A stretch of DNA of 63,865 nucleotides, counting the filler, from Reclinomonas americana ATCC 50394 (taxonomy: Eukaryota): the NCBI GenBank assembly GCA_048213135.1. It is 16 parts of 16 records of this genome, joined end to end, with 100 filler letters (N's around TTAATTAATTAA, not from the genome) between each part and the next. Parts side by side here need not be neighbours in the genome. Positions count along the whole stretch, not along the records: positions 1,137 to 3,166 come from AFZH01017477.1; positions 3,267 to 4,981 come from AFZH01017478.1; positions 5,082 to 6,218 come from AFZH01017479.1; positions 6,319 to 11,328 come from AFZH01017480.1; positions 11,429 to 19,027 come from AFZH01017481.1; positions 19,128 to 23,011 come from AFZH01017482.1; positions 23,112 to 31,959 come from AFZH01017483.1; positions 32,060 to 39,707 come from AFZH01017485.1; 8 more parts are not named here. One strand, given 5' to 3'. The position numbers and the translations under genes are program-made. Positions 1-63,865 of the stretch are shown in pieces. Position 1 is the first letter of the stretch; the number at the start of each line of letters is the position of its first letter. The notes beneath the pieces are model-generated. The model was not told the origin of the DNA and ran no database searches. It worked only from the letters and a program-made list of their open reading frames with translations.

Positions 1-48
1 AGAGAGAGAGCGAGAGAGAGAGAGAGCGAGAGAGAGAGCCTGCTCGTC

Positions 49-715
49 TTGCACTCGGCCTCATGCACGCCCCAGGATGCCGTGGAGCGCATGAAGACGC
101 TCATGCGGCAGTCCCTGGCGGCGCCAAATGTAGTGCGCCAGTGGCACTCATCGGTCCCATTTGTCGTCTTTTGCGACTTGCACATGCCGAAACTCGACGG
201 TAGAGCCACATGTCGATCGATCGGCGACACCTATCGCAAGCTAGTCGACCGACAGTCATTACCGGACACGTCGCTCCCGCTGCCGTACCTGGTCATCATG
301 ACCGGCGATGCGACCGAGGAGACACGCGACATTTTGAGCAGGGACAACGATAGTGCCTGCGTTCGTGGAGGTTGGTGCACGAGGGTTCATGTGTCTGCGC
401 AGTCTTGCTGTTTTCGATGAGTTTCATTCTTCTTCTCGCCCTCCACGGTGTTGATCTTCCTTGTCTCTCCCGTCATGAGTACGCATTCTGTCTCATCTCT
501 CTCACACACTGTGCGTTATCATTGAGTCTTCTTCGCCTCCGTTTCTCCTCTTTCCCTCTCTTTCCCTCCAATCGTCTCACACTTGCCTTCTCCCAGTCAT
601 CACCAAGCCCGCCACACGGCAGCACCTCGAAGCCACCATCATCACCGGCTTCGAGGAGTGGTTCGGTCGGTCGCCTGCTCTGAGAAATACCACCGACCCG
701 GAGCGTACACAATAG
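49..715 (+). CDS. Response-regulator receiver domain, C-terminal part of a probable hybrid histidine kinase (5' partial)
   Basis: Motifs FVVFCDLHMPKLDG (phospho-Asp) and YLVIMTGDA; intron 371-596 gives ...RGVITKP (conserved KP); stop TAG 713-715. Confidence 0.8.
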
Positions 716-806
716 TCATACTTTTTGTTTTTTTGTTAATCAACTTGCATAATACACGACGAAAAAGAAAACTTGTCTTTCATCCGAATCTTTAATACAT
801 TTTCTG

Positions 807-1036
807 TCATCTGTGCAATGGCGAGAGCGGTGGTGGTGGCGAGCCTCTCGGCGAACTGGCCATGCCACTGGCCATCGCAGGCGTGTTGTTCAGCGACGAG
901 GGTGAGAGCGGCATTGGCGGCAGGCCATCCAGTGATGCACGCGCCGGCATGTCACTCTCCGGCGGTGGTCTCCGAATCGAAAATGCACGATTGTTGGGGC
1001 TAATGGCAGTGTCCGCGGCGGCGGCAGCCGTGGGCG
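807..1036 (-). CDS. Pro/Ser-rich terminal exon of a minus-strand gene (possibly the ankyrin/TM gene)
   Basis: Open frame PTAAAAADTAISPNNRAFSIRRPPPESD...PLSPLHR ending TGA at 809-807, followed by an AT-rich stretch convergent with the receiver gene. Confidence 0.4.
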
Positions 1037-1136
1037 NNNNNNNNNNNNNNNNNNNNNNNNNNNNNNNNNNNNNNNNNNNNTTAATTAATTAANNNNNNNN
1101 NNNNNNNNNNNNNNNNNNNNNNNNNNNNNNNNNNNN
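1037..1136. other. Artificial scaffold linker (N44-TTAATTAATTAA-N44); others start at 3167, 4982, 6219, 11329, 19028, 23012, 31960, 39708, 45694, 49688, 52358, 56014, 58587, 61928
   Basis: Identical 100-nt spacers with stop codons in all six frames. Confidence 0.98.
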
Positions 1137-1184
1137 AACCAACAAACGGAGGCAAACACGAAAGCACACGCGCGCAAGCGCGCG

Positions 1185-4100
1185 CGTGCCAATAATACAA
1201 CAGCGACAACCAGAATCATGTACAGCCCGAGAAGCATAAGAAGATCATAAAGCAGCGCCATCTAGAGGCAACTCGCACAGAATTAACCAGCACGAATGAG
1301 ATTTAGAAGGAAAGCCACAGGCACAGACGTGGTGGCGAAGAAGTACACATATGTGAGCACACATACAGTCGCCTCTCCCTTCCCCTTTCTCCCTCATCCC
1401 TTCCCCTTCTCCCCCCTCGCCTCCTCACCTCATTGGTCAACGAACACCCCCACAGATTAAAATCATCGCGGATCTTGCGACGAATGTCAAGAATGTCGCC
1501 CTGATAAAACCGATAAATGTGCCGCAAGACGCGATCGGGCAGTGGAGGCAGCTGCCGCAGTTCACGCTCGTGCTTGAAGCCACTGTGAGCGCAGCGGTAA
1601 GAGACGAGTACAGCCGGTGGCACTGCAGCGATGACGCAACAGCTTCGCGTTGGGTTCGTACAACGTGTTCTCGTACTGATCGAGCGCACGATCGGCCAGC
1701 GTGCGCGACCCTCGATCCACCTCCAAAATGCGATACGCCAGTGCCTTGCTAAACTCAAAATCGCTCTTGCCGACCACCGAGTCGATAATCTCCTCTCGCT
1801 GCTTGTACGCCACGTCCGTGTCGTCGCCCTCTGTTGCGGCGACAGGAGGGTGAGCAGCGGTGGGGGCAACACACTTGGGAGCACACACACACTCACCAAT
1901 AATGGCATACACAATAGCGTCCTCGCGCAACGCCTGACTCGACTGGTGCTGCACCATGAGCAGCACACTGTGCCAGTCGCGCGCCTTGCGCACCGCGAAA
2001 TGCAGCTGCTCTTCCAACTCTGCACAGGCAACCAACAGGTTGAGTAACAAAAAAGAGTGAGTGGCGAAGGATGGACTCAACGTTGCCCGTCGCGAGACAG
2101 CAGCAGCTCGAGGACCGCATAGTCGCGCAGACGAATGGCAATGTGGTAGGGGCCAGTGGGATCGGTACGACCCTGCATCGCAAGAGTGAATCAGTAATTC
2201 GGGAAGCAGACGAAGAAGAAAGAGAAGGAGAAGATGGAAGAAAAGGCAGGTGAGATGAAAGGACAGCGTGAAGGATGAAGAATAAGAGAAATCAGTACTC
2301 GGGAGAAAAAGAGAACTAGCAGAAGGAGAATATGTAAGGCAAGGCAGGCGAGATGAAGAATAACGAAGGCATAAAGGTGTGAGAGAGAGGACGCGATCGT
2401 GCTCCGGGCAACGAAACTCGAGGTACATATGTGCGATTCGGCAACACGCCAATGCGCAACAACGCCTGCACCACTTTCCACTCCCACGCAATGGCGGCAA
2501 CCAGCAGCGCTTCCGAAAGATGAACCACAGTAAACCTATAAGCACGCATGTGAGCCAAGACCGCGATCAACCGCCCATTGCTCTCTCACAAAGAATGTCG
2601 CTGTGCGTCTCTCTACTCTCTCATTCTTGCTTGCTGTTTTCAACTCTTGCTTTACATGTTTCTCTCTCTCTCTGCGGGTGTGTCTCTTGCTGTTTTCCTC
2701 CCTTTCTTTCTCTCTTTGCCTCCTTCTGTCTTTCTTGCTTTCGTTCTCTCTGTCTTGGTTTCTTAAGTCTTTCTTGCTGATTTGCATTTTTTGCTTGATC
2801 TTTACTTCTCTCTTTTCTCCTTATTCCTTTCTTGCGTTCTTCATCTTTCGGTCTTTGTCTGTCGTTCTTTCGTGCTTCATTTCTCTCATTCTTGCTCTCT
2901 CCTCTCTTTCTTCTCTCTCTCTTTCCTGCATTCGTTCTCTTTGCCTTCGTTTCTCTCTCTGGCTTCCTCTCTTTCTTCACTCTCTTGCCTTTCTTTCTTT
3001 CTTTCTTTCATTCATTCATTCATCTCTCCGTCCAACTTCTTGTCTCGTCCTCATTTTCCTTCTCTCTATCTTGCTTTCTTCCACCACTCACTTTCTCTCT
3101 CTTCCCCTCACTCCCCCCTCCCTCACTCCCTCACTCCCTCCCTCCCTCCCTTCTTCTCTCTCTCTCNNNNNNNNNNNNNNNNNNNNNNNNNNNNNNNNNN
3201 NNNNNNNNNNTTAATTAATTAANNNNNNNNNNNNNNNNNNNNNNNNNNNNNNNNNNNNNNNNNNNNTCTCTCTCGCTCCTCCCTCCGTCCCTCTTCAACA
3301 CGCAACATATCCACATGCTGCGCCAGCCGCTGCACCAACTCCACAGCACCACTGCCGGCCGCCGTCAACAGCGTCGCCCGCCAAATGACGGCCGCCAGTG
3401 TTTCCTCACACTGGGAGTTGGTGGCCGCCAGCAGCGCCATGCAGCACTCCGTCTTCTGGCGGTGCGCGGCCACCTCGGAAGCGTAGCGCGGCACGTGCAA
3501 ATCCTCGTCGACCTTGAAGTGCTCAAACTGTACAATCTCGAAACACGTATCGGGGTCCATGCCGGCGCCGACAAACATCTGAGCGCCACGCAGTCAGTCA
3601 CGGGATGAGAAGAAGGGGGAGAATGGTCTCACAGTCGCCGCACCTGCACCAACTCCATGTTGCCGTGATGTGCCGCCATGTGCAAGTACGAGTAACCGGG
3701 ACGGAACGGGTGCCTCCGCCAATCGACACTCGTCACCTTGCGCATCTGCTCGTACTCCATGCATTGCGAAAACACGCGACCGTCGGCCACATTGTTCTCC
3801 AGCTGCAAGAGGCGGTCAGTTGGTGGGAAAAGGGAGAAGGAGTGCGAGAGAGAAAGGACGCACCAAGTTCCACAGGTACGAGTTGGAGAACGGCGTAAAC
3901 ATTTCGGGCTCGCGCAAAAACAGCATGCGATACAACTCGGGGTAGCGGGATTCGGGGTCGATCGACTCGCCGTGGGCGAGTGCCAACGCGGCCGTGCGAT
4001 GCACAAAGAGGGAGAAGGGAGAGTCGCCGCGCAGAGTGTGGTGGCGAATATTGGCGCCGAGCTCGATCAATCTCTGCTCACAGAAGTGAGTGACGGGGGG

Positions 4101-4467
4101 ACTGAAGGAAAAGAGGGCCATTAATGATCAAACCTGCACGACAAGAATGGTGGAACGGGCATTGAAGAGGGTCACGCTGTCTGCACACACGCACAACGAC
4201 GTCCATCCGAGCAGATCCGGTGTGTCGACTCCGAGGCCGGAATTGGCGGCCAGCGCGTCCACGCAGTCGAGATGCACCGCACTGTCGGAGAAAAGGAGGG
4301 TGAGCGGGGATTATCATGAAGGAGGGGTTGGTTGGTGAATTATGGCGCAACAGATTCTGGTCCGTGACGAAAAACAGCGAGCACAGCGACGTCCATGCAA
4401 AGTTGCGCTCCTCGTCGGGGAACACAAAGCCATTGTCGAGGCAGTGGCGGAGGATGAGGTAGAGGAC
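1185..4467 (-). CDS. Multi-exon ankyrin-repeat protein followed by a transmembrane helix (possible TRP-like channel); partial, spans a gap
   Basis: Ankyrin motifs RLIELGANIRHHTLRGDSPF, GYSYLHMAAHHGNMELVQMFVGAG, LLTAAGSGAVELVQRL and GPYHIAIRLRDYAVLELLL. Last visible exon (from 1261) reads MALLYDLLMLLGLYMILVVAVVLL. Confidence 0.7.
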
Positions 4468-5224
4468 CTGCGGGTGGGCAAAGGGGAAGATAAGAGTGAT
4501 GATCTCGAAAGACAGTCGCAAAACATCTCTCTTCTTCACAATCCACTACAGTTTCTGTTTCACACTTTCCCATTCTCTCCTCACTGGCAAGTGTTCTCTT
4601 GTGTGTCTCAATATTTATCAACCGATTGCGGCTGGTCTCACTTCAAATTACCCTCGCGAACCCATCGCCTGCCCACGTACTCTCTTCTTTCTCAGAGAAA
4701 TGCAAGCCTGTGCTTCCTGTCTCTCGTCGAGTCCGCTTCCTTTCGTTCTCATCTCCCTTACGATTGCTTCGTGTCCAAGCCCCCACATGCCGTCTTCAAC
4801 ATCTCACTATTTTCGCAACCCTCGCGCACGGCATCGCCACCGATCCCGTTCAAACTCTTCCAGCAGACCTCACCACATGCTCGTGTGTCTCTGCCTCTGT
4901 CTCCCCGCTGTCTTGTTCCTCAGTGCGTTTTTCTTTTATTCTCTCTCTCGCTCTCTCTCCCCCTCTCTCCCTCTCTCTCTCNNNNNNNNNNNNNNNNNNN
5001 NNNNNNNNNNNNNNNNNNNNNNNNNTTAATTAATTAANNNNNNNNNNNNNNNNNNNNNNNNNNNNNNNNNNNNNNNNNNNNTACCGTACCTACCTACCTA
5101 CCGTACCGTACCCGTACCTACCGTACTACCGTACTCTCGTCTCGTCGTCGTCGTCTCTCGTCTCTCTCTCTCTCTCTCTCTTCTTCTTCTTCTTCTTCTC
5201 TCTCTCTCTCTCCTCCTCCTCCTC

Positions 5225-5314
<90 letters not shown>

Positions 5315-5542
5315 GTCTGTCTGTCTCCTCGCTGTCGTGCTCCTCATTACGTTTCACTTTATTCTCTCTCTCTCTCTCATTCTCTCTCTCTCTCACCTCT
5401 TTCCATGCACCCTCCCTTCTCCTTTCCCCCTCCCTTCCCCTTTCCTTCCCCATCGACGCACCTGATGCCCCCTCGACACCGCCCACCGCAACAACCCCTC
5501 CCTCGGCCGATTCCTGCCCAACCACGCCCGCACATGCCGCAC

Positions 5543-5767
5543 CTCCTGCTCCGGACTCTCAAACTGCACTCCCTCCGCCACCGGCATTCCCTCCACCGAC
5601 TCGGCCTGCTGCTGCGCGTGATGATGCCCGTTCTGTGCACCCGCAATGCCTCCTCCGCCACCTCCACCACGAGGCGACTTGGGCTGTTGTGTGGGAGAAG
5701 ATCGCCCCCCTCGCACAGGCGGAGGCGGAGCAGGCGAAGGAGAAGAAGGCGGCTGAGGAACAATCGG
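5543..5767 (-). CDS. Isolated Pro/Gly-rich exon; parent gene unassigned
   Basis: CAG acceptor and GTGCGG donor around PIVPQPPSSPSPAPPPPVRGG...QFESPEQE, between CT/GA microsatellite introns. Confidence 0.4.
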
Positions 5768-6124
5768 CTGCGAGGGAACACAACAACGATCAACGACGGA
5801 AATCGGGCGCGGAAGTTGGTAGAGAGGGAGGGAGAGCAGAGAGGAGAGAGAGAAGGGGGAAGAGAGGGAGGAGAGAGGGAGGGGGAGAGGGAGCAGAGAG
5901 AGGGAGGGAGGAGAGAGGGAGATGAAAGAAACACAGATACAGACCAATCGATGCACAGACGCTCACACACACTCACTCACTCTCTCTCTCACACACACAC
6001 ACACACTCACGCACACACCCATACGTTCTCTCTCTCTCTCTCTCTCTCTCTCATGCACAAACTTTCACACACGAGAGAAAGAGCATTCTCTCTTCTTCCC
6101 TCTTTCTCTCTCTCTTTGTGCGTA

Positions 6125-6169
<45 letters not shown>

Positions 6170-6368
6170 CTGTGCGCTGGCGTGCATCTGTGCTCCTCTT
6201 CTGCCTTCTCTCTTCGTCNNNNNNNNNNNNNNNNNNNNNNNNNNNNNNNNNNNNNNNNNNNNTTAATTAATTAANNNNNNNNNNNNNNNNNNNNNNNNNN
6301 NNNNNNNNNNNNNNNNNNCTCTCTCACACACACTCTCTCTCTCTATCTCTCACTCACACACTATCTCT

Positions 6369-6405
<37 letters not shown>

Positions 6406-6410
6406 ACCCA

Positions 6411-6853
6411 CGCTCATTCTCGGAATCGCAACTGGAGCAATGACAGCGATAGGCCCAGGCCATGATGCCCGGCAGCTTCTGTTGTCGAGCCTCCTCGCGT
6501 GAGAGCACCTCCAGCCACTGCGCGTTGCCTCCGCCCGCGCCTGCACCACACACGCAGTTGCCGGTGGTGTCGCAGTAGGCGTCGGTGGAGGAGACGCAGA
6601 GGCCACTGGTGCTTGTCGGTGCTGCGCCTGGTGCGGAGGAGGGCGTCTTTGAGGAGGCTGTCTGTGTTGTGCCAGAGTCATCGTCGTCGCCTCGTGAGAG
6701 GCGGAGGATGGCGGGGCGACCGCGTGCGCTGCCTCGTGCAGAGGCGGCGGCGGCGGTGAAGCGGCGTTGCAGGCGTGGCAGCAGTGATGGGAGGGCGTCG
6801 ACGGATAGGACGAGCAGCAGCACGCAGGCCACAAGGAGCAGCAGCTGTCTCAT
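6411..6853 (-). CDS. First exon of a secreted or membrane Cys-rich protein
   Basis: Signal peptide MRQLLLLVACVLLLVLSVDA; Cys cluster CVSSTDAYCDTTGNCVC...YRCHCSSC (EGF-like spacing). Confidence 0.6.
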
Positions 6854-7656
6854 GACAACCTCTCCTCTCTTCACTCTGCACACAAACTGCTGGTTGCTCA
6901 GTTTCCGCCAAGCTGCTTCTCCGTTTCGTGGGTGGAGGCGAACATACTTGCGTTATGAGTTAAGCGCGTGTCTGAGGTTTGGTGTGTGTACACGTGTGTA
7001 GAGTCAGTGTGCTTGTGTGTGTGTGTCGCTGGTGGCGACGAGTGGGAATCGGTGACGGAGGGTGAGACAGTTCGAAATAGTACATTGATTTCCGTTTTTG
7101 TGAGTATTTATTCCGAATTCCGATTCGGCCACGGTTTGCACTCTCCGAATGCACGCCTTGTCGGGCTGAACCGACAGCATAATCGCCGCAAGCAGGTGTG
7201 CATGGATTGACGGAAGAGTCGTGGTTTTTTCTCTCATACTTGGGAAACTCTTTGGTGGGGCTGCTGCTCTGAGCTCGTTGCATGGTGCACCAGCGTCGTC
7301 AGGGACGCTTGCGTTCATCTTGAGGAAGAGAAGAGAGAGGGCTGTTTGCAGATCGAGCGTTTGTTGTCTCGAATTCGCAGTTTTGACGTCGCGATTGATA
7401 GCGAGAGGCTTGTTCTGTTCGCATCCACGATTAGAGTGGTGCTGCAATGTGTTCAGCACTTTTATTCTGTGTTGATATTGGAGACGCCACATGCACGCCT
7501 GAGTCGTTACGGAAACGAAACCGAGGATGCCGACGTCGATCGCGACGGCATGAATATTGCATGCACGTGTTCCTCTCTCTGTGAGGGAGTGCGTCGTACA
7601 GCGAGGGACCTGCGGGCATCATGCCACAGGCGGAGATGTGATGCGCCAAGCTGTTC

Positions 7657-7765
7657 TTATGCAGTGAAGATCGCAGTTCTCGCGATCGACTTTTTCGCGA
7701 TCGGAGCTCCGAGAGCGAACACACACACACACGACTGGTGTTTGTGTTAATTTTGGATACGGTTG
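7657..7765 (+). repeat. Copy of a dispersed ~150-bp intergenic repeat
   Basis: TTATGCAGTGAAGATCGCAGTTCTCG...CACACAC...GTTTGTGTTAATTTTGGATA matches 51855-52000, 52285-52350 and 61777-61872. Confidence 0.7.
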
Positions 7766-7885
7766 CTCACAAAGGCAGCCGTTGCTTGTTTGTTGGTGAA
7801 TGGATTGTTGCGAGTCAACTTCGACGCCTCGATCGCGACGTCGATCGACATGTAGAATTGCTGAACGCACTGTGCCGGCCGACAG

Positions 7886-8121
7886 CAGGGTCATTGGATA
7901 AAGCTGATCTGCGCCTTGACCAAATTTGTCCATTTTCCTTGAAATCATGTGAAATCAGTGTCTTCCTCTACCCTTTACCCTTGAACCGATGCGTGAGTGT
8001 GATCAGCGTCTTTTTCTACCCCAGACCTGTCATCCGCGTGCGTGGAATCGCTGTTCCTCGACCCTTGACCCTTGACCCTTTACCCTTTGTAGGACAAGGC
8101 GCAGATCAGCTTTATCCAACC
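7886..8121. mobile_element. Non-autonomous TIR element (MITE), hAT-like
   Basis: Perfect 25-bp inverted repeat TTGGATAAAGCTGATCTGCGCCTTG (7894-7918 and 8095-8119); 8-bp direct repeat GCCGACAG at 7878-7885 and 8122-8129; left end starts CAGGG; internal ACCCTT(G/T) repeats. Confidence 0.75.
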
Positions 8122-8399
8122 GCCGACAGGAGCTCAACCACAATGACCTCACGATGCTCACACCCTCCCCCAGCATGTCACTAGCCGGATCGCGGATCCA
8201 CCAAAGACTTGCAAGCGTCACAGGTCGACGTCGAAGGCAAAAGATCAACTGAGAAGCGCCGAAGACATAGGGCGCAAGCAGCAGTCTCACTGGGCTGAGC
8301 CTGAGTGCAAAACCAACAAAAAACAGCACAGCACAGCATCCTTGTCAGTCGTGTCCCGCCGCACCTTACACAACGCTCACACACACACACACGACAACC

Positions 8400-10982
8400 A
8401 TGCTGCGCTGTGCCTCTCGCTACGGCGGTGAGTCACACTCCTCCACACACTCCTCTACACGCACAACACACTGCTCACTCAAGAACATCCGCAGCTCACT
8501 TGTCACGCACATGGACCTGCGCAAGCAGCGCACGTGTCTTCTCCTCTGATGTCACCTCCTCCTCCAACAACACTGATGCAGTGGTGACCGACGACGACAC
8601 AGTGGACGATGTACGCATGCATCACTCACACACGCACAGACAACAACATGCATTTTCACTCTCTTTTCTTTCATTGATGATTATTAGGCAGTCGAGTCTC
8701 GCGAGGGCGAACTCGGCGACAGCGTGTACTTGACGGGCCGAGTGGATCAACAGACTGGGCTGACCACCTCGCCCTTTCCCAAGTCGGTGTGCGCCATTCT
8801 GTTGGAGCCTGTCAATCCCGACGATGTCGAAATCAAACCCGACGGCAGTGTGGTGCGGGCGCAGGGAAAGGAGGGGGGGACAGAGGGGAGATCGCACACT
8901 GTCTTTTGAGCCTTGATTCTCCCTTGATCTCATTCTCGTCGCTCGACCTCCTCTTCCATCATGCCTCTGTTCTGCTGGCCTCGTCTCTCCCTCGTCCGGC
9001 CTCCTTGACTGCATCCACTTCATACGCATCCTCTCCTTCTGTCGTGCTCCGTGCTAATGTCGCCTCTCGTCTTTCCCGTTCGCCTTCTGTCCTCCATATT
9101 CCTCCAGCATGAACTCCTCCCCTTCTCTCCCTTTTACTCGTTCTCTTGTCTGTCCTGCCCTCACTTGTGGTTTTCCTTGCCCGCATCCCCTTGCCTGATG
9201 AGCTCCTCCCCTTCTCTCCTTCGCACGCTTTTATTCATTCATGCTCAGCATCTCTTCTGCACGTCATCGTCCTTGTCAGCCTTGTCGTCGTCTGCCTTCG
9301 TCCACTTCATGATCTCATGTCGCGTGCTGTCTCTTTCTCTCACGCGTTGTCGCCCTCCTGCTGTCCGTCTGTGTCTTGGCCTCTGCGCTTCTCCTTCACG
9401 CTGCCCCCGCTCTCCCCTCCTCCCGACGTCGTCGATGCACTTGTCTCGCGACACGCTTTCGTCCACTGCCTTCTCTCTCTCGGCGCGTTTACAGGCCTCG
9501 CGTCTTGTTTCTGCCTCTGGCTCTCTTCAATAACTCTTTCCATCCTCCTTTCGTCTCTTGTCCACTCTTTGCTTCTTTGTCTGCCGTGCATTCCTCCTCT
9601 CTTTATCCCTTCTCCTTCCCTCACTTACCCCTTCCCCCTCCCCGCAGTACCTCCCCGAAATCAAATACCGCCGCATCCTCAACCGCGCCTTCCGCCCGGG
9701 CGGCTGGGGCATCCTGCCGGCCTCGCCGTACGAGACCGTCGGCGATTTCATCGTGTGCGAATTCGCCTTGTATGCACTCGGGCGGTGAGTGGCAAGAGAG
9801 AGTTAGTAAGCGCTCTTTCCTTTATTTGCATGTCTCACTGAATCGAGTGAGACACAGACGAGTGTCGCAGGCGTGGGGCGAGCATGCGTTGAACAGTGGT
9901 CCCGGCAAGTCGGTGGCCACTGCACTCGAATGTTACGTGCATTTGGAAAAGCGCGATTAAGCAGTCGCCCACTGTCCCTTTCCATCACCGCAGCCGCCCG
10001 CAGTAACGCGCTGATGCGCTGCTGCAAGGATCTCGGCGTCGTCAGCGAGCTGTGGGACCGCGAGTTTATCGAGCAGTGGAAGGCCTCCCGTGCCGTGGAG
10101 GGTTGCGTGACATATTTGTTACAATTACCTCATGTCCTTGGTGTCCTCCTCCTTCGCCTCACCTTTACTTCTCTGTCCCTCATTGACCGTGCTGACCTTC
10201 ACCTCTCCCCTTATTTGCATTCCTCCTGTTACCTCTCCTCACTTCCATTGAACTGATTCTTCCGTCCTTTCTTCTGACCTTCTTCCTCATTTGTTGCATT
10301 TTCCTCCGCAGCTCACTTGTCGTTTCTCCCCCTGCCAGTGCACTCTTTCGTTTTTTATGTGTCTCTTGATCCTCGCCATTCTTTCTCCGCGCCGGCACTC
10401 CACTCACGCCTTCGCATTTCGCTTGGGGTCCTTCTTCGTCCACTCTCTACTGCACTTGCAGTTTTTCTCCTGCTCTTCCTCTCCTCCCTCTCCTGCCCTT
10501 CAATCTCCCTCCCATTCGCGCCTTCGCATTTCGCTTGCTGTCCTTCTTCGTCCACTCTCTACTGCACTTGCAGTTTTTCTCCTGCTCTTCCTCTCCTCCC
10601 TCTCCTTCCCTTCAATCTCCTTCCCCCTCACACCTTCGCATTCCGCTTGCTGTCCTTCTTCATCCACTCTCTACTGCACTCGCAGTTTTTCTCCTGCTCT
10701 TCCTCTCCTCCCTCTCCTTCCCTTCTATCTCCTCCTCCCTCCCCTCACATCCCTTCCCCTTAAATCCCCTCACATCCCTTCCCCTAATCTCCCCCGTGTG
10801 CAGTGTGGTGCGAAAACCAACAAACCAAGCAAAAGCGCAAGTTCTGGCGCCGCAAGGACCGCCCCGCCCTCGAATACCCGTGGAAGGAGGGCGCCTCACC
10901 CGCCACCGCCACCGGCCCCACCTCCTCCTCCTCCCCACAACAGCAGTCGGCACCGCGCCCCGCTGCCCCTCGCCGCGTTTGA
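8400..10982 (+). CDS. MGM101: Mitochondrial genome maintenance protein Mgm101 (Rad52-type ssDNA annealing), 7 exons
   Basis: [56 protein letters not shown] and [16 protein letters not shown]; presequence-like N-terminus [16 protein letters not shown]...ARVFSS. Confidence 0.93.
10400..10740 (+). repeat. Three ~112-bp tandem copies inside the last MGM101 intron
   Basis: Unit CCTTCGCATTTCGCTTG...TCCACTCTCTACTGCACTTGCAGTTTTTCTCCTGCTCTTCC starts near 10408, 10520 and 10633. Confidence 0.85.
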
Positions 10983-11328
10983 CCATCTATCTCTTTTCCC
11001 TATTTTCCCCTCCTCTCCTTGCACACAATGAGAGAGCATTGAATCGATGACGAGGTTATTAACAAAACACGACTTTCTTGTTTTTATCACCGCCCCGCCC
11101 TCGAATACCCGTGGAAGGAGGGCGCCTCACCCGCCACTGCCACCGGTCCCACCTCCTCTTCCTCCTCCCCACAACAGCAGTCGGCACCGCGCCCCGCTGC
11201 CCCTCGCCGCGTTTGATTGACAACTTCTCTTTTCCCTCTTTCCCCTCTCCTTGCACACAATGAGAGAGCGTTGAATCGATGACGAGGTTATTAACAAAAC
11301 ACGACTTTCTTGTTTTAATCACCGCCCC
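10858..11328 (+). repeat. ~232-bp tandem duplication of the MGM101 3' end (two full copies plus the start of a third at the gap)
   Basis: ACCGCCCCGCCCTCGAATACCCGTGGAAGG...CACGACTTTCTTGTTTT at 10858 and 11089; ACCGCCCC restarts at 11321. Confidence 0.9.
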
Positions 11329-11428
11329 NNNNNNNNNNNNNNNNNNNNNNNNNNNNNNNNNNNNNNNNNNNNTTAATTAATTAANNNNNNNNNNNNNNNN
11401 NNNNNNNNNNNNNNNNNNNNNNNNNNNN

Positions 11429-14400
11429 TTTTCCCCCCATGCACTCACTTGCCAAGACGAATGGCCGTCTCACGCCACACAGCCGTCTGATGCAGAGCAT
11501 CGCGGAAGCGGCGGCGAGCCGGACCAGAGCGGAAGAGCAGCACGTACAGCACCGCCGCCGGGAAACCGACGGTGAAGCCGGCCAACATAATGGCGACGAA
11601 TGGCGAGGCCACAATCCACCGCGCGTCGTAGCACTGCACGGCGAGATCGGCGCGCAGGAACGACGTGCCGTTCGACAGCGACTGGCACTGGAAGAACTGG
11701 AACAGCGGCACCGACACGCCCGGGTACAGCAGGAAGCAAGCTGCACGACCACAGGTAAGCAGAAAATCGGCAAAGGTGGCGTGTGGCGACAGAGAGACGC
11801 AACTCCAAAACATGCGCTCCAGGTACAACTTCAGGCGCTTGCGTCGCTCACCCTGTGCATCGACAGACACGGTGCGTACGAGGCCCTCGGACTCGGCATT
11901 ACTGCCAATCTGTATGCAAAGGAAGATGAGCATCAAGTCGGCCTTTTCGGTGGACACAATGAGGGTGGGTGACGCACAAACTGGAACTCGTGATCCTGCG
12001 ACTTGTTGTCGCTGCGCTTTCGGTACACCGTCACAAAGTACTGCAGCGTCAACAGACCGAGCAGTGTGCCGAGCACCAGCGGGTAGGCCGTCAGGCGGGC
12101 ATAGAAGCCGGTGCTGCCGGGGAAGGTGCACTCCATGAACGCCGAGGCGCGCAGGAACTCGAGATTCATCCAGCCCCACAGCGGCTCGAGCACCTCCAGC
12201 TGCTTCGGCCACTCGAGCAGGTACGAGTTGATCACCGCCAACAGCTGCACAATGCCCACCATGACTCGCAGGTTGGCCAGCACAGTGTTGTTGCGCACAA
12301 AGTAGAAGATGCCAAAGATGGCCACCACGCCCTGCAATGGCAAGAAAGAGGTGAGAAACTGCTTCTCAGACCACAAGATGGTCTATATAACAAATCCCCT
12401 CCTCACCAACAGGGTCATGGCCAGAGTCACACCACGCACGGCGGCCGACGGGCATTCTGTACAGATGAACAGTGAGCATTCGACAATAGAACAACCTTGG
12501 TCACCAAGCAGACGCAACGCTTGCAAGTGTTGCCAGAGAGCATGAATCCGCTGGCACAAGTGGCGCAACCGCGACCAGTAAAGCCAGTGGCGCAAGGAGC
12601 TGTAGAGGCACGCACAAGGTGAGTATGAAAATAAGCATCATCATCCTGCGCCGACATCACACACGCAACTCTCTTTGCGACCCGTGCACGCGCCACGCAG
12701 CGGGCACGACAGGAACTCGGTCGAGTACGGCGCAGTCTGCCAGAAACCCGGCTCAGCGCCGAGCAGGTTGCCCTCTGAGCACATGGCATTGATCGGGCAC
12801 GGCTGGCACGAGAGGTGCGACGGGCTCGTCTCCACCACCACACCCTTGCAGGGCGCGCACGTCACCACGCCATCGGCCGACTGTGAGAACGTGCCATCGG
12901 GGCAAGCAGCCAGACGTGCGCTCAGCGGCAACGTCACCGCCGGCACCGCCGATGAGCGCACGAGCAGGTTGAACGACAGCGCAGAGGTCTGCGACGTGCC
13001 GACCGACACGTTGCTGAAGCACACGCGACCCTGGCTGGCCTGCGCAGCCACGCTACCGCTAATGACTGGCGGGGCGACGACAGTGGCAGCGGCCGCAGCA
13101 GCTCGCACGCGCTGGCTCGACGTGTCAGTGCTGTTGGTGCTGCCGGCAAGCGAGTCGTCAATCGGAATCACCGACGACGAGTCCACCGAGATGGACATGA
13201 ACGAGGAGCTGTCGCCGACAATTTGCTGCAGGGAAGAAACAAGGGCAATGAGTGACAAGAAAGAAGAGAGAGACACAGAGAGAGAGAGAGAGAGAGAAAA
13301 ACGCAACGTTGCCCAGCTGATCAGTGAGCAGCAGGCAGAACTGCGGCAACTGGCTGCCCGGGAAGGTGAGCAGCGACAGCGGCGCCGAGGCGTCCACAAT
13401 GAGACGCGACGGCTTGGAGGCCATGTCGAGACCAATCACACTAAAGTTGCCACCAAAGACATTGTTGTCCATGCGCGGCTTGACCGAGCTCGGCCAGTAC
13501 ACGGCACCGCCCGACACGGAGGCCGAGTTGTTGTTGAACGTCGAGCCCGTGACGGAGCCAATGGCGCTGTCGCGCACGTTCGGATCGACGCTGGTGCCGG
13601 CCGAGGCCTGGCGCGGCGACGACGAGGAGGCCAGCGCGTTGACGGTGAACGTCGACACCTGCAGGCTGGCGTCTTCGTTGAGCAGCAGAGCACCACCGCG
13701 CTGCGCCGAGTTGCTGGTGAAGATCGAGTCCTGGATGCTGTAGGTGAACTCCTCCGGAGTCGACAGGCCGACACCGAGGTACACCGCACCACCGACGCCG
13801 CCGCTGGCCGAGTTCTGGTCAAATGTCGAGCCGACAATGCTGACCGTGGCACCCTGCACGCCGGGGCGCGCCGGCTCCAGCACGTGAATGGCACCACCGT
13901 TGCCGGTGGCCGAGTTCAGCGTGAAAGCACCGTTGCTGATGCGCAGGTCCAGGCAGCTGGCGCACGCCACGGCGCCGCCAAACGCTGCAGAGCCGTGATC
14001 GAACGACGCGCGGTTCACCAAAAAGGCAGTGTCGCGACCAACGTACACCGCACCACCAGCGCCGTCGGCACCGGCCGTGTTGCTAGTGAACGTGGGGGCG
14101 GTGTTGAGGCGCAGCGAGCTGTTGTCGTCGGCGTAAATGGCGCCGCCAGAGCCGGTCGGATCCGAAGCCGAGTTCTTGTCAAACGTCGACGAGGCAACGC
14201 TGACTGACGAACGGAGCATGAAAATGGCACCGCCACCCTCGCCCGTCGCCACATTGTTGCTGAAAACCGCATCGGTAATCGTACCGGTCGTGTCCTCGAG
14301 GTCCACTGTGTGCGTGTGCAGAGAAAAGGTGGGTGAGTGAGAGTTGAGAGAGAGAGGATGCTGGGAGTGACGCAACATGCGCCACCACGGCTGCCGTGGT

Positions 14401-17400
14401 TGCCGGTGAAGAGGGTGCCGTCGGCAATCTGAATGGCCGCAAAGCGACCACGAATGGCCGTCTCCAGATTGTTGGTGAACTGAGAGCTGGCCAAGTTGGC
14501 CGCACCACCCGTCACCAACACCGCCACTCGCGGCAGGCTGTCAAACGTGCAGTGCGTAAAGCTGGCGGTCGAGCTCGGCCCGTTCACCACCACAGTCGCC
14601 GCCACCGAAGTCTCCGCCACCGACTCCACAAACGTGCTCGAGTCGAGGGCGAGCTTGGCATTGGCCAAGTAAACTGTCACAAGGGGGTGAGTGACTCAAG
14701 AGAGACGACGCAAAGCAACACGAGGGAGCGCAACTGGACAGCGCCTCGGTGCGGGCGGCAGAGCTGCCCGAGAAAGTGAGGCCTTGGCCCGAAAGATTGC
14801 TGCCGGCGAGGAACAAAGCACCGCCGCCAGTGGCCGACGGGTTGGCAATCGAGTTGGTCAAGAAGCGCGTGCGCGCAATCTATTTGTTGTACGGAGATTT
14901 CTTTTAGGCCCATGTGCATAGGGTAAGCAGCGAAACAAGTGTGGCACACTCACCGAGAACGGCTTGGTGGCGTCGCCAATCAAGGCCACGGCACCACCCG
15001 ACTGACCAGCCGAGTTCGACTGGAACTCACTGTCGGTGATCGAAATCGCGATCGTGTCGCGGAACAGAGTGGTCTTGGCCGACACGGCACCGCCCGACAA
15101 GCCGGCCCTGAAAAGTTGAGGTGAGCATCCCCACCACACAACAATGCGATTCTCACTGAAAACGCAACGAATTGCCAGTCAGCTTCACGCTCTGCAGCAG
15201 CAAGCTGGCGTCCTTGAGCGCCAGTGCGCCACCGAGACCCGCCGTGGCCGAGTTGCCCTCCAGCGAAGCATTCTGGATGGTGACCGACGCCGGCTGTGCC
15301 GATGCCTCAGCCTCCACGGCAATGGCTCCACCGTCGCCATCGGCCTGGTTGCCGGTGAAATCACTCAACGCCAGCAGACTGGCGCTGCCCATCCAAATGG
15401 CACCACCAGCACGACCGGCCTTGTTCATCGCAAAGCTCGACACGCTGTCGACGGTGAGCGAGGTGGCGTTGAAGTTGCCGACCAAGCTGCCGCGCAGCAC
15501 CAGCGCACCGCCGACACCGGCGGCCGAGTTGCCAGAGAACAGAGTGCCACGGAACTACGCTCAACACATGCAAAGGGAGTGAGCAGGCTGGCATGGCAAC
15601 GCAAATGTGCGCTTCGAGTATCAGACGCAACGTCGTACGCGGCCTGCACTTCGAGGTACAGAGCACCACCGTCGAGCTGAGCGTGGTTGTTCGTCACACG
15701 AGTGTCGGTGAGGCGAGCGCCCTTGATGGCGACCAGGTTGCCCTCCAGACGCGGCAAGTACACGGCACCACCACGGAAAGCGGTGTTGCCATTCAGGTTG
15801 CTACGATCGAGACGAATCTCGACACCGCCCGTCAGAGCCACGGCACCACCACCGCCACCAGCGACATTGCTGTCCATGGTGGACTCGCTGATGCGCACCG
15901 AGTTGAACGCGGTCGATTGCGTGCGGCTCACACTGCCACCATGCACGTGCACGGCACCACCATTCACACCAGCACTATCCCAAGAAGAACAAGTCAGTGA
16001 AACATGCAGACAAGGGCGCGTCATCAGCAAAGTGCACACACCGGTTGCTGAGGAAGGTGCTCGAGTGAATCCACAGCACCCAGTCGGCGTCGGTGGGTGT
16101 GCGCATGCTAATGGCGCCACCGCTCGAGGCCGTGCTGCTGCAGCTGGAGAACTTGCTGCTCACAATCTTGACAGGGGACTGTCGGCGAGCGCTTTGCGGA
16201 GTCACTGAGGATGGAGAAAGCGCGTGAGCAGTGGTGGTGATGGTGGGTTTCAGGAATGACAATCCCGCTCACCGACAATGCGCAGCGCTCCGGGTCCGTC
16301 AATGGCCTCCAGGTTGGTAAAGGTACTCTCGGTGATGGCCAGCGGTGAATCGAGGCACACCGAGGTGGGGCAATTGTCGACCACACTAATGGCGGGACCG
16401 TCCGAGTTCTGCACCGTCCAGTACGCAATCGAGATCGACTCGTTGACGTCGGTGGAGCACGGGCGCGGGCTCGAGGAGAACGAGCGCACAGACACCAGTG
16501 CCTTTGAGTAACCGAGAGCTGACGGACGTCGGTTCGGCAGCGAGAAGCTCGTCCACTGCAGCAAAGGAAAAGAGACAGTGAGTGACACACGATACAATGG
16601 CAGGGATACCCCACTGGCACGCAGCACTCACCGACACGCGATCAATGGTCACACCTGGCGCGGCTGTGCACAGCGCCACAGCGTCGATCATTTCCACGAC
16701 TGTGTTGTTGAAGTTGTTGTTGAACTGGACGCCCGTCATGTTCAAGTACAGCTGCGTTCCACGAATCGTGCCGTCAAACTCCTCATTGCCGAGCGACGGG
16801 TCTGTGGCAACAATAAAAAGTGAGTTGCGAAAGAAGACAGCCGTTGATGGAGAGCAGCAACGCAACAAGTGGTGGTATCGCGATCCATGCCCGACACGGT
16901 GACCGTGTCGAGAGTGACAGCACTATTCGTGCTGCGCGCCAGCTGCGTGCCGCCGACGACCGTCGACTTGGAGATCGTGAGCGTCGCTCCGTTGGCACCC
17001 TGCCAGAAGAGCGGCTTGCGATCGCGCAGAAGTACGCGCGAGTTGATAATGTTCACCGAGCCACCCTGCAGCGCACGCACGGCAGCCGTGGTGGAGAGGG
17101 AGCCACTCACGGCCGGATTGAACGTGATCTCATCCGAGTCGAAGCGGGCAGAGCCGGCGCCGAGCACCTCAGCGACGCCAGCATCGGGACTGGTGCCGAC
17201 AACCCAGCCCGACTCGAAAATGAGCGACGAGTCCGTGTCCACCGAGAAGGCCGTCGTACCGGCGCACGGGTACACTGCAGCGCTGTTCACTTGCAGGAAC
17301 GCGTTCTGTGATTTGGGGGAGCAGGGGATGAGAAAGGGGACTTGTTTGAAGTGGGATGGAAGCCTCGCTACTGACCTCGAGGAAAAACATGGATCCAATC

Positions 17401-17948
17401 GAGGAAGGAGTGGAAGCCGACGGTGGGCGGCATCGCACAATCGCGTAATTGACCACTCCGGGTGTAGTGTCCCACGGGTCGATCGACACGCAGGCGTTGC
17501 GGACGCGCACTGCTGTCGACACATCATTCGGCAGCTGCTTGGCCACGCGAATGGCGGCCGTGGTGCAGCCGAGCACGCTTACTTGATTGACGGCCTTGGC
17601 CACTGTCAAAAACGGCAAATCGGTGGAGCCGACGCCCGTCGTGTCGTTGCCGTCTTGCGCATGCACGTAGAGCACTGCACACAAAGAGAAGGGATGAATG
17701 ATGTGTGTGAGCTCGACAACTAGACGATGCGGGGTCAGTGAGGGTGGGTGTTGGGGGACGCACCGCAGGCCTTGGAAAAGTCGCACGTGGGTGCAGCGGC
17801 CGTCGCATGGACTATAATTGGCGTGTGTGTGAGGTGAAAATGAGCAAGCATACGGGGGCGGAGGAGGAGGATGAGTGCACGCACCGAGAGCGACCAGCAG
17901 CAGCACCGTCGCCAGCGCGAGTGCAAAATGGCGGTGCGTTAATGACAT
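11429..17948 (-). CDS. Large surface protein: signal peptide, parallel beta-helix (GGA[IVL]/FxxN, Pmp-like) repeats, Cys-rich module and multi-TM domain; 3' partial
   Basis: MSLTHRHFALALATVLLLVAL; LYVHAQDGNDTTGVGSTDLPFLTVAKAV; many FxxN..GGA[IVL] repeats; CPINAMC..AEPGFW..CPLRGAC..CATGFTGRGCATC; TM exons LRVMVGIVQLLAVI, FLLYPGVSVPLFQFFQC, FLRADLAVQCY. Confidence 0.88.
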
Positions 17949-18565
17949 CTGCACGCGAAAAGACAGACGGCGAGTGAGTATGGAGTGGAGTGAAACAGAA
18001 GAAGATGACCTGCCCCGCCCGCTGCACACCTCTTCTTACTCTAATGTAGAGAATAGAGTGTGCGTGTGCGTGTGTGTGTGTGTGCGTGTACAACACGGGC
18101 GGTGGGCAAAACAACAAAAACCGCCAACCAGTGAGGTGCACAGTGGGGAAAAATACACAAACAAGGCACTCTACTCTCCGCCAACCACCGTGAAGAACGC
18201 AAAAACCCACTGAATAACCGTGAAAACGAGGTGGTCGGTCGGAATTTGGGTTTGGTTTGTCCGCAAGCACGCTCTCTCACACGACAACACACAGCAGAGC
18301 ACCACGAAAGACGCGCGCGTGCATGCACAAAGTGTGCGCGTGAAAAGAAACCGCAGAGGACTCACCACACACACGCGGCACTGCGGTTTTTTCTGAAGGG
18401 ACAATTGCGAAAATCTCTCGTCCGAAACCAGAAAGCCGCGGTCGTAACGGTCGAAGTCGACGTCGACTGAGTGGCAAACTCGCATCAATCGCTGATCTGA
18501 GCGCGGCAACGTGAGCAGTGCAGCTACGTCAATGAGCGCACCATCAGCAAACTCTGTGTGCGTAA

Positions 18566-24403
<5,838 letters not shown>

Positions 24404-24459
24404 TTACACAAACACGGTCTTCTTTTATAATTTGCGAAACAACATTATCTCTACCACAT

Positions 24460-27400
24460 TCACCAGTCCTCGCACGCCACCTCCTTCTTCATGCGCTCGG
24501 TGCGCATCTTTTTCTTCTCCAGCTCGTGTCGCACGGGATCTTGGCGAGTCGTGGGCATATCTGTGTGTGTGTTTTCAGTGGTGAGTAGCTGGTGCTGTTG
24601 GAGGTTCGTTCGCTCGACGACGCGGGGACGCAACAGAATCGATCGACTCCCTTGTCCACGATACTCATCACGCACGCTGCAGTGAAGAATGGACACAGGC
24701 TGCGCACACCGGCGTCAATCACTCGTGTGCGAGCAATGGCGTCGCCGGAGATCTCGGGTCGCCGTCGAATGGTGGGATACTCGGTCGAGTCTCGTCGCCG
24801 ATTGCGTTTCTTCTTGTCGCCGGTCTGTGTGTGAGAGAGAGAGAGAGAGAGAGAGGTAAGGGGGTGGCGGAAATGCAGAGAACAGACAGTCAACGCAACA
24901 GCCGAGGAGAAAATGAGATCCATGGTTGCGTTCATCGACATGGTATCGGGACCCGATGAGGCACTGAACGTGGGTGGATCGGCCTTGCCGGCGGCGACCA
25001 CCGTGGCCGACGTGGTATGCAGCACGGGCATGCCGTCTGCATTTACCGCCGACACCTCCAGCGTGGGTCCAGCGAGATCGCCGACCGTGCTGCGGATGCT
25101 GGACGAGCGCGGCAGTGAGCCCTCCGCAGCCTCGGCCAGCGCGCTACCAGCCGGCGCTCGCCGTATGCTGGAGGACCGCGGCAATGCACCCTCAACAGCC
25201 TCCGCCACCGCACTACCTGGTGGCGCTCGTCGAATGCTCGAAACGCGTGGGAGTCCGTCGGAAGCGGCCGCCTCCGCCACAGCACTGCCGAGAGGAGCGC
25301 GACGAACACTCGCCACGCGAGGCAATCCTTCGCTCTCGGAGGCCGGTCCACGCCGCATGCTTGAGCTGCGTGGCAGTCCGTCGCCGTCGACTGCGGCCGC
25401 CGCCGTTGCCGCCGCCGCCGCCGCGTGTGCCGGTGGTGGAGCACGACGCATGCTCGACGAACGACGCATACCGACTTGTCCGCTGTGGAAGACCACATAG
25501 TCAGTGACATCTCTCTTCTGGGGGAAGACTCGATGCCACGCAACAGAGAGGCTGACGGAGGAAACTGCGAGAGTGCCTCCAGTGTGCTTCTGGCCGACAG
25601 AGATGGTCCTCCAGCTGACCCAGGCACCGACAGCGACGTGCGACCAGTATTGGGTGTCGACGGAAGCGGCGAGGCGCCGAGTGTGCTGCCGGCACCAACC
25701 CCGAGGCCCACCACACTGTGGTGACGCCCACTTGGTGTGGTGGGCCGTGTGCTACCACTGCGCAACGGACGACCATCGCCACCTTCACCCGGCACTGCGA
25801 ATGCCACCTGTGTTGGCGCGCGTCCACTGCGTGGTGCTGGCGGAGTGCCCGCCCCCGGTGTCGGTGCGCCAGAGCCGGAGGCGGAGCCACCGCCGGCGGA
25901 CGACGGTGCAGTCACATTGACAGAGAGGCGACCGCCACCGGGAGGGGCCGACGCCGATCTGCGCGAGCCCAACAAGAGCTGCAATCGGGTCAGTCAATAG
26001 GTGACATGCATTGCATGTGTAGAAACTGTGTCCACTCACTAACCTTTGACACTTTTCGCGCATTCATCAGCCTCTGTGTGTCTGTGCGCGGCAGGCGCCA
26101 CTGTGCCTGTGATGGCAAGTGCGGCAGATTGCCGTAGAACATGTCGCCCGAGGGCGAGAAGAAGAGGACGTCGGATCGCATGCGCTTGTCGACACAGAGC
26201 ACGACGGCAGCTGGCGACTCGAGCGCACAGATGCGATAGGGAATGGCAAAACTGTCAATGTTCCAGCGATGTGACACCGCCGTGTCGTACTCGACGTCGA
26301 GAGGCGCCGGCGGCTTGGACACGGCGCCTTCACTGCGCGGCAGCGTCTCCCAGTGCTGCTGCAACTTGTCTGACGATACCAGCTCGGCCAGCTCCAGCGC
26401 TGACAGGCACTGTTCGGCAGTCCAGCGGCGAGTGGGATTCTTGCGCAGGGTCTTGCGGATGATCTTGGCCAGCATCGGCTGCTTGACTTGCGACAGATTG
26501 AGTGTCAGCTCCAGTGGTCCACACAGTGCCTTAATGCAGTCCTCCTCGCTCCCTTCGGACGCCATCAGTGGCTATAGGAGTACAGCAGAGTGAGTGGAGG
26601 TATGAAGAAGGATGGTCTCTCTCTCTCTCAAGTCACCTTGCGGTTGAACATCTCGTACAGCAGCAGCCCGTAGCCCCACATGTCGAACGAGCGCAGACCC
26701 AACAGCTCGCTGTATTCACCCTGAGAGAGGCGCGCCATTTCCGGTGGGCATGTGCTGCACACTCGGAGTGTGAGCTTCATCCTTTGTGCGACGACTGCAG
26801 CAGCGACAACTACTCACTTGATATTCATCCGCTGCTCGAGTGGCTCGTTTTCACGGCACGCATGCTCAAAGCCGGTCACCTTCCAGCCGGAGCCGAAACG
26901 CGCCACGTTAGCCGGGGACACGTCGCCACACACCCACCCCAGTGCATGCAGATCGCGCAGTCCGCGTGCCACATCAATGGCCACCGAGCAAATGTCGGTG
27001 TCGCGAATGGAGAAACGCGAGTGCACCAAGTTCGCCAGCGTCTTGTCGGGGTACTCCATCACCAGACAGCCGTTCGGAGCCTGCACCGGGTCCTCAAAGT
27101 GCTCCCACAGTCGGCACACGTACGGAGACGACACCTCTTGCAGCACTGTGTGTACGACAAGATTGTGAGAGAGAGAGAGAGGGATGATCTTGTGGAGCAT
27201 GTGTGGACGCACCGGCGAGCGCCGAGTAGTACGCAGGCTTGGACTCGCAGTACTTGAGCATCACCCGGCGCCCGAGTTGCACATCAATGGCGGTGCGCAG
27301 GTTCGCGGCCTCCACCGTCTCTTCGGCTTCTGGGGTGAGCAGATACCGGCCACGATACAGGTCCGCTGAGGGGGAATATTGTCAGAAACCAGGTCCCACA

Positions 27401-30222
27401 AAGAGTGATGAACAGCGACTCACCTTGGTGTGCGTCCGTCGCTCGTTGCTTGAGAAGCAGACTCTGTATGTATGCATTCAACAGTGAGCAGTCATGGCGA
27501 TGATCAGCGATTGATGCGCTGTTTTCCTTGATGTGCGGCACCTTGCAATGCTGGTCGGAGAGCACTTTGAGCGCAAAGATGTTGATGCATGCAGCGTCGC
27601 CCTCGGCCGACGCCACGTAAAAGTCGTACGACGAGTGCAGGTAGGTGCAAATCTTTGGCATGGTAGGAACTGCACGCCACACGCACACACTGGTGAGTGT
27701 GATGGTGCAGGGGGTGTGGAAGAAGACGAACGGTGCTCAACTGTTGATCACTCGGACCATAAGCTGGCCGAGATCGAGGTTCCACACTCCGGCCGTCTTG
27801 TCCTTGTGAATGGTGGCAAATGCACACACATTCTCCATGATGGCACAGTCGACGGCCTGCTCGTGCATCTGCAGCGTGTGCATGATGGTGCCGTTGCGGA
27901 GGCTGCGAACTTCCACCGTGCGTTCGGCACACGCCACCAGAAGACCCGGTCGCGACGCCACACAATCCAATTCGTCGTAGATCAAGTTTGGCAGGCATCT
28001 GCACGATGCGATCAACAACAGTTGAGTGCAAAGTGGGGGGAAGGAGAAGGAACATCAGTGAGGATTGATTACCTCCACGAGCAGAACTCGGTAATGGACG
28101 GATTACGAATGTCGACCATGCGGCAGGCTCCCGACAGAGAGACCACCACGCAGCAGGAGAGGAGGAGGGTGGGATCGACACGTGGTGTTCTCTTCACGTG
28201 ACCCAGCGCCACTGCCTCGTCCACACGAATCGGATCGCGGAAGGAGCGCAGATGTATGACTTCGTTAGTGGTCGAGGGGATCAGTTTTTGTACCGACCCG
28301 TTAATGTACGAAATGATCTGCACGCACATGCTGGTGAGCAAGAGCACAAAACGCCTGTGCCCTTCCCTAGTGCGCACACACCTTCACGTCGCCTTCGATG
28401 GTGCCGACAATGATCAATCGATTGGCGGGATCCAGTGTGCACGCGGTAATGTCGCAGTCCACGGCCTCGCTGATGGTAGACACTGGCTCCGCATTCGACG
28501 TCTTGTAGATGTGGATCTCGGAACCAGTGGCCACCAACAGCGTGTCGAACGTGGGGTTGTGGACGACTGCGGAGACGGGCTTGGAGAGACGGGACGAGTC
28601 GGAGTCCTGTCGCTGCGGCCACGCGCAAAAGTTGCGACCAATGGTGTAGATCTCCTGCCGCTGCGGGTCGTACGAGAAGGCACGAATCGGACCCGTGTAG
28701 CTCTTGCTGCCCACTGCACCCAGCGTCTGAATGCAGCTAAACATGCGACTGCGCGAGGATGGTGGGGAAGAAGAAAAGTAAGCAATCTGGACATGTCGCT
28801 GTGGGGCTTCTCCCGACGCACATGTCCCACAGTTTCATCACGCCGCCGCGGTCGACACTGAGAATCTCTGGCGAGTTTTCCAGCGCGTGCACTCCAACCA
28901 GCGGCTTCTCGTGGCCGGTGAGCGTCTGGATCATGCGGTGAGAGAAGGGATTCCACACGCCGACCTCGCGTGAGTAGCCGGCCGTCATGAGGAACTGGAA
29001 GCGTGGCGAGTAAGTGATGCTGGTGATGCCCTTGCGTGAGCCCTCCTTTTCGCCCTTGCATTTGCCGGTGTTGCAGTCCCACACTTTGATCAGGCGATCG
29101 AGAGAGCACGACACAATCATGTCAAGGTCGGGGATCTGCGTGTGAATGTGTGTGAGTGAGGAAGAGAAGTGGTGGCCTTCTCCCCACTTCACCCCGCACC
29201 TGAATGAGACCCGTGACCCAGTCACTGTGGCCACGCGACGTCCACTCCTCTGTCCATCGCCCACTCCTGGGAATGCCGCCCGGTCGTTGTGGATCCCACC
29301 ACCGGATGGAGCCGTCCGTGCCGCCGCCCAGCAGCATGTTGGCGTCCTTGCACCACAGCAGCGTGGACTGCGGTGTGCGCGTCATGAATTCGCCCTGCGG
29401 CTTGAACATTTCCGAGTCCAGCATTTGCACAATGCCGTCGGCACCCGAGAGTGCAATCTGTGTCGCTGGATGAGTTCTTTCTCCCTCCCCCTCTCCCCCT
29501 CTCCTTCTCTCCACACCTCTTCAGAGGCCGGGAGGAACACGGCGTCGAGAATCGGAGCGTTGCGGTCGGCGAGCTTGCGGAGGATTTCGCCAGTGTCGGG
29601 CGAGCGAATGGTGGCGTAGTGATCGTTGGTGCACTGAATGATCTTGGAGCACTCGCGGATGAACTTCATCTTGCCGCAGTCGGCCTCGATGACGTTGCTG
29701 TACTCACGCGGAGTGCTCTCGAACAGCTCCAGAAAGGAGCCTTCACCGCGCGTCAGACTCTCCAGCACCGTCGACGAGAAGTCTTCCCAGTGAATCTGTG
29801 TGAGGAGAAGAGTGTGAGAGGGGACGATCTGCCACTCTCTCTGTGCGTGTATACTCACCTTGCCCCGCTGTGCCGTATCCAGCTGCACAAACAGCTCCGA
29901 CAGCTCAATCACTCGCGCCTCATCCATACGCACGCCATTCCGCTCGAGAATGTTGGAGGTCACCGACGCAAACTGACACGGACGGAATCAGCACGCGCAC
30001 CCCTCCCACTGTCATGTACACACACGCACACACTCACCTCGCGAAAGGTCAGGCCTCCGAAGCCCAGCGAAAACTGCTTTTGCAACTCACGCAGCTGCGA
30101 GTGCTCCAGATCGGAGATGAGCCGCGTGATTGCGAGCTCCTGCGTGTGTGAGTGCGTTTCGCGGGTGAGATGGAGCACAGACGAAGAGAGACAAGGAAGA
30201 ACGAGATAACTTTTCTCGACAT
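24460..30222 (-). CDS. EF-hand + WD40 protein (WDR49/WDR64/EFCAB8-like) with an embedded degenerate protein kinase domain and a low-complexity tail
   Basis: ELFVQLDTAQRGKIHWEDFS (EF-hand); GHSDWV..SCSLDRLIKVWD and GHEKPLV..KLWD; kinase motifs VMLK, CLVMEY, LHALGWVCGDVSPANV, CPPE, FDMWGYGLLLYEM. Confidence 0.8.
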
Positions 30223-30502
30223 GGCCGTTATCTAACTGCGTTTCCGTACGAAAAGACCGGTCGACCGAGCGGACCACTGAATTCCATTCATCTCTCACAT
30301 TGCTTGTCGCTGCGCGCGCGTCTGCACACACAGCACTCCGCCACCAGCAGCATTCTCTGTCAGCGCAACTCTCACTCTCTCGCGTACACACACACATACA
30401 CATTTGCATAACTCGCGCGCATCAGTTCAGTCTGTGTGCATGCTCAGTGTGTGTGTGTCAATGAGGACGTGCTCACTGTGTGCTCTCTGTGTGCGTGTGT
30501 AG

Positions 30503-31959
30503 TGTCGGACCTTTTGTTCAAGGCCAAGAACCTCATGACCAAGCTGTTGCGTGATTATCCGCCCAGGTCTTGTGCTGAGTGATGCAAACTCACTTGTTCT
30601 GCCTGTGTGCCTTTCTTCTGTGCGCGCGTGCAGCAAGAACAAGGTCATGAACGTGTCGCCAGTCGAGGCTCTCACTCTGGAAGGTCAGTGTGCACGCTGG
30701 CGTCTGTGAGAGTAGTGAGATCTACTTTTGTGCGCGTCTGCACGTGTGTGCTCGTATTCAACTCCACTCTCTCTCTCTTGTGCACGCGTGTGTGTCTGTC
30801 TGGCGCACTGTTGATGCTCACTGTGTTTGTGTGTGTGTGTGTGTGTTTGCGCAGCCACGAACAACGATACGTGGGGAGCGTCGGGCACTCAGCAGCAGGA
30901 GATTGCCGAGGCCACCAATGATCGGTGAGTGTAAGTGTGTGAGAGCGAGAGAGGGAGGGGCAGGCACGTGCGATGAGGTTGTGTGTGCGCGAGTGAGTGT
31001 GTGTGAGGGTGTGATGTCGCCATGTCGTTCGATAGCAAGTTTGTTTGTGCGTGTGTATGTGCGTATGTGTGTTTGTGTGTGTATGTGGCACTTGTGTGCG
31101 TGCGTGTGCGTTTGTTTTGCGCTGTCTGTCTGTGTGCGTGTGTGTGATGCATCATGGAGTTTCCCGCCTGTGTGCGTGCGTCACTGTTTTTTTGTTTGCT
31201 GTATGGTGTCTCTTCTCCTCCGCGACGGTACACTTTGTGCTCTTGTGTGTGTCTCTCTCTGTGTGCGATTGTGTTTATGCGTGTGTGTGTGTTTACGTGG
31301 GCGCGCGCGCGTGTGCACATGGCGCGTTTTGAGCGAATCTGAAGCACGCACTCCCGCGCGCCCTTCTCTCTCTCTCGTGGTTGTTGCGCTCACTCTCTGC
31401 TGTGTGTGTGTTGCGCAGTGAGCAATTGCAGGCGGTCATGGCGATCATCTTCAAGGTTTGTGTGATGGTGAATCAATCATGCAGCGCTTCTGTGTCTCAT
31501 CGCATGCGTCTTCGCAGCGACTGGATGACTCTGGCAAGAAGTGGCGCCATGTTTACAAGGGTGAGCCTCTCTCTTTATCTCTCTCTCTCTCTCTTCTCTC
31601 CGTCTCTTTCCCCTCTTCTGATCGTCGCGCTTGCTTCAGCCATGAGCCTGCTCGAGTACTTGATCAAGCACGGATCGGAGCGCTGCGTCGACTATGCTCG
31701 CGATCAGGTGCGCGCGCGCACGCCGAGTGCTTCACCTCCTCCTCGTCGTCTCTCACTTCCGTCTCCCCACTCAGCTGTACAAGATCCGCACGCTGCACGA
31801 CTTCCAGTACATTGACGAGACCGGCAAGGACGAGGGCATCAATGGTTTGTTCACATCCGCTCCCCTCATTGTGACACGCCGTTCTCAACGTGGTGCACAG
31901 TCCGCGAAAAGTCCAAGAAGCTGGTCAAGCTGCTGAACGACACCGACGCCATTCGTGAT
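30503..31959 (+). CDS. ENTH-domain protein (epsin/CLINT1-like), 3' partial
   Basis: Spliced: [84 protein letters not shown]. Start codon not located with certainty. Confidence 0.92.
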
Positions 31960-32213
31960 NNNNNNNNNNNNNNNNNNNNNNNNNNNNNNNNNNNNNNNNN
32001 NNNTTAATTAATTAANNNNNNNNNNNNNNNNNNNNNNNNNNNNNNNNNNNNNNNNNNNNCCTCCTTCTCCTCCTCCTCCTCCGCCTCCTCCACCACCACA
32101 ACCGCTTGTGTGGATCCCTGTGACGCCCTCTGTTGAGGAGAGCCAGCTGGTCAAGTTGCGGTGGAGAGTCATGCATGCATGCCTGCAGTTGTCATGATTC
32201 TCTTATGAAAAAG

Positions 32214-34915
32214 CGACTGCAGAACTGCACGCGCGCTTCTCGTGGAGTCCGCCAAGAGTGGTCGTCGTCTGGCGCCACTGGAGGTCGCCAATGTGGCCAA
32301 TGAGCTGTGGATTGAGGGCGATGGGCACTTGCAGCGCGGTCGTTTGCGAGTTGCGTCGTGCAATGAAATCAATCACCGAGTCGTGGTGCGTCTGACGCTG
32401 TTTGGGCGTGCAGCCCGGGCGCGAGTGCTACCTGCTGGCGCAGGAGTTTGTACCGATGCATGTGAATTCGCTCTTCCGACTCGGCATGATTGAGCAGGAG
32501 AATAAGCGCTACGACGAGGCGCTTCTCATCTACCGCAAGTGTCTGCCGTCGCTGGCCGAGTCGTTTCCCGAAATCCATCAACGGTGCGTTTCCCCGTTTT
32601 CTTTTCCTTTACTTGCTCGAACAGTTGCCCACCTTTGTTGCCGTGCAGAATGGGTCGCTGCTTGCTGGCCAAGGGCGACGTCTCTGGCGCACTGGAATGC
32701 ATTGCGCGTTTCTCCGAGGCCGGCAGCAAGGCCAAGGATCCGCAAATGATCCGCGATGGTGCACTCGACACGGCCGCGGCGTTTCTCGAGGGCGGTCGTG
32801 TCGGCGAGGCCTTTTCGGTGTACGCCGCCATTCTGCAGAGTGACGAGACGGTGGTGCCGGCGCTGCTCGGACACAGTCGGTGCATGGAGGCCACGGGCGA
32901 CATGGCTGAGGCGCTGAAGAGCTCACTGCGTGCATTGCTTTCGCGACAGAGTTGCGAACGTGGCATGTCACAGAGAATGAGTTGTAGTCTCTGAAAGGTG
33001 CTGACGCCATGTGCGCGTCACGCAGACGATCGGGAAGTCCGCGCACGATTTGCTCACCTTTCGCGGTACCGCGACGCGCTCGACTCAATCATCGAGGGTA
33101 TGGGCTCCGGCTCGGCGGGCAGCTGCCAGGCGCTCTCGTTTCTTGCCAATGTCGCCAAGGACGGTGGCAGTTACGTTGTTGCGATGCGAGATGTCGTGTT
33201 GCGTGCAATTCGTCACATCGTGGTGCGGCAGGGATCGACGAGTCCCTCTATTTGTATCAGCGCGCTCTGGACTCGAAACCCGACTCGTCCAGCTCGGCTC
33301 TGAGTCTCATTCACGTGTACGAGGTACGTATGACGCACATGGGCCTTTCTTGTTACACTTCTCACCACAACGCGGGCTGCAGATTCGCAACGAGTACCAG
33401 GAGGCTGTGGATGCGGCGCTGTCGTTCTGTGAAAGAAATGCAGCGCTCACCGTCGGTTCCTTTTTCAACGCGCAGCGGATTGCCGAGGTTTTTTTGTCTT
33501 GCACTGTCTCTTCCTGCAAGACCGCTTTGTCTCACGCATGGGCGTTGGCAGATCCTGCGCGACTGCGGAGAGCTGCCTGTAGACCCGCTGCGCGAGGCCA
33601 CCGAATTCGAGCGCACTCACTCGGCAACCTGGGATGCTGGCATCAAGTGCTGCCGCGTGTTTGCGCACGACAAGGAGGGAAATGGTATGTCCACGCACAA
33701 AAGCACACTGCATGTTTAACTCGACGAGGCTCACTCTTTTTCACACATTGTGTCATGCAGACCGTCGCGAAGTGACCGACTTTACTGGCTTGAGTGACTC
33801 GCCCGAGCCGGCGTTTTCGGAGGCCGAGTTGGACTTGCTCGGCATTTGTTTCACTCTCTGCAAGATTGCATACGTGAAGGGCAATCTGGAGCTTGCGGCC
33901 CGACTTGTGCCCATGATTGGTTGGTTGTGACTGGTGTTTTCTTGTCGCCGATATACCTTGATCGCTGATTTCGGCTGTGTCGCAGAGCGCGCACGATGGG
34001 GTCGCGCACTTCACCTCACTCTCATGCGCAACGAGAACGCGTATTATTGCACACAAGCACAGTTGTTGGAGACGGCATTCGCGGCTATCCGACAGCCGGC
34101 GGAGCGAGCCATCTATGTTTGTGGTGTGTGCGCATGTGTTGTCGAGCTCTGTATTCCTGCGTGTGTACCGTGCTGACAGCGCGTTGCAGGCGACTCGCAC
34201 TGCATGTCGGCGGCATGGCAGGTGATCACGGTGCATGGCACTCGGTACCGCCTGATACCAAAGCTGGTGACTGGCCTCAAGAACTGGCATTTGCGGCCCG
34301 ACACCGAATTCTACCCCAAGAAGAACTTTTACCATGTCGTCTCGTCGAGTTGCGTTGGCTTTTCGCTGCTTGTATGCCATGTTCTTGTGTCTGACGGCTC
34401 CCTCTCTCTCCCTCCCTCCTTCCCCACGCGCAGTTCCGCGCGGCGCGGTGGTGATTTTCAATTTCGGCGAGATCGACTGCCGTGAGGGCATTCTGACGAG
34501 CATCGACAAGTGCCGCTACGAAACTGCGGAGGAGGCCATTGCGGCCACCATGACGCACTACATCCGCGCACTCGAAGAGGTGCAGCGCGAGCGCGACCTG
34601 CAAGTGTACGTCCACCCCGTGGTTCCGGTGCTGAACGAGACTCGGTGCGTCGCAAGGCAGCATTCGCCCCCTCTGTATACTCACTCACTCGCTCCGTGCA
34701 GGCACGTGGTGCGGCTATACAACACCATCTTGCGCGACGTAATCGGCGCCCACCCTCGATTCAAACTGCTGGACTTTTTCGACGCACTCCTCGACGGCGC
34801 TCACGGATTCAATCGCGAGTACGAACTCGACGGCACGCACATGAGCCCGCGATACGTGTCCCTGATCGAACGAGCGCTCACATTGCTCTTCTTCCCCGAC
34901 GGACCGTCAACATGA
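32214..34915 (+). CDS. TPR-repeat protein with a C-terminal SGNH/GDSL-like hydrolase domain (5' partial)
   Basis: TPR helices LFRLGMIEQENKRYDEALLIYRKCL and IDESLYLYQRALDSKP; GDSH, TGLK, FNFGEIDCREG and DGTH blocks. Confidence 0.78.
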
Positions 34916-35044
34916 ACGAATGCCAATAACACCCGTCACACACAAACACAAACAAAAGTAATTCTTTCGCTCCATTTTTTCACGTTCCAATTTTCTCCGC
35001 TCTCGTTATCCTGCACAGCATCCCACTTTCCGGGTCGCGAAAGG

Positions 35045-37792
35045 CTACCGCCGCTGCCAGTCCTGCAAGACAAACAAATTAGGAGTGAGTAAACAAAGGA
35101 ACAGAAATGGTGGCGCGGGATCCGCGCGCACCTTGCCACTGGACGACGGCGCCGACGACTCCCACCGGCGACCGTACCCGGGTTCCGTAGGCGGCGGAGT
35201 CGCAGGTGGCTGTGGCGACGATTCAGGCTGCTGTTGTTGCAAAGCTGGTGCCGCATCGCCTCCGGCCACAGGGGAAGACCCACGCCCACCGACATTGTAG
35301 GTCGGCGATGGTCGGCCACTTGCGGCATACGTCGGCGAGGAGCGATGATGGTAGTGCACCGGTGACCGTCTCGGTGAAACTGGTCGTCGCGGCGGCGATC
35401 GGTCTCGATAGTATCGTGCACGGTCACCACCGCCGCCGTGATAGCCGCCATATCCACCACCACCACCCCCGCGTGAGTGTTGCGGCGGCGGTGGTGAATT
35501 ACTGCGCCACGCAGCCGCAGACGGGGGCGCCGACGGGGGTGCAGAAAGCGGCGGCTGTGGAGGCGGCGGCGGTGGCGGCGAGTGCGACCTCTCCGAAGCG
35601 CGCCAGTTACCGTGACGACGAGGCGGAGACGCATGCGACGACACTGGAGCAGCAGCGTCCACCATTGAGGACGCTCCTCCTCCATACGAAGCACCGTAAG
35701 CTGGCACTGCAGCGGCCGGACTACCACCCGCGAACCGCGGCGCTCGCCGAATCGTCGGCAATCCCAGCGAATCCTCTCCGCCAGGAGCCACAGACGACGA
35801 TGCAGACACGGACGTCAACGGTGCATTTCCACGTGAGTAATCCGCGCTGCTCCCTCCACCGCCGTTCCCTCCCGACCAGCCAGAATGCACCGGCGGAGCG
35901 TGGTGATGTGCGGGGTGCGGCGCCGCAGCACCTGGTGCAGCTGGCGGCGGGTATCGATGGTGTGCATCGCCACCCTCCCAACCACCCCATTCTCTCCTGC
36001 TCTCGCCACCAGCCACCGGTCCAGGTGCATCGTGACGCCACGCTGGCGGCGGCCCACCAGGCGGTGGAGCAGCCGGACCCGATGGTGGGGGTCGATCGCG
36101 CGACCACGCATTGGCTGGACGATCCGACCTGTCGTATCGATCACGCCCCTGTCGAAAAGAAAAGGAGTGGGTGGTGAGACGCGTGCTGCAGAAGCACCCC
36201 TCACAGAATGAAGAACGAAACAAATGATCCGTGTGCGGGTGGCGGTGGACTGTGCGATCGAGGCGGACTGTAACTCATGCCGCCGCCGTGGTACGGTGGA
36301 GGTGGTGCGTCGGACTACAAAGAAAAGGGCAAAGTTGGTCAGCAGGCGCACCATCCCTTGACAGAATCTCCGATCACGCACCCATCCAGCGGCAGAGGGC
36401 GGCATTGCCGGCTGCAACGGAGGCGTCAGCTGTGGTGGTGGCGGCGCATACGGCCGGCCTCCACGAGCCGCCGAAGGTGGTGGCCCTTGCGACGACATGG
36501 AGCGCGGGTCGCCATACGGTGACGAGGCCATCCCAGATGCGGCTCCACTGCCACCGCCAGACCATGACTGTTCACCCTGTGGCGCAGCGTACGGAGGACG
36601 AGCTGACATTGGTGGTGGAACTGGCCCTGCTGGCGGTGCGGCGGGCGCCGACGACGCGGTGAGTGACGAAGACGATGTGTGGCGGCGAATGTCGGGTAGC
36701 CGATGAATCTCCGGCAGCGGTGATTCTTCATAGGACCCTTGCGCAGGTTGTTGTTGTTGTTGTTGCTGCTGTTGAGAAGCAGCATGGTGCGACGGGATCA
36801 GTCGGAATGGTGCGGGTGGATGCGCAACCGGTGGCGGCGCCGATTGTGTTGGGGTGGAGATTGTCTGTTTTGTGTGTGTTAGCATGAGAGTGAGAAGGGA
36901 GGACTAGAGGCACCAACAGCAGACCTCGTTTGGCGTCGACGCGCTCTTGCCAGACTCTGTGTGGCCGCACCGCATGGTCAGCTACTGATAGAAGATCGGA
37001 GGACTGACAAACGAACAACTCGCCTGCACCTCCCTCCAGCGACGTCCGCGGCAGATTGCTGCACGACGATGACGACGACGAGATGAGATGAGATGAGACG
37101 CATCAACACACACGGTGAGCCGGCAACAACCCACTCACCGCTTGATGACATAATCCGACACCGTGCCACTGCTGCCAGTCGGCGTTCCAGCCGTGCCCAA
37201 CAGCACCACATCCAAAGCGGTACCGTAGCCTGTCAGCTTGGCGCCACTTTCTTGCACAATCATGCTCAAACTGCGACGCATCCAATCAGCTGCCGGCTCA
37301 CTGTACTTTTTCGCCTCGTGCGTCTCACCTGCGACTCAAGCCATCCGCCGGATTCAGCCCCGACGCAGAAGTCTCGGTCTCCTCATTCGCCAGGTACTCC
37401 AACCCTTTTTCGCACACTGCCTCGCGTGCCTCAACTTCCGAGCTGTAGCTGTAGGGCAGCTGTATCGATCCACCACCACCCGTGTTGTTCAGGCCACACA
37501 CACACCCTCGTCGTGCGAAGCGACGATACGACACAAACCTTGATCTGATAAAATGTCTTGTGAGGGAACGTGACGCTGGCTGTGTAGCCACCAACCACCT
37601 GCATCGTTTGTATATGCGGCTGCTTCACATTCAATGCACGACAGCGTTCCAACAGCTGATGCTGTTTCGAGGCTGTGATGACTCCCTTGCTCGCGCTGCA
37701 CACGAAGAAAGTGGTTGAGTGAGAAGGAGAGCGAGGGGGAAGGGAGAAAGGAGGGAAAGGGAGAAAGAAGAGAGAGAGGATGGGCAATGAGG

Positions 37793-37832
<40 letters not shown>

Positions 37833-40487
37833 GAGGAGGAGGAGGAGGAGGACGACGAGTAGGGAGGGAGGACGAAAGCATTTGCGCGAGTGCGTGAGAG
37901 ACAGAGAGGAAAAGGGAGGGAGGGAGAGAGAGAGGTAGAGAAAAAACAACGCGAGAGAGGAATCATACCCAACGCACCCGAATGCGGCGGCCGGCGCAGC
38001 AGTCACGGGCGAGCCCGGCACATCACCAGTGACGCGCTTCTTGCGGAATTCCGAGAATGACATGGGAGTGGTGGCCCCGGAGGCGGCAGCGACAGCCGCA
38101 GAAGCGCCTGCAGTGGGTGTCGGCAGCGCGTCGCTCTGCTCGTCCTTCATTATAACATCCAGTGGCGGCAGTGGCGGCAAGCCAGAAACCTCTGGTTTCT
38201 GGGCCAGATACGAGCCCAACATGCGCTTCTTCGGCGCACAAGGCGAGCTCCTGGCGAACGGCACATGAGACATGAGCGCCACAAACAAAACAGAAAGAGC
38301 GCACACACATACGACGGCGCGCAGCGCAACTCTTGGAAGCTCTGCAGCAGGTAGGCCTTCTTGCTGACAAAGCTGGGTGCAGCTGACGATGCTGCAGCAG
38401 ACGCAGCGGAGGCAGCAGCAGCGGCAGCGGCGGCCGCACCGGCACTGTCTCCACTTCCGGCCGATTGCACAGGAGTAGTGACAGCATGCGCTTGCGTGGC
38501 GACACCGTTGCCTTCAGCAGCAGCAGCAGAGGAAGCGGTGCCCGAATTACTGGACTTGCGATCCGATGCGGCCGTCTCCGACGACGCGCCTGTCTTGCCC
38601 TTCTTGCCACCTTTGCCCTTCTTGCCTGTCGCCTTGGAGACACTCGATTCAGCGGTAGCAGCGGGTGCTGGAGCGACAACTGCAGGCGGTAATGCAGCGG
38701 CAGTGGCGGCAGCGGCAGCGGCGGCAGCAGCAGCAGCAGCTTTCTTGCCCATTTTGCCGACGGAACGCGGCTTTGCATCCTCGTCCACCGCCACGTGCTT
38801 CATGTCCGCAATGCCCTTGCCTGCATAACATACACACGCGCGCATTAGTGATGTGCAAGTGGAGTACTGTAGCGTCAAGCGCCAAACCCTTCTTGCCGCC
38901 AGCAGCCGCAGTGGTCGGAGGTGCTGCTGTGGTGGTTACTGACGGTGTCGGTGTTGCTGTTGTTGTTGTTGTTGTTGTTGTTGTTGCTGTCGTCGTGGTT
39001 GTAGAAGTCGATGATAAAGATGACGGTGGTCGAGCGTCTGTTGGACCACCACGGCCAGCCATTGCGCCCCTGCCCACCGCGCTGCTGCCACCGCCACGTT
39101 TGGCCAGTGCACCACGCGCACCTCGTCCCCCACCGCGACCAGCAGCAGCAGCAGCAGAACTCTGTATTGCCGCGACGCAACATGTCAGCACGTGACACAC
39201 AAGCGAGAAGAGGAAGAGAGCAGGATCACGCACCGCATCCTCCTTGCTGCTCTTCTTGGGCTCCACCGTTGCCTCCTTGCTCTTGGCGCCGTCGCTCGCC
39301 GTCTTGGGCGCACTGCTGGCATCGCCCTTCTTACTCTTCTCAGGCACAGCAGCTCCCTTGGTCTTCTTCGCAGCATCCTTCTTCGCCTGCTTCTTCTTCT
39401 GCTCCTTCTCCTCCTCCTCTTCTTCATCCTCGTCATCATCCTCATCCTCGTCATCCTCGTCGCCACTCGACGAGCTCTCCGTCACGTACGTGAATCCTTT
39501 CGGCGTTGGCTTCTTGGTCTTCGGCGGAGTCACCTTCTTGCCACCACCACTGCTGCTGGTGCCCGACGCCGACAACTTGCGCTATTGTGCACACCAAAAA
39601 AGATGGATTCCATCACAAATCAATCAATGATTGATGATCACAATGCACACCACAATGAACACACAAAACAAGCAGCAGACACACAGCTGCACAAGCGCGC
39701 GCTCCGCNNNNNNNNNNNNNNNNNNNNNNNNNNNNNNNNNNNNNNNNNNNNTTAATTAATTAANNNNNNNNNNNNNNNNNNNNNNNNNNNNNNNNNNNNN
39801 NNNNNNNTCCTCTTTCATCTCCTTCTCCTCCTCCTCAGGCTCCACTTCCTCCTTCATCTCCACATCTTGCTGCTGCTGCTGCTGCTGCTGCGGAGGCGGC
39901 GGTGACGGCTCTGTTGCTGCAGCTTGAGCTGGTGGCGGTGACGATGGTGGTGGTGGTAGTGGTGATGATGGCGCAGGCAATGGTGACGAGGGTGGTGGTA
40001 TAGAGGAGGCCTCCATTGACGATGCAGTTGGCGGAGTTGCAGGTTGTTGTTGTTGTTGAGGTGGTGGAGGTGGTGGTGGTGACGATGGAGACGACGGCGG
40101 CGGTGGTTGTGGCGGGGAAGGCGGTGGCGACGACCGCGGCTCCTCTGCAGAGGAGGAGCCGGCGGTGTTACCGTCCACGGCCGCCTGAATCGTCAGCAGA
40201 TGCGGACAACTCCACTTGTCATCCTCGTCCTCCTCGTGCTCTTCCTCCTCTTCCTCATCCTCTAGCTGCACGAGCATTGGTGGCCACCATCTCTGCGGCG
40301 AGTGGCTACATGCGTCCTCCAGGGCGACCGCGCACATGGCCGCTGCGCGATGATCACGCGGCATTGCATACGGCGACAGTGACAGTGCTTGCAGCGAGCA
40401 CGGCATCACCACACGTCCGCGCGTCTCTCGCAAACACCGCACATAGTCGGCCACACTGGGCGGCGGCACACCGTCAGCGCGAGACAT
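35045..40487 (-). CDS. Long low-complexity (Pro/Ala/Gln/acidic/RGG) protein with one dsRBD-like domain; may be more than one gene
   Basis: Chain of GT-AG exons. Spliced segment at about 37390-37675, SKQHQLLERCRALNVKQPHIQTMQVVGGYTASVTFP..YSSEVEAREAVCEKGLEYL, fits the alpha-beta-beta-beta-alpha DSRM pattern; RS/RD-rich C-terminus. Confidence 0.55.
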
Positions 40488-40609
40488 GGTGTGCGCACGC
40501 GTGCGTGGAGTGTGCGTGTGTGCGTGTGTTTGCGCGCGCTCGCGATGATGAATGGACAGATTTTGTGAGGGACACGGGACGATGATGGGACCTCACGAAT
40601 CTTTCCACG

Positions 40610-41668
40610 ATGTCGCGCAAGTGTCTGCTTGGCCACACTGGCGTCGTGTACTCTGTCGCCATCACTCCCGACGGTCAACACGTTGTGAGTGGTGGTGGCG
40701 ACAGCACTGTGCGTGTGTGGTCGCTGGCGAGTGGCAAGGAGGTGCGACGTTTGGAGGGGCACACTGGCGTCGTGTACTCTGTCGCTGTCACTTCCGACGG
40801 CCGGCACATTGTGAGTGGTGGTGCCGGCGGCGAAGTGCGTGTGTGGTCACTGGCGAGTGGAGAGGAGGTGCGACGAATGAGCGCGCGTGTGAGTTGGGTG
40901 TTGTCTGTTGCAGTCTCCCGGGATTGCCAGCATGTTGTGAGTGGCGGCTCTGATGCGACTGTGAGAGTTTGGTCACTGGCTAGTGGTGAGGAAGTGTGGC
41001 GGTTTGAGGGGCACGATGGGATGGTGCGCGCTGTTGCCGTAACCCCCGATGATCAGCACGTCGTGAGTGGTGGCTTTGATGAAACAGTGCGGCTGTGGTC
41101 GCTGGTGAGTGGCCAAGAAGTACGGCGATTTGACGGTCACGTGCATACTGCAGACGTGTATTCTGTCGCTGCCACTCCCGATGGTCAACACATTGTGAGC
41201 GGTGGTGACGACAGCATCGTGCGAATGTGGTCGCTGGCGAGTGGAGAAGAAGTGCGGCGATTGAAGGGCCATAGTGATTCAGTTGTGAGCGTTGCTGTCA
41301 CTCCCGACGGTCGGCACGTTGTGAGTGGCAGTGATGATACGTCTGTGCGGGTGTGGTTGCTGGCGAGTGGCACGGAAGTTCGACGGCTGACGGGGCACAC
41401 TGCCGGAGTGTTCTCTGTCGCTGTCTCCCCCAATGGACAGTGCGTTGTGAGTGGGAGTGTAGACAAGAGCGTGCGAGTGTGGTCCACGCCGTATGGCCTC
41501 GCTCGGCAGGAGCTGGAGTGTGCGAGTGAGGCCATGCGCGTGTTGCAGCAGGAGGAGGAGGAGCCGGATCGGCGTTGCTTGGTGGAAATTGTGCTGCGAT
41601 GCTTCTTGGTGGAGGATGCCGAGGTGGTTGTGCATCGGTGCTTGGTGGACGACGACCTCTGGTTGTGA
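40610..41668 (+). CDS. Array WD40 protein copy A (7 blades + conserved tail), intronless
   Basis: Seven ~42-aa repeats GHxxxVxSVAVTPDGxHIVSGxxDxTVRVWS; tail YGLARQELEC...HRCLVDDDLWL. Confidence 0.92.
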   Translation: MSRKCLLGHTGVVYSVAITPDGQHVVSGGGDSTVRVWSLASGKEVRRLEGHTGVVYSVAVTSDGRHIVSGGAGGEVRVWSLASGEEVRRMSARVSWVLSVAVSRDCQHVVSGGSDATVRVWSLASGEEVWRFEGHDGMVRAVAVTPDDQHVVSGGFDETVRLWSLVSGQEVRRFDGHVHTADVYSVAATPDGQHIVSGGDDSIVRMWSLASGEEVRRLKGHSDSVVSVAVTPDGRHVVSGSDDTSVRVWLLASGTEVRRLTGHTAGVFSVAVSPNGQCVVSGSVDKSVRVWSTPYGLARQELECASEAMRVLQQEEEEPDRRCLVEIVLRCFLVEDAEVVVHRCLVDDDLWL

Positions 41669-41911
41669 AAAGGCGACGTTGATACTGCAGCGTTTCTCCA
41701 TGGTTTCTTCTCTTCGTGTGTCGGTAAAGGGGATTCTGTGTCAACATTGTCTTTGTGCACAAGTAAATGGTGTGTGCAGTGCTTGCTCATTGTTTTCTTG
41801 GCGTTGAAGTTCTGACTGATGTCCTCGAGGACGCATCGAGAATCCACGACATCTTCCCTCTACTGTACTCTCGTGACCACAGCACCTCACTCTCTCCACT
41901 CCCATTATATC

Positions 41912-42997
41912 ATGTCTTCTGCTGCCGCTGCGTCTTCTTCTCTCCCACACAAGTGTCTCCTTGGACACACTAGTGCGGTGTTTTGCGTTGCCGTCACTCC
42001 GGATGGTCAACACATTGTGAGTGGCGGTCTCGACAAGACTGTGCGTGTGTGGTCGCTGGCGAGTGGCAAGGAGGTGCGACGGTTGAAGGGCCACACTGAC
42101 TTCGTGTACTCTGTCACTGTCACTCCCAATGGTCAACACATCGTGAGTGGTAGTGGCGACAGCACTGTACGTGTGTGGTCACTGTTGATTGGCGAGGAGT
42201 TGCAGCGCATTGAGGGACACTCATGGTTGGTGCTGACTGTTGCTGTTACTCGCGATGGGCAGCACATCGTGAGTGGCGGCGCAGACAAAACTGTACGAGT
42301 ATGGTCACTGGTGAGTGGCAAGGAAGTGTGGCGACTGGAGGGACACACTGACGTGGTGCGTTCTGTCGCCGTAACCCCCGATGATCAGCACGTTGTGAGT
42401 GGTGGTTGCGACAGAACAGTGCGTGTATGGTCCATGGCGAGTGACCAAGAAGTGCGGCGTTTGGACGGGCACACCTCGTGGGTGTTCTCTGTCGCCGTCA
42501 CTCCCGATGGTCAACACATCGTGAGTGGTGGTGCCGACAGCACCGTGCGAGTGTGGTCGCTGGCGAGTGGAGAAGAAGTGCGGCGACTGGAGGGCCATAC
42601 TAATTGGGTGCAATCCGTTGCTGTCACTCCCGATGGCCGGCATGCTGTGAGTGGGAGCAAGGACAATACAGTGCGTGTGTGGTCGCTGGCAAGTGGCAAG
42701 GAAGTGCGACGGTTGGAGGAGCACACTGCTGGAGTGATCGCTGTCGCCATCTCCCCCGATAGCCAGCACATCGTGTGTGGGACACTCAGTGGCACTGTGT
42801 TTTTGTGGTCCTCGCCGTGCGGCCTCGCTCGGCAGGAGCTGGAGTGTGCACGAGCGGCCTTGCGCTCGCTGCAGGAGATGCAACGGGAGGAGGATGAGGA
42901 GCCAGATCGGCGTTGCTTGGTGGAAATCGTGCTGCGGTGCTTCTTGGTGGAGGATGCCGAGGTGGTCATCCATCGGTGTGGCGACCTCAGGTTGTGA
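41912..42997 (+). CDS. Array WD40 protein copy B (7 blades, tail end shortened)
   Basis: Starts MSSAAAASSSLPHKCLLGH; 7 repeats; ends HRCGDLRL. Confidence 0.92.
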   Translation: MSSAAAASSSLPHKCLLGHTSAVFCVAVTPDGQHIVSGGLDKTVRVWSLASGKEVRRLKGHTDFVYSVTVTPNGQHIVSGSGDSTVRVWSLLIGEELQRIEGHSWLVLTVAVTRDGQHIVSGGADKTVRVWSLVSGKEVWRLEGHTDVVRSVAVTPDDQHVVSGGCDRTVRVWSMASDQEVRRLDGHTSWVFSVAVTPDGQHIVSGGADSTVRVWSLASGEEVRRLEGHTNWVQSVAVTPDGRHAVSGSKDNTVRVWSLASGKEVRRLEEHTAGVIAVAISPDSQHIVCGTLSGTVFLWSSPCGLARQELECARAALRSLQEMQREEDEEPDRRCLVEIVLRCFLVEDAEVVIHRCGDLRL

Positions 42998-43232
42998 AAT
43001 AGGCGCCAGGCGATTCTGTTTCACTTTTTTGTTTCTTCTTTTTCGTGCGTTGGGCAAGGGCGTGCTTGATTTGTCCTCGGACATTCTGTTCCCGCCGTCG
43101 TCGTCAGAGCTCGGTCCGTCCTCACTCTCCACCTCATGTCTTCCGCCGCCGTACGAGCTCGTATGCAACAGAGGCAGTCCCCTCGTCCAGCGATCAAAAC
43201 CTCGCACTTCGCTCTCACTACATAAGCGAAGG

Positions 43233-43430
43233 ATGCTCCTCTCTCTCACCCGACCCATCTTCTATGGTATGTCAACACGCCAGTCTCTCACTTTCCTCTG
43301 TCATCCCTGTCCTCACATCTTCATGTGCGCAGGCGCAGGGGCGAAGCACTGCTCTCCTCCTCCTCCTCCACGCACTCTTGTTCTGAGGTGAGTCTCAAAC
43401 ATGACTTGCTTATACGCATGTTGTGAGGAG

Positions 43431-43490
<60 letters not shown>

Positions 43491-45297
43491 AATACATGTG
43501 AATGTGATTGACAACTGATCATCTCGCAGTCGCCTGTTTGCTTCCTCCACTTCTTCCACTCGTAAGCCTCGCAAGCCACGAAACAGCGGCACTGGTATCC
43601 TGCGTGCTGGTGAGTAAGTATTCACTCTGTCCACCTGCTCTTGTCCTCACTCCCTTCGTGCACATACACACACATAGAGAAACTGGAGAAGCTCGTTGCT
43701 GCCATGCGCCAGGCCACCCTTTGGCACGTCGACGCTGCCACGTCAGCTCGCACCAAGACGACCGACATCACCACCACCACCTACATTGAGTTGGAGCAAG
43801 GCGTGAAGTGGCCGGGAATCGGCTCGCCCATTCTGTTTGTGCGCGACTTTTACGACCGCCTCTTCTCCTCTTCTGCCGGCCTTGGTGGCCTCGATCCAGC
43901 TCGCTCATACGGCAAGCGTCACAAGTTCTACATCACGGGCACGCCTGGCATTTCCAAGTCGGCGTTCGGCATGTATGTGCTGTACCGGGCGCTGATGGCC
44001 AAGAAGACCATCCTGCTGCGCCACGGCGACATTGAGAACTTCACGCCGCATTTGATCGATGGCAAGCGCGTGTGGGCATCGGCGACGGAGATGCCGCTGA
44101 ATCGCGATCGTGGTATCGACCTGTACTTGGTGGATGGCACCAGGCCGGGTCTGTACGACACCGAGGAGGTGACAATGTCGCTCCTCATCACCTCACCGAA
44201 CCGCCTCCTCTGGCGTGACTTTGCCAAGCGCCGCGGAGTGCCGCTCTACTTCCCCACGTACCAGTACGAGGAGCTGGAGTTGTTGCGGCAGGTGGCCTTC
44301 GACGATCAGAGTCGTGAGGAGGTGCGACAGCGATATGAGATGTGGGGCGGATCGGCGCGCTCGGTTCTCTCCGACAACGACGACATTGGCCAACTCAGCT
44401 TGGAAACTGCATTCATGAAGTTCAAGCCGCAGGATCTACTGCGGGCTGTGGAGCTTGGCGCGGAACGTGAGGATGGCAGTGGCGCTGGCATCTCCCATCG
44501 CCTCGTGCACCTGATCGTTGACCGTGCCAAGTTTACGCTGGTGGGTGTGGACTTTGCCTCCGCCTATGTGGCGATGAAGCTGCTCGAGGAGTGGCGCAAG
44601 TGGCACGTACTGGACGCCAAATTCCTGCTGTCGCGTCTGCATGCGTTGGGCTCGATTGCATCGGTCATGTACGGCCATGCCTTCGAGGAGTACGCCCACA
44701 TCGTGTTGGCTGGCGGTGGACGCTTCAAGTGCCGCGAGCTGGTCAAAGGTGGTGGTGACGCACCGTCAACTGTGCTGGAGCTGGTGCCGAGTTTCGCATT
44801 TTGTGGTCTTGTCGAAGATGATGCGTGCTGTAGTTGCGCGTGCTGATGCTTCATTCACAGGCCGTTCACACGTTTTTTCCGATCTGTCGGAGGTGGTAGC
44901 GCATCACTACTGGCGTCCGAAGGCCGCCAACTTCCCCGCCATTGACTGTATCATGAACCGCACGGATGGCGGTCTGGCGCTGGGCAACATGACAATCATT
45001 GACAAGCACGAGATTGTTGCGCTGACGGAGAAGGGCCAGACTGGTCTGCTGCCTCTGGTGCAGACACTGCGCCACAACGGGGAGATCAATTTCTACTGGG
45101 TGGTGCCGGCTCGCGTCTTTGAGAGGATGCGTGAACCTGGCGCCATTCTGAACAAAACCAATCCACTGGTGGACGAGGAGGCCGTGGAGCGCCTGCGACA
45201 GCAAGTACGTCAGTTTGTGTTGTGTATCGATGTGGAACCTGCCATTGAAAAGAAGACAGAGTCGTCGCTTTATTATCACGCAATGAGAGTTTTTTAA
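43233..45297 (+). CDS. Crinkler/RHS-type P-loop NTPase + restriction-endonuclease-fold protein with a presequence-like leader; exons 43233-43266, 43333-43387, 43530-43609, 43678-44790, 44861-45297
   Basis: Walker A ITGTPGISKS, Walker B YLVDG, ITSP, WGGSAR, FASAYV, GHAFEEYAH; REase-like YWRPKAANFPAIDC..NMT...H, FYWVVP, RQFVL. Confidence 0.85.
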
Positions 45298-45671
45298 AGG
45301 CAGGTCTGTCAGTTGTCTGTCACCTTGTACTGCATCACGTCAACGAAACACTCTTTAACGAGCTCAGGGAGCGCTATCGCTACTGGAAGCACATTGGTCA
45401 CTTGTATGACGACAGTCGAGACAAGGATCCGGCCTATAGCTAGCGTTCGGCGCCAGATGACTCTGCAGCGCTTCTTCTCTTCGTGCGTTGGACAAGGGGG
45501 ATTCTGCGTCGACACTCTCTGTGTACAGTAAATGGTGTGTGCCCTGCTTGCACTCTTTGGTGGGGCACTTGGCTTTGAAGTTGAGATCGATGTCCTCGCG
45601 GACATGCACACTTCTCCGTTGTCGTCCCTCTCGTGACCACAGCAACTCACTCTCTCCACTCCCATTCTATC

Positions 45672-45693
45672 ATGTCCTCTGCCGCCTCCGTTT
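45672..45693 (+). CDS. Start of a further array WD40 copy, cut by a gap
   Basis: Full array spacer followed by ATGTCCTCTGCCGCCTCCGTT, the same start as the copy at 48830. Confidence 0.75.
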
Positions 45694-45793
45694 NNNNNNN
45701 NNNNNNNNNNNNNNNNNNNNNNNNNNNNNNNNNNNNNTTAATTAATTAANNNNNNNNNNNNNNNNNNNNNNNNNNNNNNNNNNNNNNNNNNNN

Positions 45794-45994
45794 CGGTCCA
45801 CGCCGTACGGCCTCGCTCGGCAGGAGCTGGAGTGTGCACGAGCGGCCATGCGCTCGGTGCAGGAGATGCAGCGGGAGGAGGAGGAGGAGGAGGACCGGCG
45901 TTGCTTGGTGGAGATCGTGCTGCGGTGCTTCCTGGTGGAGGATGCCGAGGTGGTTGTACATCGGTGCTTGGTGGATGACGACCTCTGGTTGTAA
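45794..45994 (+). CDS. 3' tail of an array WD40 copy (5' end in gap)
   Basis: STPYGLARQELECARAAMRSVQEMQRE6DRRCLVEIVLRCFLVEDAEVVVHRCLVDDDLWL, then TAA. Confidence 0.85.
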   Translation, partial: RSTPYGLARQELECARAAMRSVQEMQREEEEEEDRRCLVEIVLRCFLVEDAEVVVHRCLVDDDLWL

Positions 45995-46204
45995 AGGCGA
46001 CACCGAAGGCTTTCTGCTTTGTTTCTTCTCTTCGTGTGTTGTGTGCACAAGTAAATGGTGTGTGCAGTGCTTCCTTGCTCATTGGTTTCACTTGGCGTTG
46101 AAGTTCAGATCGAGCGATGATGTCCTCGCGGACATGCACTTTTCTGTTGTCTAGTCGTCCCTCTCGTGACCACAGCACCTCACTCTCTTCACTCCCGTTC
46201 TACG

Positions 46205-47296
46205 ATGTCCACTGCTGCCGCCGCCGCTTCTTCTCTCCCACACAAGCGTTTGCTTGGACACACCGGTTATGTGTGCTCCGTTTCCGTCACTCCGGATGGT
46301 CAACACATTGTAAGTTGTGGCGGTGGCGACTACGCTGTGCGTGTGTGGTCGCTGGCGAGTGGCGAGGAGGTGCGACGGTTGGAGGGACACTCTGGCGCCG
46401 TTGCCGTCACTCCCGATGGTCAACGCATAGTTAGCGGTGGTGACAAGACGGTGCGAGTGTGGTCGCTGTCGAGTGGCGAGGAGTTGCAGCGCTTTGAGGG
46501 ACACGTGAGTTGGGTGCTGTCTGTTGCTGTTACTCACGATGGGCAGCACATCGTGAGTGGCGGCATGGATAAAACTGTACGAGTGTGGTCACTGACGAGT
46601 GGCAAGGAAGTGTGGCGACTGGTGAGACGCATGCGCACCGATAACGTGCTGTCTGTTGCCGTAACCCCTGATGGTCTGCACGTCGTGAGTGGCGGTTTCG
46701 ACAGAACAGTGCGTGTGAGGTCACTGGCGAGTGGCCAAGAAGTGCAAAGGCTGGAGGGACATACTGGATTTGTGTTCTCTGTCGCCGTCACTCCCGATGG
46801 TTTGCACATAGTGAGTGGCGGGCAGGACAACACCATTCGGGTGTGGTCACTGGCGAGTGGAGAAGTGCGGCGATTGGAGGGCCACAGCGATTGGGTGCGA
46901 TCCGTTGCTGTAACCCCCAATGGTCTGCATGCTGTGAGTGGGAGCAAGGACAAGACAGTGCGTGTGTGGTCGCTGGCAAGTGGCAAGGAAGTGCGACGGT
47001 TGGAGGGGCACTCTGCAGGAGTGTTCTCTGTCGCCGTATCTCCCGACGGCCAGCATATCGTGAGTGCGGGTCTTGACAAGAGCGTGCGAGTGTGGTCCTC
47101 GCCGTGCGGCCTCGCTCGGCTGGAGCTGGAGTGTGCGAGAGAGGCCATGCGCGTGGTGCAGGAGATGCAACGGGAGAGCGGAGAGGGGGAAACGGATCGG
47201 CGTTGCTTGGTGGAAATGGTGCTGCGATGCTTTCTTTTCGAGGACGCGGCGGTCATCGTTCATCGGTCCTTGGTGGACTACGATCTCTGGTTGTGA
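46205..47296 (+). CDS. Array WD40 protein copy C (7 blades + tail)
   Basis: Starts MSTAAAAASSLPHKRLLGH; 7 repeats with small in-frame indels; tail ends DYDLWL. Confidence 0.92.
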   Translation: MSTAAAAASSLPHKRLLGHTGYVCSVSVTPDGQHIVSCGGGDYAVRVWSLASGEEVRRLEGHSGAVAVTPDGQRIVSGGDKTVRVWSLSSGEELQRFEGHVSWVLSVAVTHDGQHIVSGGMDKTVRVWSLTSGKEVWRLVRRMRTDNVLSVAVTPDGLHVVSGGFDRTVRVRSLASGQEVQRLEGHTGFVFSVAVTPDGLHIVSGGQDNTIRVWSLASGEVRRLEGHSDWVRSVAVTPNGLHAVSGSKDKTVRVWSLASGKEVRRLEGHSAGVFSVAVSPDGQHIVSAGLDKSVRVWSSPCGLARLELECAREAMRVVQEMQRESGEGETDRRCLVEMVLRCFLFEDAAVIVHRSLVDYDLWL

Positions 47297-47529
47297 AGGC
47301 GACACCGAAGGCTTTCTGCCTTGTTTCTTCTCTTCGTGCGTTGAGCAAGGGGGATTCTGTGTCGGCATTCTCTGTGTACAGTAAATGGTGTGTGCCCTGC
47401 TTGCACTCGTTGGTGGGGCACCTGGCATTGAAGTTGAGATCGATGTCCTCGCGGACATGCACTGTTCTCCGTTGTCTAGTCGTCCCTCTCGTGACCTCAG
47501 CACCTCACTCTCTCCACCCCCATTCTATC

Positions 47530-48627
47530 ATGTCCTCTGCTGCCGCCGCCGCTTCTTCTCTCCCACACAAGTGTCTCCTTGGACACGCTGGATATGTGCA
47601 CTCAGTCGCCATCACTCCCAACGGTCAACACATTGTGAGTGGTGGTGCCGACATGACTGTGCGTGTGTGGTCGCTGGAGAGTGGCGAGGAGGTGCGGCGG
47701 TTGAAGGGCCACACTGACTTCGTGCGCTCTGTCGCTGTCACTCCCGATGGTCAACACATCGTGAGTGGTGGTGCCGACAGCACTGTACGTGTGTGGTCAC
47801 TATTGAGTGGCGAGGAGGTGCAGCGATTTGAGGGACACTCATGGTTTGTACTGTCTGTTGCTGCTACTCGCGATGGGCAGCACATCGTGAGTGGCGGCAT
47901 GGATAAAACTGTACGAGTGTGGTCACTGGCGAGCGGCGAGGAAGTGTGGCGGCTGGAGGGACACGATGAGATGGTGCGCTCTGTCGCCGTAACCCCCGAT
48001 GATCAGCAAGTTGTGAGTGGTGGTTACGATAGAACAGTGCGCGTGTGGTCTCTGGCGAGTGGAGAGCAGGTGCGACGGTTGGAGGGTCACACTGATACGG
48101 TGCTGTCTGTCGCTGCCACTCCCGATGGTTTGCACATAGTAAGTGGCGGGCAGGACAACACCATTCGTCTGTGGTCGCTGGCGAGTGGAGAAGAAGTGCA
48201 GCGGTTGGAGGGCCACACTGCTTCAGTTGTGAGCGTTGCTGTCACCGCCGACGGTCTGCACGTTGTGAGTGGCAGTGATGATACGTCAGTGCGGGTGTGG
48301 TCGCTGGCGAGTGGCAAGGAAGTGCGACGGCTGGAGGGGCACACTGCTGGAGTGTTCTCTGTTGCCGTCTCCCCCGATGGCCAGTTCATCGTGAGTGGGA
48401 GTGAGGACAACACAGTGCGAGTGTGGTCCACGCCGTACGGCCTCGCTCGGCAGGAGCTGGAGTGTGCGCGAGAGGCCATGCGCGCGGTGCAGAAGATGCA
48501 GCGGGAGGAGGAGGAGGAGGAGGAGGACCGGCGTTGCTTGGTGGAGATCGTGCTGCGGTGCTTCCTGGTGGAGGATGCCGAGGTGGTTGTACATCGGTGC
48601 TTGGTGGATGACGACCTCTGGTTGTAA
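47530..48627 (+). CDS. Array WD40 protein copy D (7 blades + tail)
   Basis: Starts MSSAAAAASSLPHKCLLGH; 7 repeats; tail with an E7 tract. Confidence 0.92.
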   Translation: MSSAAAAASSLPHKCLLGHAGYVHSVAITPNGQHIVSGGADMTVRVWSLESGEEVRRLKGHTDFVRSVAVTPDGQHIVSGGADSTVRVWSLLSGEEVQRFEGHSWFVLSVAATRDGQHIVSGGMDKTVRVWSLASGEEVWRLEGHDEMVRSVAVTPDDQQVVSGGYDRTVRVWSLASGEQVRRLEGHTDTVLSVAATPDGLHIVSGGQDNTIRLWSLASGEEVQRLEGHTASVVSVAVTADGLHVVSGSDDTSVRVWSLASGKEVRRLEGHTAGVFSVAVSPDGQFIVSGSEDNTVRVWSTPYGLARQELECAREAMRAVQKMQREEEEEEEDRRCLVEIVLRCFLVEDAEVVVHRCLVDDDLWL

Positions 48628-48829
48628 AGGCGACACCGAGGCTTTCTGCTTTGTTTCTTCTCTTCGTGTGTTGTGTGCACAAGTAAATGGTGTGTGCAGT
48701 GCTCCTTGCTCATTGGTTTCACTTGGCGTTGAAGTCGAGATAGCTGTCCTCGTGGACATGCACACTTCGTTCTCCGTTGTCGTCCCTCTCGTGACCAGAG
48801 CACCTCACTCTCTCCACTCCCATTCTATC

Positions 48830-49609
48830 ATGTCCTCTGCCGCCTCCGTTTCTTCTTCTCTCCTGCACAAGTGTCTCCTTGGACACACTAGTGCGGTGTT
48901 CTCCGTCGCCATCACTCCCGACGGTCAACACATTGTGAGTGGTGGTGCCGACATCACTGTGCGTGTGTGGTCGCTGGAGAGTGGCGAGGAGGTGCGGCGG
49001 TTGAAGGGCCACACTGACTTCGTGTGCTCTGTCGCTGTCACTCCCGATGGTCAGCACATCGTGAGTGGTGGTGACAAGACGGTGCGAGTGTGGTCACTGT
49101 TGAGTGGCGAGGAGGTGCAGCGCATTGAGGGACACTCAAGGTTGGTGCTGTCTGTTGCTGTAACTCGCGATGGTCAGCACATCGTGAGTGGCGGCATGGA
49201 CAAAACTGTACGAGTGTGGTCACTGACGAGTGGCAAGGAAGTGTGGCGATTGGAGGGACACACTGACGTGGTGCGCTCTGTTGCCGTAACCCCCGATGAT
49301 CAGCACGTTGTGAGTGGTGGTTATGATAGAACATTGCGCGTGTGGTCTTTGGCGAGTGGAGAGGAGGTGCGACGGTTGGAGGGTCACGCTACAGCCGTGT
49401 TCGCTGTCGCCGTCACTCCCGATGGTCAGCACGTTGTGAGTGGGAGCAGAGACAACACCGTGCGAGTGTGGTCGCTGGTGAGTGGAGCGGAAGTGCGGCG
49501 ATTGGAGGGCCATACTGATTTGGTGCAATCCGTTGCTGTCACTCCCGACGGCCGGCACGTTGTGAGTGGGAGCAAGGACAATACAGTGCGTGTGTGGTCG
49601 CACATTTAA
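48830..49609 (+). CDS. Array WD40 copy E, truncated (6 blades, no tail); possible pseudogene
   Basis: Six repeats, then VRVWSHI and TAA, joined directly to the proximal upstream sequence of the next unit (ATG at 49666). Confidence 0.8.
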   Translation: MSSAASVSSSLLHKCLLGHTSAVFSVAITPDGQHIVSGGADITVRVWSLESGEEVRRLKGHTDFVCSVAVTPDGQHIVSGGDKTVRVWSLLSGEEVQRIEGHSRLVLSVAVTRDGQHIVSGGMDKTVRVWSLTSGKEVWRLEGHTDVVRSVAVTPDDQHVVSGGYDRTLRVWSLASGEEVRRLEGHATAVFAVAVTPDGQHVVSGSRDNTVRVWSLVSGAEVRRLEGHTDLVQSVAVTPDGRHVVSGSKDNTVRVWSHI

Positions 49610-49787
49610 CTTCTCCTATCCCTCTCGTGACCACAGCACCTCACTCTCTTCACTCCCGTTCTACGATGTCCACTGCTGCCGCCGCCGNNNNNNNNNNNNN
49701 NNNNNNNNNNNNNNNNNNNNNNNNNNNNNNNTTAATTAATTAANNNNNNNNNNNNNNNNNNNNNNNNNNNNNNNNNNNNNNNNNNNN

Positions 49788-50003
49788 TGGTCCACGCCGT
49801 ACGGCCTCGCTCGGCAGGAGCTGGAGTGTGCACGAGCGGCCATGCGCTCGGTGCAGGAGATGCAGCGGGAGGAGGAGGAGGAGGAGGAGGAGGAGGAGGA
49901 GGACCGGCGTTGCTTGGTGGAGATCGTGCTGCGGTGCTTCCTGGTGGAGGATGCCGAGGTGGTTGTACATCGGTGCTTGGTGGATGACGACCTCTGGTTG
50001 TAA
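49788..50003 (+). CDS. 3' tail of the last array WD40 copy (start probably at 49666, middle in gap)
   Basis: WSTPYGLARQELEC...E11 tract...DDDLWL, then TAA. Confidence 0.85.
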   Translation, partial: WSTPYGLARQELECARAAMRSVQEMQREEEEEEEEEEEDRRCLVEIVLRCFLVEDAEVVVHRCLVDDDLWL

Positions 50004-50360
50004 AGGCGACACCGAGGCTTTCTGCCTTGTTTCTTCTCTTCGTGCGTTGGCCGACTGGTACTGCATGGCATTTTTTTCTAAATGGCGTGTGTACTGCTTT
50101 GTTGTTGATCAAGGGCTTTGGTTTTTCTTTGCACAAAGAGAGCAAGGATGCATACACCTCGTGATCTGTTCGTAAGAGAGAGAAGACAGAAAGAAAGTCT
50201 TGTGTCCTCGTCCGCAGTCACTGCATGCAATCAATCAACAACACCAGCACGCAATGGGCAAATCAAGTGCGTGTGTCTCACTGTGTGTGTGTGTGTGTGT
50301 GTGTGCGGGTGTGTCTCACTGAGGTCTTCTTTGTGCGTGTGCGCACCTGCAGAAAAGAAG

Positions 50361-51405
50361 ATGCCGCGGGCATCGACGACGGCGGAGGATATTCTGACAG
50401 GGAACACCACTCGGCATTTGCAGAAGAAGAGCAAGCAGAGTTGAGTGGAAGGGAGAGAGAGAGAGAGAGAGTGAGTGAGTGAGGGAGGGAGGGAGGGAAG
50501 GTGAGTGAGTGAGTGAGAGAGTGAGTGAGTGAGTGAGTGAGTGAGTGTGATTGCTGTGTGAGTGAGTGAGTGAGTGAGTGAGTGAGTGAGTGAGTGAGTG
50601 AGGGAGTGAGTGAGTGAGGGAGTGAGTGAGTGAGTGTATAAGAGAGAGTGAGTGAGAGTAGTGTGTGTATATGTGCAGAGGCCTCTGCCTCTCATTGCAC
50701 CCACTCCTCACTCCTCTTCCCCATCCTTCCCCCTTTACCCCTTTCCTCACAGTGCACCGCATGCTCGGCCGCCTCGGCGTCAGCGGCGCATTCGGCTCCG
50801 GCGGCATTCACTCGTCAATGGACATGGACACGGCCAGTGGGAGCGGCCTGACGAGCACTGAGCGGAAAAAGTTGAAGAAGCAGCGACAAAAGGTGCGCGC
50901 CTCGGCACCCGTCACACCTCGTGGTGGTGGTGGTGGCAGTGGTGACGCCGACGAAGCACCACGACTTGATCTGTCGGCCTTTTTGGTGCGACGGTCCGAC
51001 GAGGCGGCCGAGGCCTCCACCGCCTTTTCGACGCCGGCGAACCGCCTGAAGAGTCGCGGACTGCGACGCAAGCTGCGACAGCGCAAGGAGAAGGCGTTGG
51101 AGCGCGGACTCGGCTTTGCGTCGCGTCTCGAGCAGCGCGCTGTCAAGCTCATCAAGACGCCGAGCAGCGCTGTGACGACCAGTGCGCGGCGCAAGAAGGC
51201 CGCCGCCTCGTCGTTGCTCAAGTCGTCGCTGAATTCGGCGAGTGGTGAGCGTGCTGCCGCCGCGTCGCGTCGCCAGCGACAAATGGGTGATGCGCTGGCG
51301 GAGTTTTTCGGCAGCGATGACGATGACGACGATGACGACGAGGTGGAGAAGGGTGAGGCGGAGGTGGTTGCTGGTGGCGGCGGCGAGATGGACGACAGTG
51401 AGTAA
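50361..51405 (+). CDS. Basic protein resembling ribosome-biogenesis factor Alb1; 2 exons (50361-50439, 50753-51405)
   Basis: In-frame splice at GTTGAGT..CAG; segment RRKLRQRKEKALERGLGFASRLEQRAVK resembles the Alb1 motif; acidic tail. Family call is by eye. Confidence 0.55.
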
Positions 51406-51854
51406 GCGAGTTTTGTTTACGGTAGTTGAGTGTGTTTTCGAGACGTAGAGGAGGATTTAGTAGGAGAAGGTAACTTGAGTGTTTTGTTGGTGAATGCAAG
51501 CAATGAGTCACGCCGTCAGCTAACAACAACAAGCATGTAACAGCTGTCTCAGCCAAAACATCAACTCAAATTGACGACTGTGGCAAGTCCTTCTTTGTTG
51601 GTGTCCGCTGCTTGTGACGATTGTGTCTCTGCTGACCCTCTCTCGTCGGAGAGCAAGCAACCTGATCGATGCTCTACTCCACCGGTAGTGTCATCTACGT
51701 CGGCGTGCTTCACTGCTTCTTTTCTTGTTCAACTTCACCGCCAATGACGACGTCTTTACTGCTTTGCTTGCACCACGTATCCGGACCCGGCTTTGCTTGG
51801 TTAGCCTGGCTATGGCCTCTTCCCGAATTCGATGTTCCGTGGTACTGTACAATC

Positions 51855-52000
51855 GCAAGTGCGTCAAATCCACTGTTCAACCACGCTTATGCGGTGAAGA
51901 TCGCAGTCCTCGACTTGTTCGAAGCTTCGCGAGCGACCACACACAAGAAACCTGCTGCTGCCCTCAAGTCTGGTGTCTGTGTTGATGTTTTGGATGGCTG
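51855..52000 (+). repeat. Dispersed intergenic repeat copy (second copy at 52285-52350)
   Basis: GCAAGTGCGTCAAATCCACTGTTCAACCACGCTTATGCGGTGAAGATCGCAGTCCTCGACTTGTT occurs twice here and matches 7657 and 61777. Confidence 0.8.
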
Positions 52001-52759
52001 CTGCGCGCTGCAAGTAATTTCAATCAGCGGTTGTTTACCTCGAACTTTTCATTGATGTGTCAGTTTCTGGTGATCTCTCAAGATAGTGTACCATGTATCT
52101 GTTATCTATCTGCATTCCTTTGTGGAATTCGGCGTCAAATCCAAGCGTGTCACGAACCGTACGCGTGGTTTAGCCATCTCGACTTTTTCTCGTTTTTTCC
52201 GTGATGTCTGAGTTTCTGGTGCTCTCTCAAGATCATCATGCAGCTGTGTTGCTGTTTGGATTTAGTAAAACGCTATGCGTCTATGCAAGTGCGTCAAATC
52301 CACTGGTCAACCACGCTTATGCGGTGAAGATCGCAGTTCTCGACTTGTTAACGTTCGNNNNNNNNNNNNNNNNNNNNNNNNNNNNNNNNNNNNNNNNNNN
52401 NTTAATTAATTAANNNNNNNNNNNNNNNNNNNNNNNNNNNNNNNNNNNNNNNNNNNNCCCGTCATCCTCCACGTGTAGACCACCTCTGCAACCACCACTC
52501 TCGGACACACAACATGTCGACACACATGGCATTGACGGATCCGCGGCGTGTGGGCCAGTCGGAAAAGTACTCACATTCGGCGCATGTGGCACTGGGTGCC
52601 AGAGCCACACAGTTCCTCAAGGATGTGTATCGCGGAGAGAGGTGCGTATGTTGAGTCGTGAATGCCAGAAACCAATGTTTCTGAATGCGATTGGCTGTTT
52701 CTTTGGGTGTGTACTCGTGCGCAGGAAAGGCCACTCGTCGCCAACACCACTGCCGGTGG

Positions 52760-53708
52760 ATGGCCGCGGAAATGTGCGAGTCTTGTCTCCCACAGTTGCG
52801 GGTGACTGAGTTGCCGACTTCGGACTCCATCCCTCTCACACCCCCCCGTCTGCAGAGGGAACACACACTGCGGGAGGAGGACATCTCAACCATGGCCAGC
52901 TCCATGCTCAGAGCAACACCAAGTTCTCCTTCACTGAGGCGAGTCGATGTGTCGAGCACGGGAACTCCCACTGGCAGTCTCTCGCCATCACCTGCAGGGT
53001 GCGTCGTCACATCCCCTCTCTCATGTCGCAACAACTCGCATGCATATGCTCACCACAACAAAAAACCGCCAATCAGTCGCATGTTTGCTCCATCGCCCTT
53101 GTTTGGCGGCAGCGCGTCGCCCACCGACTGGTCTACCATGAGTGGCACACCGGGAGGAGTGGTGGCGGCCGCCAACTCGCCCACCTACCGCCGCTCGTCG
53201 GACGCCGTGGGAGCCGGACACAGCCTGGCCGAGGTCTACAACAGCGACGTGGACGGTCGCTCCAAGTCGCCGTACGGTCGCCGGCGCCTGGTGGGTTTCG
53301 ACTCGGTGTCGGCCGAGGCCGATCGCAAGAAGGCGCTCGAATTGCGTCAGCAGCACCAGAATTTCATGGCCATGATGCGCGACGTGCAGGCGCGCATTTC
53401 CGTGTCGCCCGTGAGGCGGCCAGTGGCGGATAACAAGGTATGGATAGGGGAGGAAAGGAGGGAGAGGGAGGGGAGGCGTCATCTCACGCAAGCGGTGCAG
53501 GGAACCGGACGAGGTCCGAGCACGCCACAGACTCCGGGAATGACGACGATTGCGGGGGCACACACAACACCCACCAGCATGTCTCGGCCGGGGAATCGGC
53601 CAGCGCCGATTCGAGTGGGGACTGGTGAGGGAAAAGAAAGGAGAAGGATGTGGGAGACATATGGAGAGGGAAGGGGGAAGAGCAGCAGAAATTGGGGGAA
53701 TATAGAGG

Positions 53709-53755
<47 letters not shown>

Positions 53756-54341
53756 GAGAGAGAGACGGAGAGGAGACAAACAAGAGACAAGGGAGGAGGG
53801 GAGCAGTGAGAAATGACAAGGGAGGGGCGGGAGACAAGGATAAGAAGGGAACAGAAGGGAAGCGATTAGAAATCTGAACAAGGTGAAGGGGACCGGGGAG
53901 GTGCGAGAGACAAGGAGACATGAGAAGCGTAAGGCATGGAGAAGGTGAGATAGGAAAGGCGACAAAGAGAGAAAGGGAGCGGTGGGGACAAGGAGAAGGG
54001 GAGCAGGAGAGAAGGAGGAGACCTGACAAAGAGACAAGGGAGTAACGGGGGAGGTGAGGAGAGACAAAATTGGGCGTAAGGTAGGAGGAGAGATAGAACT
54101 GAGAGACAAGGAGAAGAGAGCAGCGAGAAGACGGAGAGAGGTCAATAACAATAGATTCGCACTGAAGAGCAATTAAGTAGAACGAAAGTAGAGCAAGAGA
54201 GGGGGTGAGAGCAATGCTCTTGTCATTCCGATCCACCATGCACGTCTATTCACTATAATTATGGCTCCTGCCACTCTCCTCACATTCACTCACTCACTCT
54301 TCCTCCCTCCGCCGCGCACAGGTACCTTGACGTTCAACTGA
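52760..54341 (+). CDS. Ser/Pro-rich hypothetical protein, about 3 exons
   Basis: Long ORF to 53437, exon 53501-53624 and terminal exon 54322-54341 join in frame; no recognisable domain; start uncertain. Confidence 0.55.
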
Positions 54342-54519
54342 CGCTGAATCGCCTGGCTGTCGGTGTTGGACACCGGCATGCGCGCGCCTCCTTCTCTCTC
54401 TCTCCCTCCCTCCCTCATCATGTCTCCTCTCTGAGCTCTCGGTGCACTCTTGTGCCACGCGTACCATCCTCACAAACAACACAGAAATTAAACAACACAA
54501 AATCGTTACTACACACGGC

Positions 54520-55868
54520 TCATGGGAAAATCTGCGTGGTGGTGCGAGCGCGGCGATCATAGCGGTCCACTCGTGAGAAGAATTCGGGTGGAATGACGCC
54601 GTCGATGCCCTGCGGAAGGAGGGGAAGGGGAAGGGGAAGGGGGGAGGTGAGGGGAGAAGGGGAACAGGGGGGAAAGGGAGGGAGAGGGAGAGGGGGAGAG
54701 AGAGTGTGTGAGAGAGAGAAGGAGACGGGCAGGAGAACGAAGCATAGCGAGAAACGGAGAACGAAACACAGTTAGAGACGGGGAGGAAAGAAGAACATCG
54801 ATAAGAGAGAGAGAGAGCGCGCGCGAAGAGCAAAGTGCGGAAGGAGGAGGAATCAAGCGCAGTGACAGAGGGGGAGAGGAGTGAAGTGCAGCGAGTTAGA
54901 ATGAGAGAGGAACGAAGCACGACGAGAGAGAGGGAGGAAGAGAGTGCGGAACTGATGGAGAGAAAGAAAGCGCAAGAGAGAAACAGAGAACGAAACACAG
55001 TTAGAGACGGGGAGGATCGAAGAACATCGATTAGAGAGAGAGCGTGAGGAGAAAAGTGCGGAAAGAGGGGAAGGGGAAGGGAGGAGATGATGGGGGAGGG
55101 GAAGGGAGAAGAGGGGAGGTTGAGAGAGCGAGAGACCGGGAGAGGAATCAAGCGCAGCGAGAGAGGGGGAGAGGAGCGAAGTGCAGCGAGTTAGACTGAG
55201 AGAGGAACGAAGCACGACGAGAGAGAGAGAGAGAGGAAGAGAGTGCGGAACTGATGGAGAGAGAAAGAAAGCGCAAGAGAGAAACGAAAGGGTACGCAGT
55301 GTGAGAAAGAGTGACGCACAAGGAGACAGATGAGGGAGAGAAGGCAGCGCAGAGCGCAAGCCAGGCAGCGGAACCCACTGAGAGAGAGAGAGAGAGACCG
55401 CCAATCTCACCTCACTCAAAATCACATTGTTGGCGCTGCGCAGGAACACAATGCCGGCCTCCATGGCGCGCGCCACATCCACGTGAATGATAATGCTGCA
55501 GCTCGCGCGCATGCCGGAGATCACGCCGTCCTCGCCGGGCAGGCCAGCGGCCATGTGAATGTGCTGGCGGCGCATGCGGTTGAGTCCTTCGCGACGGATA
55601 ACGTCCCACGCCTCCTCGTTGGTGCCGTGGATGCTGACGGGGACGGTGGCGGGGTCGGTGATGAGCTCCATTTCCACCTGCGGGTAAATAGGGAGAAGGG
55701 AGGGGGTGAGAGCGAGAAGGAGGAGGACAAAGGGAAAGGAGGCCGAGGGAGAAGGAGGTCAATGGAGAAGGAGGCCAAAGGAGAAGGAGGCCAAGGAGAA
55801 GGAGAAGGAAGACAAAGGAGAAAGAGGTCAATGGAGAAAGAGGCCAAAGGAGAATAAGATGATTGAGT

Positions 55869-55919
<51 letters not shown>

Positions 55920-57178
55920 AGTAATACTCTACGAAGAAGGAGAGAGAGATACACACACGACGAACGAAAAGAACGGTACGGTAAGGAAGGAAGGAAGGAA
56001 GGAAGGAAGGAGGNNNNNNNNNNNNNNNNNNNNNNNNNNNNNNNNNNNNNNNNNNNNTTAATTAATTAANNNNNNNNNNNNNNNNNNNNNNNNNNNNNNN
56101 NNNNNNNNNNNNNGTTGTAGTACGTTCATCTAACTAATTTTCCCGTCCTTTTGTTCTCACTCCTCGCTCGTACCGTACCATCCGCCTTCGGTCCGGTACC
56201 AGCAGGGAAGTAATACTCTACAAGGAGAGAATGGAGATACAACATCGCAAAGAAAGCGTAGAGAGAGAGAGAGAGAGAGTGACGATATGCAGGCCGACGA
56301 AGCAACTTGTAGTGATTGTGACTTGCGTTGCAAAAACGAATGATGAGAGAGACAGTGAGAGCACAACGAGGAGAGGGAGGCAGAACTGACAGTGAAGTGA
56401 GGAAGTAAGGACAGCAAAGAGCGAGTTGCGGAAGGAGAGGGGTGAAGGGGAGGACAAGATGATGAGAATAAGAACAGGAGAGGCATTAATTTGCAGAACA
56501 GAAAGGAGAATAGGGCCGTTCGCAATGCCTTGTTTTCTCTCTCCCTCTCTCCCTCCTTCCCCCCCTCCTCTCTCTCTCCACAAACCTCCACATCCCTCAT
56601 CGAGTGGCCCTGGTTGGCACGAATGTACATATCGCCGTCAAACTCGCGCACCGCAAAGCGCTGCTTCTTGCACATCTGTGCCATTCTCAGCACGTCCTCG
56701 ACGGACCTGAGAGGAGAGAGAAAGTGAATCAATAAGAACGGAGGAGTGAGAGAAGCAGACGAGAAAGACGGAGAGAGATGAACAAAAGAGGCGACGAAGG
56801 AGGAGAAGAAGGTGGAGGGAGAATGAAAGAGGGAAAAATGAAGGGGAGTGACGATGACAAGACGAAGACGGGGGAGGCGGAGAAGAAGGAGAGAGAGAAA
56901 AGCGAATGGCGCAGAGTGAGCAGACAACGCACTTTGTTGGGCACCGCCGAATGCGCATAATCTCATCGATACGCACAAACCCATCCGGTCGCATATCAAG
57001 GCCCTCCTCATGCGCTCCATGCCTACAACAACAGATATCAGCAAGATACCTGGGAGCCACAAATAGACGATTTCGCGTGCACTCACCGAAGCACATATGA
57101 GAAGAACTTGCTCAGACGCGTGTTGTAGTCGTCGTCGCCACCCCGTCCTCCTCTCGGTCTTCCAGCAGCAGCAGCCAT
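54520..57178 (-). CDS. TPT1: tRNA 2'-phosphotransferase (Tpt1/KptA), 5 exons, spanning a gap
   Basis: LSKFFSYVLRHGA, DGFV, KQRF, IRANQGHS, HGT, GLNRMRRQHIH, ISGMR, SANNVILSEGIDGVIPPEFF. Confidence 0.95.
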
Positions 57179-57737
57179 AAATAGACGACTGTATGCAAGG
57201 AAAAACACGACGGACAAGAACATGAGTGAAAAAGGGAGAAGAGAAGGGGAGGGAGACAGGGGAAGGAAGAGGGGGCCAAGGGCAGAGGAAGAATGGGGAA
57301 AGAGAAGGAACGAATGGGGATGAGAAGAGTGAGTGAGTGGGAGAGTGAGTAAGGGAGTGAGAGAGAGATAGGGAGACAGGGAGGGGAAAGACAAGAAAGT
57401 AGGAGAGGAAGGAGAAGAAGAAATGAGATCAGAAAAGGGCGATGACAGAGAGGAGAGAGACAGAGAGAGAATGAGAGAAACAGTGAGAGTTTTCAGAGAC
57501 GCGCAACGATGTGATCGATCGCGCGCAGCAAATGACTGACAAAGACGACACAAGCAGCAACATGTGAGATTGAGAGGGAGGGACTCACTCACGTAGAAGA
57601 GAAGCAACAATCAAAGACGGGCTTCTGTTGTTTTTCGCGCGCAAAAAAGATTGAAGGGACAGTTTGATGCCAGCGAGCCTCGATTGTCACGCCTCGACCG
57701 CCTCGAGAGAACCTGAGAGAGTTTTCTTCGTTGTGTG

Positions 57738-58007
57738 ATGGATCTTCCTAGTCTTGTGGACCCAGTCGTTGCGTTTTAGAGAGAGGGTGTGTGTGTGTGT
57801 GTGTAAGTGTGTGTGCAAGTGTATGTTTTTGTTTGATTTTGTGATTGTTGTGTCATTCTCTCACTTGATACACTGGTGCTGTTGGTGTGCAGGCTGATGG
57901 GCACCAGTTGCGTACTCTCACACACACAGAGAGAAATTGAGAGAGAAAGTGAGAGGAACAAAGAGTAAGAGAAGGACAGACTGAGCCAGAGGAAGTGAGT
58001 GTGTTTA

Positions 58008-58040
<33 letters not shown>

Positions 58041-58888
58041 TGTGTGTGTGTGTGTTTAGTGTATGTGTGCGTGTGTGAGAGAGAGAGAATGACAACGCGC
58101 TTGCCATTTGTGATACGTCATCTAATATTTTCCCGCTTTTGCTCACTCTTTCGTTGATTAGCTACATGGTGCTTCCGGGATTGCTGAAGCTGGGTGAGAG
58201 TTATGCGCAGCATGGTCAAGTCATTGGTGAGTCGAATGGTCTTTAGTAGTGATATTAGAAATAGACGAGTGGGAGAGAAAAGGTATTGGGGCCTGACAAG
58301 TGCAGAGAAGAGTGAGGGCTTGTTTCGAGCGACGAGAGGAGGAGGGAAAGCAACACACCCACCAACGCACTCTTCTGTCGCCTTTTTCTTTTCGCTCCCA
58401 CTGCGTGTGTGTGCGTGTCATGCAAAGTGGAGTTGTCTTGGCGCGCAATCACCCACTACAAGGGAACCGATTGGAGGAAACAGTGATGTGTGGAAGCGTA
58501 GAGATGAGGGCTTGGTTGAGCCAAGAATGGAGGAGAGTGCAGTCCGTTTTCTTCTCGTTCCCCCGCTCTCTCTCTCTCTCTCTCTCNNNNNNNNNNNNNN
58601 NNNNNNNNNNNNNNNNNNNNNNNNNNNNNNTTAATTAATTAANNNNNNNNNNNNNNNNNNNNNNNNNNNNNNNNNNNNNNNNNNNNCTCTCTCTCTCTCC
58701 GTTGAACGTGCCGCTTATTTCCCTGTGCGACAGATGGTGTTTGAGAGAGGGATTGGAGAGACCCTCCAATTGTAGAGTCTGACCGTCACTCTCCTCCTAT
58801 CCGCACAGCCCTCGGCGACCTGCAGCGCCACTCGGAGACCGTGGTGCACGACGACGTGGAGAAATTCTTGAAATGGTTGGGCATGTGA
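57738..58888 (+). CDS. Small micro-exon gene (about 50 aa or more), unknown function; exons 57738-57767, 57893-57906, 58162-58193, 58809-58888
   Basis: Joins to MDLPSLVDPVADGHHYMVLPGLLKLALGDLQRHSETVVHDDVEKFLKWLGM using two GTTGCGT donors; a gap lies in intron 3. Confidence 0.45.
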
Positions 58889-59694
58889 GGGAGCCGCGAG
58901 CTGAGAATGGCATTGTTTGTTGCCAGCACAAACTCTTGAGTGTTCCCACTCTGTTTGTTTTGATGTTTGTGTTGCCTGCTGATCCTGCTCTGCGTTTGTA
59001 CGGTGAATGAAGGGTGTTGTACGAGTGTTGACGTGCTGCTTGCCGCAAATACCGAGTCTTGTGTCCTCTCCTTATTGGAGTGGCGGACTGCTTCTGTTTG
59101 CGCTGACCATGACGTCCGAGCTCGTGCAGACACCGCGCAGGCAGTGTGCTTGTCCAGTTCACACCCGTGAGGTGCGCTCCTCACCTTGTGTCCTCGAGAG
59201 CTCGTGCAGACGCTTCGACTTCGTTCGTCCCTATTCTTAGGTAACATGCGCCGGCGCCTTGTCTTCGCCTTTTGGTGAACATGGTGCGTGGTGGGTGCTC
59301 GTTGTGCTTGCAGTTTTTGCTGACCATGACGCTTGAGCTCGTGCAGACACGTGCCTGACGGCATTGGACTTCCTCAGTATCGCTCGTATTGTCGTCACCT
59401 CGACTTGCAATTGCTTGCGGATTTCACTATCCCGCTGCCGAGGGGTTTCAGGTTGCAATGTTGATCACGCAGGTGTGTCGTTGCTTGACGTGAGTTTGTT
59501 TCAAGCCGCAGCGGCTCTGTATTGTCTCCACAGAATTATTGTCCGCCTCGGTGAGCGCTCACTCTTTCCCTTCTCTCCTGCACCCAAGACGTGCAGAGAG
59601 GCTTGCACGTTCTGCGGCTTGCACTGGTGTATTGTTGCTCAAGCTAACCTGCACACAGCTTTCCTCCGGTTTTCTCACCCCTCACTCTTCACCA

Positions 59695-61626
59695 ATGGCT
59701 GGTCATGCTGCTGTGCATGCTGCCGATGAGCTCCCGATTCCCGACTTCAACGAGAAGCTCTTTGGTGCGTGTCCGCCCATTCGCGCTTTCCCTCTCCTCC
59801 CCTGCTCTCTCACACACACGTTGGCGATCATCCCAGATATCGCAAAAGATAAGGAAGTGTGCACGCTGGTGAGTGAAATGGGGAAGAGAGAGACGCAGCA
59901 GCACGCAGCTACTTGAGAGCAAACAGTGAGAGAGTGAGTAATGATTGGGAAGAGAGGAAGAGGGAGAGGGGAGGGCGATGCAACAAAGAAACCGAACAGT
60001 TAGGCATCTAGATTCCAGCTAGCTGTTTCTTTTCTCATGACTCATTTCTTCTTGCGCTGCTCGTGAAGGGGAAGGGAGGAGAAGAGAGAGAGAGAGAGGA
60101 GACGTGCATGTCACAGAAAGAAAGTACGGGAAGGAGAATGGAAGGCAGGAGAGAGGAAAGGAGAGGAGTAGAGGGGAAGAGTGGGCATATGGCACAGAAA
60201 GAAAGTGCGAGAGAAAAAGGAAATAGTACACAGGTGACTCACTCATGATTCTCCGCTGACCGTAATCGCAGGGCGCTCTCTGTCCGTGCGCACTGATGGG
60301 CGTCAACAAGGCTGCGCTTGATGGCGAGGATACATCCACTGGATCCTGGAACTATATCGTTGCGTCTTGGTGCAGACCATGCATTGACAGCGGATTCGTT
60401 CGCTTGCGTTTTTTCTCAAATATCGCGTGCATCCAGTACATGGCTGTGGCTGCCGGCTCGTTGTGCTGCTGTGGTGAGAACGAGTCTCAATTGTCGTGTG
60501 TTGCTTTGCTGTGTTGTAGGTGCGCGGAATGCTGAGGTATTTCTTGCAATTGCATGGTTGTAGTTGTCGGCGAGTTCATGAATCGCCGCCAGTTGCGCCA
60601 GATGCTCAATTACCCGCAGGTTCGTGTATGCGCGCAAAGGAGAGCTGTTAGACGAATGATCCCACTCCCTGTTTTGAAGAGACAAAAAGAGGGAAGGGGC
60701 ATTTTCCAGCGTGCGCGACTTTAGAGCGCACAATGTTGGATGAGTTGTCCCTCTTCCTGGGTTATTCTCTCTCTCTCTCTCTCTCTCTCTCTTGTCTCTT
60801 GTCTCTTGTCTTTGACAAAGTGGGGTTGGCGTCGATACGCGTATACGCCAGCAGAGACAGCTGCAGCGTGCATGAGTTTAGAGTGCCATTCGCAACCATA
60901 TTGCGGACACCACCGAGTTAGACTGACTCTCTCCCTGGGTTGCCCTCTAGCTGCCCCTCTACGCGATGAGTTGACCAGAGTGGGGAAGGGATCAGTGATT
61001 CAACGGATGAGCCTCTCGCAACCATGTTGCTGGCACTCGTAGTTCTCCCTCACCCTCACGCACGTACTCTCTCTCCTTTTCTATCTCTCGTGTAGTGCAC
61101 GCTTCCCGTTCCAATTCGTGCTTCCCCCCTCAGAAGCCGTTCCTGGATTGTGCGCTCTCCACCTTCTGCACGTACTCTCTCTCTCCTTTTCTGTCTCTTG
61201 TGCAGTGCACGCTTCCCATTCCAATTCGTGCTTCCCCACACAGAAGCCGTTCCTGGATTGTGCGCTCTCCACCTTCTGCACGTGCTGCTCCGCGTGCCGT
61301 TGCGATCTCTGCGCGCCTTCTTCCAAACACTCTTTTCCCATGCCCACGCTCCTCTCTCTCCCTTCACACATGCAGAGGTCTCGCGTGAGATTTCTCGGTT
61401 CGACGTGACCAATCTCGCTGCCACTCGCAAGGCGCGTCGCATCGCCCGCTATCGTGCGCTGGGAGAGGCCACCGCCAACCAAATGGATCCACCGGCCGGC
61501 GCCGTTCTGGCCTCGCCTGTTGTCGCCTACAACGCCCCCGGCCACATGCAGATGCAACAGCCGTCCGGTGTCGGTGCCGCCTACGCCCCCGGCCCGGCCA
61601 TTCCCCAGTCATACGGTCCACGTTGA
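59695..61626 (+). CDS. PLAC8 (Cys-rich, DUF614) family protein
   Basis: Spliced FNEKLFDIAKDKEVCTLGALCPCALMGVNKAALDG...SLCCC...NRRQLRQML...EVSREI matches the PLAC8 pattern. Confidence 0.72.
61060..61283 (+). repeat. Two ~110-bp tandem copies in a PLAC8 intron
   Basis: GCACGTACTCTCTC...CAGAAGCCGTTCCTGGATTGTGCGCTCTCCACCTTCT repeated twice. Confidence 0.9.
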
Positions 61627-62540
61627 GGAGGCGAGTGGTGAAGTACACAGCCCACATGTACAAGGCGAACAGAATTATTGGAGAGGGATCTGATTTTTGT
61701 GCCACTGCCGGCAAGACTAGGTTTATGTTGATGCTTTTTGGATACACTTGTAAGTCGATGTCCTTGTGAATTGCATGCAAGTGCGTCAAATCCACACAGT
61801 TCAACCACACTTAGATCGCACCGCTCGACTTGTTCGAAGCTGCGAACACACACAAGAAAACCTGCTGCTGCCTCAAGACAGACGGTTCGTGACTCCGACC
61901 AGCTTCCGTGTGGGCCCGGGTGTGGTGNNNNNNNNNNNNNNNNNNNNNNNNNNNNNNNNNNNNNNNNNNNNTTAATTAATTAANNNNNNNNNNNNNNNNN
62001 NNNNNNNNNNNNNNNNNNNNNNNNNNNTGGATATGGTTGGACTTGGTCATCGCTTGAATTGTTGTCGTATAGGTCCGATTTTTGTGCCACTGCCGGCAAG
62101 GTTGGGGTTTATACTGATGTTTTGGATACACTTGTTCGTCGATGCTCTTGTATGTGCGTTGCTGATGAGATGCATTGGACGTCGCAGGTCCTACTAAAGT
62201 CCCACTTCCTTCTTTCGCGCGCACACATCCCCAACAACAACAACAACGACAGCGCAAGTGAGTTCCTCGCGAAGAACACCGATGACTCTCATATCTCTGT
62301 CTCTTCTTTCACAGAGCACACATTTCCCGCGCAGTGAGAGAGACAACACACTCAGAACAAAAGGGAATCTCCACTCAACAACGACGCCACAGGCACGAGA
62401 AGAGCGCATCGCACACACAGAGAGAGTGCAGAGAAAGAGAGGCACGCGCGTGTGAGGGAAAGAGAGAGGGAAAGAGATGCTCAGACATGTCTCTCTTTCT
62501 TATCTGTGTTTTCCGCTCTGCGTTTTTTTGTTGTGTAGTC

Positions 62541-62657
62541 ATGTCGGACTCGACGGATCCAATGACTCTCACGCGCTTCATCATGACGGAAGTGCGCGAC
62601 CCGAAAGATCGCAATGATTTGGCTGTGCTCATGGCCGCTCTGCAGACCGCCTGCAAG
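62541..62657 (+). CDS. FBP1: Fructose-1,6-bisphosphatase class I, first exon
   Basis: MSDSTDPMTLTRFIMTE...DLAVLMAALQTACK followed by a GTGTGT donor; TLTRF and ACK are FBPase N-terminal signatures. Confidence 0.85.
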
Positions 62658-62790
62658 GTGTGTGTGTGTGTGATGGGAGAGGGATAGAGAGGGGAGAGAG
62701 GGTATCAGGGGAGAGGGAGAGGGAGATGCGGAGAAGAATGAGGTGCATCTTTTTCTTGTGATTGGTGTTCGAGATCTGTCCCATTCGCCA

Positions 62791-62819
<29 letters not shown>

Positions 62820-62824
<5 letters not shown>

Positions 62825-63220
62825 GCCCACTGTGTAGTCTATGCCGTTTCTCGAACACATGCGGAGAAGAGCAGGAGAAGGGAGGGTGGGAAGGACGCAG
62901 TTGTCTCGCTGACGTGTTCTATGTCTCTTCTCTCTGTCCTCTCTCTCTCTTTCTCTCTCTCTGCCTCACAAACGCACACCTCACCTGCTGTGTAGCCTTT
63001 GTTGTTTCTCGAATGCGTGTTTGATGGGATGAAGAATGAGCAGCAGGCGGATGGAGACGGCGTGCTTGTCCTCGCTGTATCTTTCTCTCGGACCCTTACG
63101 TTCACGTGGCCACTGTGCTTTGTTGTATCGTATCATGTGGTGAAGTGCAGGAGAAGGGAGGGAGGAAGGACACAGCTGTCTCACTGGCGTGTTCTATGTC
63201 TCTGCTGTTGTTGCTTTCCG

Positions 63221-63266
<46 letters not shown>

Positions 63267-63610
63267 TCTGCCTCGCACACACGCATACCTCGCCCACCGT
63301 GTAGCCTTTGTTGTTTCTCGAACACAGCTGGAGAAGCGAGGGCTGGAAGGACACAGCTGTCTCACTGTCGTGTTCAATGTCGTGCAGCTCTGCTGTTGTT
63401 GCTTTCCGCCTCTGTCTTTCTCTCTTCCACGCCTCGCCCACTGTATAGTCGTCGCTATTTCTCGAGTGCCTGCAGAGAAGAGGGCAGGAAGGCAGCAGTT
63501 GTCTCACCGCTGCGCTCTTGTTGCATTCCTCTCGTGCACGCACCGCCCTACATTGCTCTCGTGTCCCTTGCTTGAGAGGAAAGACTCCACAGCTCGCCTA
63601 TCTCACTGTG
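62820..63610 (+). repeat. Degenerate tandem repeat in FBPase intron 1
   Basis: Recurring CGCCCACTGTGTAG...TTTCTCGAA...GGAGAAG...GGAAGGACACAGCTGTCTCACTG units, about 4-5 copies. Confidence 0.7.
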
Positions 63611-63752
63611 CTGCTCTCCGTGCGTCACATATATCGCGCAGGCGACGTAAACGAGATAGAATGCAAGAACCAAACAGAACACAGTAAGACAGCTGACCTT
63701 GCGTGCCTTTGAATCCCATCCCTGTGCTTCGTCTCCAACGTCTCTCTCCTGC

Positions 63753-63814
<62 letters not shown>

Positions 63815-63865
63815 GTACGTACGTACGTACGTACGTACGTACGTACGACGTACGCGACGCGCGCG

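Follow-up and report, generated by a model that had tools for sequence, protein, structure and literature searches.

One-base-shifted 5' splice sites as a putative abundant donor class in a 63,865-nucleotide window of the Reclinomonas americana genome

Minor-class (U12-type) introns, with the donor words ATATCCTT/GTATCCTT, form a second sharply defined donor class beside the main one, as do the introns described here. Shifted-register 5' splice sites in human genes were reportedly described by Roca and Krainer in 2009, and a register of U1 pairing with a bulge at +2/+3 is said to have been described by Roca et al. in 2012. In the passages on registers in Tan et al. 2016 (PMC4856993), shifted and bulged U1 registers are validated in human cells, and all validated non-canonical registers together are estimated to make up roughly 1.5% of the 5' splice sites in human, in contrast to 16/45 parsed introns for the shifted class in the window, that is, the whole stretch of DNA analysed here. 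The donors in the window are like human shifted-register donors in having a GU start, an extra U at +3 and a conserved G at +6, and probably also in being cut at GU with the U1 pairing displaced by one position. They differ in the core, which is AAGU in human and GCGU here, and in that the U1 pairing is proved by suppressor U1 experiments in human and is putative here. The bulge +2/+3 register shares with them one added nucleotide directly after GU relative to the consensus (same passages of PMC4856993), but with a normal-register bulge a G at -1 remains useful, whereas here G at -1 is avoided and only T is taken as the extra base. In the GC-rich picoalgae Ostreococcus (PMC2483917) and Micromonas (PMC3879977), the normal donor is G|GTGCGT and the branch is of the CTGAC type, as here, and the relevant passages of both papers do not mention a one-base-shifted class. 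The window does not look obviously picoalgal: its introns are dense, and its MGM101 is closest to fungal proteins (see below).

Thirty shifted donors had been predicted in the window, and they are given below with the donor word, the base at -1, the length and the evidence for each. The gene parser was written for this analysis and trained on the window itself, which has only a weak codon bias; in its motif-blind form it had no knowledge of the shifted motifs.

1583..1640, minus strand: putative intron, GTTGCGT, T, 58 nt; flank scoring
2011..2081, minus strand: putative intron, GTTGAGT, C; motif-blind and restricted parsers
2173..2417, minus strand: putative intron, GTTTCGT, A, 245 nt; parser with claimed sites permitted
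3300..3306, minus strand: donor-like GTTGCGT, T; rest of intron lost in scaffold gap 3167-3266
4282..4351, minus strand: putative intron, GTTGCGC, T, 70 nt, phase 2; peptide repeat and flank scoring
9932..9993, plus strand: MGM101 intron, GTTACGT, T, 62 nt, phase 1; homologue profile and restricted parsers
10102..10803, plus strand: MGM101 intron, GTTGCGT, G, 702 nt, phase 1; profile, motif-blind and restricted parsers
11741..11803, minus strand: putative intron, GTTGCGT, A, 63 nt; flank scoring
12457..12518, minus strand: beta-helix intron, GTTGCGT, C, 62 nt; motif-blind and restricted parsers
12600..12669, minus strand: beta-helix intron, GTTGCGT, A, 70 nt; restricted parsers
13226..13307, minus strand: beta-helix intron, GTTGCGT, C, 82 nt; motif-blind and restricted parsers
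14306..14376, minus strand: beta-helix intron, GTTGCGT, T, 71 nt; motif-blind and restricted parsers
14674..14734, minus strand: beta-helix intron, GTTGCGC, A, 61 nt; motif-blind and restricted parsers
15108..15168, minus strand: beta-helix intron, GTTGCGT, C, 61 nt; restricted parsers
15555..15631, minus strand: beta-helix intron, GTTGCGT, C, 77 nt; motif-blind and restricted parsers
16802..16866, minus strand: beta-helix intron, GTTGCGT, T, 65 nt; motif-blind and restricted parsers
21645..21715, plus strand: alanyl-tRNA synthetase intron, GTCGAGT, G, 71 nt; parser with claimed sites permitted
24825..24899, minus strand: putative intron, GTTGCGT, T, 75 nt; restricted parsers
27670..27741, minus strand: putative intron, GTTGAGC, A, 72 nt; parser, zero intron penalty only
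30546..30633, plus strand: donor-like GTTGCGT, T, intron status weak; flank scoring at most 12 bits
32350..32413, plus strand: putative intron, GTTGCGT, A, 64 nt, phase 0; flank scoring
32951..33025, plus strand: TPR-repeat gene intron, GTTGCGA, A, 75 nt; parser with claimed sites permitted
33170..33231, plus strand: putative intron, GTTACGT, A, 62 nt; parser, zero intron penalty only
34349..34433, plus strand: putative intron, GTTGCGT, A, 85 nt; motif-blind and restricted parsers
38251..38330, minus strand: putative intron, GTTGCGC, A, 80 nt; flank scoring phase 2, 34 and 19 bits
44791..44860, plus strand: orphan gene intron, GTTTCGC, A, 70 nt; motif-blind parser and parser with claimed sites permitted
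50440..50752, plus strand: putative intron, GTTGAGT, A, 313 nt; motif-blind and restricted parsers
57768..57774, plus strand: donor-like GTTGCGT, C, intron status weak; both flanks without coding signal
57907..57974, plus strand: donor-like GTTGCGT, A, intron status weak; parser with claimed sites permitted
60359..60436, plus strand: putative intron, GTTGCGT, C, 78 nt; parser, zero intron penalty only

Direct reading of the sequence places GT at the start of all 30 coordinates on the given strand, followed by one extra base and by G at +6 in 30/30, exactly as predicted. The extra base at +3 is T in 29 donors and C in one (21645), and the core after it is of the normal GCGT/ACGT/GAGT type. The words are GTTGCGT (18), GTTGCGC (3), GTTGAGT (2), GTTACGT (2) and, once each, GTTTCGT, GTTGAGC, GTCGAGT, GTTGCGA and GTTTCGC, with T, C and A at +7 in 24, 5 and 1 donors, respectively. 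GTTGCGT occurs 23 times in the window, about two-fold more than the 11.8 +/- 3.3 occurrences in dinucleotide shuffles, none of 100 shuffles reaching 23, and the predicted donors account for 18 of the 23. The 45 bases 3' of GTTGCGT contain 59% pyrimidines compared with 50% for any GT (p = 0.003). The median intron length is 71 nt for shifted and 69 nt for normal introns, and the 3' ends and branch-like motifs of the two are the same. Phases 0/1/2 are used 4/10/2 times by shifted and 11/8/10 times by normal introns (p = 0.03). The shifted introns differ from U12-type introns in that the minor-class donor word is found in 0/30 and the 3' ends are major-class-like.

The exon side differs between the two classes. 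The last exon base of the shifted donors is A in 13, T in 8, C in 7 and G in 2, which bears out the prediction that it is not G in 28 of 30 and is often A. G at -1 is found in 2/30 shifted donors versus 17/29 normal donors of the parsed set (p = 1.9e-5), a set that contains some doubtful GTGTGT-type donors, and its frequency at shifted donors is also below the codon-position expectation of 8.3/22 (p = 0.003). The 17/29 agree with the predicted exonic G before most normal donors, and the rest of the normal exon side is C at -2 (14/29) and G/T at -3. Against the normal exon-side matrix, the 30 shifted sites score -42 bits without a shift and -13 bits with it; the shifted register fits the exon side better than the unshifted one, yet there is no positive match. 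The idea that CA|GTT mimics CAG|GT is not supported, since exons before normal donors of the parsed set do not have CAG as their consensus, the exon ends in CA at only 4/30 shifted sites and the score stays at -13 bits even when shifted.

Frame tests support the view that the shifted donors would be the actual in-phase intron starts. The hand-checked phases of the original prediction are upheld in the main by the parser, which used 19/30 sites at the default intron penalty and 23/30 at zero penalty when the claimed sites were permitted as donors (the 23 include 3306, which is implausible), whereas random non-canonical GTs within 150 nt, the control for site use, were used at 5-12/30 (30 replicates with a penalty of -8 and 20 with -4) and at 5-15/30 at penalty 0 (20 replicates). 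Flank scoring of frames is also consistent with them at 1640, 4351, 11803, 32350 and 38330. The predicted phases find no confirmation at 3306, which runs into the scaffold gap, at 30546, 57768 and 57907, which are nearly without surrounding coding signal, and at 21645 and 38330, where in-phase rival GTs are present. Frame alone does not tell apart donors that lie a multiple of 3 nt from each other, including the GC at +4/+5 of GTTGCG, and 9/30 sites sit in a single gene. Once the shifted class was permitted, the parse gained 451 bits in total score and 16 introns. The parser used an inserted T at 16/92 sites (17%) versus A at 1/39, C at 4/141 and G at 10/186 (2.6-5.4%), and two-base insertions were used at 0/34 sites for TT and at 6/456 for any two bases. 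The class thus looks genuine and abundant in the window, where it would be a main donor class, used by about one in four to one in three introns.

Conserved motifs, those of MGM101 among them, had been said to fix the frame, and homologue profiles of MGM101 do choose exactly 9932 and 10102. With a profile of 91 homologues, the 9932 junction is the best of 25 stop-free GT/GC-AG combinations (154.7 bits, next 144.3), and the 10102 junction is the best of 291 (197.3 bits), the runner-up being an in-phase GC at 10105 (190.2 bits). The nearest relatives of this MGM101 are from chytrid and blastoclad fungi (63% over 46 residues). A profile of 7 environmental homologues sets both frames around 44791 (303.2 bits spliced versus 221.5 for exon 1 alone) and ranks this junction first of 265, with a lead of just 1.2 bits. 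At 21645 the homologue profile gives 7-10 bits to all options, the highest being an in-phase GT at 21624.

The beta-helix gene would contain 8 shifted and 9 normal donors within one open frame according to the parser, in agreement with the claim that about half of its introns are shifted (8/17); the ankyrin label of the same claim comes down to a lone weak Ank_3 match (E = 0.009), which shares its contig with the 4351 intron. The codon split at the 14376 junction is the split beta-helix codon quoted in the prediction. The motif-blind parser took in-phase GTs 12 nt upstream of 12669 and at 15156 for 15168, and the 17-nt exon placed by the parser after intron 12457..12518 is doubtful. Intron 14306..14376 has 0 differences in a genomic contig of run X1, and intron 14674..14734 also lies within a genomic contig of this run, which is probably the assembly's own data.

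At the remaining sites, phase 2 is best on both flanks of 1640, which the parser left unused. The 3' end of the 2081 intron is ambiguous (62, 71 or 73 nt): the parser acceptors vary between 71 nt in phase 1 and 73 nt in phase 0, and a CAG at 62 nt shares the phase of the 71-nt end. The gene model around 2417 is weak (coding score 44-49), and the zero-penalty parser intron at 3306, with an N run 40 nt downstream, has 35 nt and is not credible. A repeated peptide motif stands upstream of 4351 in one frame and downstream in the frame expected from a 70-nt intron. Both flanks of 11803 are best in phase 1 (15 and 42 bits), and the parser reads through this intron because it is in frame (a multiple of 3) and stop-free. 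The motif-blind parser took an in-phase GT at 24887 for 24899, and at 38330 the parser favours the in-phase GTGTGCGC at 38306, 24 nt downstream. The site at 30546 is outside every gene model. Flank scoring gives 14 and 13 bits at 32350, in phase 0 only, and the parser left 32350 unused. The exon upstream of 32951 carries TPR matches, and intron 50440..50752 is rich in GA/GAGT repeats throughout. The sole gene model using 57907 has a coding score of 10, with AAG as the parser-chosen 3' end.

The reading that we favour, with a probability of about 0.5, is that these are ordinary U2-type GT-AG introns with an extra U after GU, recognized by U1 pairing displaced by one base. They would be short (median about 70 nt) and rich in pyrimidines, would carry a CTCAC/CTGAC-like branch and would end in CAG, and their 5' splice signal would be GU-U-GCGU (or -ACGU, -GAGU) in place of GU-GCGU. 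U1 snRNA would most likely pair in a register one base into the intron, so that the slot normally filled by the exonic -1 G would go to the actual +1 G and the +2 slot to the +3 U, with GCGU in slots +3 to +6. The cut would remain at the sole GU, fixed later by U6, U5 and Prp8, which would have to tolerate a G that lies one base farther from the cut. The use of T as the only inserted base matches the need of the +3 U to pair in the +2 slot. Since the displaced exon side does not match, the proposed register is based on two features, the requirement for T and the depletion of -1 G. The proposal that shifted or bulged recognition is a mainstream splicing mode, possibly through a variant U1 or U6 snRNA or altered U1C/LUC7/Prp8, is partly supported, in its shifted form: the T-specificity, the 16/45 share and the anticorrelation with -1 G fit a register displaced by one base, and the human rare-donor shifted register would thereby operate at large scale.

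Could U1 (and U6) pair with the same introns in the normal register if a single U of the adjacent pair at +2/+3 were bulged out? Such a bulge would be degenerate, as the two neighbouring U's are identical, an additional unpaired base is required for U6 either way, the displaced normal matrix is not positively matched by the shifted exon side, and the register passages of PMC4856993 include a validated bulge at +3 (or +2) in human cells. A G at -1 would, however, add a pair to the bulge-weakened helix, yet it is depleted, and a bulge should accept the inserted A, C or G that the parser used far less than T; the depletion of -1 G and the need for T together favour the shifted register, and the bulge appears unlikely. 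A second U1 snRNA, or an altered U1 5' end, matching GUUGCGU directly would account for two sharply distinct donor classes with different exon-side preferences and phase use by two U1 species. Some snRNA change is conceivable, since the normal GTGCGT consensus is already off the usual GTRAGT, and a like idea was put forward for Ostreococcus in the relevant passage of PMC2483917. Both classes nevertheless adjoin within single genes and have identical 3' ends, and an Rfam search of the window found no U1, U6 or other snRNA, either at gathering scores or with E values as high as 1. Two U1 species seem highly unlikely.

An extra T arising as a sequencing or assembly error within normal GTGCGT donors would suit a fragmented assembly (16 pieces in 64 kb), and a one-base intronic change leaves frames intact. 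Errors would not, however, shun donors after G or insert T at one fixed place every time, the exons show no matching frameshifts, and two sites are identical in the run X1 contigs, probably not independent data; this origin is scarcely credible. It is also quite unlikely that the class arises in part from misannotation, in which case the real donors would be other in-phase sites and GTTGCGT would be only a word enriched near intron starts. Candidates include GTs at a distance of 12-24 nt and GC-AG introns that begin 3 nt further in, at GTT|GCGT; at multiples of 3 nt the frame tests are blind to them. In line with it, the motif-blind parser took neighbours at 12669, 15168 and 24899, 38306 was preferred over 38330, the GC option at 10102 is just 7 bits lower, and the margins at 44791 are 1-3 bits. 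Against it, 8/30 sites (of the GTTACGT, GTTGAGT, GTTGAGC, GTTTCGT, GTTTCGC and GTCGAGT types) have no GC at +4/+5 and yet keep the GT-N-core shape, and an invariant GTT ending exons in three phases lacks a coding rationale. The neighbouring alternatives share no motif, whereas the claimed sites all have G at +6, and the GT reading came first in both MGM101 profile tests.

Direct reading of the sequence confirms the predicted arrangement at all 30 listed sites, which are putative shifted donors: a single extra base separates GT from the core of a normal donor (GTGCGT, GTACGT or GTGAGT type). The extra base at +3 is T in 29 of them and C in one, and the G that occupies +5 in normal donors lies at +6 in all 30. 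The base at -1 is A in 13, T in 8, C in 7 and G in 2, in line with the rarity of an exonic G described in the original prediction. The heptamer GTTGCGT occurs 23 times in the window compared with 11.8 +/- 3.3 times in dinucleotide shuffles, of which 0 of 100 reach 23, and 18 of the 23 copies are listed sites. The 45 bases past GTTGCGT are 59% pyrimidine compared with 50% past any GT (p = 0.003). A loose branch-plus-YAG pattern accompanies 11 of the 23 heptamers (p = 0.007), a result that was not relied upon because of the 23% background rate and the low power of the test.

Of the 30 listed sites, 28 yield delimited putative introns, all of which have GT at the 5' end and AG at the 3' end (CAG in 25, AAG in 2 and TAG in 1). 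Their lengths are mostly 58-88 nt, and most carry a CTCAC- or CTGAC-like motif 2-40 nt ahead of the end. Assignment to other intron classes was rejected. The minor-class donor word of U12-type introns is found at 0 of the 30 intron starts. A GC-AG reading of the form GTT/GCGT lacks the GC at that place in 8 of 30 sites, and at 10102 the GC option scores 7 bits lower. Introner-like copying is not seen either in the beta-helix gene, the one gene compared: among its 17 introns, the shifted ones have a mean core identity of 0.55 and a maximum of 0.67, near which lie the values for mixed pairs (mean 0.47, maximum 0.66).

Reading frames were analyzed with a home-made Viterbi parser, which combines codon log-odds with an intron content model that skips the first 8 intron bases, accepts GT..AG signals only and is trained iteratively on the window itself. 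The normal pattern GT[AG][ACT]G[TC] alone gives 2013 bits with 37 introns in the window, and addition of GTT[AG][ACT]G[TC], with 92 further sites, raises the score to 2464 bits with 16 additional introns. When the extra base is A, C or G, the scores are 2023, 2077 and 2108 bits, respectively, with 1 of 39, 4 of 141 and 10 of 186 sites used. A TT insertion is used at 0 of 34 sites, any two extra bases at 6 of 456, and a one-base deletion pattern at 26 of 940. T-insertion sites are thus used at about 17% compared with 1-5% in all other classes, so that a T insertion acts as a donor in the parser, and TT, two-base or non-T insertions do not.

When the listed positions are added to the normal pattern, 19 of 30 are used with a gain of 465 bits, whereas 30 control runs, in which each site gives way to a non-canonical GT drawn at random from no more than 150 nt away, use 5-12 and gain 68 to 160 bits. 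With the intron penalty set to -4, the parser again takes 19 of 30 versus 5-12 in 20 controls, and with no penalty it takes 23 of 30 versus 5-15 in 20 controls; one of these 23, the intron at 3306, is not credible, as a gap cuts into it. Five sites skipped by the parser (1640, 4351, 11803, 32350 and 38330) have both flanks scoring best in the frame that the claimed intron needs, and at 4351 a repeated peptide motif agrees by eye with that frame. The coding signal is near zero at 30546, 57768 and 57907. Across penalties the parser takes up 19-23 of the 30 sites as against 5-15 in controls, and an in-phase reading is not borne out for 3306, 30546 and 57768.

Gene models and related features in the window
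8853-9647, plus strand: intron of MGM101, unusually long at 795 nt against about 60-80 nt typical
10102-10803, plus strand: second unusually long intron of MGM101, 702 nt, its sense strand about 79% pyrimidine
11448-17948, minus strand: beta-helix gene, eukaryotic, made up of Chlamydia-PMP/right-handed beta-helix repeats and interrupted by 17-18 introns
18626-23508, plus strand: alanyl-tRNA synthetase gene of bacterial type, with many short introns
28740-29381, minus strand: WD40 exon, among solved structures closest to a bacterial WD40 array (2ymu)
40586-49606, plus strand: WD40 repeats in five long, consecutive and nearly intron-free frames, the GC skew being strongly positive
43704-45440, plus strand: orphan gene, which scores well (coding score about 160)

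Between 17948 and 11448 the beta-helix gene keeps an open frame across 17 introns, of which 8 have shifted donors. For MGM101, every stop-free GT/GC-AG combination was scored against a profile built from 91 homologues. Donor 9932 with acceptor 9994 is the best of 25 combinations (154.7 bits versus 144.3 for the next), and donor 10102 with acceptor 10804 is the best of 291 (197.3 bits), the GC at 10105 coming second at 190.2 bits; both introns are placed as originally predicted. The orphan gene (43.7-45.4 kb) scores 303.2 bits when spliced compared with 221.5 bits for its first exon alone, a gain of 82 bits, against a profile of 7 environmental homologues. This profile fixes both frames, and 44791/44861 ranks first of 265 combinations with a margin of only 1.2 bits. 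At 21645, the synthetase profile gives all options 7-10 bits and does not discriminate among them.

For estimates of abundance, 22 gene models were kept after removal of models that scored under 28 for coding or lay as antisense shadows of stronger genes. They contain 29 normal donors and 16 shifted ones, a shifted share of 36% that comes from this one window and from the home-made parser; some of the GTGTGT-type sites counted as normal are doubtful. Normal donors have G at -1 in 17 of 29 and C at -2 in 14 of 29, and their exon side looks like CG/GTGCGT rather than CAG/GT or the common AG/GT (normal donors lie, for example, at 17884, 17763, 27212 and 34645). Together with the C at +4, this exon side hints at a possibly unusual U1 5' end in the organism. 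Shifted donors have G at -1 in only 2 of 30 (Fisher p = 1.9e-5 against the normal donors), and the parser's own shifted set has it in 1 of 16 (p = 5e-4). Codon position alone predicts 8.3 in 22, where 2 are observed (p = 0.003). The proposed mimicry of CAG/GT by CA/GTT is not supported, CA standing at the exon end in only 4 of the 30 shifted sites. Intron phases 0, 1 and 2 are represented by 4, 10 and 2 shifted donors versus 11, 8 and 10 normal ones (p = 0.03). The lean to phase 1 is seen in 10 of 16 donors of the parser set and in 15 of 22 listed sites used, whereas normal donors are spread evenly.

The sequence evidence from the window establishes as real a class of putative donors that is specific for T, lies in phase and follows its own exon-side rule, and the original observation of shifted donors was largely right. 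We infer that these donors would be recognized in a non-canonical register, and the register mechanism originally put forward, with U1 pairing either displaced by one base or bulged, is plausible. Under the shifted register, the U at +3 would pair in the slot of +2. The requirement that the extra base be T fits such pairing and so speaks for the shifted register rather than for a bulged U, in which the normal register is retained and a nucleotide at +2/+3 is looped out. The bulged helix should need G at -1 even more, so that its avoidance also favours the shifted register; if U1 pairing underlies the preference for G at -1, this G should have stayed favoured under bulging, yet it is found in 2 of 30 compared with 17 of 29 (p = 1.9e-5). 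The preference for the shifted register is tempered by the displaced exon side, which gives no positive match: scored with the exon-side matrix of normal donors, the 30 shifted sites reach -42 bits unshifted and -13 bits after a move by one slot, which is better and still not positive.

Weaker rivals invoke a second U1 species, in-phase misannotation or sequencing error. No snRNA was found in the window with Rfam models, either at gathering scores or again at E up to 1, where microsatellite-driven, microRNA-like matches alone were returned. With every GT allowed, the motif-blind parser is noisy, recovering 11 of 30 sites exactly with many implausible donors elsewhere, and at several other listed sites it takes an in-phase GT 12-24 nt away instead. 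Among the sequencing runs listed for the window none is of RNA; contigs from four genomic runs were compared, and two pieces cover 14283-14908 and 17353-17914 without joints, which has no bearing on expression. The broader reading, to which we give a probability of roughly 0.3, is a tentative one: two 5' splice-site registers may operate side by side genome-wide, with about one-third of introns one base off, free of -1 G and leaning to phase 1, and the cause could be a re-tuned U1, U1C or Prp8 or a second U1.

Knowledge of how the cut is placed when U1 pairs outside its usual register comes, as far as we are aware, from a few dozen human sites and reporter constructs alone. Shifted and bulged registers are reportedly the subject of work by Roca and Krainer in 2009 and Roca et al. 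in 2012. For human donors, both registers are validated, and all validated non-canonical registers together are estimated at about 1.5% of donors (PMC4856993). In Ostreococcus (PMC2483917) and Micromonas (PMC3879977), GTGCGT(G) is described as the normal donor consensus, in passages that mention no shifted class. Among the entries listed by full-text literature searches on GTTGCGT/GUUGCGU and on bulged U1 pairing in protists, none describes such a donor class. If the reading is true, this would be the first organism in which shifted-register recognition is routine and not an exception; should RNA data and a genome-wide count bear it out, what is a rare curiosity in humans would be a main splicing mode in this lineage. 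An organism whose genes mix thousands of natural shifted donors with normal ones would provide a large data set on the features that decide the register. It would test whether the cut is set by U6, U5 and Prp8 alone and would be a case of evolutionary drift of the splice code. Gene finders that rely on one donor matrix would overlook or misplace about one-third of the introns in the genome.

Parsed donors at 28379 (minus), 38306 (minus) and 8787 (plus) read GTGTGCGC, in which a normal GTGCGC core lies two bases after another GT. They may be tandem donors or cases of two-base displacement, and the frames favour the first GT. The 63,865-base window, read here as a eukaryotic scaffold and not as one continuous sequence, is divided by 15 linkers of the form N44-TTAATTAATTAA-N44 (1037-62027) into 16 pieces of 1-8 kb, each linker carrying a stop codon in all six frames. 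The alanyl-tRNA synthetase gene continues over two of the linkers (19028-19127 and 23012-23111), so the pieces follow one another in their proper order. The best matches of this enzyme are bacterial (45-49% identity), with no eukaryote among the best 120. Because it is of bacterial type and its gene is rich in short introns, it is probably a nucleus-encoded organellar enzyme.

Many sub-threshold microRNA-family matches at 5999-6193, 23137-23210 and 50519-50751 are composition artefacts of dense GA, GT and GAGT microsatellites. A Pfam scan of 522 stop-free frames of at least 70 residues and 57 predicted exons names few genes, namely MGM101, the Chlamydia-PMP/beta-helix repeat, the bacterial-type alanyl-tRNA synthetase, a kinase, WD40, ENTH, TPR and Tpt1, and ankyrin gives a single weak match. 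PDB sequence searches with the TPR and WD40 exons returned nothing helpful on orthology. A metagenome scan with one beta-helix exon found 26 loci at 27-39% identity, none of them close, and the orphan gene has only 7 homologues among 5.8 billion proteins, all environmental and 30-34% identical. The nearest relatives of MGM101 are those of chytrids and blastoclads, with 63% identity over 46 residues.

Follow-up and report, generated by a model that had tools for sequence, protein, structure and literature searches.

In the 63,865-nt window analysed here from Reclinomonas americana ATCC 50394 (the whole stretch of DNA, filler included), positions 40610–50003 hold an array of WD40 genes arranged head to tail, with seven gene starts and six tails. 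We think it probable, though well short of certain, that the array is a lineage-specific tandem family of about seven genes that forms a repertoire of binders with different specificities. The product of each gene would be small and cytosolic, with a single rigid seven-bladed WD40 propeller followed by a conserved helical tail of about 65 aa at the C-terminus. Each paralog would present a different ligand-binding top face on the common scaffold, and the invariant tail would couple all paralogs to one shared partner or location. Varied top faces combined with a common tail would let the array act as a binder repertoire, used for recognition or sensing or, alternatively, as a family of substrate adaptors. 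That this repertoire has an immune or non-self role is a further step, which we infer only.

A tandem array of intronless WD40 genes

In the window, which is a scaffold, 15 linkers of the form N44-TTAATTAATTAA-N44 connect the contigs, and three of them lie inside or beside the array. Among the papers listed for it, the linker sequence pointed only to a common convention for joining contigs. These linkers are true scaffold gaps, since the AlaRS exons fall in query order across two of them and Tpt1 spans another. Sequence is available for five gene bodies, of which four are full-length and one is truncated; two stand on one contig (c1 and c2) and three on another (c4–c6), and two further copies fall within scaffold gaps. 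A 1.33-kb unit at 47297–48627 shares 80–83% DNA identity, over most of its length, with four other places (40618–41666, 41693–42995, 45995–47294 and 48628–49601), and unit ends are matched at 45472–45690, 45795–45994, 49619–49687 and 49788–50003. The 12-mer CCTCTCGTGACC precedes six unit ATGs by about 45 nt and is absent elsewhere in the window; its six matches compare with 0.61 expected, and 0 of 100 shuffles reached six. Together with c1, which has a start of its own, these six sites give the count of seven gene starts. The standard inter-gene spacer (41669–41911, + strand) is pyrimidine-rich, about 200–240 bp long and recurs before c3–c7, and the 60 nt of it that precede the ATG, CCTCTCGTGACC included, are conserved. 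The array ends at 50049, where spacer homology stops.

All copies are on the + strand. The first gene of the array, c1 (40610–41668; 352 aa, seven blades and tail), has its own short N-terminus and no standard upstream spacer; its blade 3 is without GH and its blade 5 carries a 2-aa insertion. The next, c2 (41912–42997; 361 aa, seven blades and tail), is most divergent in blade 7 and in the final residues of the tail. Copy c3 is known only from its start before a linker (45672–45693; the start codon and first 7 codons, at a contig end) and a tail after the linker that is probably its own (45794–45994, opening the next contig), the body lying in the scaffold gap. The intact ORF of c4 (46205–47296; 363 aa, seven blades and tail) has in-frame deletions in blades 2 and 5, and its blade 4 has lost GH and changed W to R. 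The most regular copy is c5 (47530–48627; 365 aa), with all seven H-S/T-D-W tetrads. Six blades remain in c6 (48830–49609; 259 aa), which is truncated after blade 6: a deletion has fused strand C of that blade with the final ~67 nt of the spacer that follows, leaving c6 without blade 7 and without a tail. Like c3, c7 is known only from a start before a linker (49666–49687; the start codon and first codons, at a contig end) and a tail after it, the last of the array and probably that of c7 (49788–50003), which equals the tail at 45794–45994 except for a longer Glu run. From their look, two copies appear decayed, namely c4, with its in-frame indels and lost motifs, and the truncated c6. The sequence-only reading had described at least seven head-to-tail units of about 1.3 kb. 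The starts, the tails and the 1.33-kb unit agree with this count, but only five bodies are sequenced, c6 is truncated, and the array is interrupted between c2 and c3 by a 2.4-kb insertion with a non-WD gene.

Linkers in and around a repeat array raise the concern, also voiced in that reading, that the copies are an assembly artefact of collapsed or chimeric repeats. The start region of c7 is identical to that of c4 over 67 nt (from 49621), and the junction in c6 is odd, both of which would fit an artefact. The five bodies, though, are 15–30% different in protein (70–85% identical) and stand side by side within two contigs, and genes split across linkers elsewhere in the window confirm the contig order. 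The array is therefore not an artefact on the evidence of its divergent, contig-sharing copies, and we regard that explanation as very improbable.

The five array ORFs are uninterrupted and intronless, and the neighbouring AlaRS gene is split into at least eight pieces over 4.9 kb, in keeping with the earlier description of intronless units amid introns. One putative GT..AG intron was read among the neighbours of the array. A fragment of AlaRS matched bacterial-type sequences only, at no more than 49% identity, and scans with Rfam and for tRNAs were blank. A polycistronic array in the style of kinetoplastids or dinoflagellates was considered and rejected, as the neighbours have ordinary introns and spliced-leader evidence is absent.

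The proteins are predicted seven-bladed propellers with a common tail

Pfam WD40 (PF00400) matched seven stretches in c1, c2, c4 and c5 and six in c6, with scores of 228–268 bits against a cutoff of 27. We modelled the structure of c5 with AlphaFold (mean pLDDT 88.6). In the model, 28 strands make up seven four-stranded blades over residues 11–300 at pLDDT >93, an N-terminal strand (14–17) closes blade 7, and two helices (302–326 and 332–344) follow the propeller. On this model, the array proteins are predicted to adopt a closed seven-blade WD40 fold. Foldseek matched the c5 model to 7-blade WD40 structures at E 1e-33; the best solved matches were 5yzv (42% identity, rmsd 0.8), 7big and 2ymu, which are repetitive bacterial and designed WD40 propellers, and WDR5 came next. 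The Met and the first strand are separated by only 13 residues, with no N-terminal HET or other effector domain. No canonical Walker A was present in any ORF >45 aa in the window, Pfam identified no NTPase family in the 90 other window ORFs of at least 160 aa, and PADLOC returned nothing beyond a generic repeat match to the propeller. As the ORFs are filled by propeller and tail and the spacers are only 200–240 bp, the genes are as they had first been described, stand-alone propellers with a tail and without a NACHT or effector domain.

The similarity to bacterial propellers bears on the origin of the family. Acquisition from bacteria followed by amplification in place, which is compatible with the other explanations considered here, would explain both the missing introns and the repetitive bacterial-type blades; the intronless genes lie amid an intron-rich region, bacterial repetitive WD40 proteins are the nearest solved structures, and many top sequence matches come from contigs of prokaryotic size. 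Against such an origin, identity to the best prokaryotic locus reaches only 50% and the tail is covered in 0 of 13 loci, while the GC of the array genes (0.58–0.60) is like that of their surroundings. Consensus-like repeats, moreover, match regardless of descent and give unreliable trees. We give bacterial acquisition only a slim chance.

The C-terminal tail, about 65 aa long and conserved among the copies, had an omega of 0.31 at a dS of 0.27. Searched alone against Pfam at E up to 10, it matched only DUF4761 (E 0.18) and no SOCS, F-box or other docking family. It had no relatives in the protein collection (proteins of 200–639 aa) or among 435 pattern matches in metagenome contigs, no match among PDB sequences and no usable match in the Atlas. 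A BC-box or SOCS reading of the tail was inspected by eye and dropped because the motif did not fit. With no detectable relative, the role of the tail is a guess. It might dock on a common enzyme complex, e.g. a ubiquitin ligase, for which the varied top faces would choose substrates. Ligase adaptors offer parallels in WD40 proteins with a C-terminal box and in expanded F-box or BTB adaptor families, and the array proteins would fit such a design, as their variable propeller leads into a short helical module at the C-terminus that is invariant and under purifying selection. The failure of the tail to match any docking family in Pfam, any PDB sequence or any look-alike in the Atlas speaks against it, and we find a substrate-adaptor family improbable.

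Replacement is concentrated on four positions per blade

Amino-acid differences between paralogs reached 0.50–0.76 at the three positions that follow GH, the one that follows V and both neighbours of D in GGxDxT; elsewhere they were mostly 0–0.35, with three further columns at 0.46–0.55. This upholds the view of a near-invariant scaffold with variable GH-x-x-x-V-x and SG-x-x-D. The individual motifs listed in support of that view are all present, but the list partly mixes differences between blades, as found in any WD40 protein, with differences between paralogs. In the c5 model, the variable sites occupy the D-A loop with the beginning of strand A, and also the B-C turn, and the meander topology of the model places them together on the predicted top face, the single face to which they had been assigned.

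For the selection analysis we used five sequences, paralogs rather than alleles, and four sites per blade chosen a priori as the neighbours of the invariant Val of strand A and the invariant Asp of the B-C turn (28 codon sites). Under a shared synonymous rate, omega at these four top-face sites was 2.73 on one tree (2dlnL 37.2 vs omega=1) and 2.80 when each blade had its own tree (2dlnL 35.4). Under a class-specific synonymous rate (r 1.98) it was 1.39 and not significant (2dlnL 1.07). IQ-TREE on six top-face columns alone gave 1.10, and the Nei-Gojobori method with local dS gave 0.81. Column by column, omega was significantly >1 only beside the invariant V and D (4.65, 2.11, 3.79 and 2.07), and it was 0.00 at the V and 0.18 at the D themselves. 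The scaffold had an omega of 0.27–0.34, and control values were 0.31 for the bottom-face A-B loops, 0.35 for the C-D loops and 0.66 for other variable columns. Codon pairs differing at 2–3 bases made up 46% at the four sites versus 6.5% elsewhere, a proportion that strains single-step codon models and makes the omega estimate fragile. Aromatic residues were enriched (22% at the four sites vs 4% elsewhere).

Replacement thus clusters at four positions of the top face in each blade, purifying selection acts on scaffold and tail, and the genes are kept in frame. The site-wise dN/dS comparison called for by the sequence-only reading came out in favour of diversification under a shared synonymous rate, with omega of 2.7–2.8, but lost significance at 1.39 under a class-specific one, so that diversification of the binding face is supported, not proven. 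The main competitor is an ordinary cluster of ageing paralogs, in which the top face is unconstrained or saturated, function, if any, lies elsewhere (in the scaffold, the tail or another surface), and the copies slowly decay. Such a cluster would yield omega of 1.1–1.4 without significance once the class synonymous rate is free, as well as the local Nei-Gojobori value and the many multi-base differences at the four sites; it would also fit the indels and lost GH and W of c4, the truncation of c6, and a pairwise dS between copies of 0.24–0.65, by which the duplicates are old. What it does not readily accommodate is that codons adjoining the variable ones are strongly constrained, that the four sites are replaced at 2–4.6 times the synonymous rate under a shared mutation rate, and that every copy shows purifying selection on scaffold and tail; nor does neutral drift predict the aromatic enrichment. 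We consider this alternative doubtful, while giving it real weight.

Blade-sized segments have been exchanged between copies

DNA identity between c5 and c6 is 0.91–0.92 in blades 1–4 and 0.75 and 0.72 in blades 5 and 6, that between c1 and c5 is up to 0.90 in blade 6, and fitting per-blade trees improves lnL from -2826.6 to -2709.7. The copies are therefore mosaic blade by blade, and blade-sized segments have been exchanged between them by recombination or gene conversion. Nearly every blade (33 of 34) is closest to the same-numbered blade of another copy, the sole exception being blade 2 of c1, which is closest to another blade of c1; this pattern suggests that repeats have not been shuffled within genes. 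Averaged over the blade pairs of each copy, identity is 0.63, 0.64, 0.69, 0.69 and 0.72, and the highest single blade pair reaches 86%.

A Crinkler/RHS-type gene is inserted between c2 and c3

The 2.4-kb insertion in the c2–c3 spacer (43061–45448, + strand) lies between two direct copies of the spacer's opening ~60 nt (43002–43060 and 45449–45498) and holds (GT)26 at 43433–43485. The gene within it (43641–45297, + strand) is not WD40 but of the Crinkler/RHS type, a P-loop NTPase with a C-terminal nuclease-like region, read in two frames (43641–44846 and 44641–45297). The gene itself has no Pfam match, and 1115 relatives were found at E up to 1e-3. Among 86 relatives scanned with Pfam, PF20147 (Crinkler) occurred in three and PF07999 (RHSP) in one, and neither occurred in a separate scan of 25 relatives. 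Family consensus motifs from the NTPase and the C-terminal part align with both frames, and the nearest named Atlas clusters are RHS (score 0.96). Homologues with these domains and the shared motifs place the gene among the Crinkler/RHS-type NTPase-nucleases. Its P-loop deviates from the family consensus, and the gene is either a pseudogene or one that contains an unrecognised intron.

Comparison with known WD40 systems

The HET-E, HET-D and HNWD proteins of Podospora anserina are NACHT-WD40 allorecognition proteins. They and the array proteins both have 42-residue WD40 repeats that are unusually alike, and both exchange sequence between family members. In the available text of Paoletti 2007 (PMC1805685), the HET-E positions under diversification are codons 7, 9, 25 and 27, the same four that vary in the array, next to the conserved Val and Asp and on the top face. 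In contrast to the Podospora proteins, the array genes are without NACHT and without an N-terminal death or effector domain, and their diversity is one of tandem paralogs, not of alleles. Blade order in the array appears fixed without repeat-number variation, whereas HET-E/HNWD repeats are shuffled within genes. Blade identity in the array (63–72%, vs ~85% for fungal NLR repeats) also falls below the threshold of fungal high internal conservation, which is at least 85% identity over at least 100 aa (Dyrka 2014, PMC4986451). The likeness to the highly conserved WD repeats of Podospora that had been drawn from the sequence accordingly holds for the four positions, but not for the level of identity or for within-gene shuffling.

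The available portion of Hu et al. 2017 (PMC5587647) calls WD40 proteins Highly Repetitive at an internal identity of at least 0.7 and Moderately Repetitive at 0.4–0.7; with identity calculated otherwise than by the Hu method, the array copies clearly fall in the Moderately Repetitive class and only border on the Highly Repetitive one. The repetitive proteins described in that portion share with the array an internal identity far above that of ordinary eukaryotic WD40 proteins, complete H-S/T-D-W tetrads, and variable hotspots on a conserved scaffold. Structural examples of this class are 5yzv (Thermomonospora) and 2ymu, and the closest structural match of the array falls there. The same portion presents these proteins as mostly bacterial or fungal, often with many blades or several domains, and fused to signalling domains; the array differs in having one seven-blade domain with a unique tail, encoded by separate tandem genes in an intron-rich eukaryote. 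WDR5 and c5 are alike in size and fold (TM 0.77, ~30% identity). Top-face binding is typical of WDR5-type single seven-blade adaptors. Unlike the array proteins, WDR5 is a slowly evolving hub encoded by a single copy; its blades are dissimilar, and it has neither a tandem family nor such a tail. Literature on stand-alone tandem WD40 families under selection, in the parts available, consisted of plant surveys and one Drosophila duplicate, with nothing array-like.

Implications

A more specific proposal is a NOD-less recognition system, in which stand-alone tandem WD40 sensors would diversify their top faces like fungal NLR sensor domains and signal in trans, via the orphan tail, to a shared executor. 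We hold this to be unlikely; if true, NLR-type non-self recognition would have evolved independently, and in a split form, in a protist. Fungal and bacterial NLR/STAND proteins are known to have, in their C-terminal parts, repeat sensors whose variation is confined to ligand-contact residues. In the array the same four positions of each blade evolve fast, but within free-standing tandem propeller genes with a private tail. Returning to the broader reading that we favour, a repertoire of binders, if the genes are expressed and truly diversifying, the WD40 top face would have been repeatedly recruited for variable recognition even without a nucleotide-binding switch, and the array would offer a simple one-domain-plus-tail system for learning the targets of such surfaces and their mode of signalling. 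Otherwise, it would be a clean example of birth-and-death evolution with blade-wise recombination.

Organization of the WD40 array

We found a 1.33-kb unit repeated head to tail on the (+) strand, which bears out the tandem array proposed in a sequence-only reading, with a caveat on copy number. Five gene bodies are sequenced, namely c1 (40610–41668), c2 (41912–42997), c4 (46205–47296), c5 (47530–48627) and the truncated c6 (48830–49609), and the copies c3 and c7 are seen only as a start at a contig end (45672 and 49666, respectively) and a tail fragment opening the next contig (45794–45994 and 49788–50003), all on the (+) strand. Gene starts thus number seven and tails six. A 12-mer lying ~45 nt 5′ of the ATG accompanies six of the starts, the seventh being c1’s own, and occurs at no other site; six matches were seen against 0.61 expected, a count reached by none of 100 shuffles. 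In c6, a deletion has brought blade 6, cut within strand C, up against the final ~67 nt of the following spacer, a stretch that matches the c4 start region exactly. In c4 there are in-frame deletions, and one blade lacks GH and W. That the copies are ghosts of the assembly was ruled out by their 70–85% protein identity and their adjacency within contigs. The two tail fragments that follow linkers differ only in a Glu run (a GAG/GGA repeat) of unequal length, and would be either very recent copies or one sequence placed twice.

The 63,865-base window joins 16 contigs through 15 identical linkers, each consisting of 44 N, TTAATTAATTAA and 44 N. These linkers (15 sites, e.g. 45694–45793) carry stop codons in all six frames. 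Genes are split across them, showing that they are real scaffold gaps between true neighbours: a bacterial-type alanyl-tRNA synthetase (AlaRS) gene, recovered as at least eight tblastn pieces in query order (18626–23508, (+) strand), spans two linkers, and a Tpt1/KptA RNA 2′-phosphotransferase gene (54856–57428, (−) strand) is split by a third at 56014–56113. The AlaRS is presumably an organelle enzyme, as its best matches are bacterial at no more than 49% identity. The gene also shows that the region is rich in introns, and one candidate GT..AG intron of ~52 nt was read by eye at 20465–20516. Elsewhere in the window, a piece of a separate, ordinary WD40 gene lies outside the array on the opposite strand (28740–29381, (−) strand), and (−) strand ORFs at 13161–16159 encode a beta-helix and repeats of the Chlamydia polymorphic-membrane-protein kind (PF02415, E 7e-18), which is unusual for a eukaryote.

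Repetitive propellers without a NACHT domain

Pfam identifies six or seven WD40 repeats per copy. The AlphaFold model of c5, built on an alignment of 23 sequences (mean pLDDT 88.6), shows seven four-stranded blades over residues 11 to 300 with pLDDT above 93, blade 7 being completed by the N-terminal strand 14–17, followed by helices at 302–326 and 332–344 and a low-confidence C-terminal end. Among solved structures, repetitive propellers of bacterial or designed origin come nearest (5yzv, 7big, 2ymu), and then WDR5. Mean blade identity inside one copy is 63–72%, far above the internal identity of ordinary eukaryotic WD40 proteins, at the border of the ‘moderately’ and ‘highly’ repetitive classes of Hu et al. 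2017 (PMC5587647), and below the 85% criterion used for fungal NLR repeats (PMC4986451). Neither NACHT, the NTPase domain of fungal NLRs, nor any N-terminal domain was found in the array genes. Outside the array, 90 window ORFs of at least 160 aa gave no NTPase family, and window ORFs longer than 45 aa showed no canonical Walker A.

Variable positions on the predicted top face

To locate the variation, we aligned 34 blades and compared same-numbered blades of different copies. Six columns, comprising the three residues after GH, the one after the invariant V and both residues flanking the D of GGxDxT, showed amino-acid differences of 0.50–0.76; the remaining columns mostly ranged from 0 to 0.35, with 0.46–0.55 at three further ones. 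In the c5 model the six columns map to two elements, one being the B–C turn and the other the D–A loop together with the beginning of strand A. Because the blade is an antiparallel meander, both elements lie at one end, so the model places the variable sites on a single, top face, as had been anticipated. For the repeats of HET-E, a NACHT-WD40 protein of Podospora, Paoletti et al. 2007 (PMC1805685) report that codons 7, 9, 25 and 27, the top-face neighbours of the conserved codons 8 and 26, are under strong positive selection. These codons correspond to blade columns 6, 8, 25 and 27 of the array, which for that reason we took as an a priori set. Aromatic residues occupy 22% of these four sites versus 4% elsewhere, an enrichment that fits a binding surface better than drift.

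Rates of evolution at the four sites

With same-numbered blades pooled, the six variable columns had dN 0.60 and dS 0.74 by the Nei–Gojobori method, and the others dN 0.095 and dS 0.385. Codon models in IQ-TREE put the overall omega (a dN/dS-type ratio) at 0.45; the six columns on their own gave 1.10, and the remainder 0.30. We then applied a custom likelihood of GY94 type that measures branch lengths as synonymous distances, the same for both site classes. For the four a priori columns (28 sites), omega was 2.73 on one tree, versus 0.32 for the rest (2ΔlnL against omega = 1, 37.2), and 2.80 with a separate tree per blade (2ΔlnL 35.4). Per-blade trees raised lnL from −2826.6 to −2709.7, indicating that gene segments have different histories. 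Considered column by column, omega was significantly above 1 only at the four a priori columns (4.65, 2.11, 3.79 and 2.07), versus 0.00 and 0.18 at the invariant V and D; the bottom-face loops gave 0.31 and 0.35.

An omega significantly above 1 at these four sites holds when the synonymous rate is shared, but not when the four-site class is given its own: this rate then doubles (r 1.98) and omega drops to 1.39 (2ΔlnL 1.07). Codon pairs differing at two or three bases make up 46% at the four sites versus 6.5% elsewhere. Given both results, the pace of change at the four sites is at least neutral and exceeds that of synonymous sites nearby, and positive selection there falls short of formal proof.

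Diversification and relatives of the family

DNA identity between copies jumps from blade to blade. For c5 and c6 it is 0.91–0.92 in blades 1–4 and 0.75 and 0.72 in blades 5 and 6, and for c1 and c5 it reaches up to 0.90 in blade 6. The nearest blade was nevertheless the same-numbered blade of another copy in 33 of 34 cases, the sole exception being c1 blade 2, which is nearest c1 blade 1. These abrupt shifts, with blade order yet kept, indicate that the family diversifies as genes duplicate, paralogs exchange sequence and residues at predicted contact sites are replaced, unlike Podospora genes, in which repeats are shuffled within the gene. The tail, ~65 aa long, is conserved (omega 0.31, dS 0.27), and no relative of it was detected in Pfam, PDB, the Atlas, metagenome contigs or the protein collection (200–639 aa only).

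Protein searches yielded nothing more specific than generic WD40 proteins (top match 61% identical), with mostly the propeller covered. Confirmed loci in prokaryotic genomes numbered 13; the best of them reached 50% identity, and none extended over the tail. With protein matches this generic and prokaryotic loci this distant and tailless, a recent transfer from bacteria is not supported. An old transfer is conceivable, since consensus-like repeats look alike regardless of descent.

A Crinkler/RHS-type gene inserted in the array

The WD40 spacer that separates c2 from c3 holds a 2.4-kb insertion (43061–45448), with a copy of the ~60-nt spacer start on either side. The insertion contains a gene for a Crinkler/RHS-type P-loop NTPase with a nuclease-like part (43641–45297, (+) strand). 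Its two ORFs (43641–44846 and 44641–45297) are in different frames and align jointly with a large family, of which 1115 relatives score E up to 1e-3 and the best shares 37% identity. Along the family consensus, a P-loop is followed by a WGGxPR motif and then by a C-terminal QxTxxxxH region. A Crinkler N-terminal domain was detected in 3 of 86 scanned relatives and the RHSP threshold was reached by one; a further 25 relatives had neither domain, several giving sub-threshold nSTAND3 matches. The nearest named Atlas clusters are RHS proteins, and a review describes the pairing of an NTPase with a restriction-endonuclease-like domain as a common Crinkler/RHS C-terminus (PMC5289972). In the window the frame is interrupted and the P-loop is off consensus; the gene may be a pseudogene, or contain an intron. 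There is no sign that the inserted gene works with the WD40 genes. Long microsatellites, (GAGT)~51 at 50453–50656 and (GT)26 at 43433–43485, flank the array end and the insertion.

Interpretation of the locus

Together, the proposal of a receptor locus is partly supported: the family consists of stand-alone propellers in which fast evolution falls on the predicted binding face, at positions shared with HET-E. The array lies outside the HET-E/NLR family, as its genes lack NACHT and effector domains, have lower repeat identity and show no within-gene repeat shuffling. An immune role for the array is only an inference, and we regard the array as a variant on a known theme, that of repetitive WD40 sensors with variable hotspots.

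Follow-up and report, generated by a model that had tools for sequence, protein, structure and literature searches.

A five-exon gene of Reclinomonas americana ATCC 50394 encodes, as modelled here, a protein of 573 aa that consists, from the N- to the C-terminus, of a presequence-like leader, a P-loop NTPase of the CR/RHS type and a nuclease-like tail bearing the family's D..[Q/N]xT..H motif. As far as can be judged from the sequence, its product is likely imported into mitochondria, and the leader together with the CR architecture suggests DNA-cutting conflict proteins inside these organelles. The gene was found in a window of 63,865 nucleotides (the whole stretch of DNA that was analysed, made of contigs chained with N spacers) and lies entirely inside one contig (window positions 39808-45693). 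It begins with an ATG at 43233, its stop codon ends at 45297, and every intron is of the GT..AG type. The exons and the motifs discussed below are the following:

43233..43266, plus strand: exon 1, ATG and first 11 leader residues (GTATGT donor, phase 1)
43333..43387, plus strand: exon 2, mid-leader, Pro-rich in the window copy (CAG acceptor, GTGAGT donor, phase 2)
43530..43609, plus strand: exon 3, candidate MPP site R-L-F↓A-S (43531-43545), Ser/Thr run, basic patch and linker (CAG acceptor, GTGAGT donor, phase 1)
43678..44790, plus strand: exon 4, predicted CR-type P-loop NTPase with helical domains (homologues, fold matches, ESM Atlas)
43938-43961, plus strand: Walker A GTPGISKS, exon 4
44133-44135, plus strand: Walker B Asp, exon 4
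44358-44360, plus strand: conserved Arg, exon 4
44861..45297, plus strand: exon 5, nuclease-like (REase-type) domain and stop codon (conserved motif columns)
44944-44946, 44986-44994 and 45007-45009, plus strand: Asp, N-x-T and His of the exon 5 motif (alignment to homologues)

Gene model and neighbourhood

The three leader introns are 66, 142 and 68 nt long, and the leader joins the NTPase exon in frame at 43678. This agrees with the original prediction of three small 5' exons spliced in frame to the NTPase: the same leader was translated, and the phases 1, 2 and 1 of its exons are kept in seven divergent copies. Intron 4 (44791-44860) separates the NTPase exon from the nuclease exon; its donor at 44791 was chosen because the resulting junction aligns with intron-less paralogs, whereas a rival donor at 44755 leaves a gap of 11-18 residues. 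Exon models of the window gene and of its paralogs were picked by eye. A blind, presequence-agnostic search by splice scores added too many upstream exons and left the window copy without a model; among close paralogs it recovered exon 3 and usually missed the first exon, and it was not used for the final models. Exon 1 DNA is 74% identical to exon 1 of the paralogs on contigs C57 and C1339. We consider it very likely that the window gene is spliced as modelled.

The neighbourhood of the gene holds three further features:

41816..42997, plus strand: upstream neighbour, an intronless seven-repeat WD40 frame of a tandem array (seven stretches matching Pfam WD40; fails the leader rule)
43136..43160, plus strand: start of a WD40 array-unit remnant (ATG, donor at 43161, phase 1; its spacer resembles other array units)
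45322..45435, plus strand: 114-bp element separating the gene from the following WD40 spacer; two other contigs carry stretches ~95% identical to it

The upstream ATG at 43136 may belong to a short upstream ORF, or else start an alternative first exon that is in frame with exon 2 and likewise free of acidic residues. Of 17 loci examined, 4 have a member of this WD40 family immediately upstream; the window gene and 3 of its 16 paralogs are situated in the WD40 array. The idea that WD40 and CR genes form a functional pair was rejected: the WD40 family counts ~1570 candidates in the genome and is devoid of presequences, so that co-location in fast-evolving regions is enough to explain the adjacency.

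The window copy is flanked by duplicated WD40-array spacer sequence, and its paralogs are dispersed. Together with the tie between CR NTPase-REase pairs and transposons drawn in the accessible part of Amaro et al. 2017 (PMC5289972), this could indicate a selfish element, either a still-mobile transposon or a toxin harming the mitochondria of non-carrier progeny or partners. However, transposon ends were sought and none were found, no flank sequence was common to the 16 paralog loci and the introns were conserved. Moreover, no antidote-like neighbour was seen and no relative was found among viral contigs. A selfish element of either kind thus appears improbable.

Domains, family and selection

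The original prediction of a Crinkler/RHS-type NTPase followed by a nuclease-like domain was supported by homologues, by ESM Atlas RHS clusters and by motif columns. Direct searches were poor in matches: neither exon 4 nor exon 5 was matched in a Pfam scan, phmmer against PDB gave no significant match and a word-indexed protein search returned one match. The NTPase exon matched 1117 cluster representatives at E<=0.001, the best being 37% identical. Among 91 homologues scanned, the Crinkler header PF20147 was found in 3, nSTAND3 in 16 and RHSP in 1, with weak PF07999 matches among homologues, and the ESM Atlas neighbours of the window NTPase include RHS clusters at 0.95-0.96. The predicted NTPase structure (pLDDT 88) matched the folds of mS29/DAP3 (mitoribosome chains), NLR NB-ARC and Cdc6/Orc1, closely grouped at Z 8-9.5. 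Residues G87, G90, K93, D152 and G223 were invariant across 115 sequences, and R227 was also present in the window protein. By its CDC6/ORC1-STAND-type P-loop NTPase, the predicted protein belongs to the CR NTPase-REase class.

The P-loop of the window protein, GISKS, has Ser at a position held by Gly in most outside homologues. Among the 140 sequences resolved at the position before Lys (of 150 outside homologues), Gly was found 136 times, Ala 4 times and Ser never, and Ser occupied the position in 8 of the 9 resolved subfamily copies. The paralog on C187 retains a P-loop of the usual type. Since Ser replaces the usual Gly, NTP gating may be impaired.

The motif columns of exon 5 were widely conserved among 90 homologues, with D in 83, Q or N in 83, T in 82 and H in 81. 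The exon was modelled with a pLDDT of 87. A fold search with this model, which lacks the domain start lying in exon 4, reached Z<=4.2 with an unrelated top row; several of the weak matches were restriction-type nucleases, and SdaI, BspD6I, FokI, NucS and ERCC4-type chains appeared amid unrelated rows. As no fold match was clear, the nuclease call rests on family architecture and motif; the window protein is probably an active nuclease.

NTPase matches were found on at least 24 contigs of the genome, allelic pairs included. Both exons are under purifying selection: comparison with 11 paralogs gave a dN/dS of 0.23-0.34 for the NTPase exon, and comparison with 10 paralogs one of 0.26-0.48 for the nuclease exon, dS being close to saturation. 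Some copies were altered or broken, by an in-frame stop (C7005), an inverted piece (C13) or a His in place of the conserved Asp (C44).

Seven of the 18 top rows of the structural search were mitoribosome chains, which we take to be mS29, aligned from model residue 11-17 on with 11-16% identity over ~200 residues. A profile search of PDB ranked yeast mS29 2nd to 4th (E 0.008) and names mS29 for one of the structural rows. These high ranks, the altered P-loop and the purifying selection could be explained by a mitochondrial protein domesticated for housekeeping, in the recombination or repair of mtDNA, in RNA processing or as a partner of the mitoribosome, that followed a path like that of mS29/DAP3 and Yme2. 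The mS29 rows are, however, within 1 Z unit of the NLR and Cdc6 rows, and a lineage-restricted expansion, dN/dS values as high as 0.25-0.5, a shared nuclease tail and broken copies are atypical of housekeeping factors. Domestication of this kind is therefore unlikely, and the window protein is no mS29 ortholog. A search of the genome with PF10236 (DAP3) was blank, a result that is uninformative for intron-rich genes.

The leader in the genome and in metagenomes

Leaders were assessed by a composition rule (a hydrophobic start, one Arg or more, and neither Asp nor Glu among the first 25 residues) and by the MPP cleavage motif, R-x-[YFL]↓[SA]. These rules were our own and were set after the sequences had been seen; the motif was revised once, its earlier version having been passed by 5 of 12 leaders, the coordinates of two models then being slightly off. 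Among the 24 contigs, the leader model was complete in 12 and partial in 6, two copies gave no clean model (C2458 and C5780), and the DNA for the leader was absent from 4. All 12 complete leaders passed the composition rule and 10 of them also carried R-x-[YFL]-[SA], as compared with 286 (11%) and 43 (1.7%), respectively, of 2585 ATG-started, stop-free 60-codon frames of the same loci. One leader, on C187, has Cys instead of the motif Arg. Neither an LxLFLAK/DWL header nor a hydrophobic signal peptide was found in the 12 modelled N-termini.

The leader peptides diverge widely in sequence among these 12 copies and span subfamilies down to 27-40% identity. The distant paralogs at this level have another exon layout and the same type of leader, followed by a coiled-coil-like stretch (read from sequence). 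In the window protein, ~57 leader residues stand ahead of the NTPase exon, and Ubl or helical headers are absent. The leader is rich in Arg, Ser and Leu, and its description as acid-free with an RLF↓AS motif held true: the first Asp/Glu does not appear before residue 58, no such residue being present in the first 57, and RLFA starts at residue 31 (R-L-F-A-S at 31-35). The motif had also been likened to RVF↓SS of MGM101; the word R-V-F-S-S does occur, at window position 8533, while the gene name MGM101 stayed unconfirmed.

Another possible explanation is that the leader is not mitochondrial but a low-complexity linker or a 5' UTR, an ordinary nuclear or cytosolic CR protein being started from the Met of exon 4. 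Most copies of the subfamily do have an in-frame Met close to where exon 4 begins. The window leader is among the weaker ones, with one Arg in its first 15 residues and a five-proline run, and it is weakly amphipathic (hydrophobic moment of 0.44, against 0.34-0.82 in the family, 0.40, 0.79 and 0.70 in three mitochondrial controls and 0.54 in a cytosolic control). Behind the candidate cleavage site it carries a basic patch that could act as a nuclear signal. Furthermore, GC-rich DNA favours Arg-rich, acid-poor frames, and the known CRNs covered by the accessible part of PMC5289972 are nuclear.

The structure of the leader exons argues against this explanation, since their frame is kept in seven copies. 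Exon 2 is 55, 82, 58, 58, 58, 85 and 73 nt long in these copies, all lengths being 1 mod 3, and exon 3 is 80, 98, 74, 74, 74, 68 and 68 nt long, all 2 mod 3. Indels between close pairs were multiples of three in 3 of 3 exon cases, against 4 of 10 intron cases. R-x-F keeps a fixed place at the opening of exon 3 in 6 of the 7 copies and lies deeper inside this exon in C57. In C1339, Ile replaces the first internal Met, so that an upstream start is needed.

The window leader also resembles leaders of the genome's own mitochondrial proteins. An MPP-alpha-like gene starts with M-L-L-S-V-R-R and has the motif R-M-F-A-S, where the window protein has M-L-L-S-L-T-R and R-L-F-A-S. The composition rule was passed by this gene, by MPP-beta (HxxEH motif) and by the first exon of cytochrome c1, all from the same genome, and was failed by an insulysin-like gene and by five WD40 frames. 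Cytochrome c1 implies complex III, hence a mitochondrial genome. The assembly yielded no mtDNA of the organism itself: a COX1 search matched two genes of bacterial type and a 597-bp fragment resembling plant cox1, and the sole match of an 18S search was a bacterial 16S. A single locus for eukaryotic chaperonin-60 was found in the assembly, which, with leaders devoid of a hydrophobic signal peptide, argues against a plastid address. A search of the genome for SufB/D was blank, the co-assembled bacterium being unmatched as well, so that this result says little on plastids.

Leaders of the same kind were found in a second clade, from metagenomes, a first metagenome scan having found no relative. 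In a quick tree of 113 rows (SH-aLRT only), in which rows without a leader were often truncated gene calls, this clade was separated from the genome's copies with an SH-aLRT of 100. Its members combine leader, Crinkler-like header, NTPase and nuclease in a single frame. Pfam makes no call on the header, and one clade member was placed beside Crinkler clusters (0.94-0.95) in the ESM Atlas. Among 45 matches to this member, the header was present in 33, and a Met start at least 15 residues ahead of it in 23. In 17 of these 23, the stretch ahead of the header contained no more than one acidic residue and two or more Arg, versus 103 of 2336 windows of their mature parts, D+E amounting to 1.5% versus 11.3%. 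Nine contigs were retrieved. An in-frame stop lies six codons ahead of the leader Met in L139. In L137, L138 and L141, as judged by eye, a leader-like first exon is followed by a GTGAGT donor, an indication of eukaryotic hosts. As the DNA of the clade is GC-rich (0.53-0.76), 29 of 167 chance frames there pass the loose rule and the members are related, the clade supports the leader reading and is no proof of it.

Import is considered likely because the leader is family-wide, the motif is enriched, the MPP and cytochrome c1 genes of this genome start alike and a second clade carries leaders. The original prediction of a mitochondrial-presequence-like leader is supported by family conservation, by the three mitochondrial controls that this genome provides and by the second clade, where unbroken leader-header frames occur with, in L139, a stop upstream. 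A leader that is not mitochondrial is unlikely.

Proposed role and comparison with known systems

Within mitochondria, the following path can be proposed. A nuclear, spliced, multi-copy CR gene would yield a precursor imported via TOM/TIM23 into the matrix of the cell's own mitochondria, the leader replacing the usual trafficking header or, in some relatives, preceding one. Cleavage by MPP near residue 33, at R-L-F↓A-S, would leave an NTPase-nuclease of ~540 aa, in which the NTPase would bind nucleic acid, oligomerise and gate the C-terminal nuclease. In the matrix it may cut nucleic acid of foreign or selfish origin, be it from plasmids, mobile introns, virus-like replicons or rogue mtDNA, with death of the organelle or of the cell as a fallback outcome. 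Since no secretion signal is present, the target must be in the cell's own mitochondria, and since the scatter and divergence of the family and its broken copies are more in keeping with conflict than with housekeeping, defence is favoured above all its rivals. An NTP-gated nuclease imported into the matrix and cutting foreign or selfish nucleic acid is accordingly our preferred reading, one that we hold plausible and would stop just short of calling probable.

The same import evidence, together with the conserved nuclease motif, would suit programmed removal of the cell's own mtDNA after import, be it for uniparental inheritance after mating, for the purging of defective genomes or for suicide. 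Many genes of the assembly occur as near-identical pairs on two contigs, as in a heterozygous diploid, so that mating is possible. However, one or two genes would suffice for such a purpose, and the presence of the family on at least 24 contigs, its turnover and its broken copies fit an arms race better. Removal of mtDNA is therefore an unlikely role. An attack on mtDNA, cell suicide or uniparental inheritance had been put forward originally and stays a conjecture. Delivery to a bacterial endosymbiont had also been put forward originally, and a bacterial genome is present in the assembly as Mb-sized contigs, the sole bacterium seen. This target found no support, since the leader is of the cell's own MPP-type presequence style and nothing places the bacterium inside the cell, and we regard it as highly improbable.

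It is possible, though less likely than not, that CR proteins of this kind form an unrecognised class of nucleus-encoded mitochondrial NTP-gated nucleases, serving organellar restriction or abortive defence in more than one lineage and with varied headers. If true, they would also be a living example of the way in which the related STAND NTPases mS29/DAP3 and Yme2 came to reside in the mitochondrion and to be domesticated there. The policing of plasmids, introns and viruses in mitochondria and the removal of mtDNA are little known outside a few model organisms. As single-chain proteins, the members of this family would allow import, cleavage, ATPase and nuclease activity to be tested in yeast, and a natural family of mitochondria-targeted nucleases could serve the manipulation of mtDNA. 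A leader-bearing CR family is also relevant to how mS29 arose; the accessible part of PMC1950548 lists MRPS29 as a pan-eukaryotic protein of the mitoribosome that bacteria lack. The retention of Crinkler-type proteins by free-living eukaryotes is presented as an open question in the accessible part of PMC12957317, and a mitochondrial address would be a testable answer for one Crinkler branch, namely conflict inside the organelle.

In the window protein, a P-loop NTPase, a helical domain and a nuclease-like tail come in the order known from oomycete and fungal CRNs, which are likewise multi-copy with variable N-termini. CR proteins of NTPase+HTH+REase architecture were reportedly recorded by Zhang et al. 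in 2016 among oomycete and fungal CRNs. Crinkler-type ATPase-nucleases have chiefly been seen as parasite weapons acting in the nucleus. Unlike CRNs, the window subfamily carries a presequence-like leader instead of a Ubl header, a leader that stands before a coiled coil in distant paralogs and before a Crinkler-like header in the metagenome clade. With its Ubl header absent, the predicted protein is not a classical CRN. In the accessible part of Amaro et al. 2017 (PMC5289972), every CRN localised so far is nuclear, Ubl, helical and HTH headers are described, mitochondria are unmentioned in the account of CRNs, and gating of the nuclease by the NTPase is proposed for CR proteins generally. The literature searched, as far as it was accessible, contained no mitochondria-targeted CR, CRN or RHS protein, and Zhang et al. 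2016 or its supplements may already record such leaders.

The ESM Atlas neighbours and the weak PF07999 matches among homologues reported above make the window protein similar to trypanosome RHS proteins (PF07999). RHS proteins are known to be nuclear and begin with RHS_N/DUF7578 domains. The window protein differs from them in that its exons have no Pfam match. With mS29/DAP3 and yeast Yme2/RNA12, it shares a STAND-type NTPase; these two are mitochondrial, as is predicted for the window protein. Both mS29/DAP3 and Yme2 are single-copy and ancient and are not known to have a nuclease tail. That CR NTPases are related to mS29/DAP3 and Yme2 has been published before, CR-ATPases being placed beside mitochondrial S29/Dap3 and RNA12 in the accessible part of PMC8195603, and our fold and profile matches are in agreement with it.

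The last comparison concerns AACRNL, a Crinkler-like protein of free-living animals that acts in its own cell according to the accessible part of PMC12957317. Its effector is an ADP-ribosyltransferase acting on chromatin and immune signalling, and that part of the source describes neither an NTPase-nuclease pair nor an organelle signal, unlike what is predicted for the window protein. Both are nevertheless CR-type proteins of non-parasites in which the host-targeting header has been lost, and the window protein would, like AACRNL, act inside its own cell.

Intron turnover in the CR family

Rapid intron gain or loss was observed within the family of Crinkler/RHS-type NTPase-nuclease genes (CR genes) of Reclinomonas americana. 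An intron lying within the Walker A codons (window position 43952) was present in the close paralogs at loci L002-L010 and was lacking from the window copy, while the last intron of the window gene (44791-44860) was missing from the copies on contigs C44, C188, C13 and C323.

The WD40 array and its association with CR genes

Intronless genes encoding seven WD40 repeats were arranged in tandem over window positions 40586-49609, as well as on many other contigs of the assembly.

The arrayed genes shared a distinctive acidic helical tail, and a search of the genome with this tail as query returned 1573 candidates, all 150 of those scored being significant. The WD40 family is huge and otherwise intron-free, though its host genome is intron-rich, and is a candidate for a variable-sensor repertoire. 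A same-strand member lay directly 5' of the CR gene at four of 17 loci, namely L117 (C1339), L127 (C7005), L130 (C4226) and the window (WD40 gene at 41816-42997), and these four CR loci belonged to three divergent subfamilies.

Other reading frames and repeats

Three further features of the window were recorded:
13161-14540, minus strand: reading frame with Chlamydia-PMP/beta-helix repeats, on a contig other than that of the CR gene
45322-45435: 114-bp stretch flanked by the CR gene and the following WD40 spacer, with about 95% identity to sites on contigs C496 and C384
56160-57428, minus strand: reading frame with a weak Tpt1/KptA 2'-phosphotransferase match, also on a contig other than that of the CR gene

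An intron-rich gene at 8400-9960 had a presequence-like start, with R-V-F-S-S at 8533, and a motif near 9650 that we take to be Mgm101/Rad52-like; comparison of its single exons with Pfam and PDB did not confirm this reading.

Assembly composition and a second-clade neighbor

A bacterial genome was co-assembled with the eukaryote (L039 and L041, on contigs C1 and C2), with contigs exceeding 1.6 Mb and a GC content of about 46% at the loci seen. The AT-rich contig C14726 (L078, 597 bp) carried a frameshifted cox1 start resembling land-plant cox1, and is probably a contaminant rather than mtDNA of the organism. Parts of single genes were found on opposite strands for chaperonin-60 on C356 (L061-L063) and for the CR copy on C13 (L113), reflecting local inversions or mis-scaffolding.

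Among the metagenome CR proteins forming the second clade, one gene was adjoined by a reading frame (L137, 4041-5381) which we assume to resemble eukaryotic 4-hydroxyphenylpyruvate dioxygenase.
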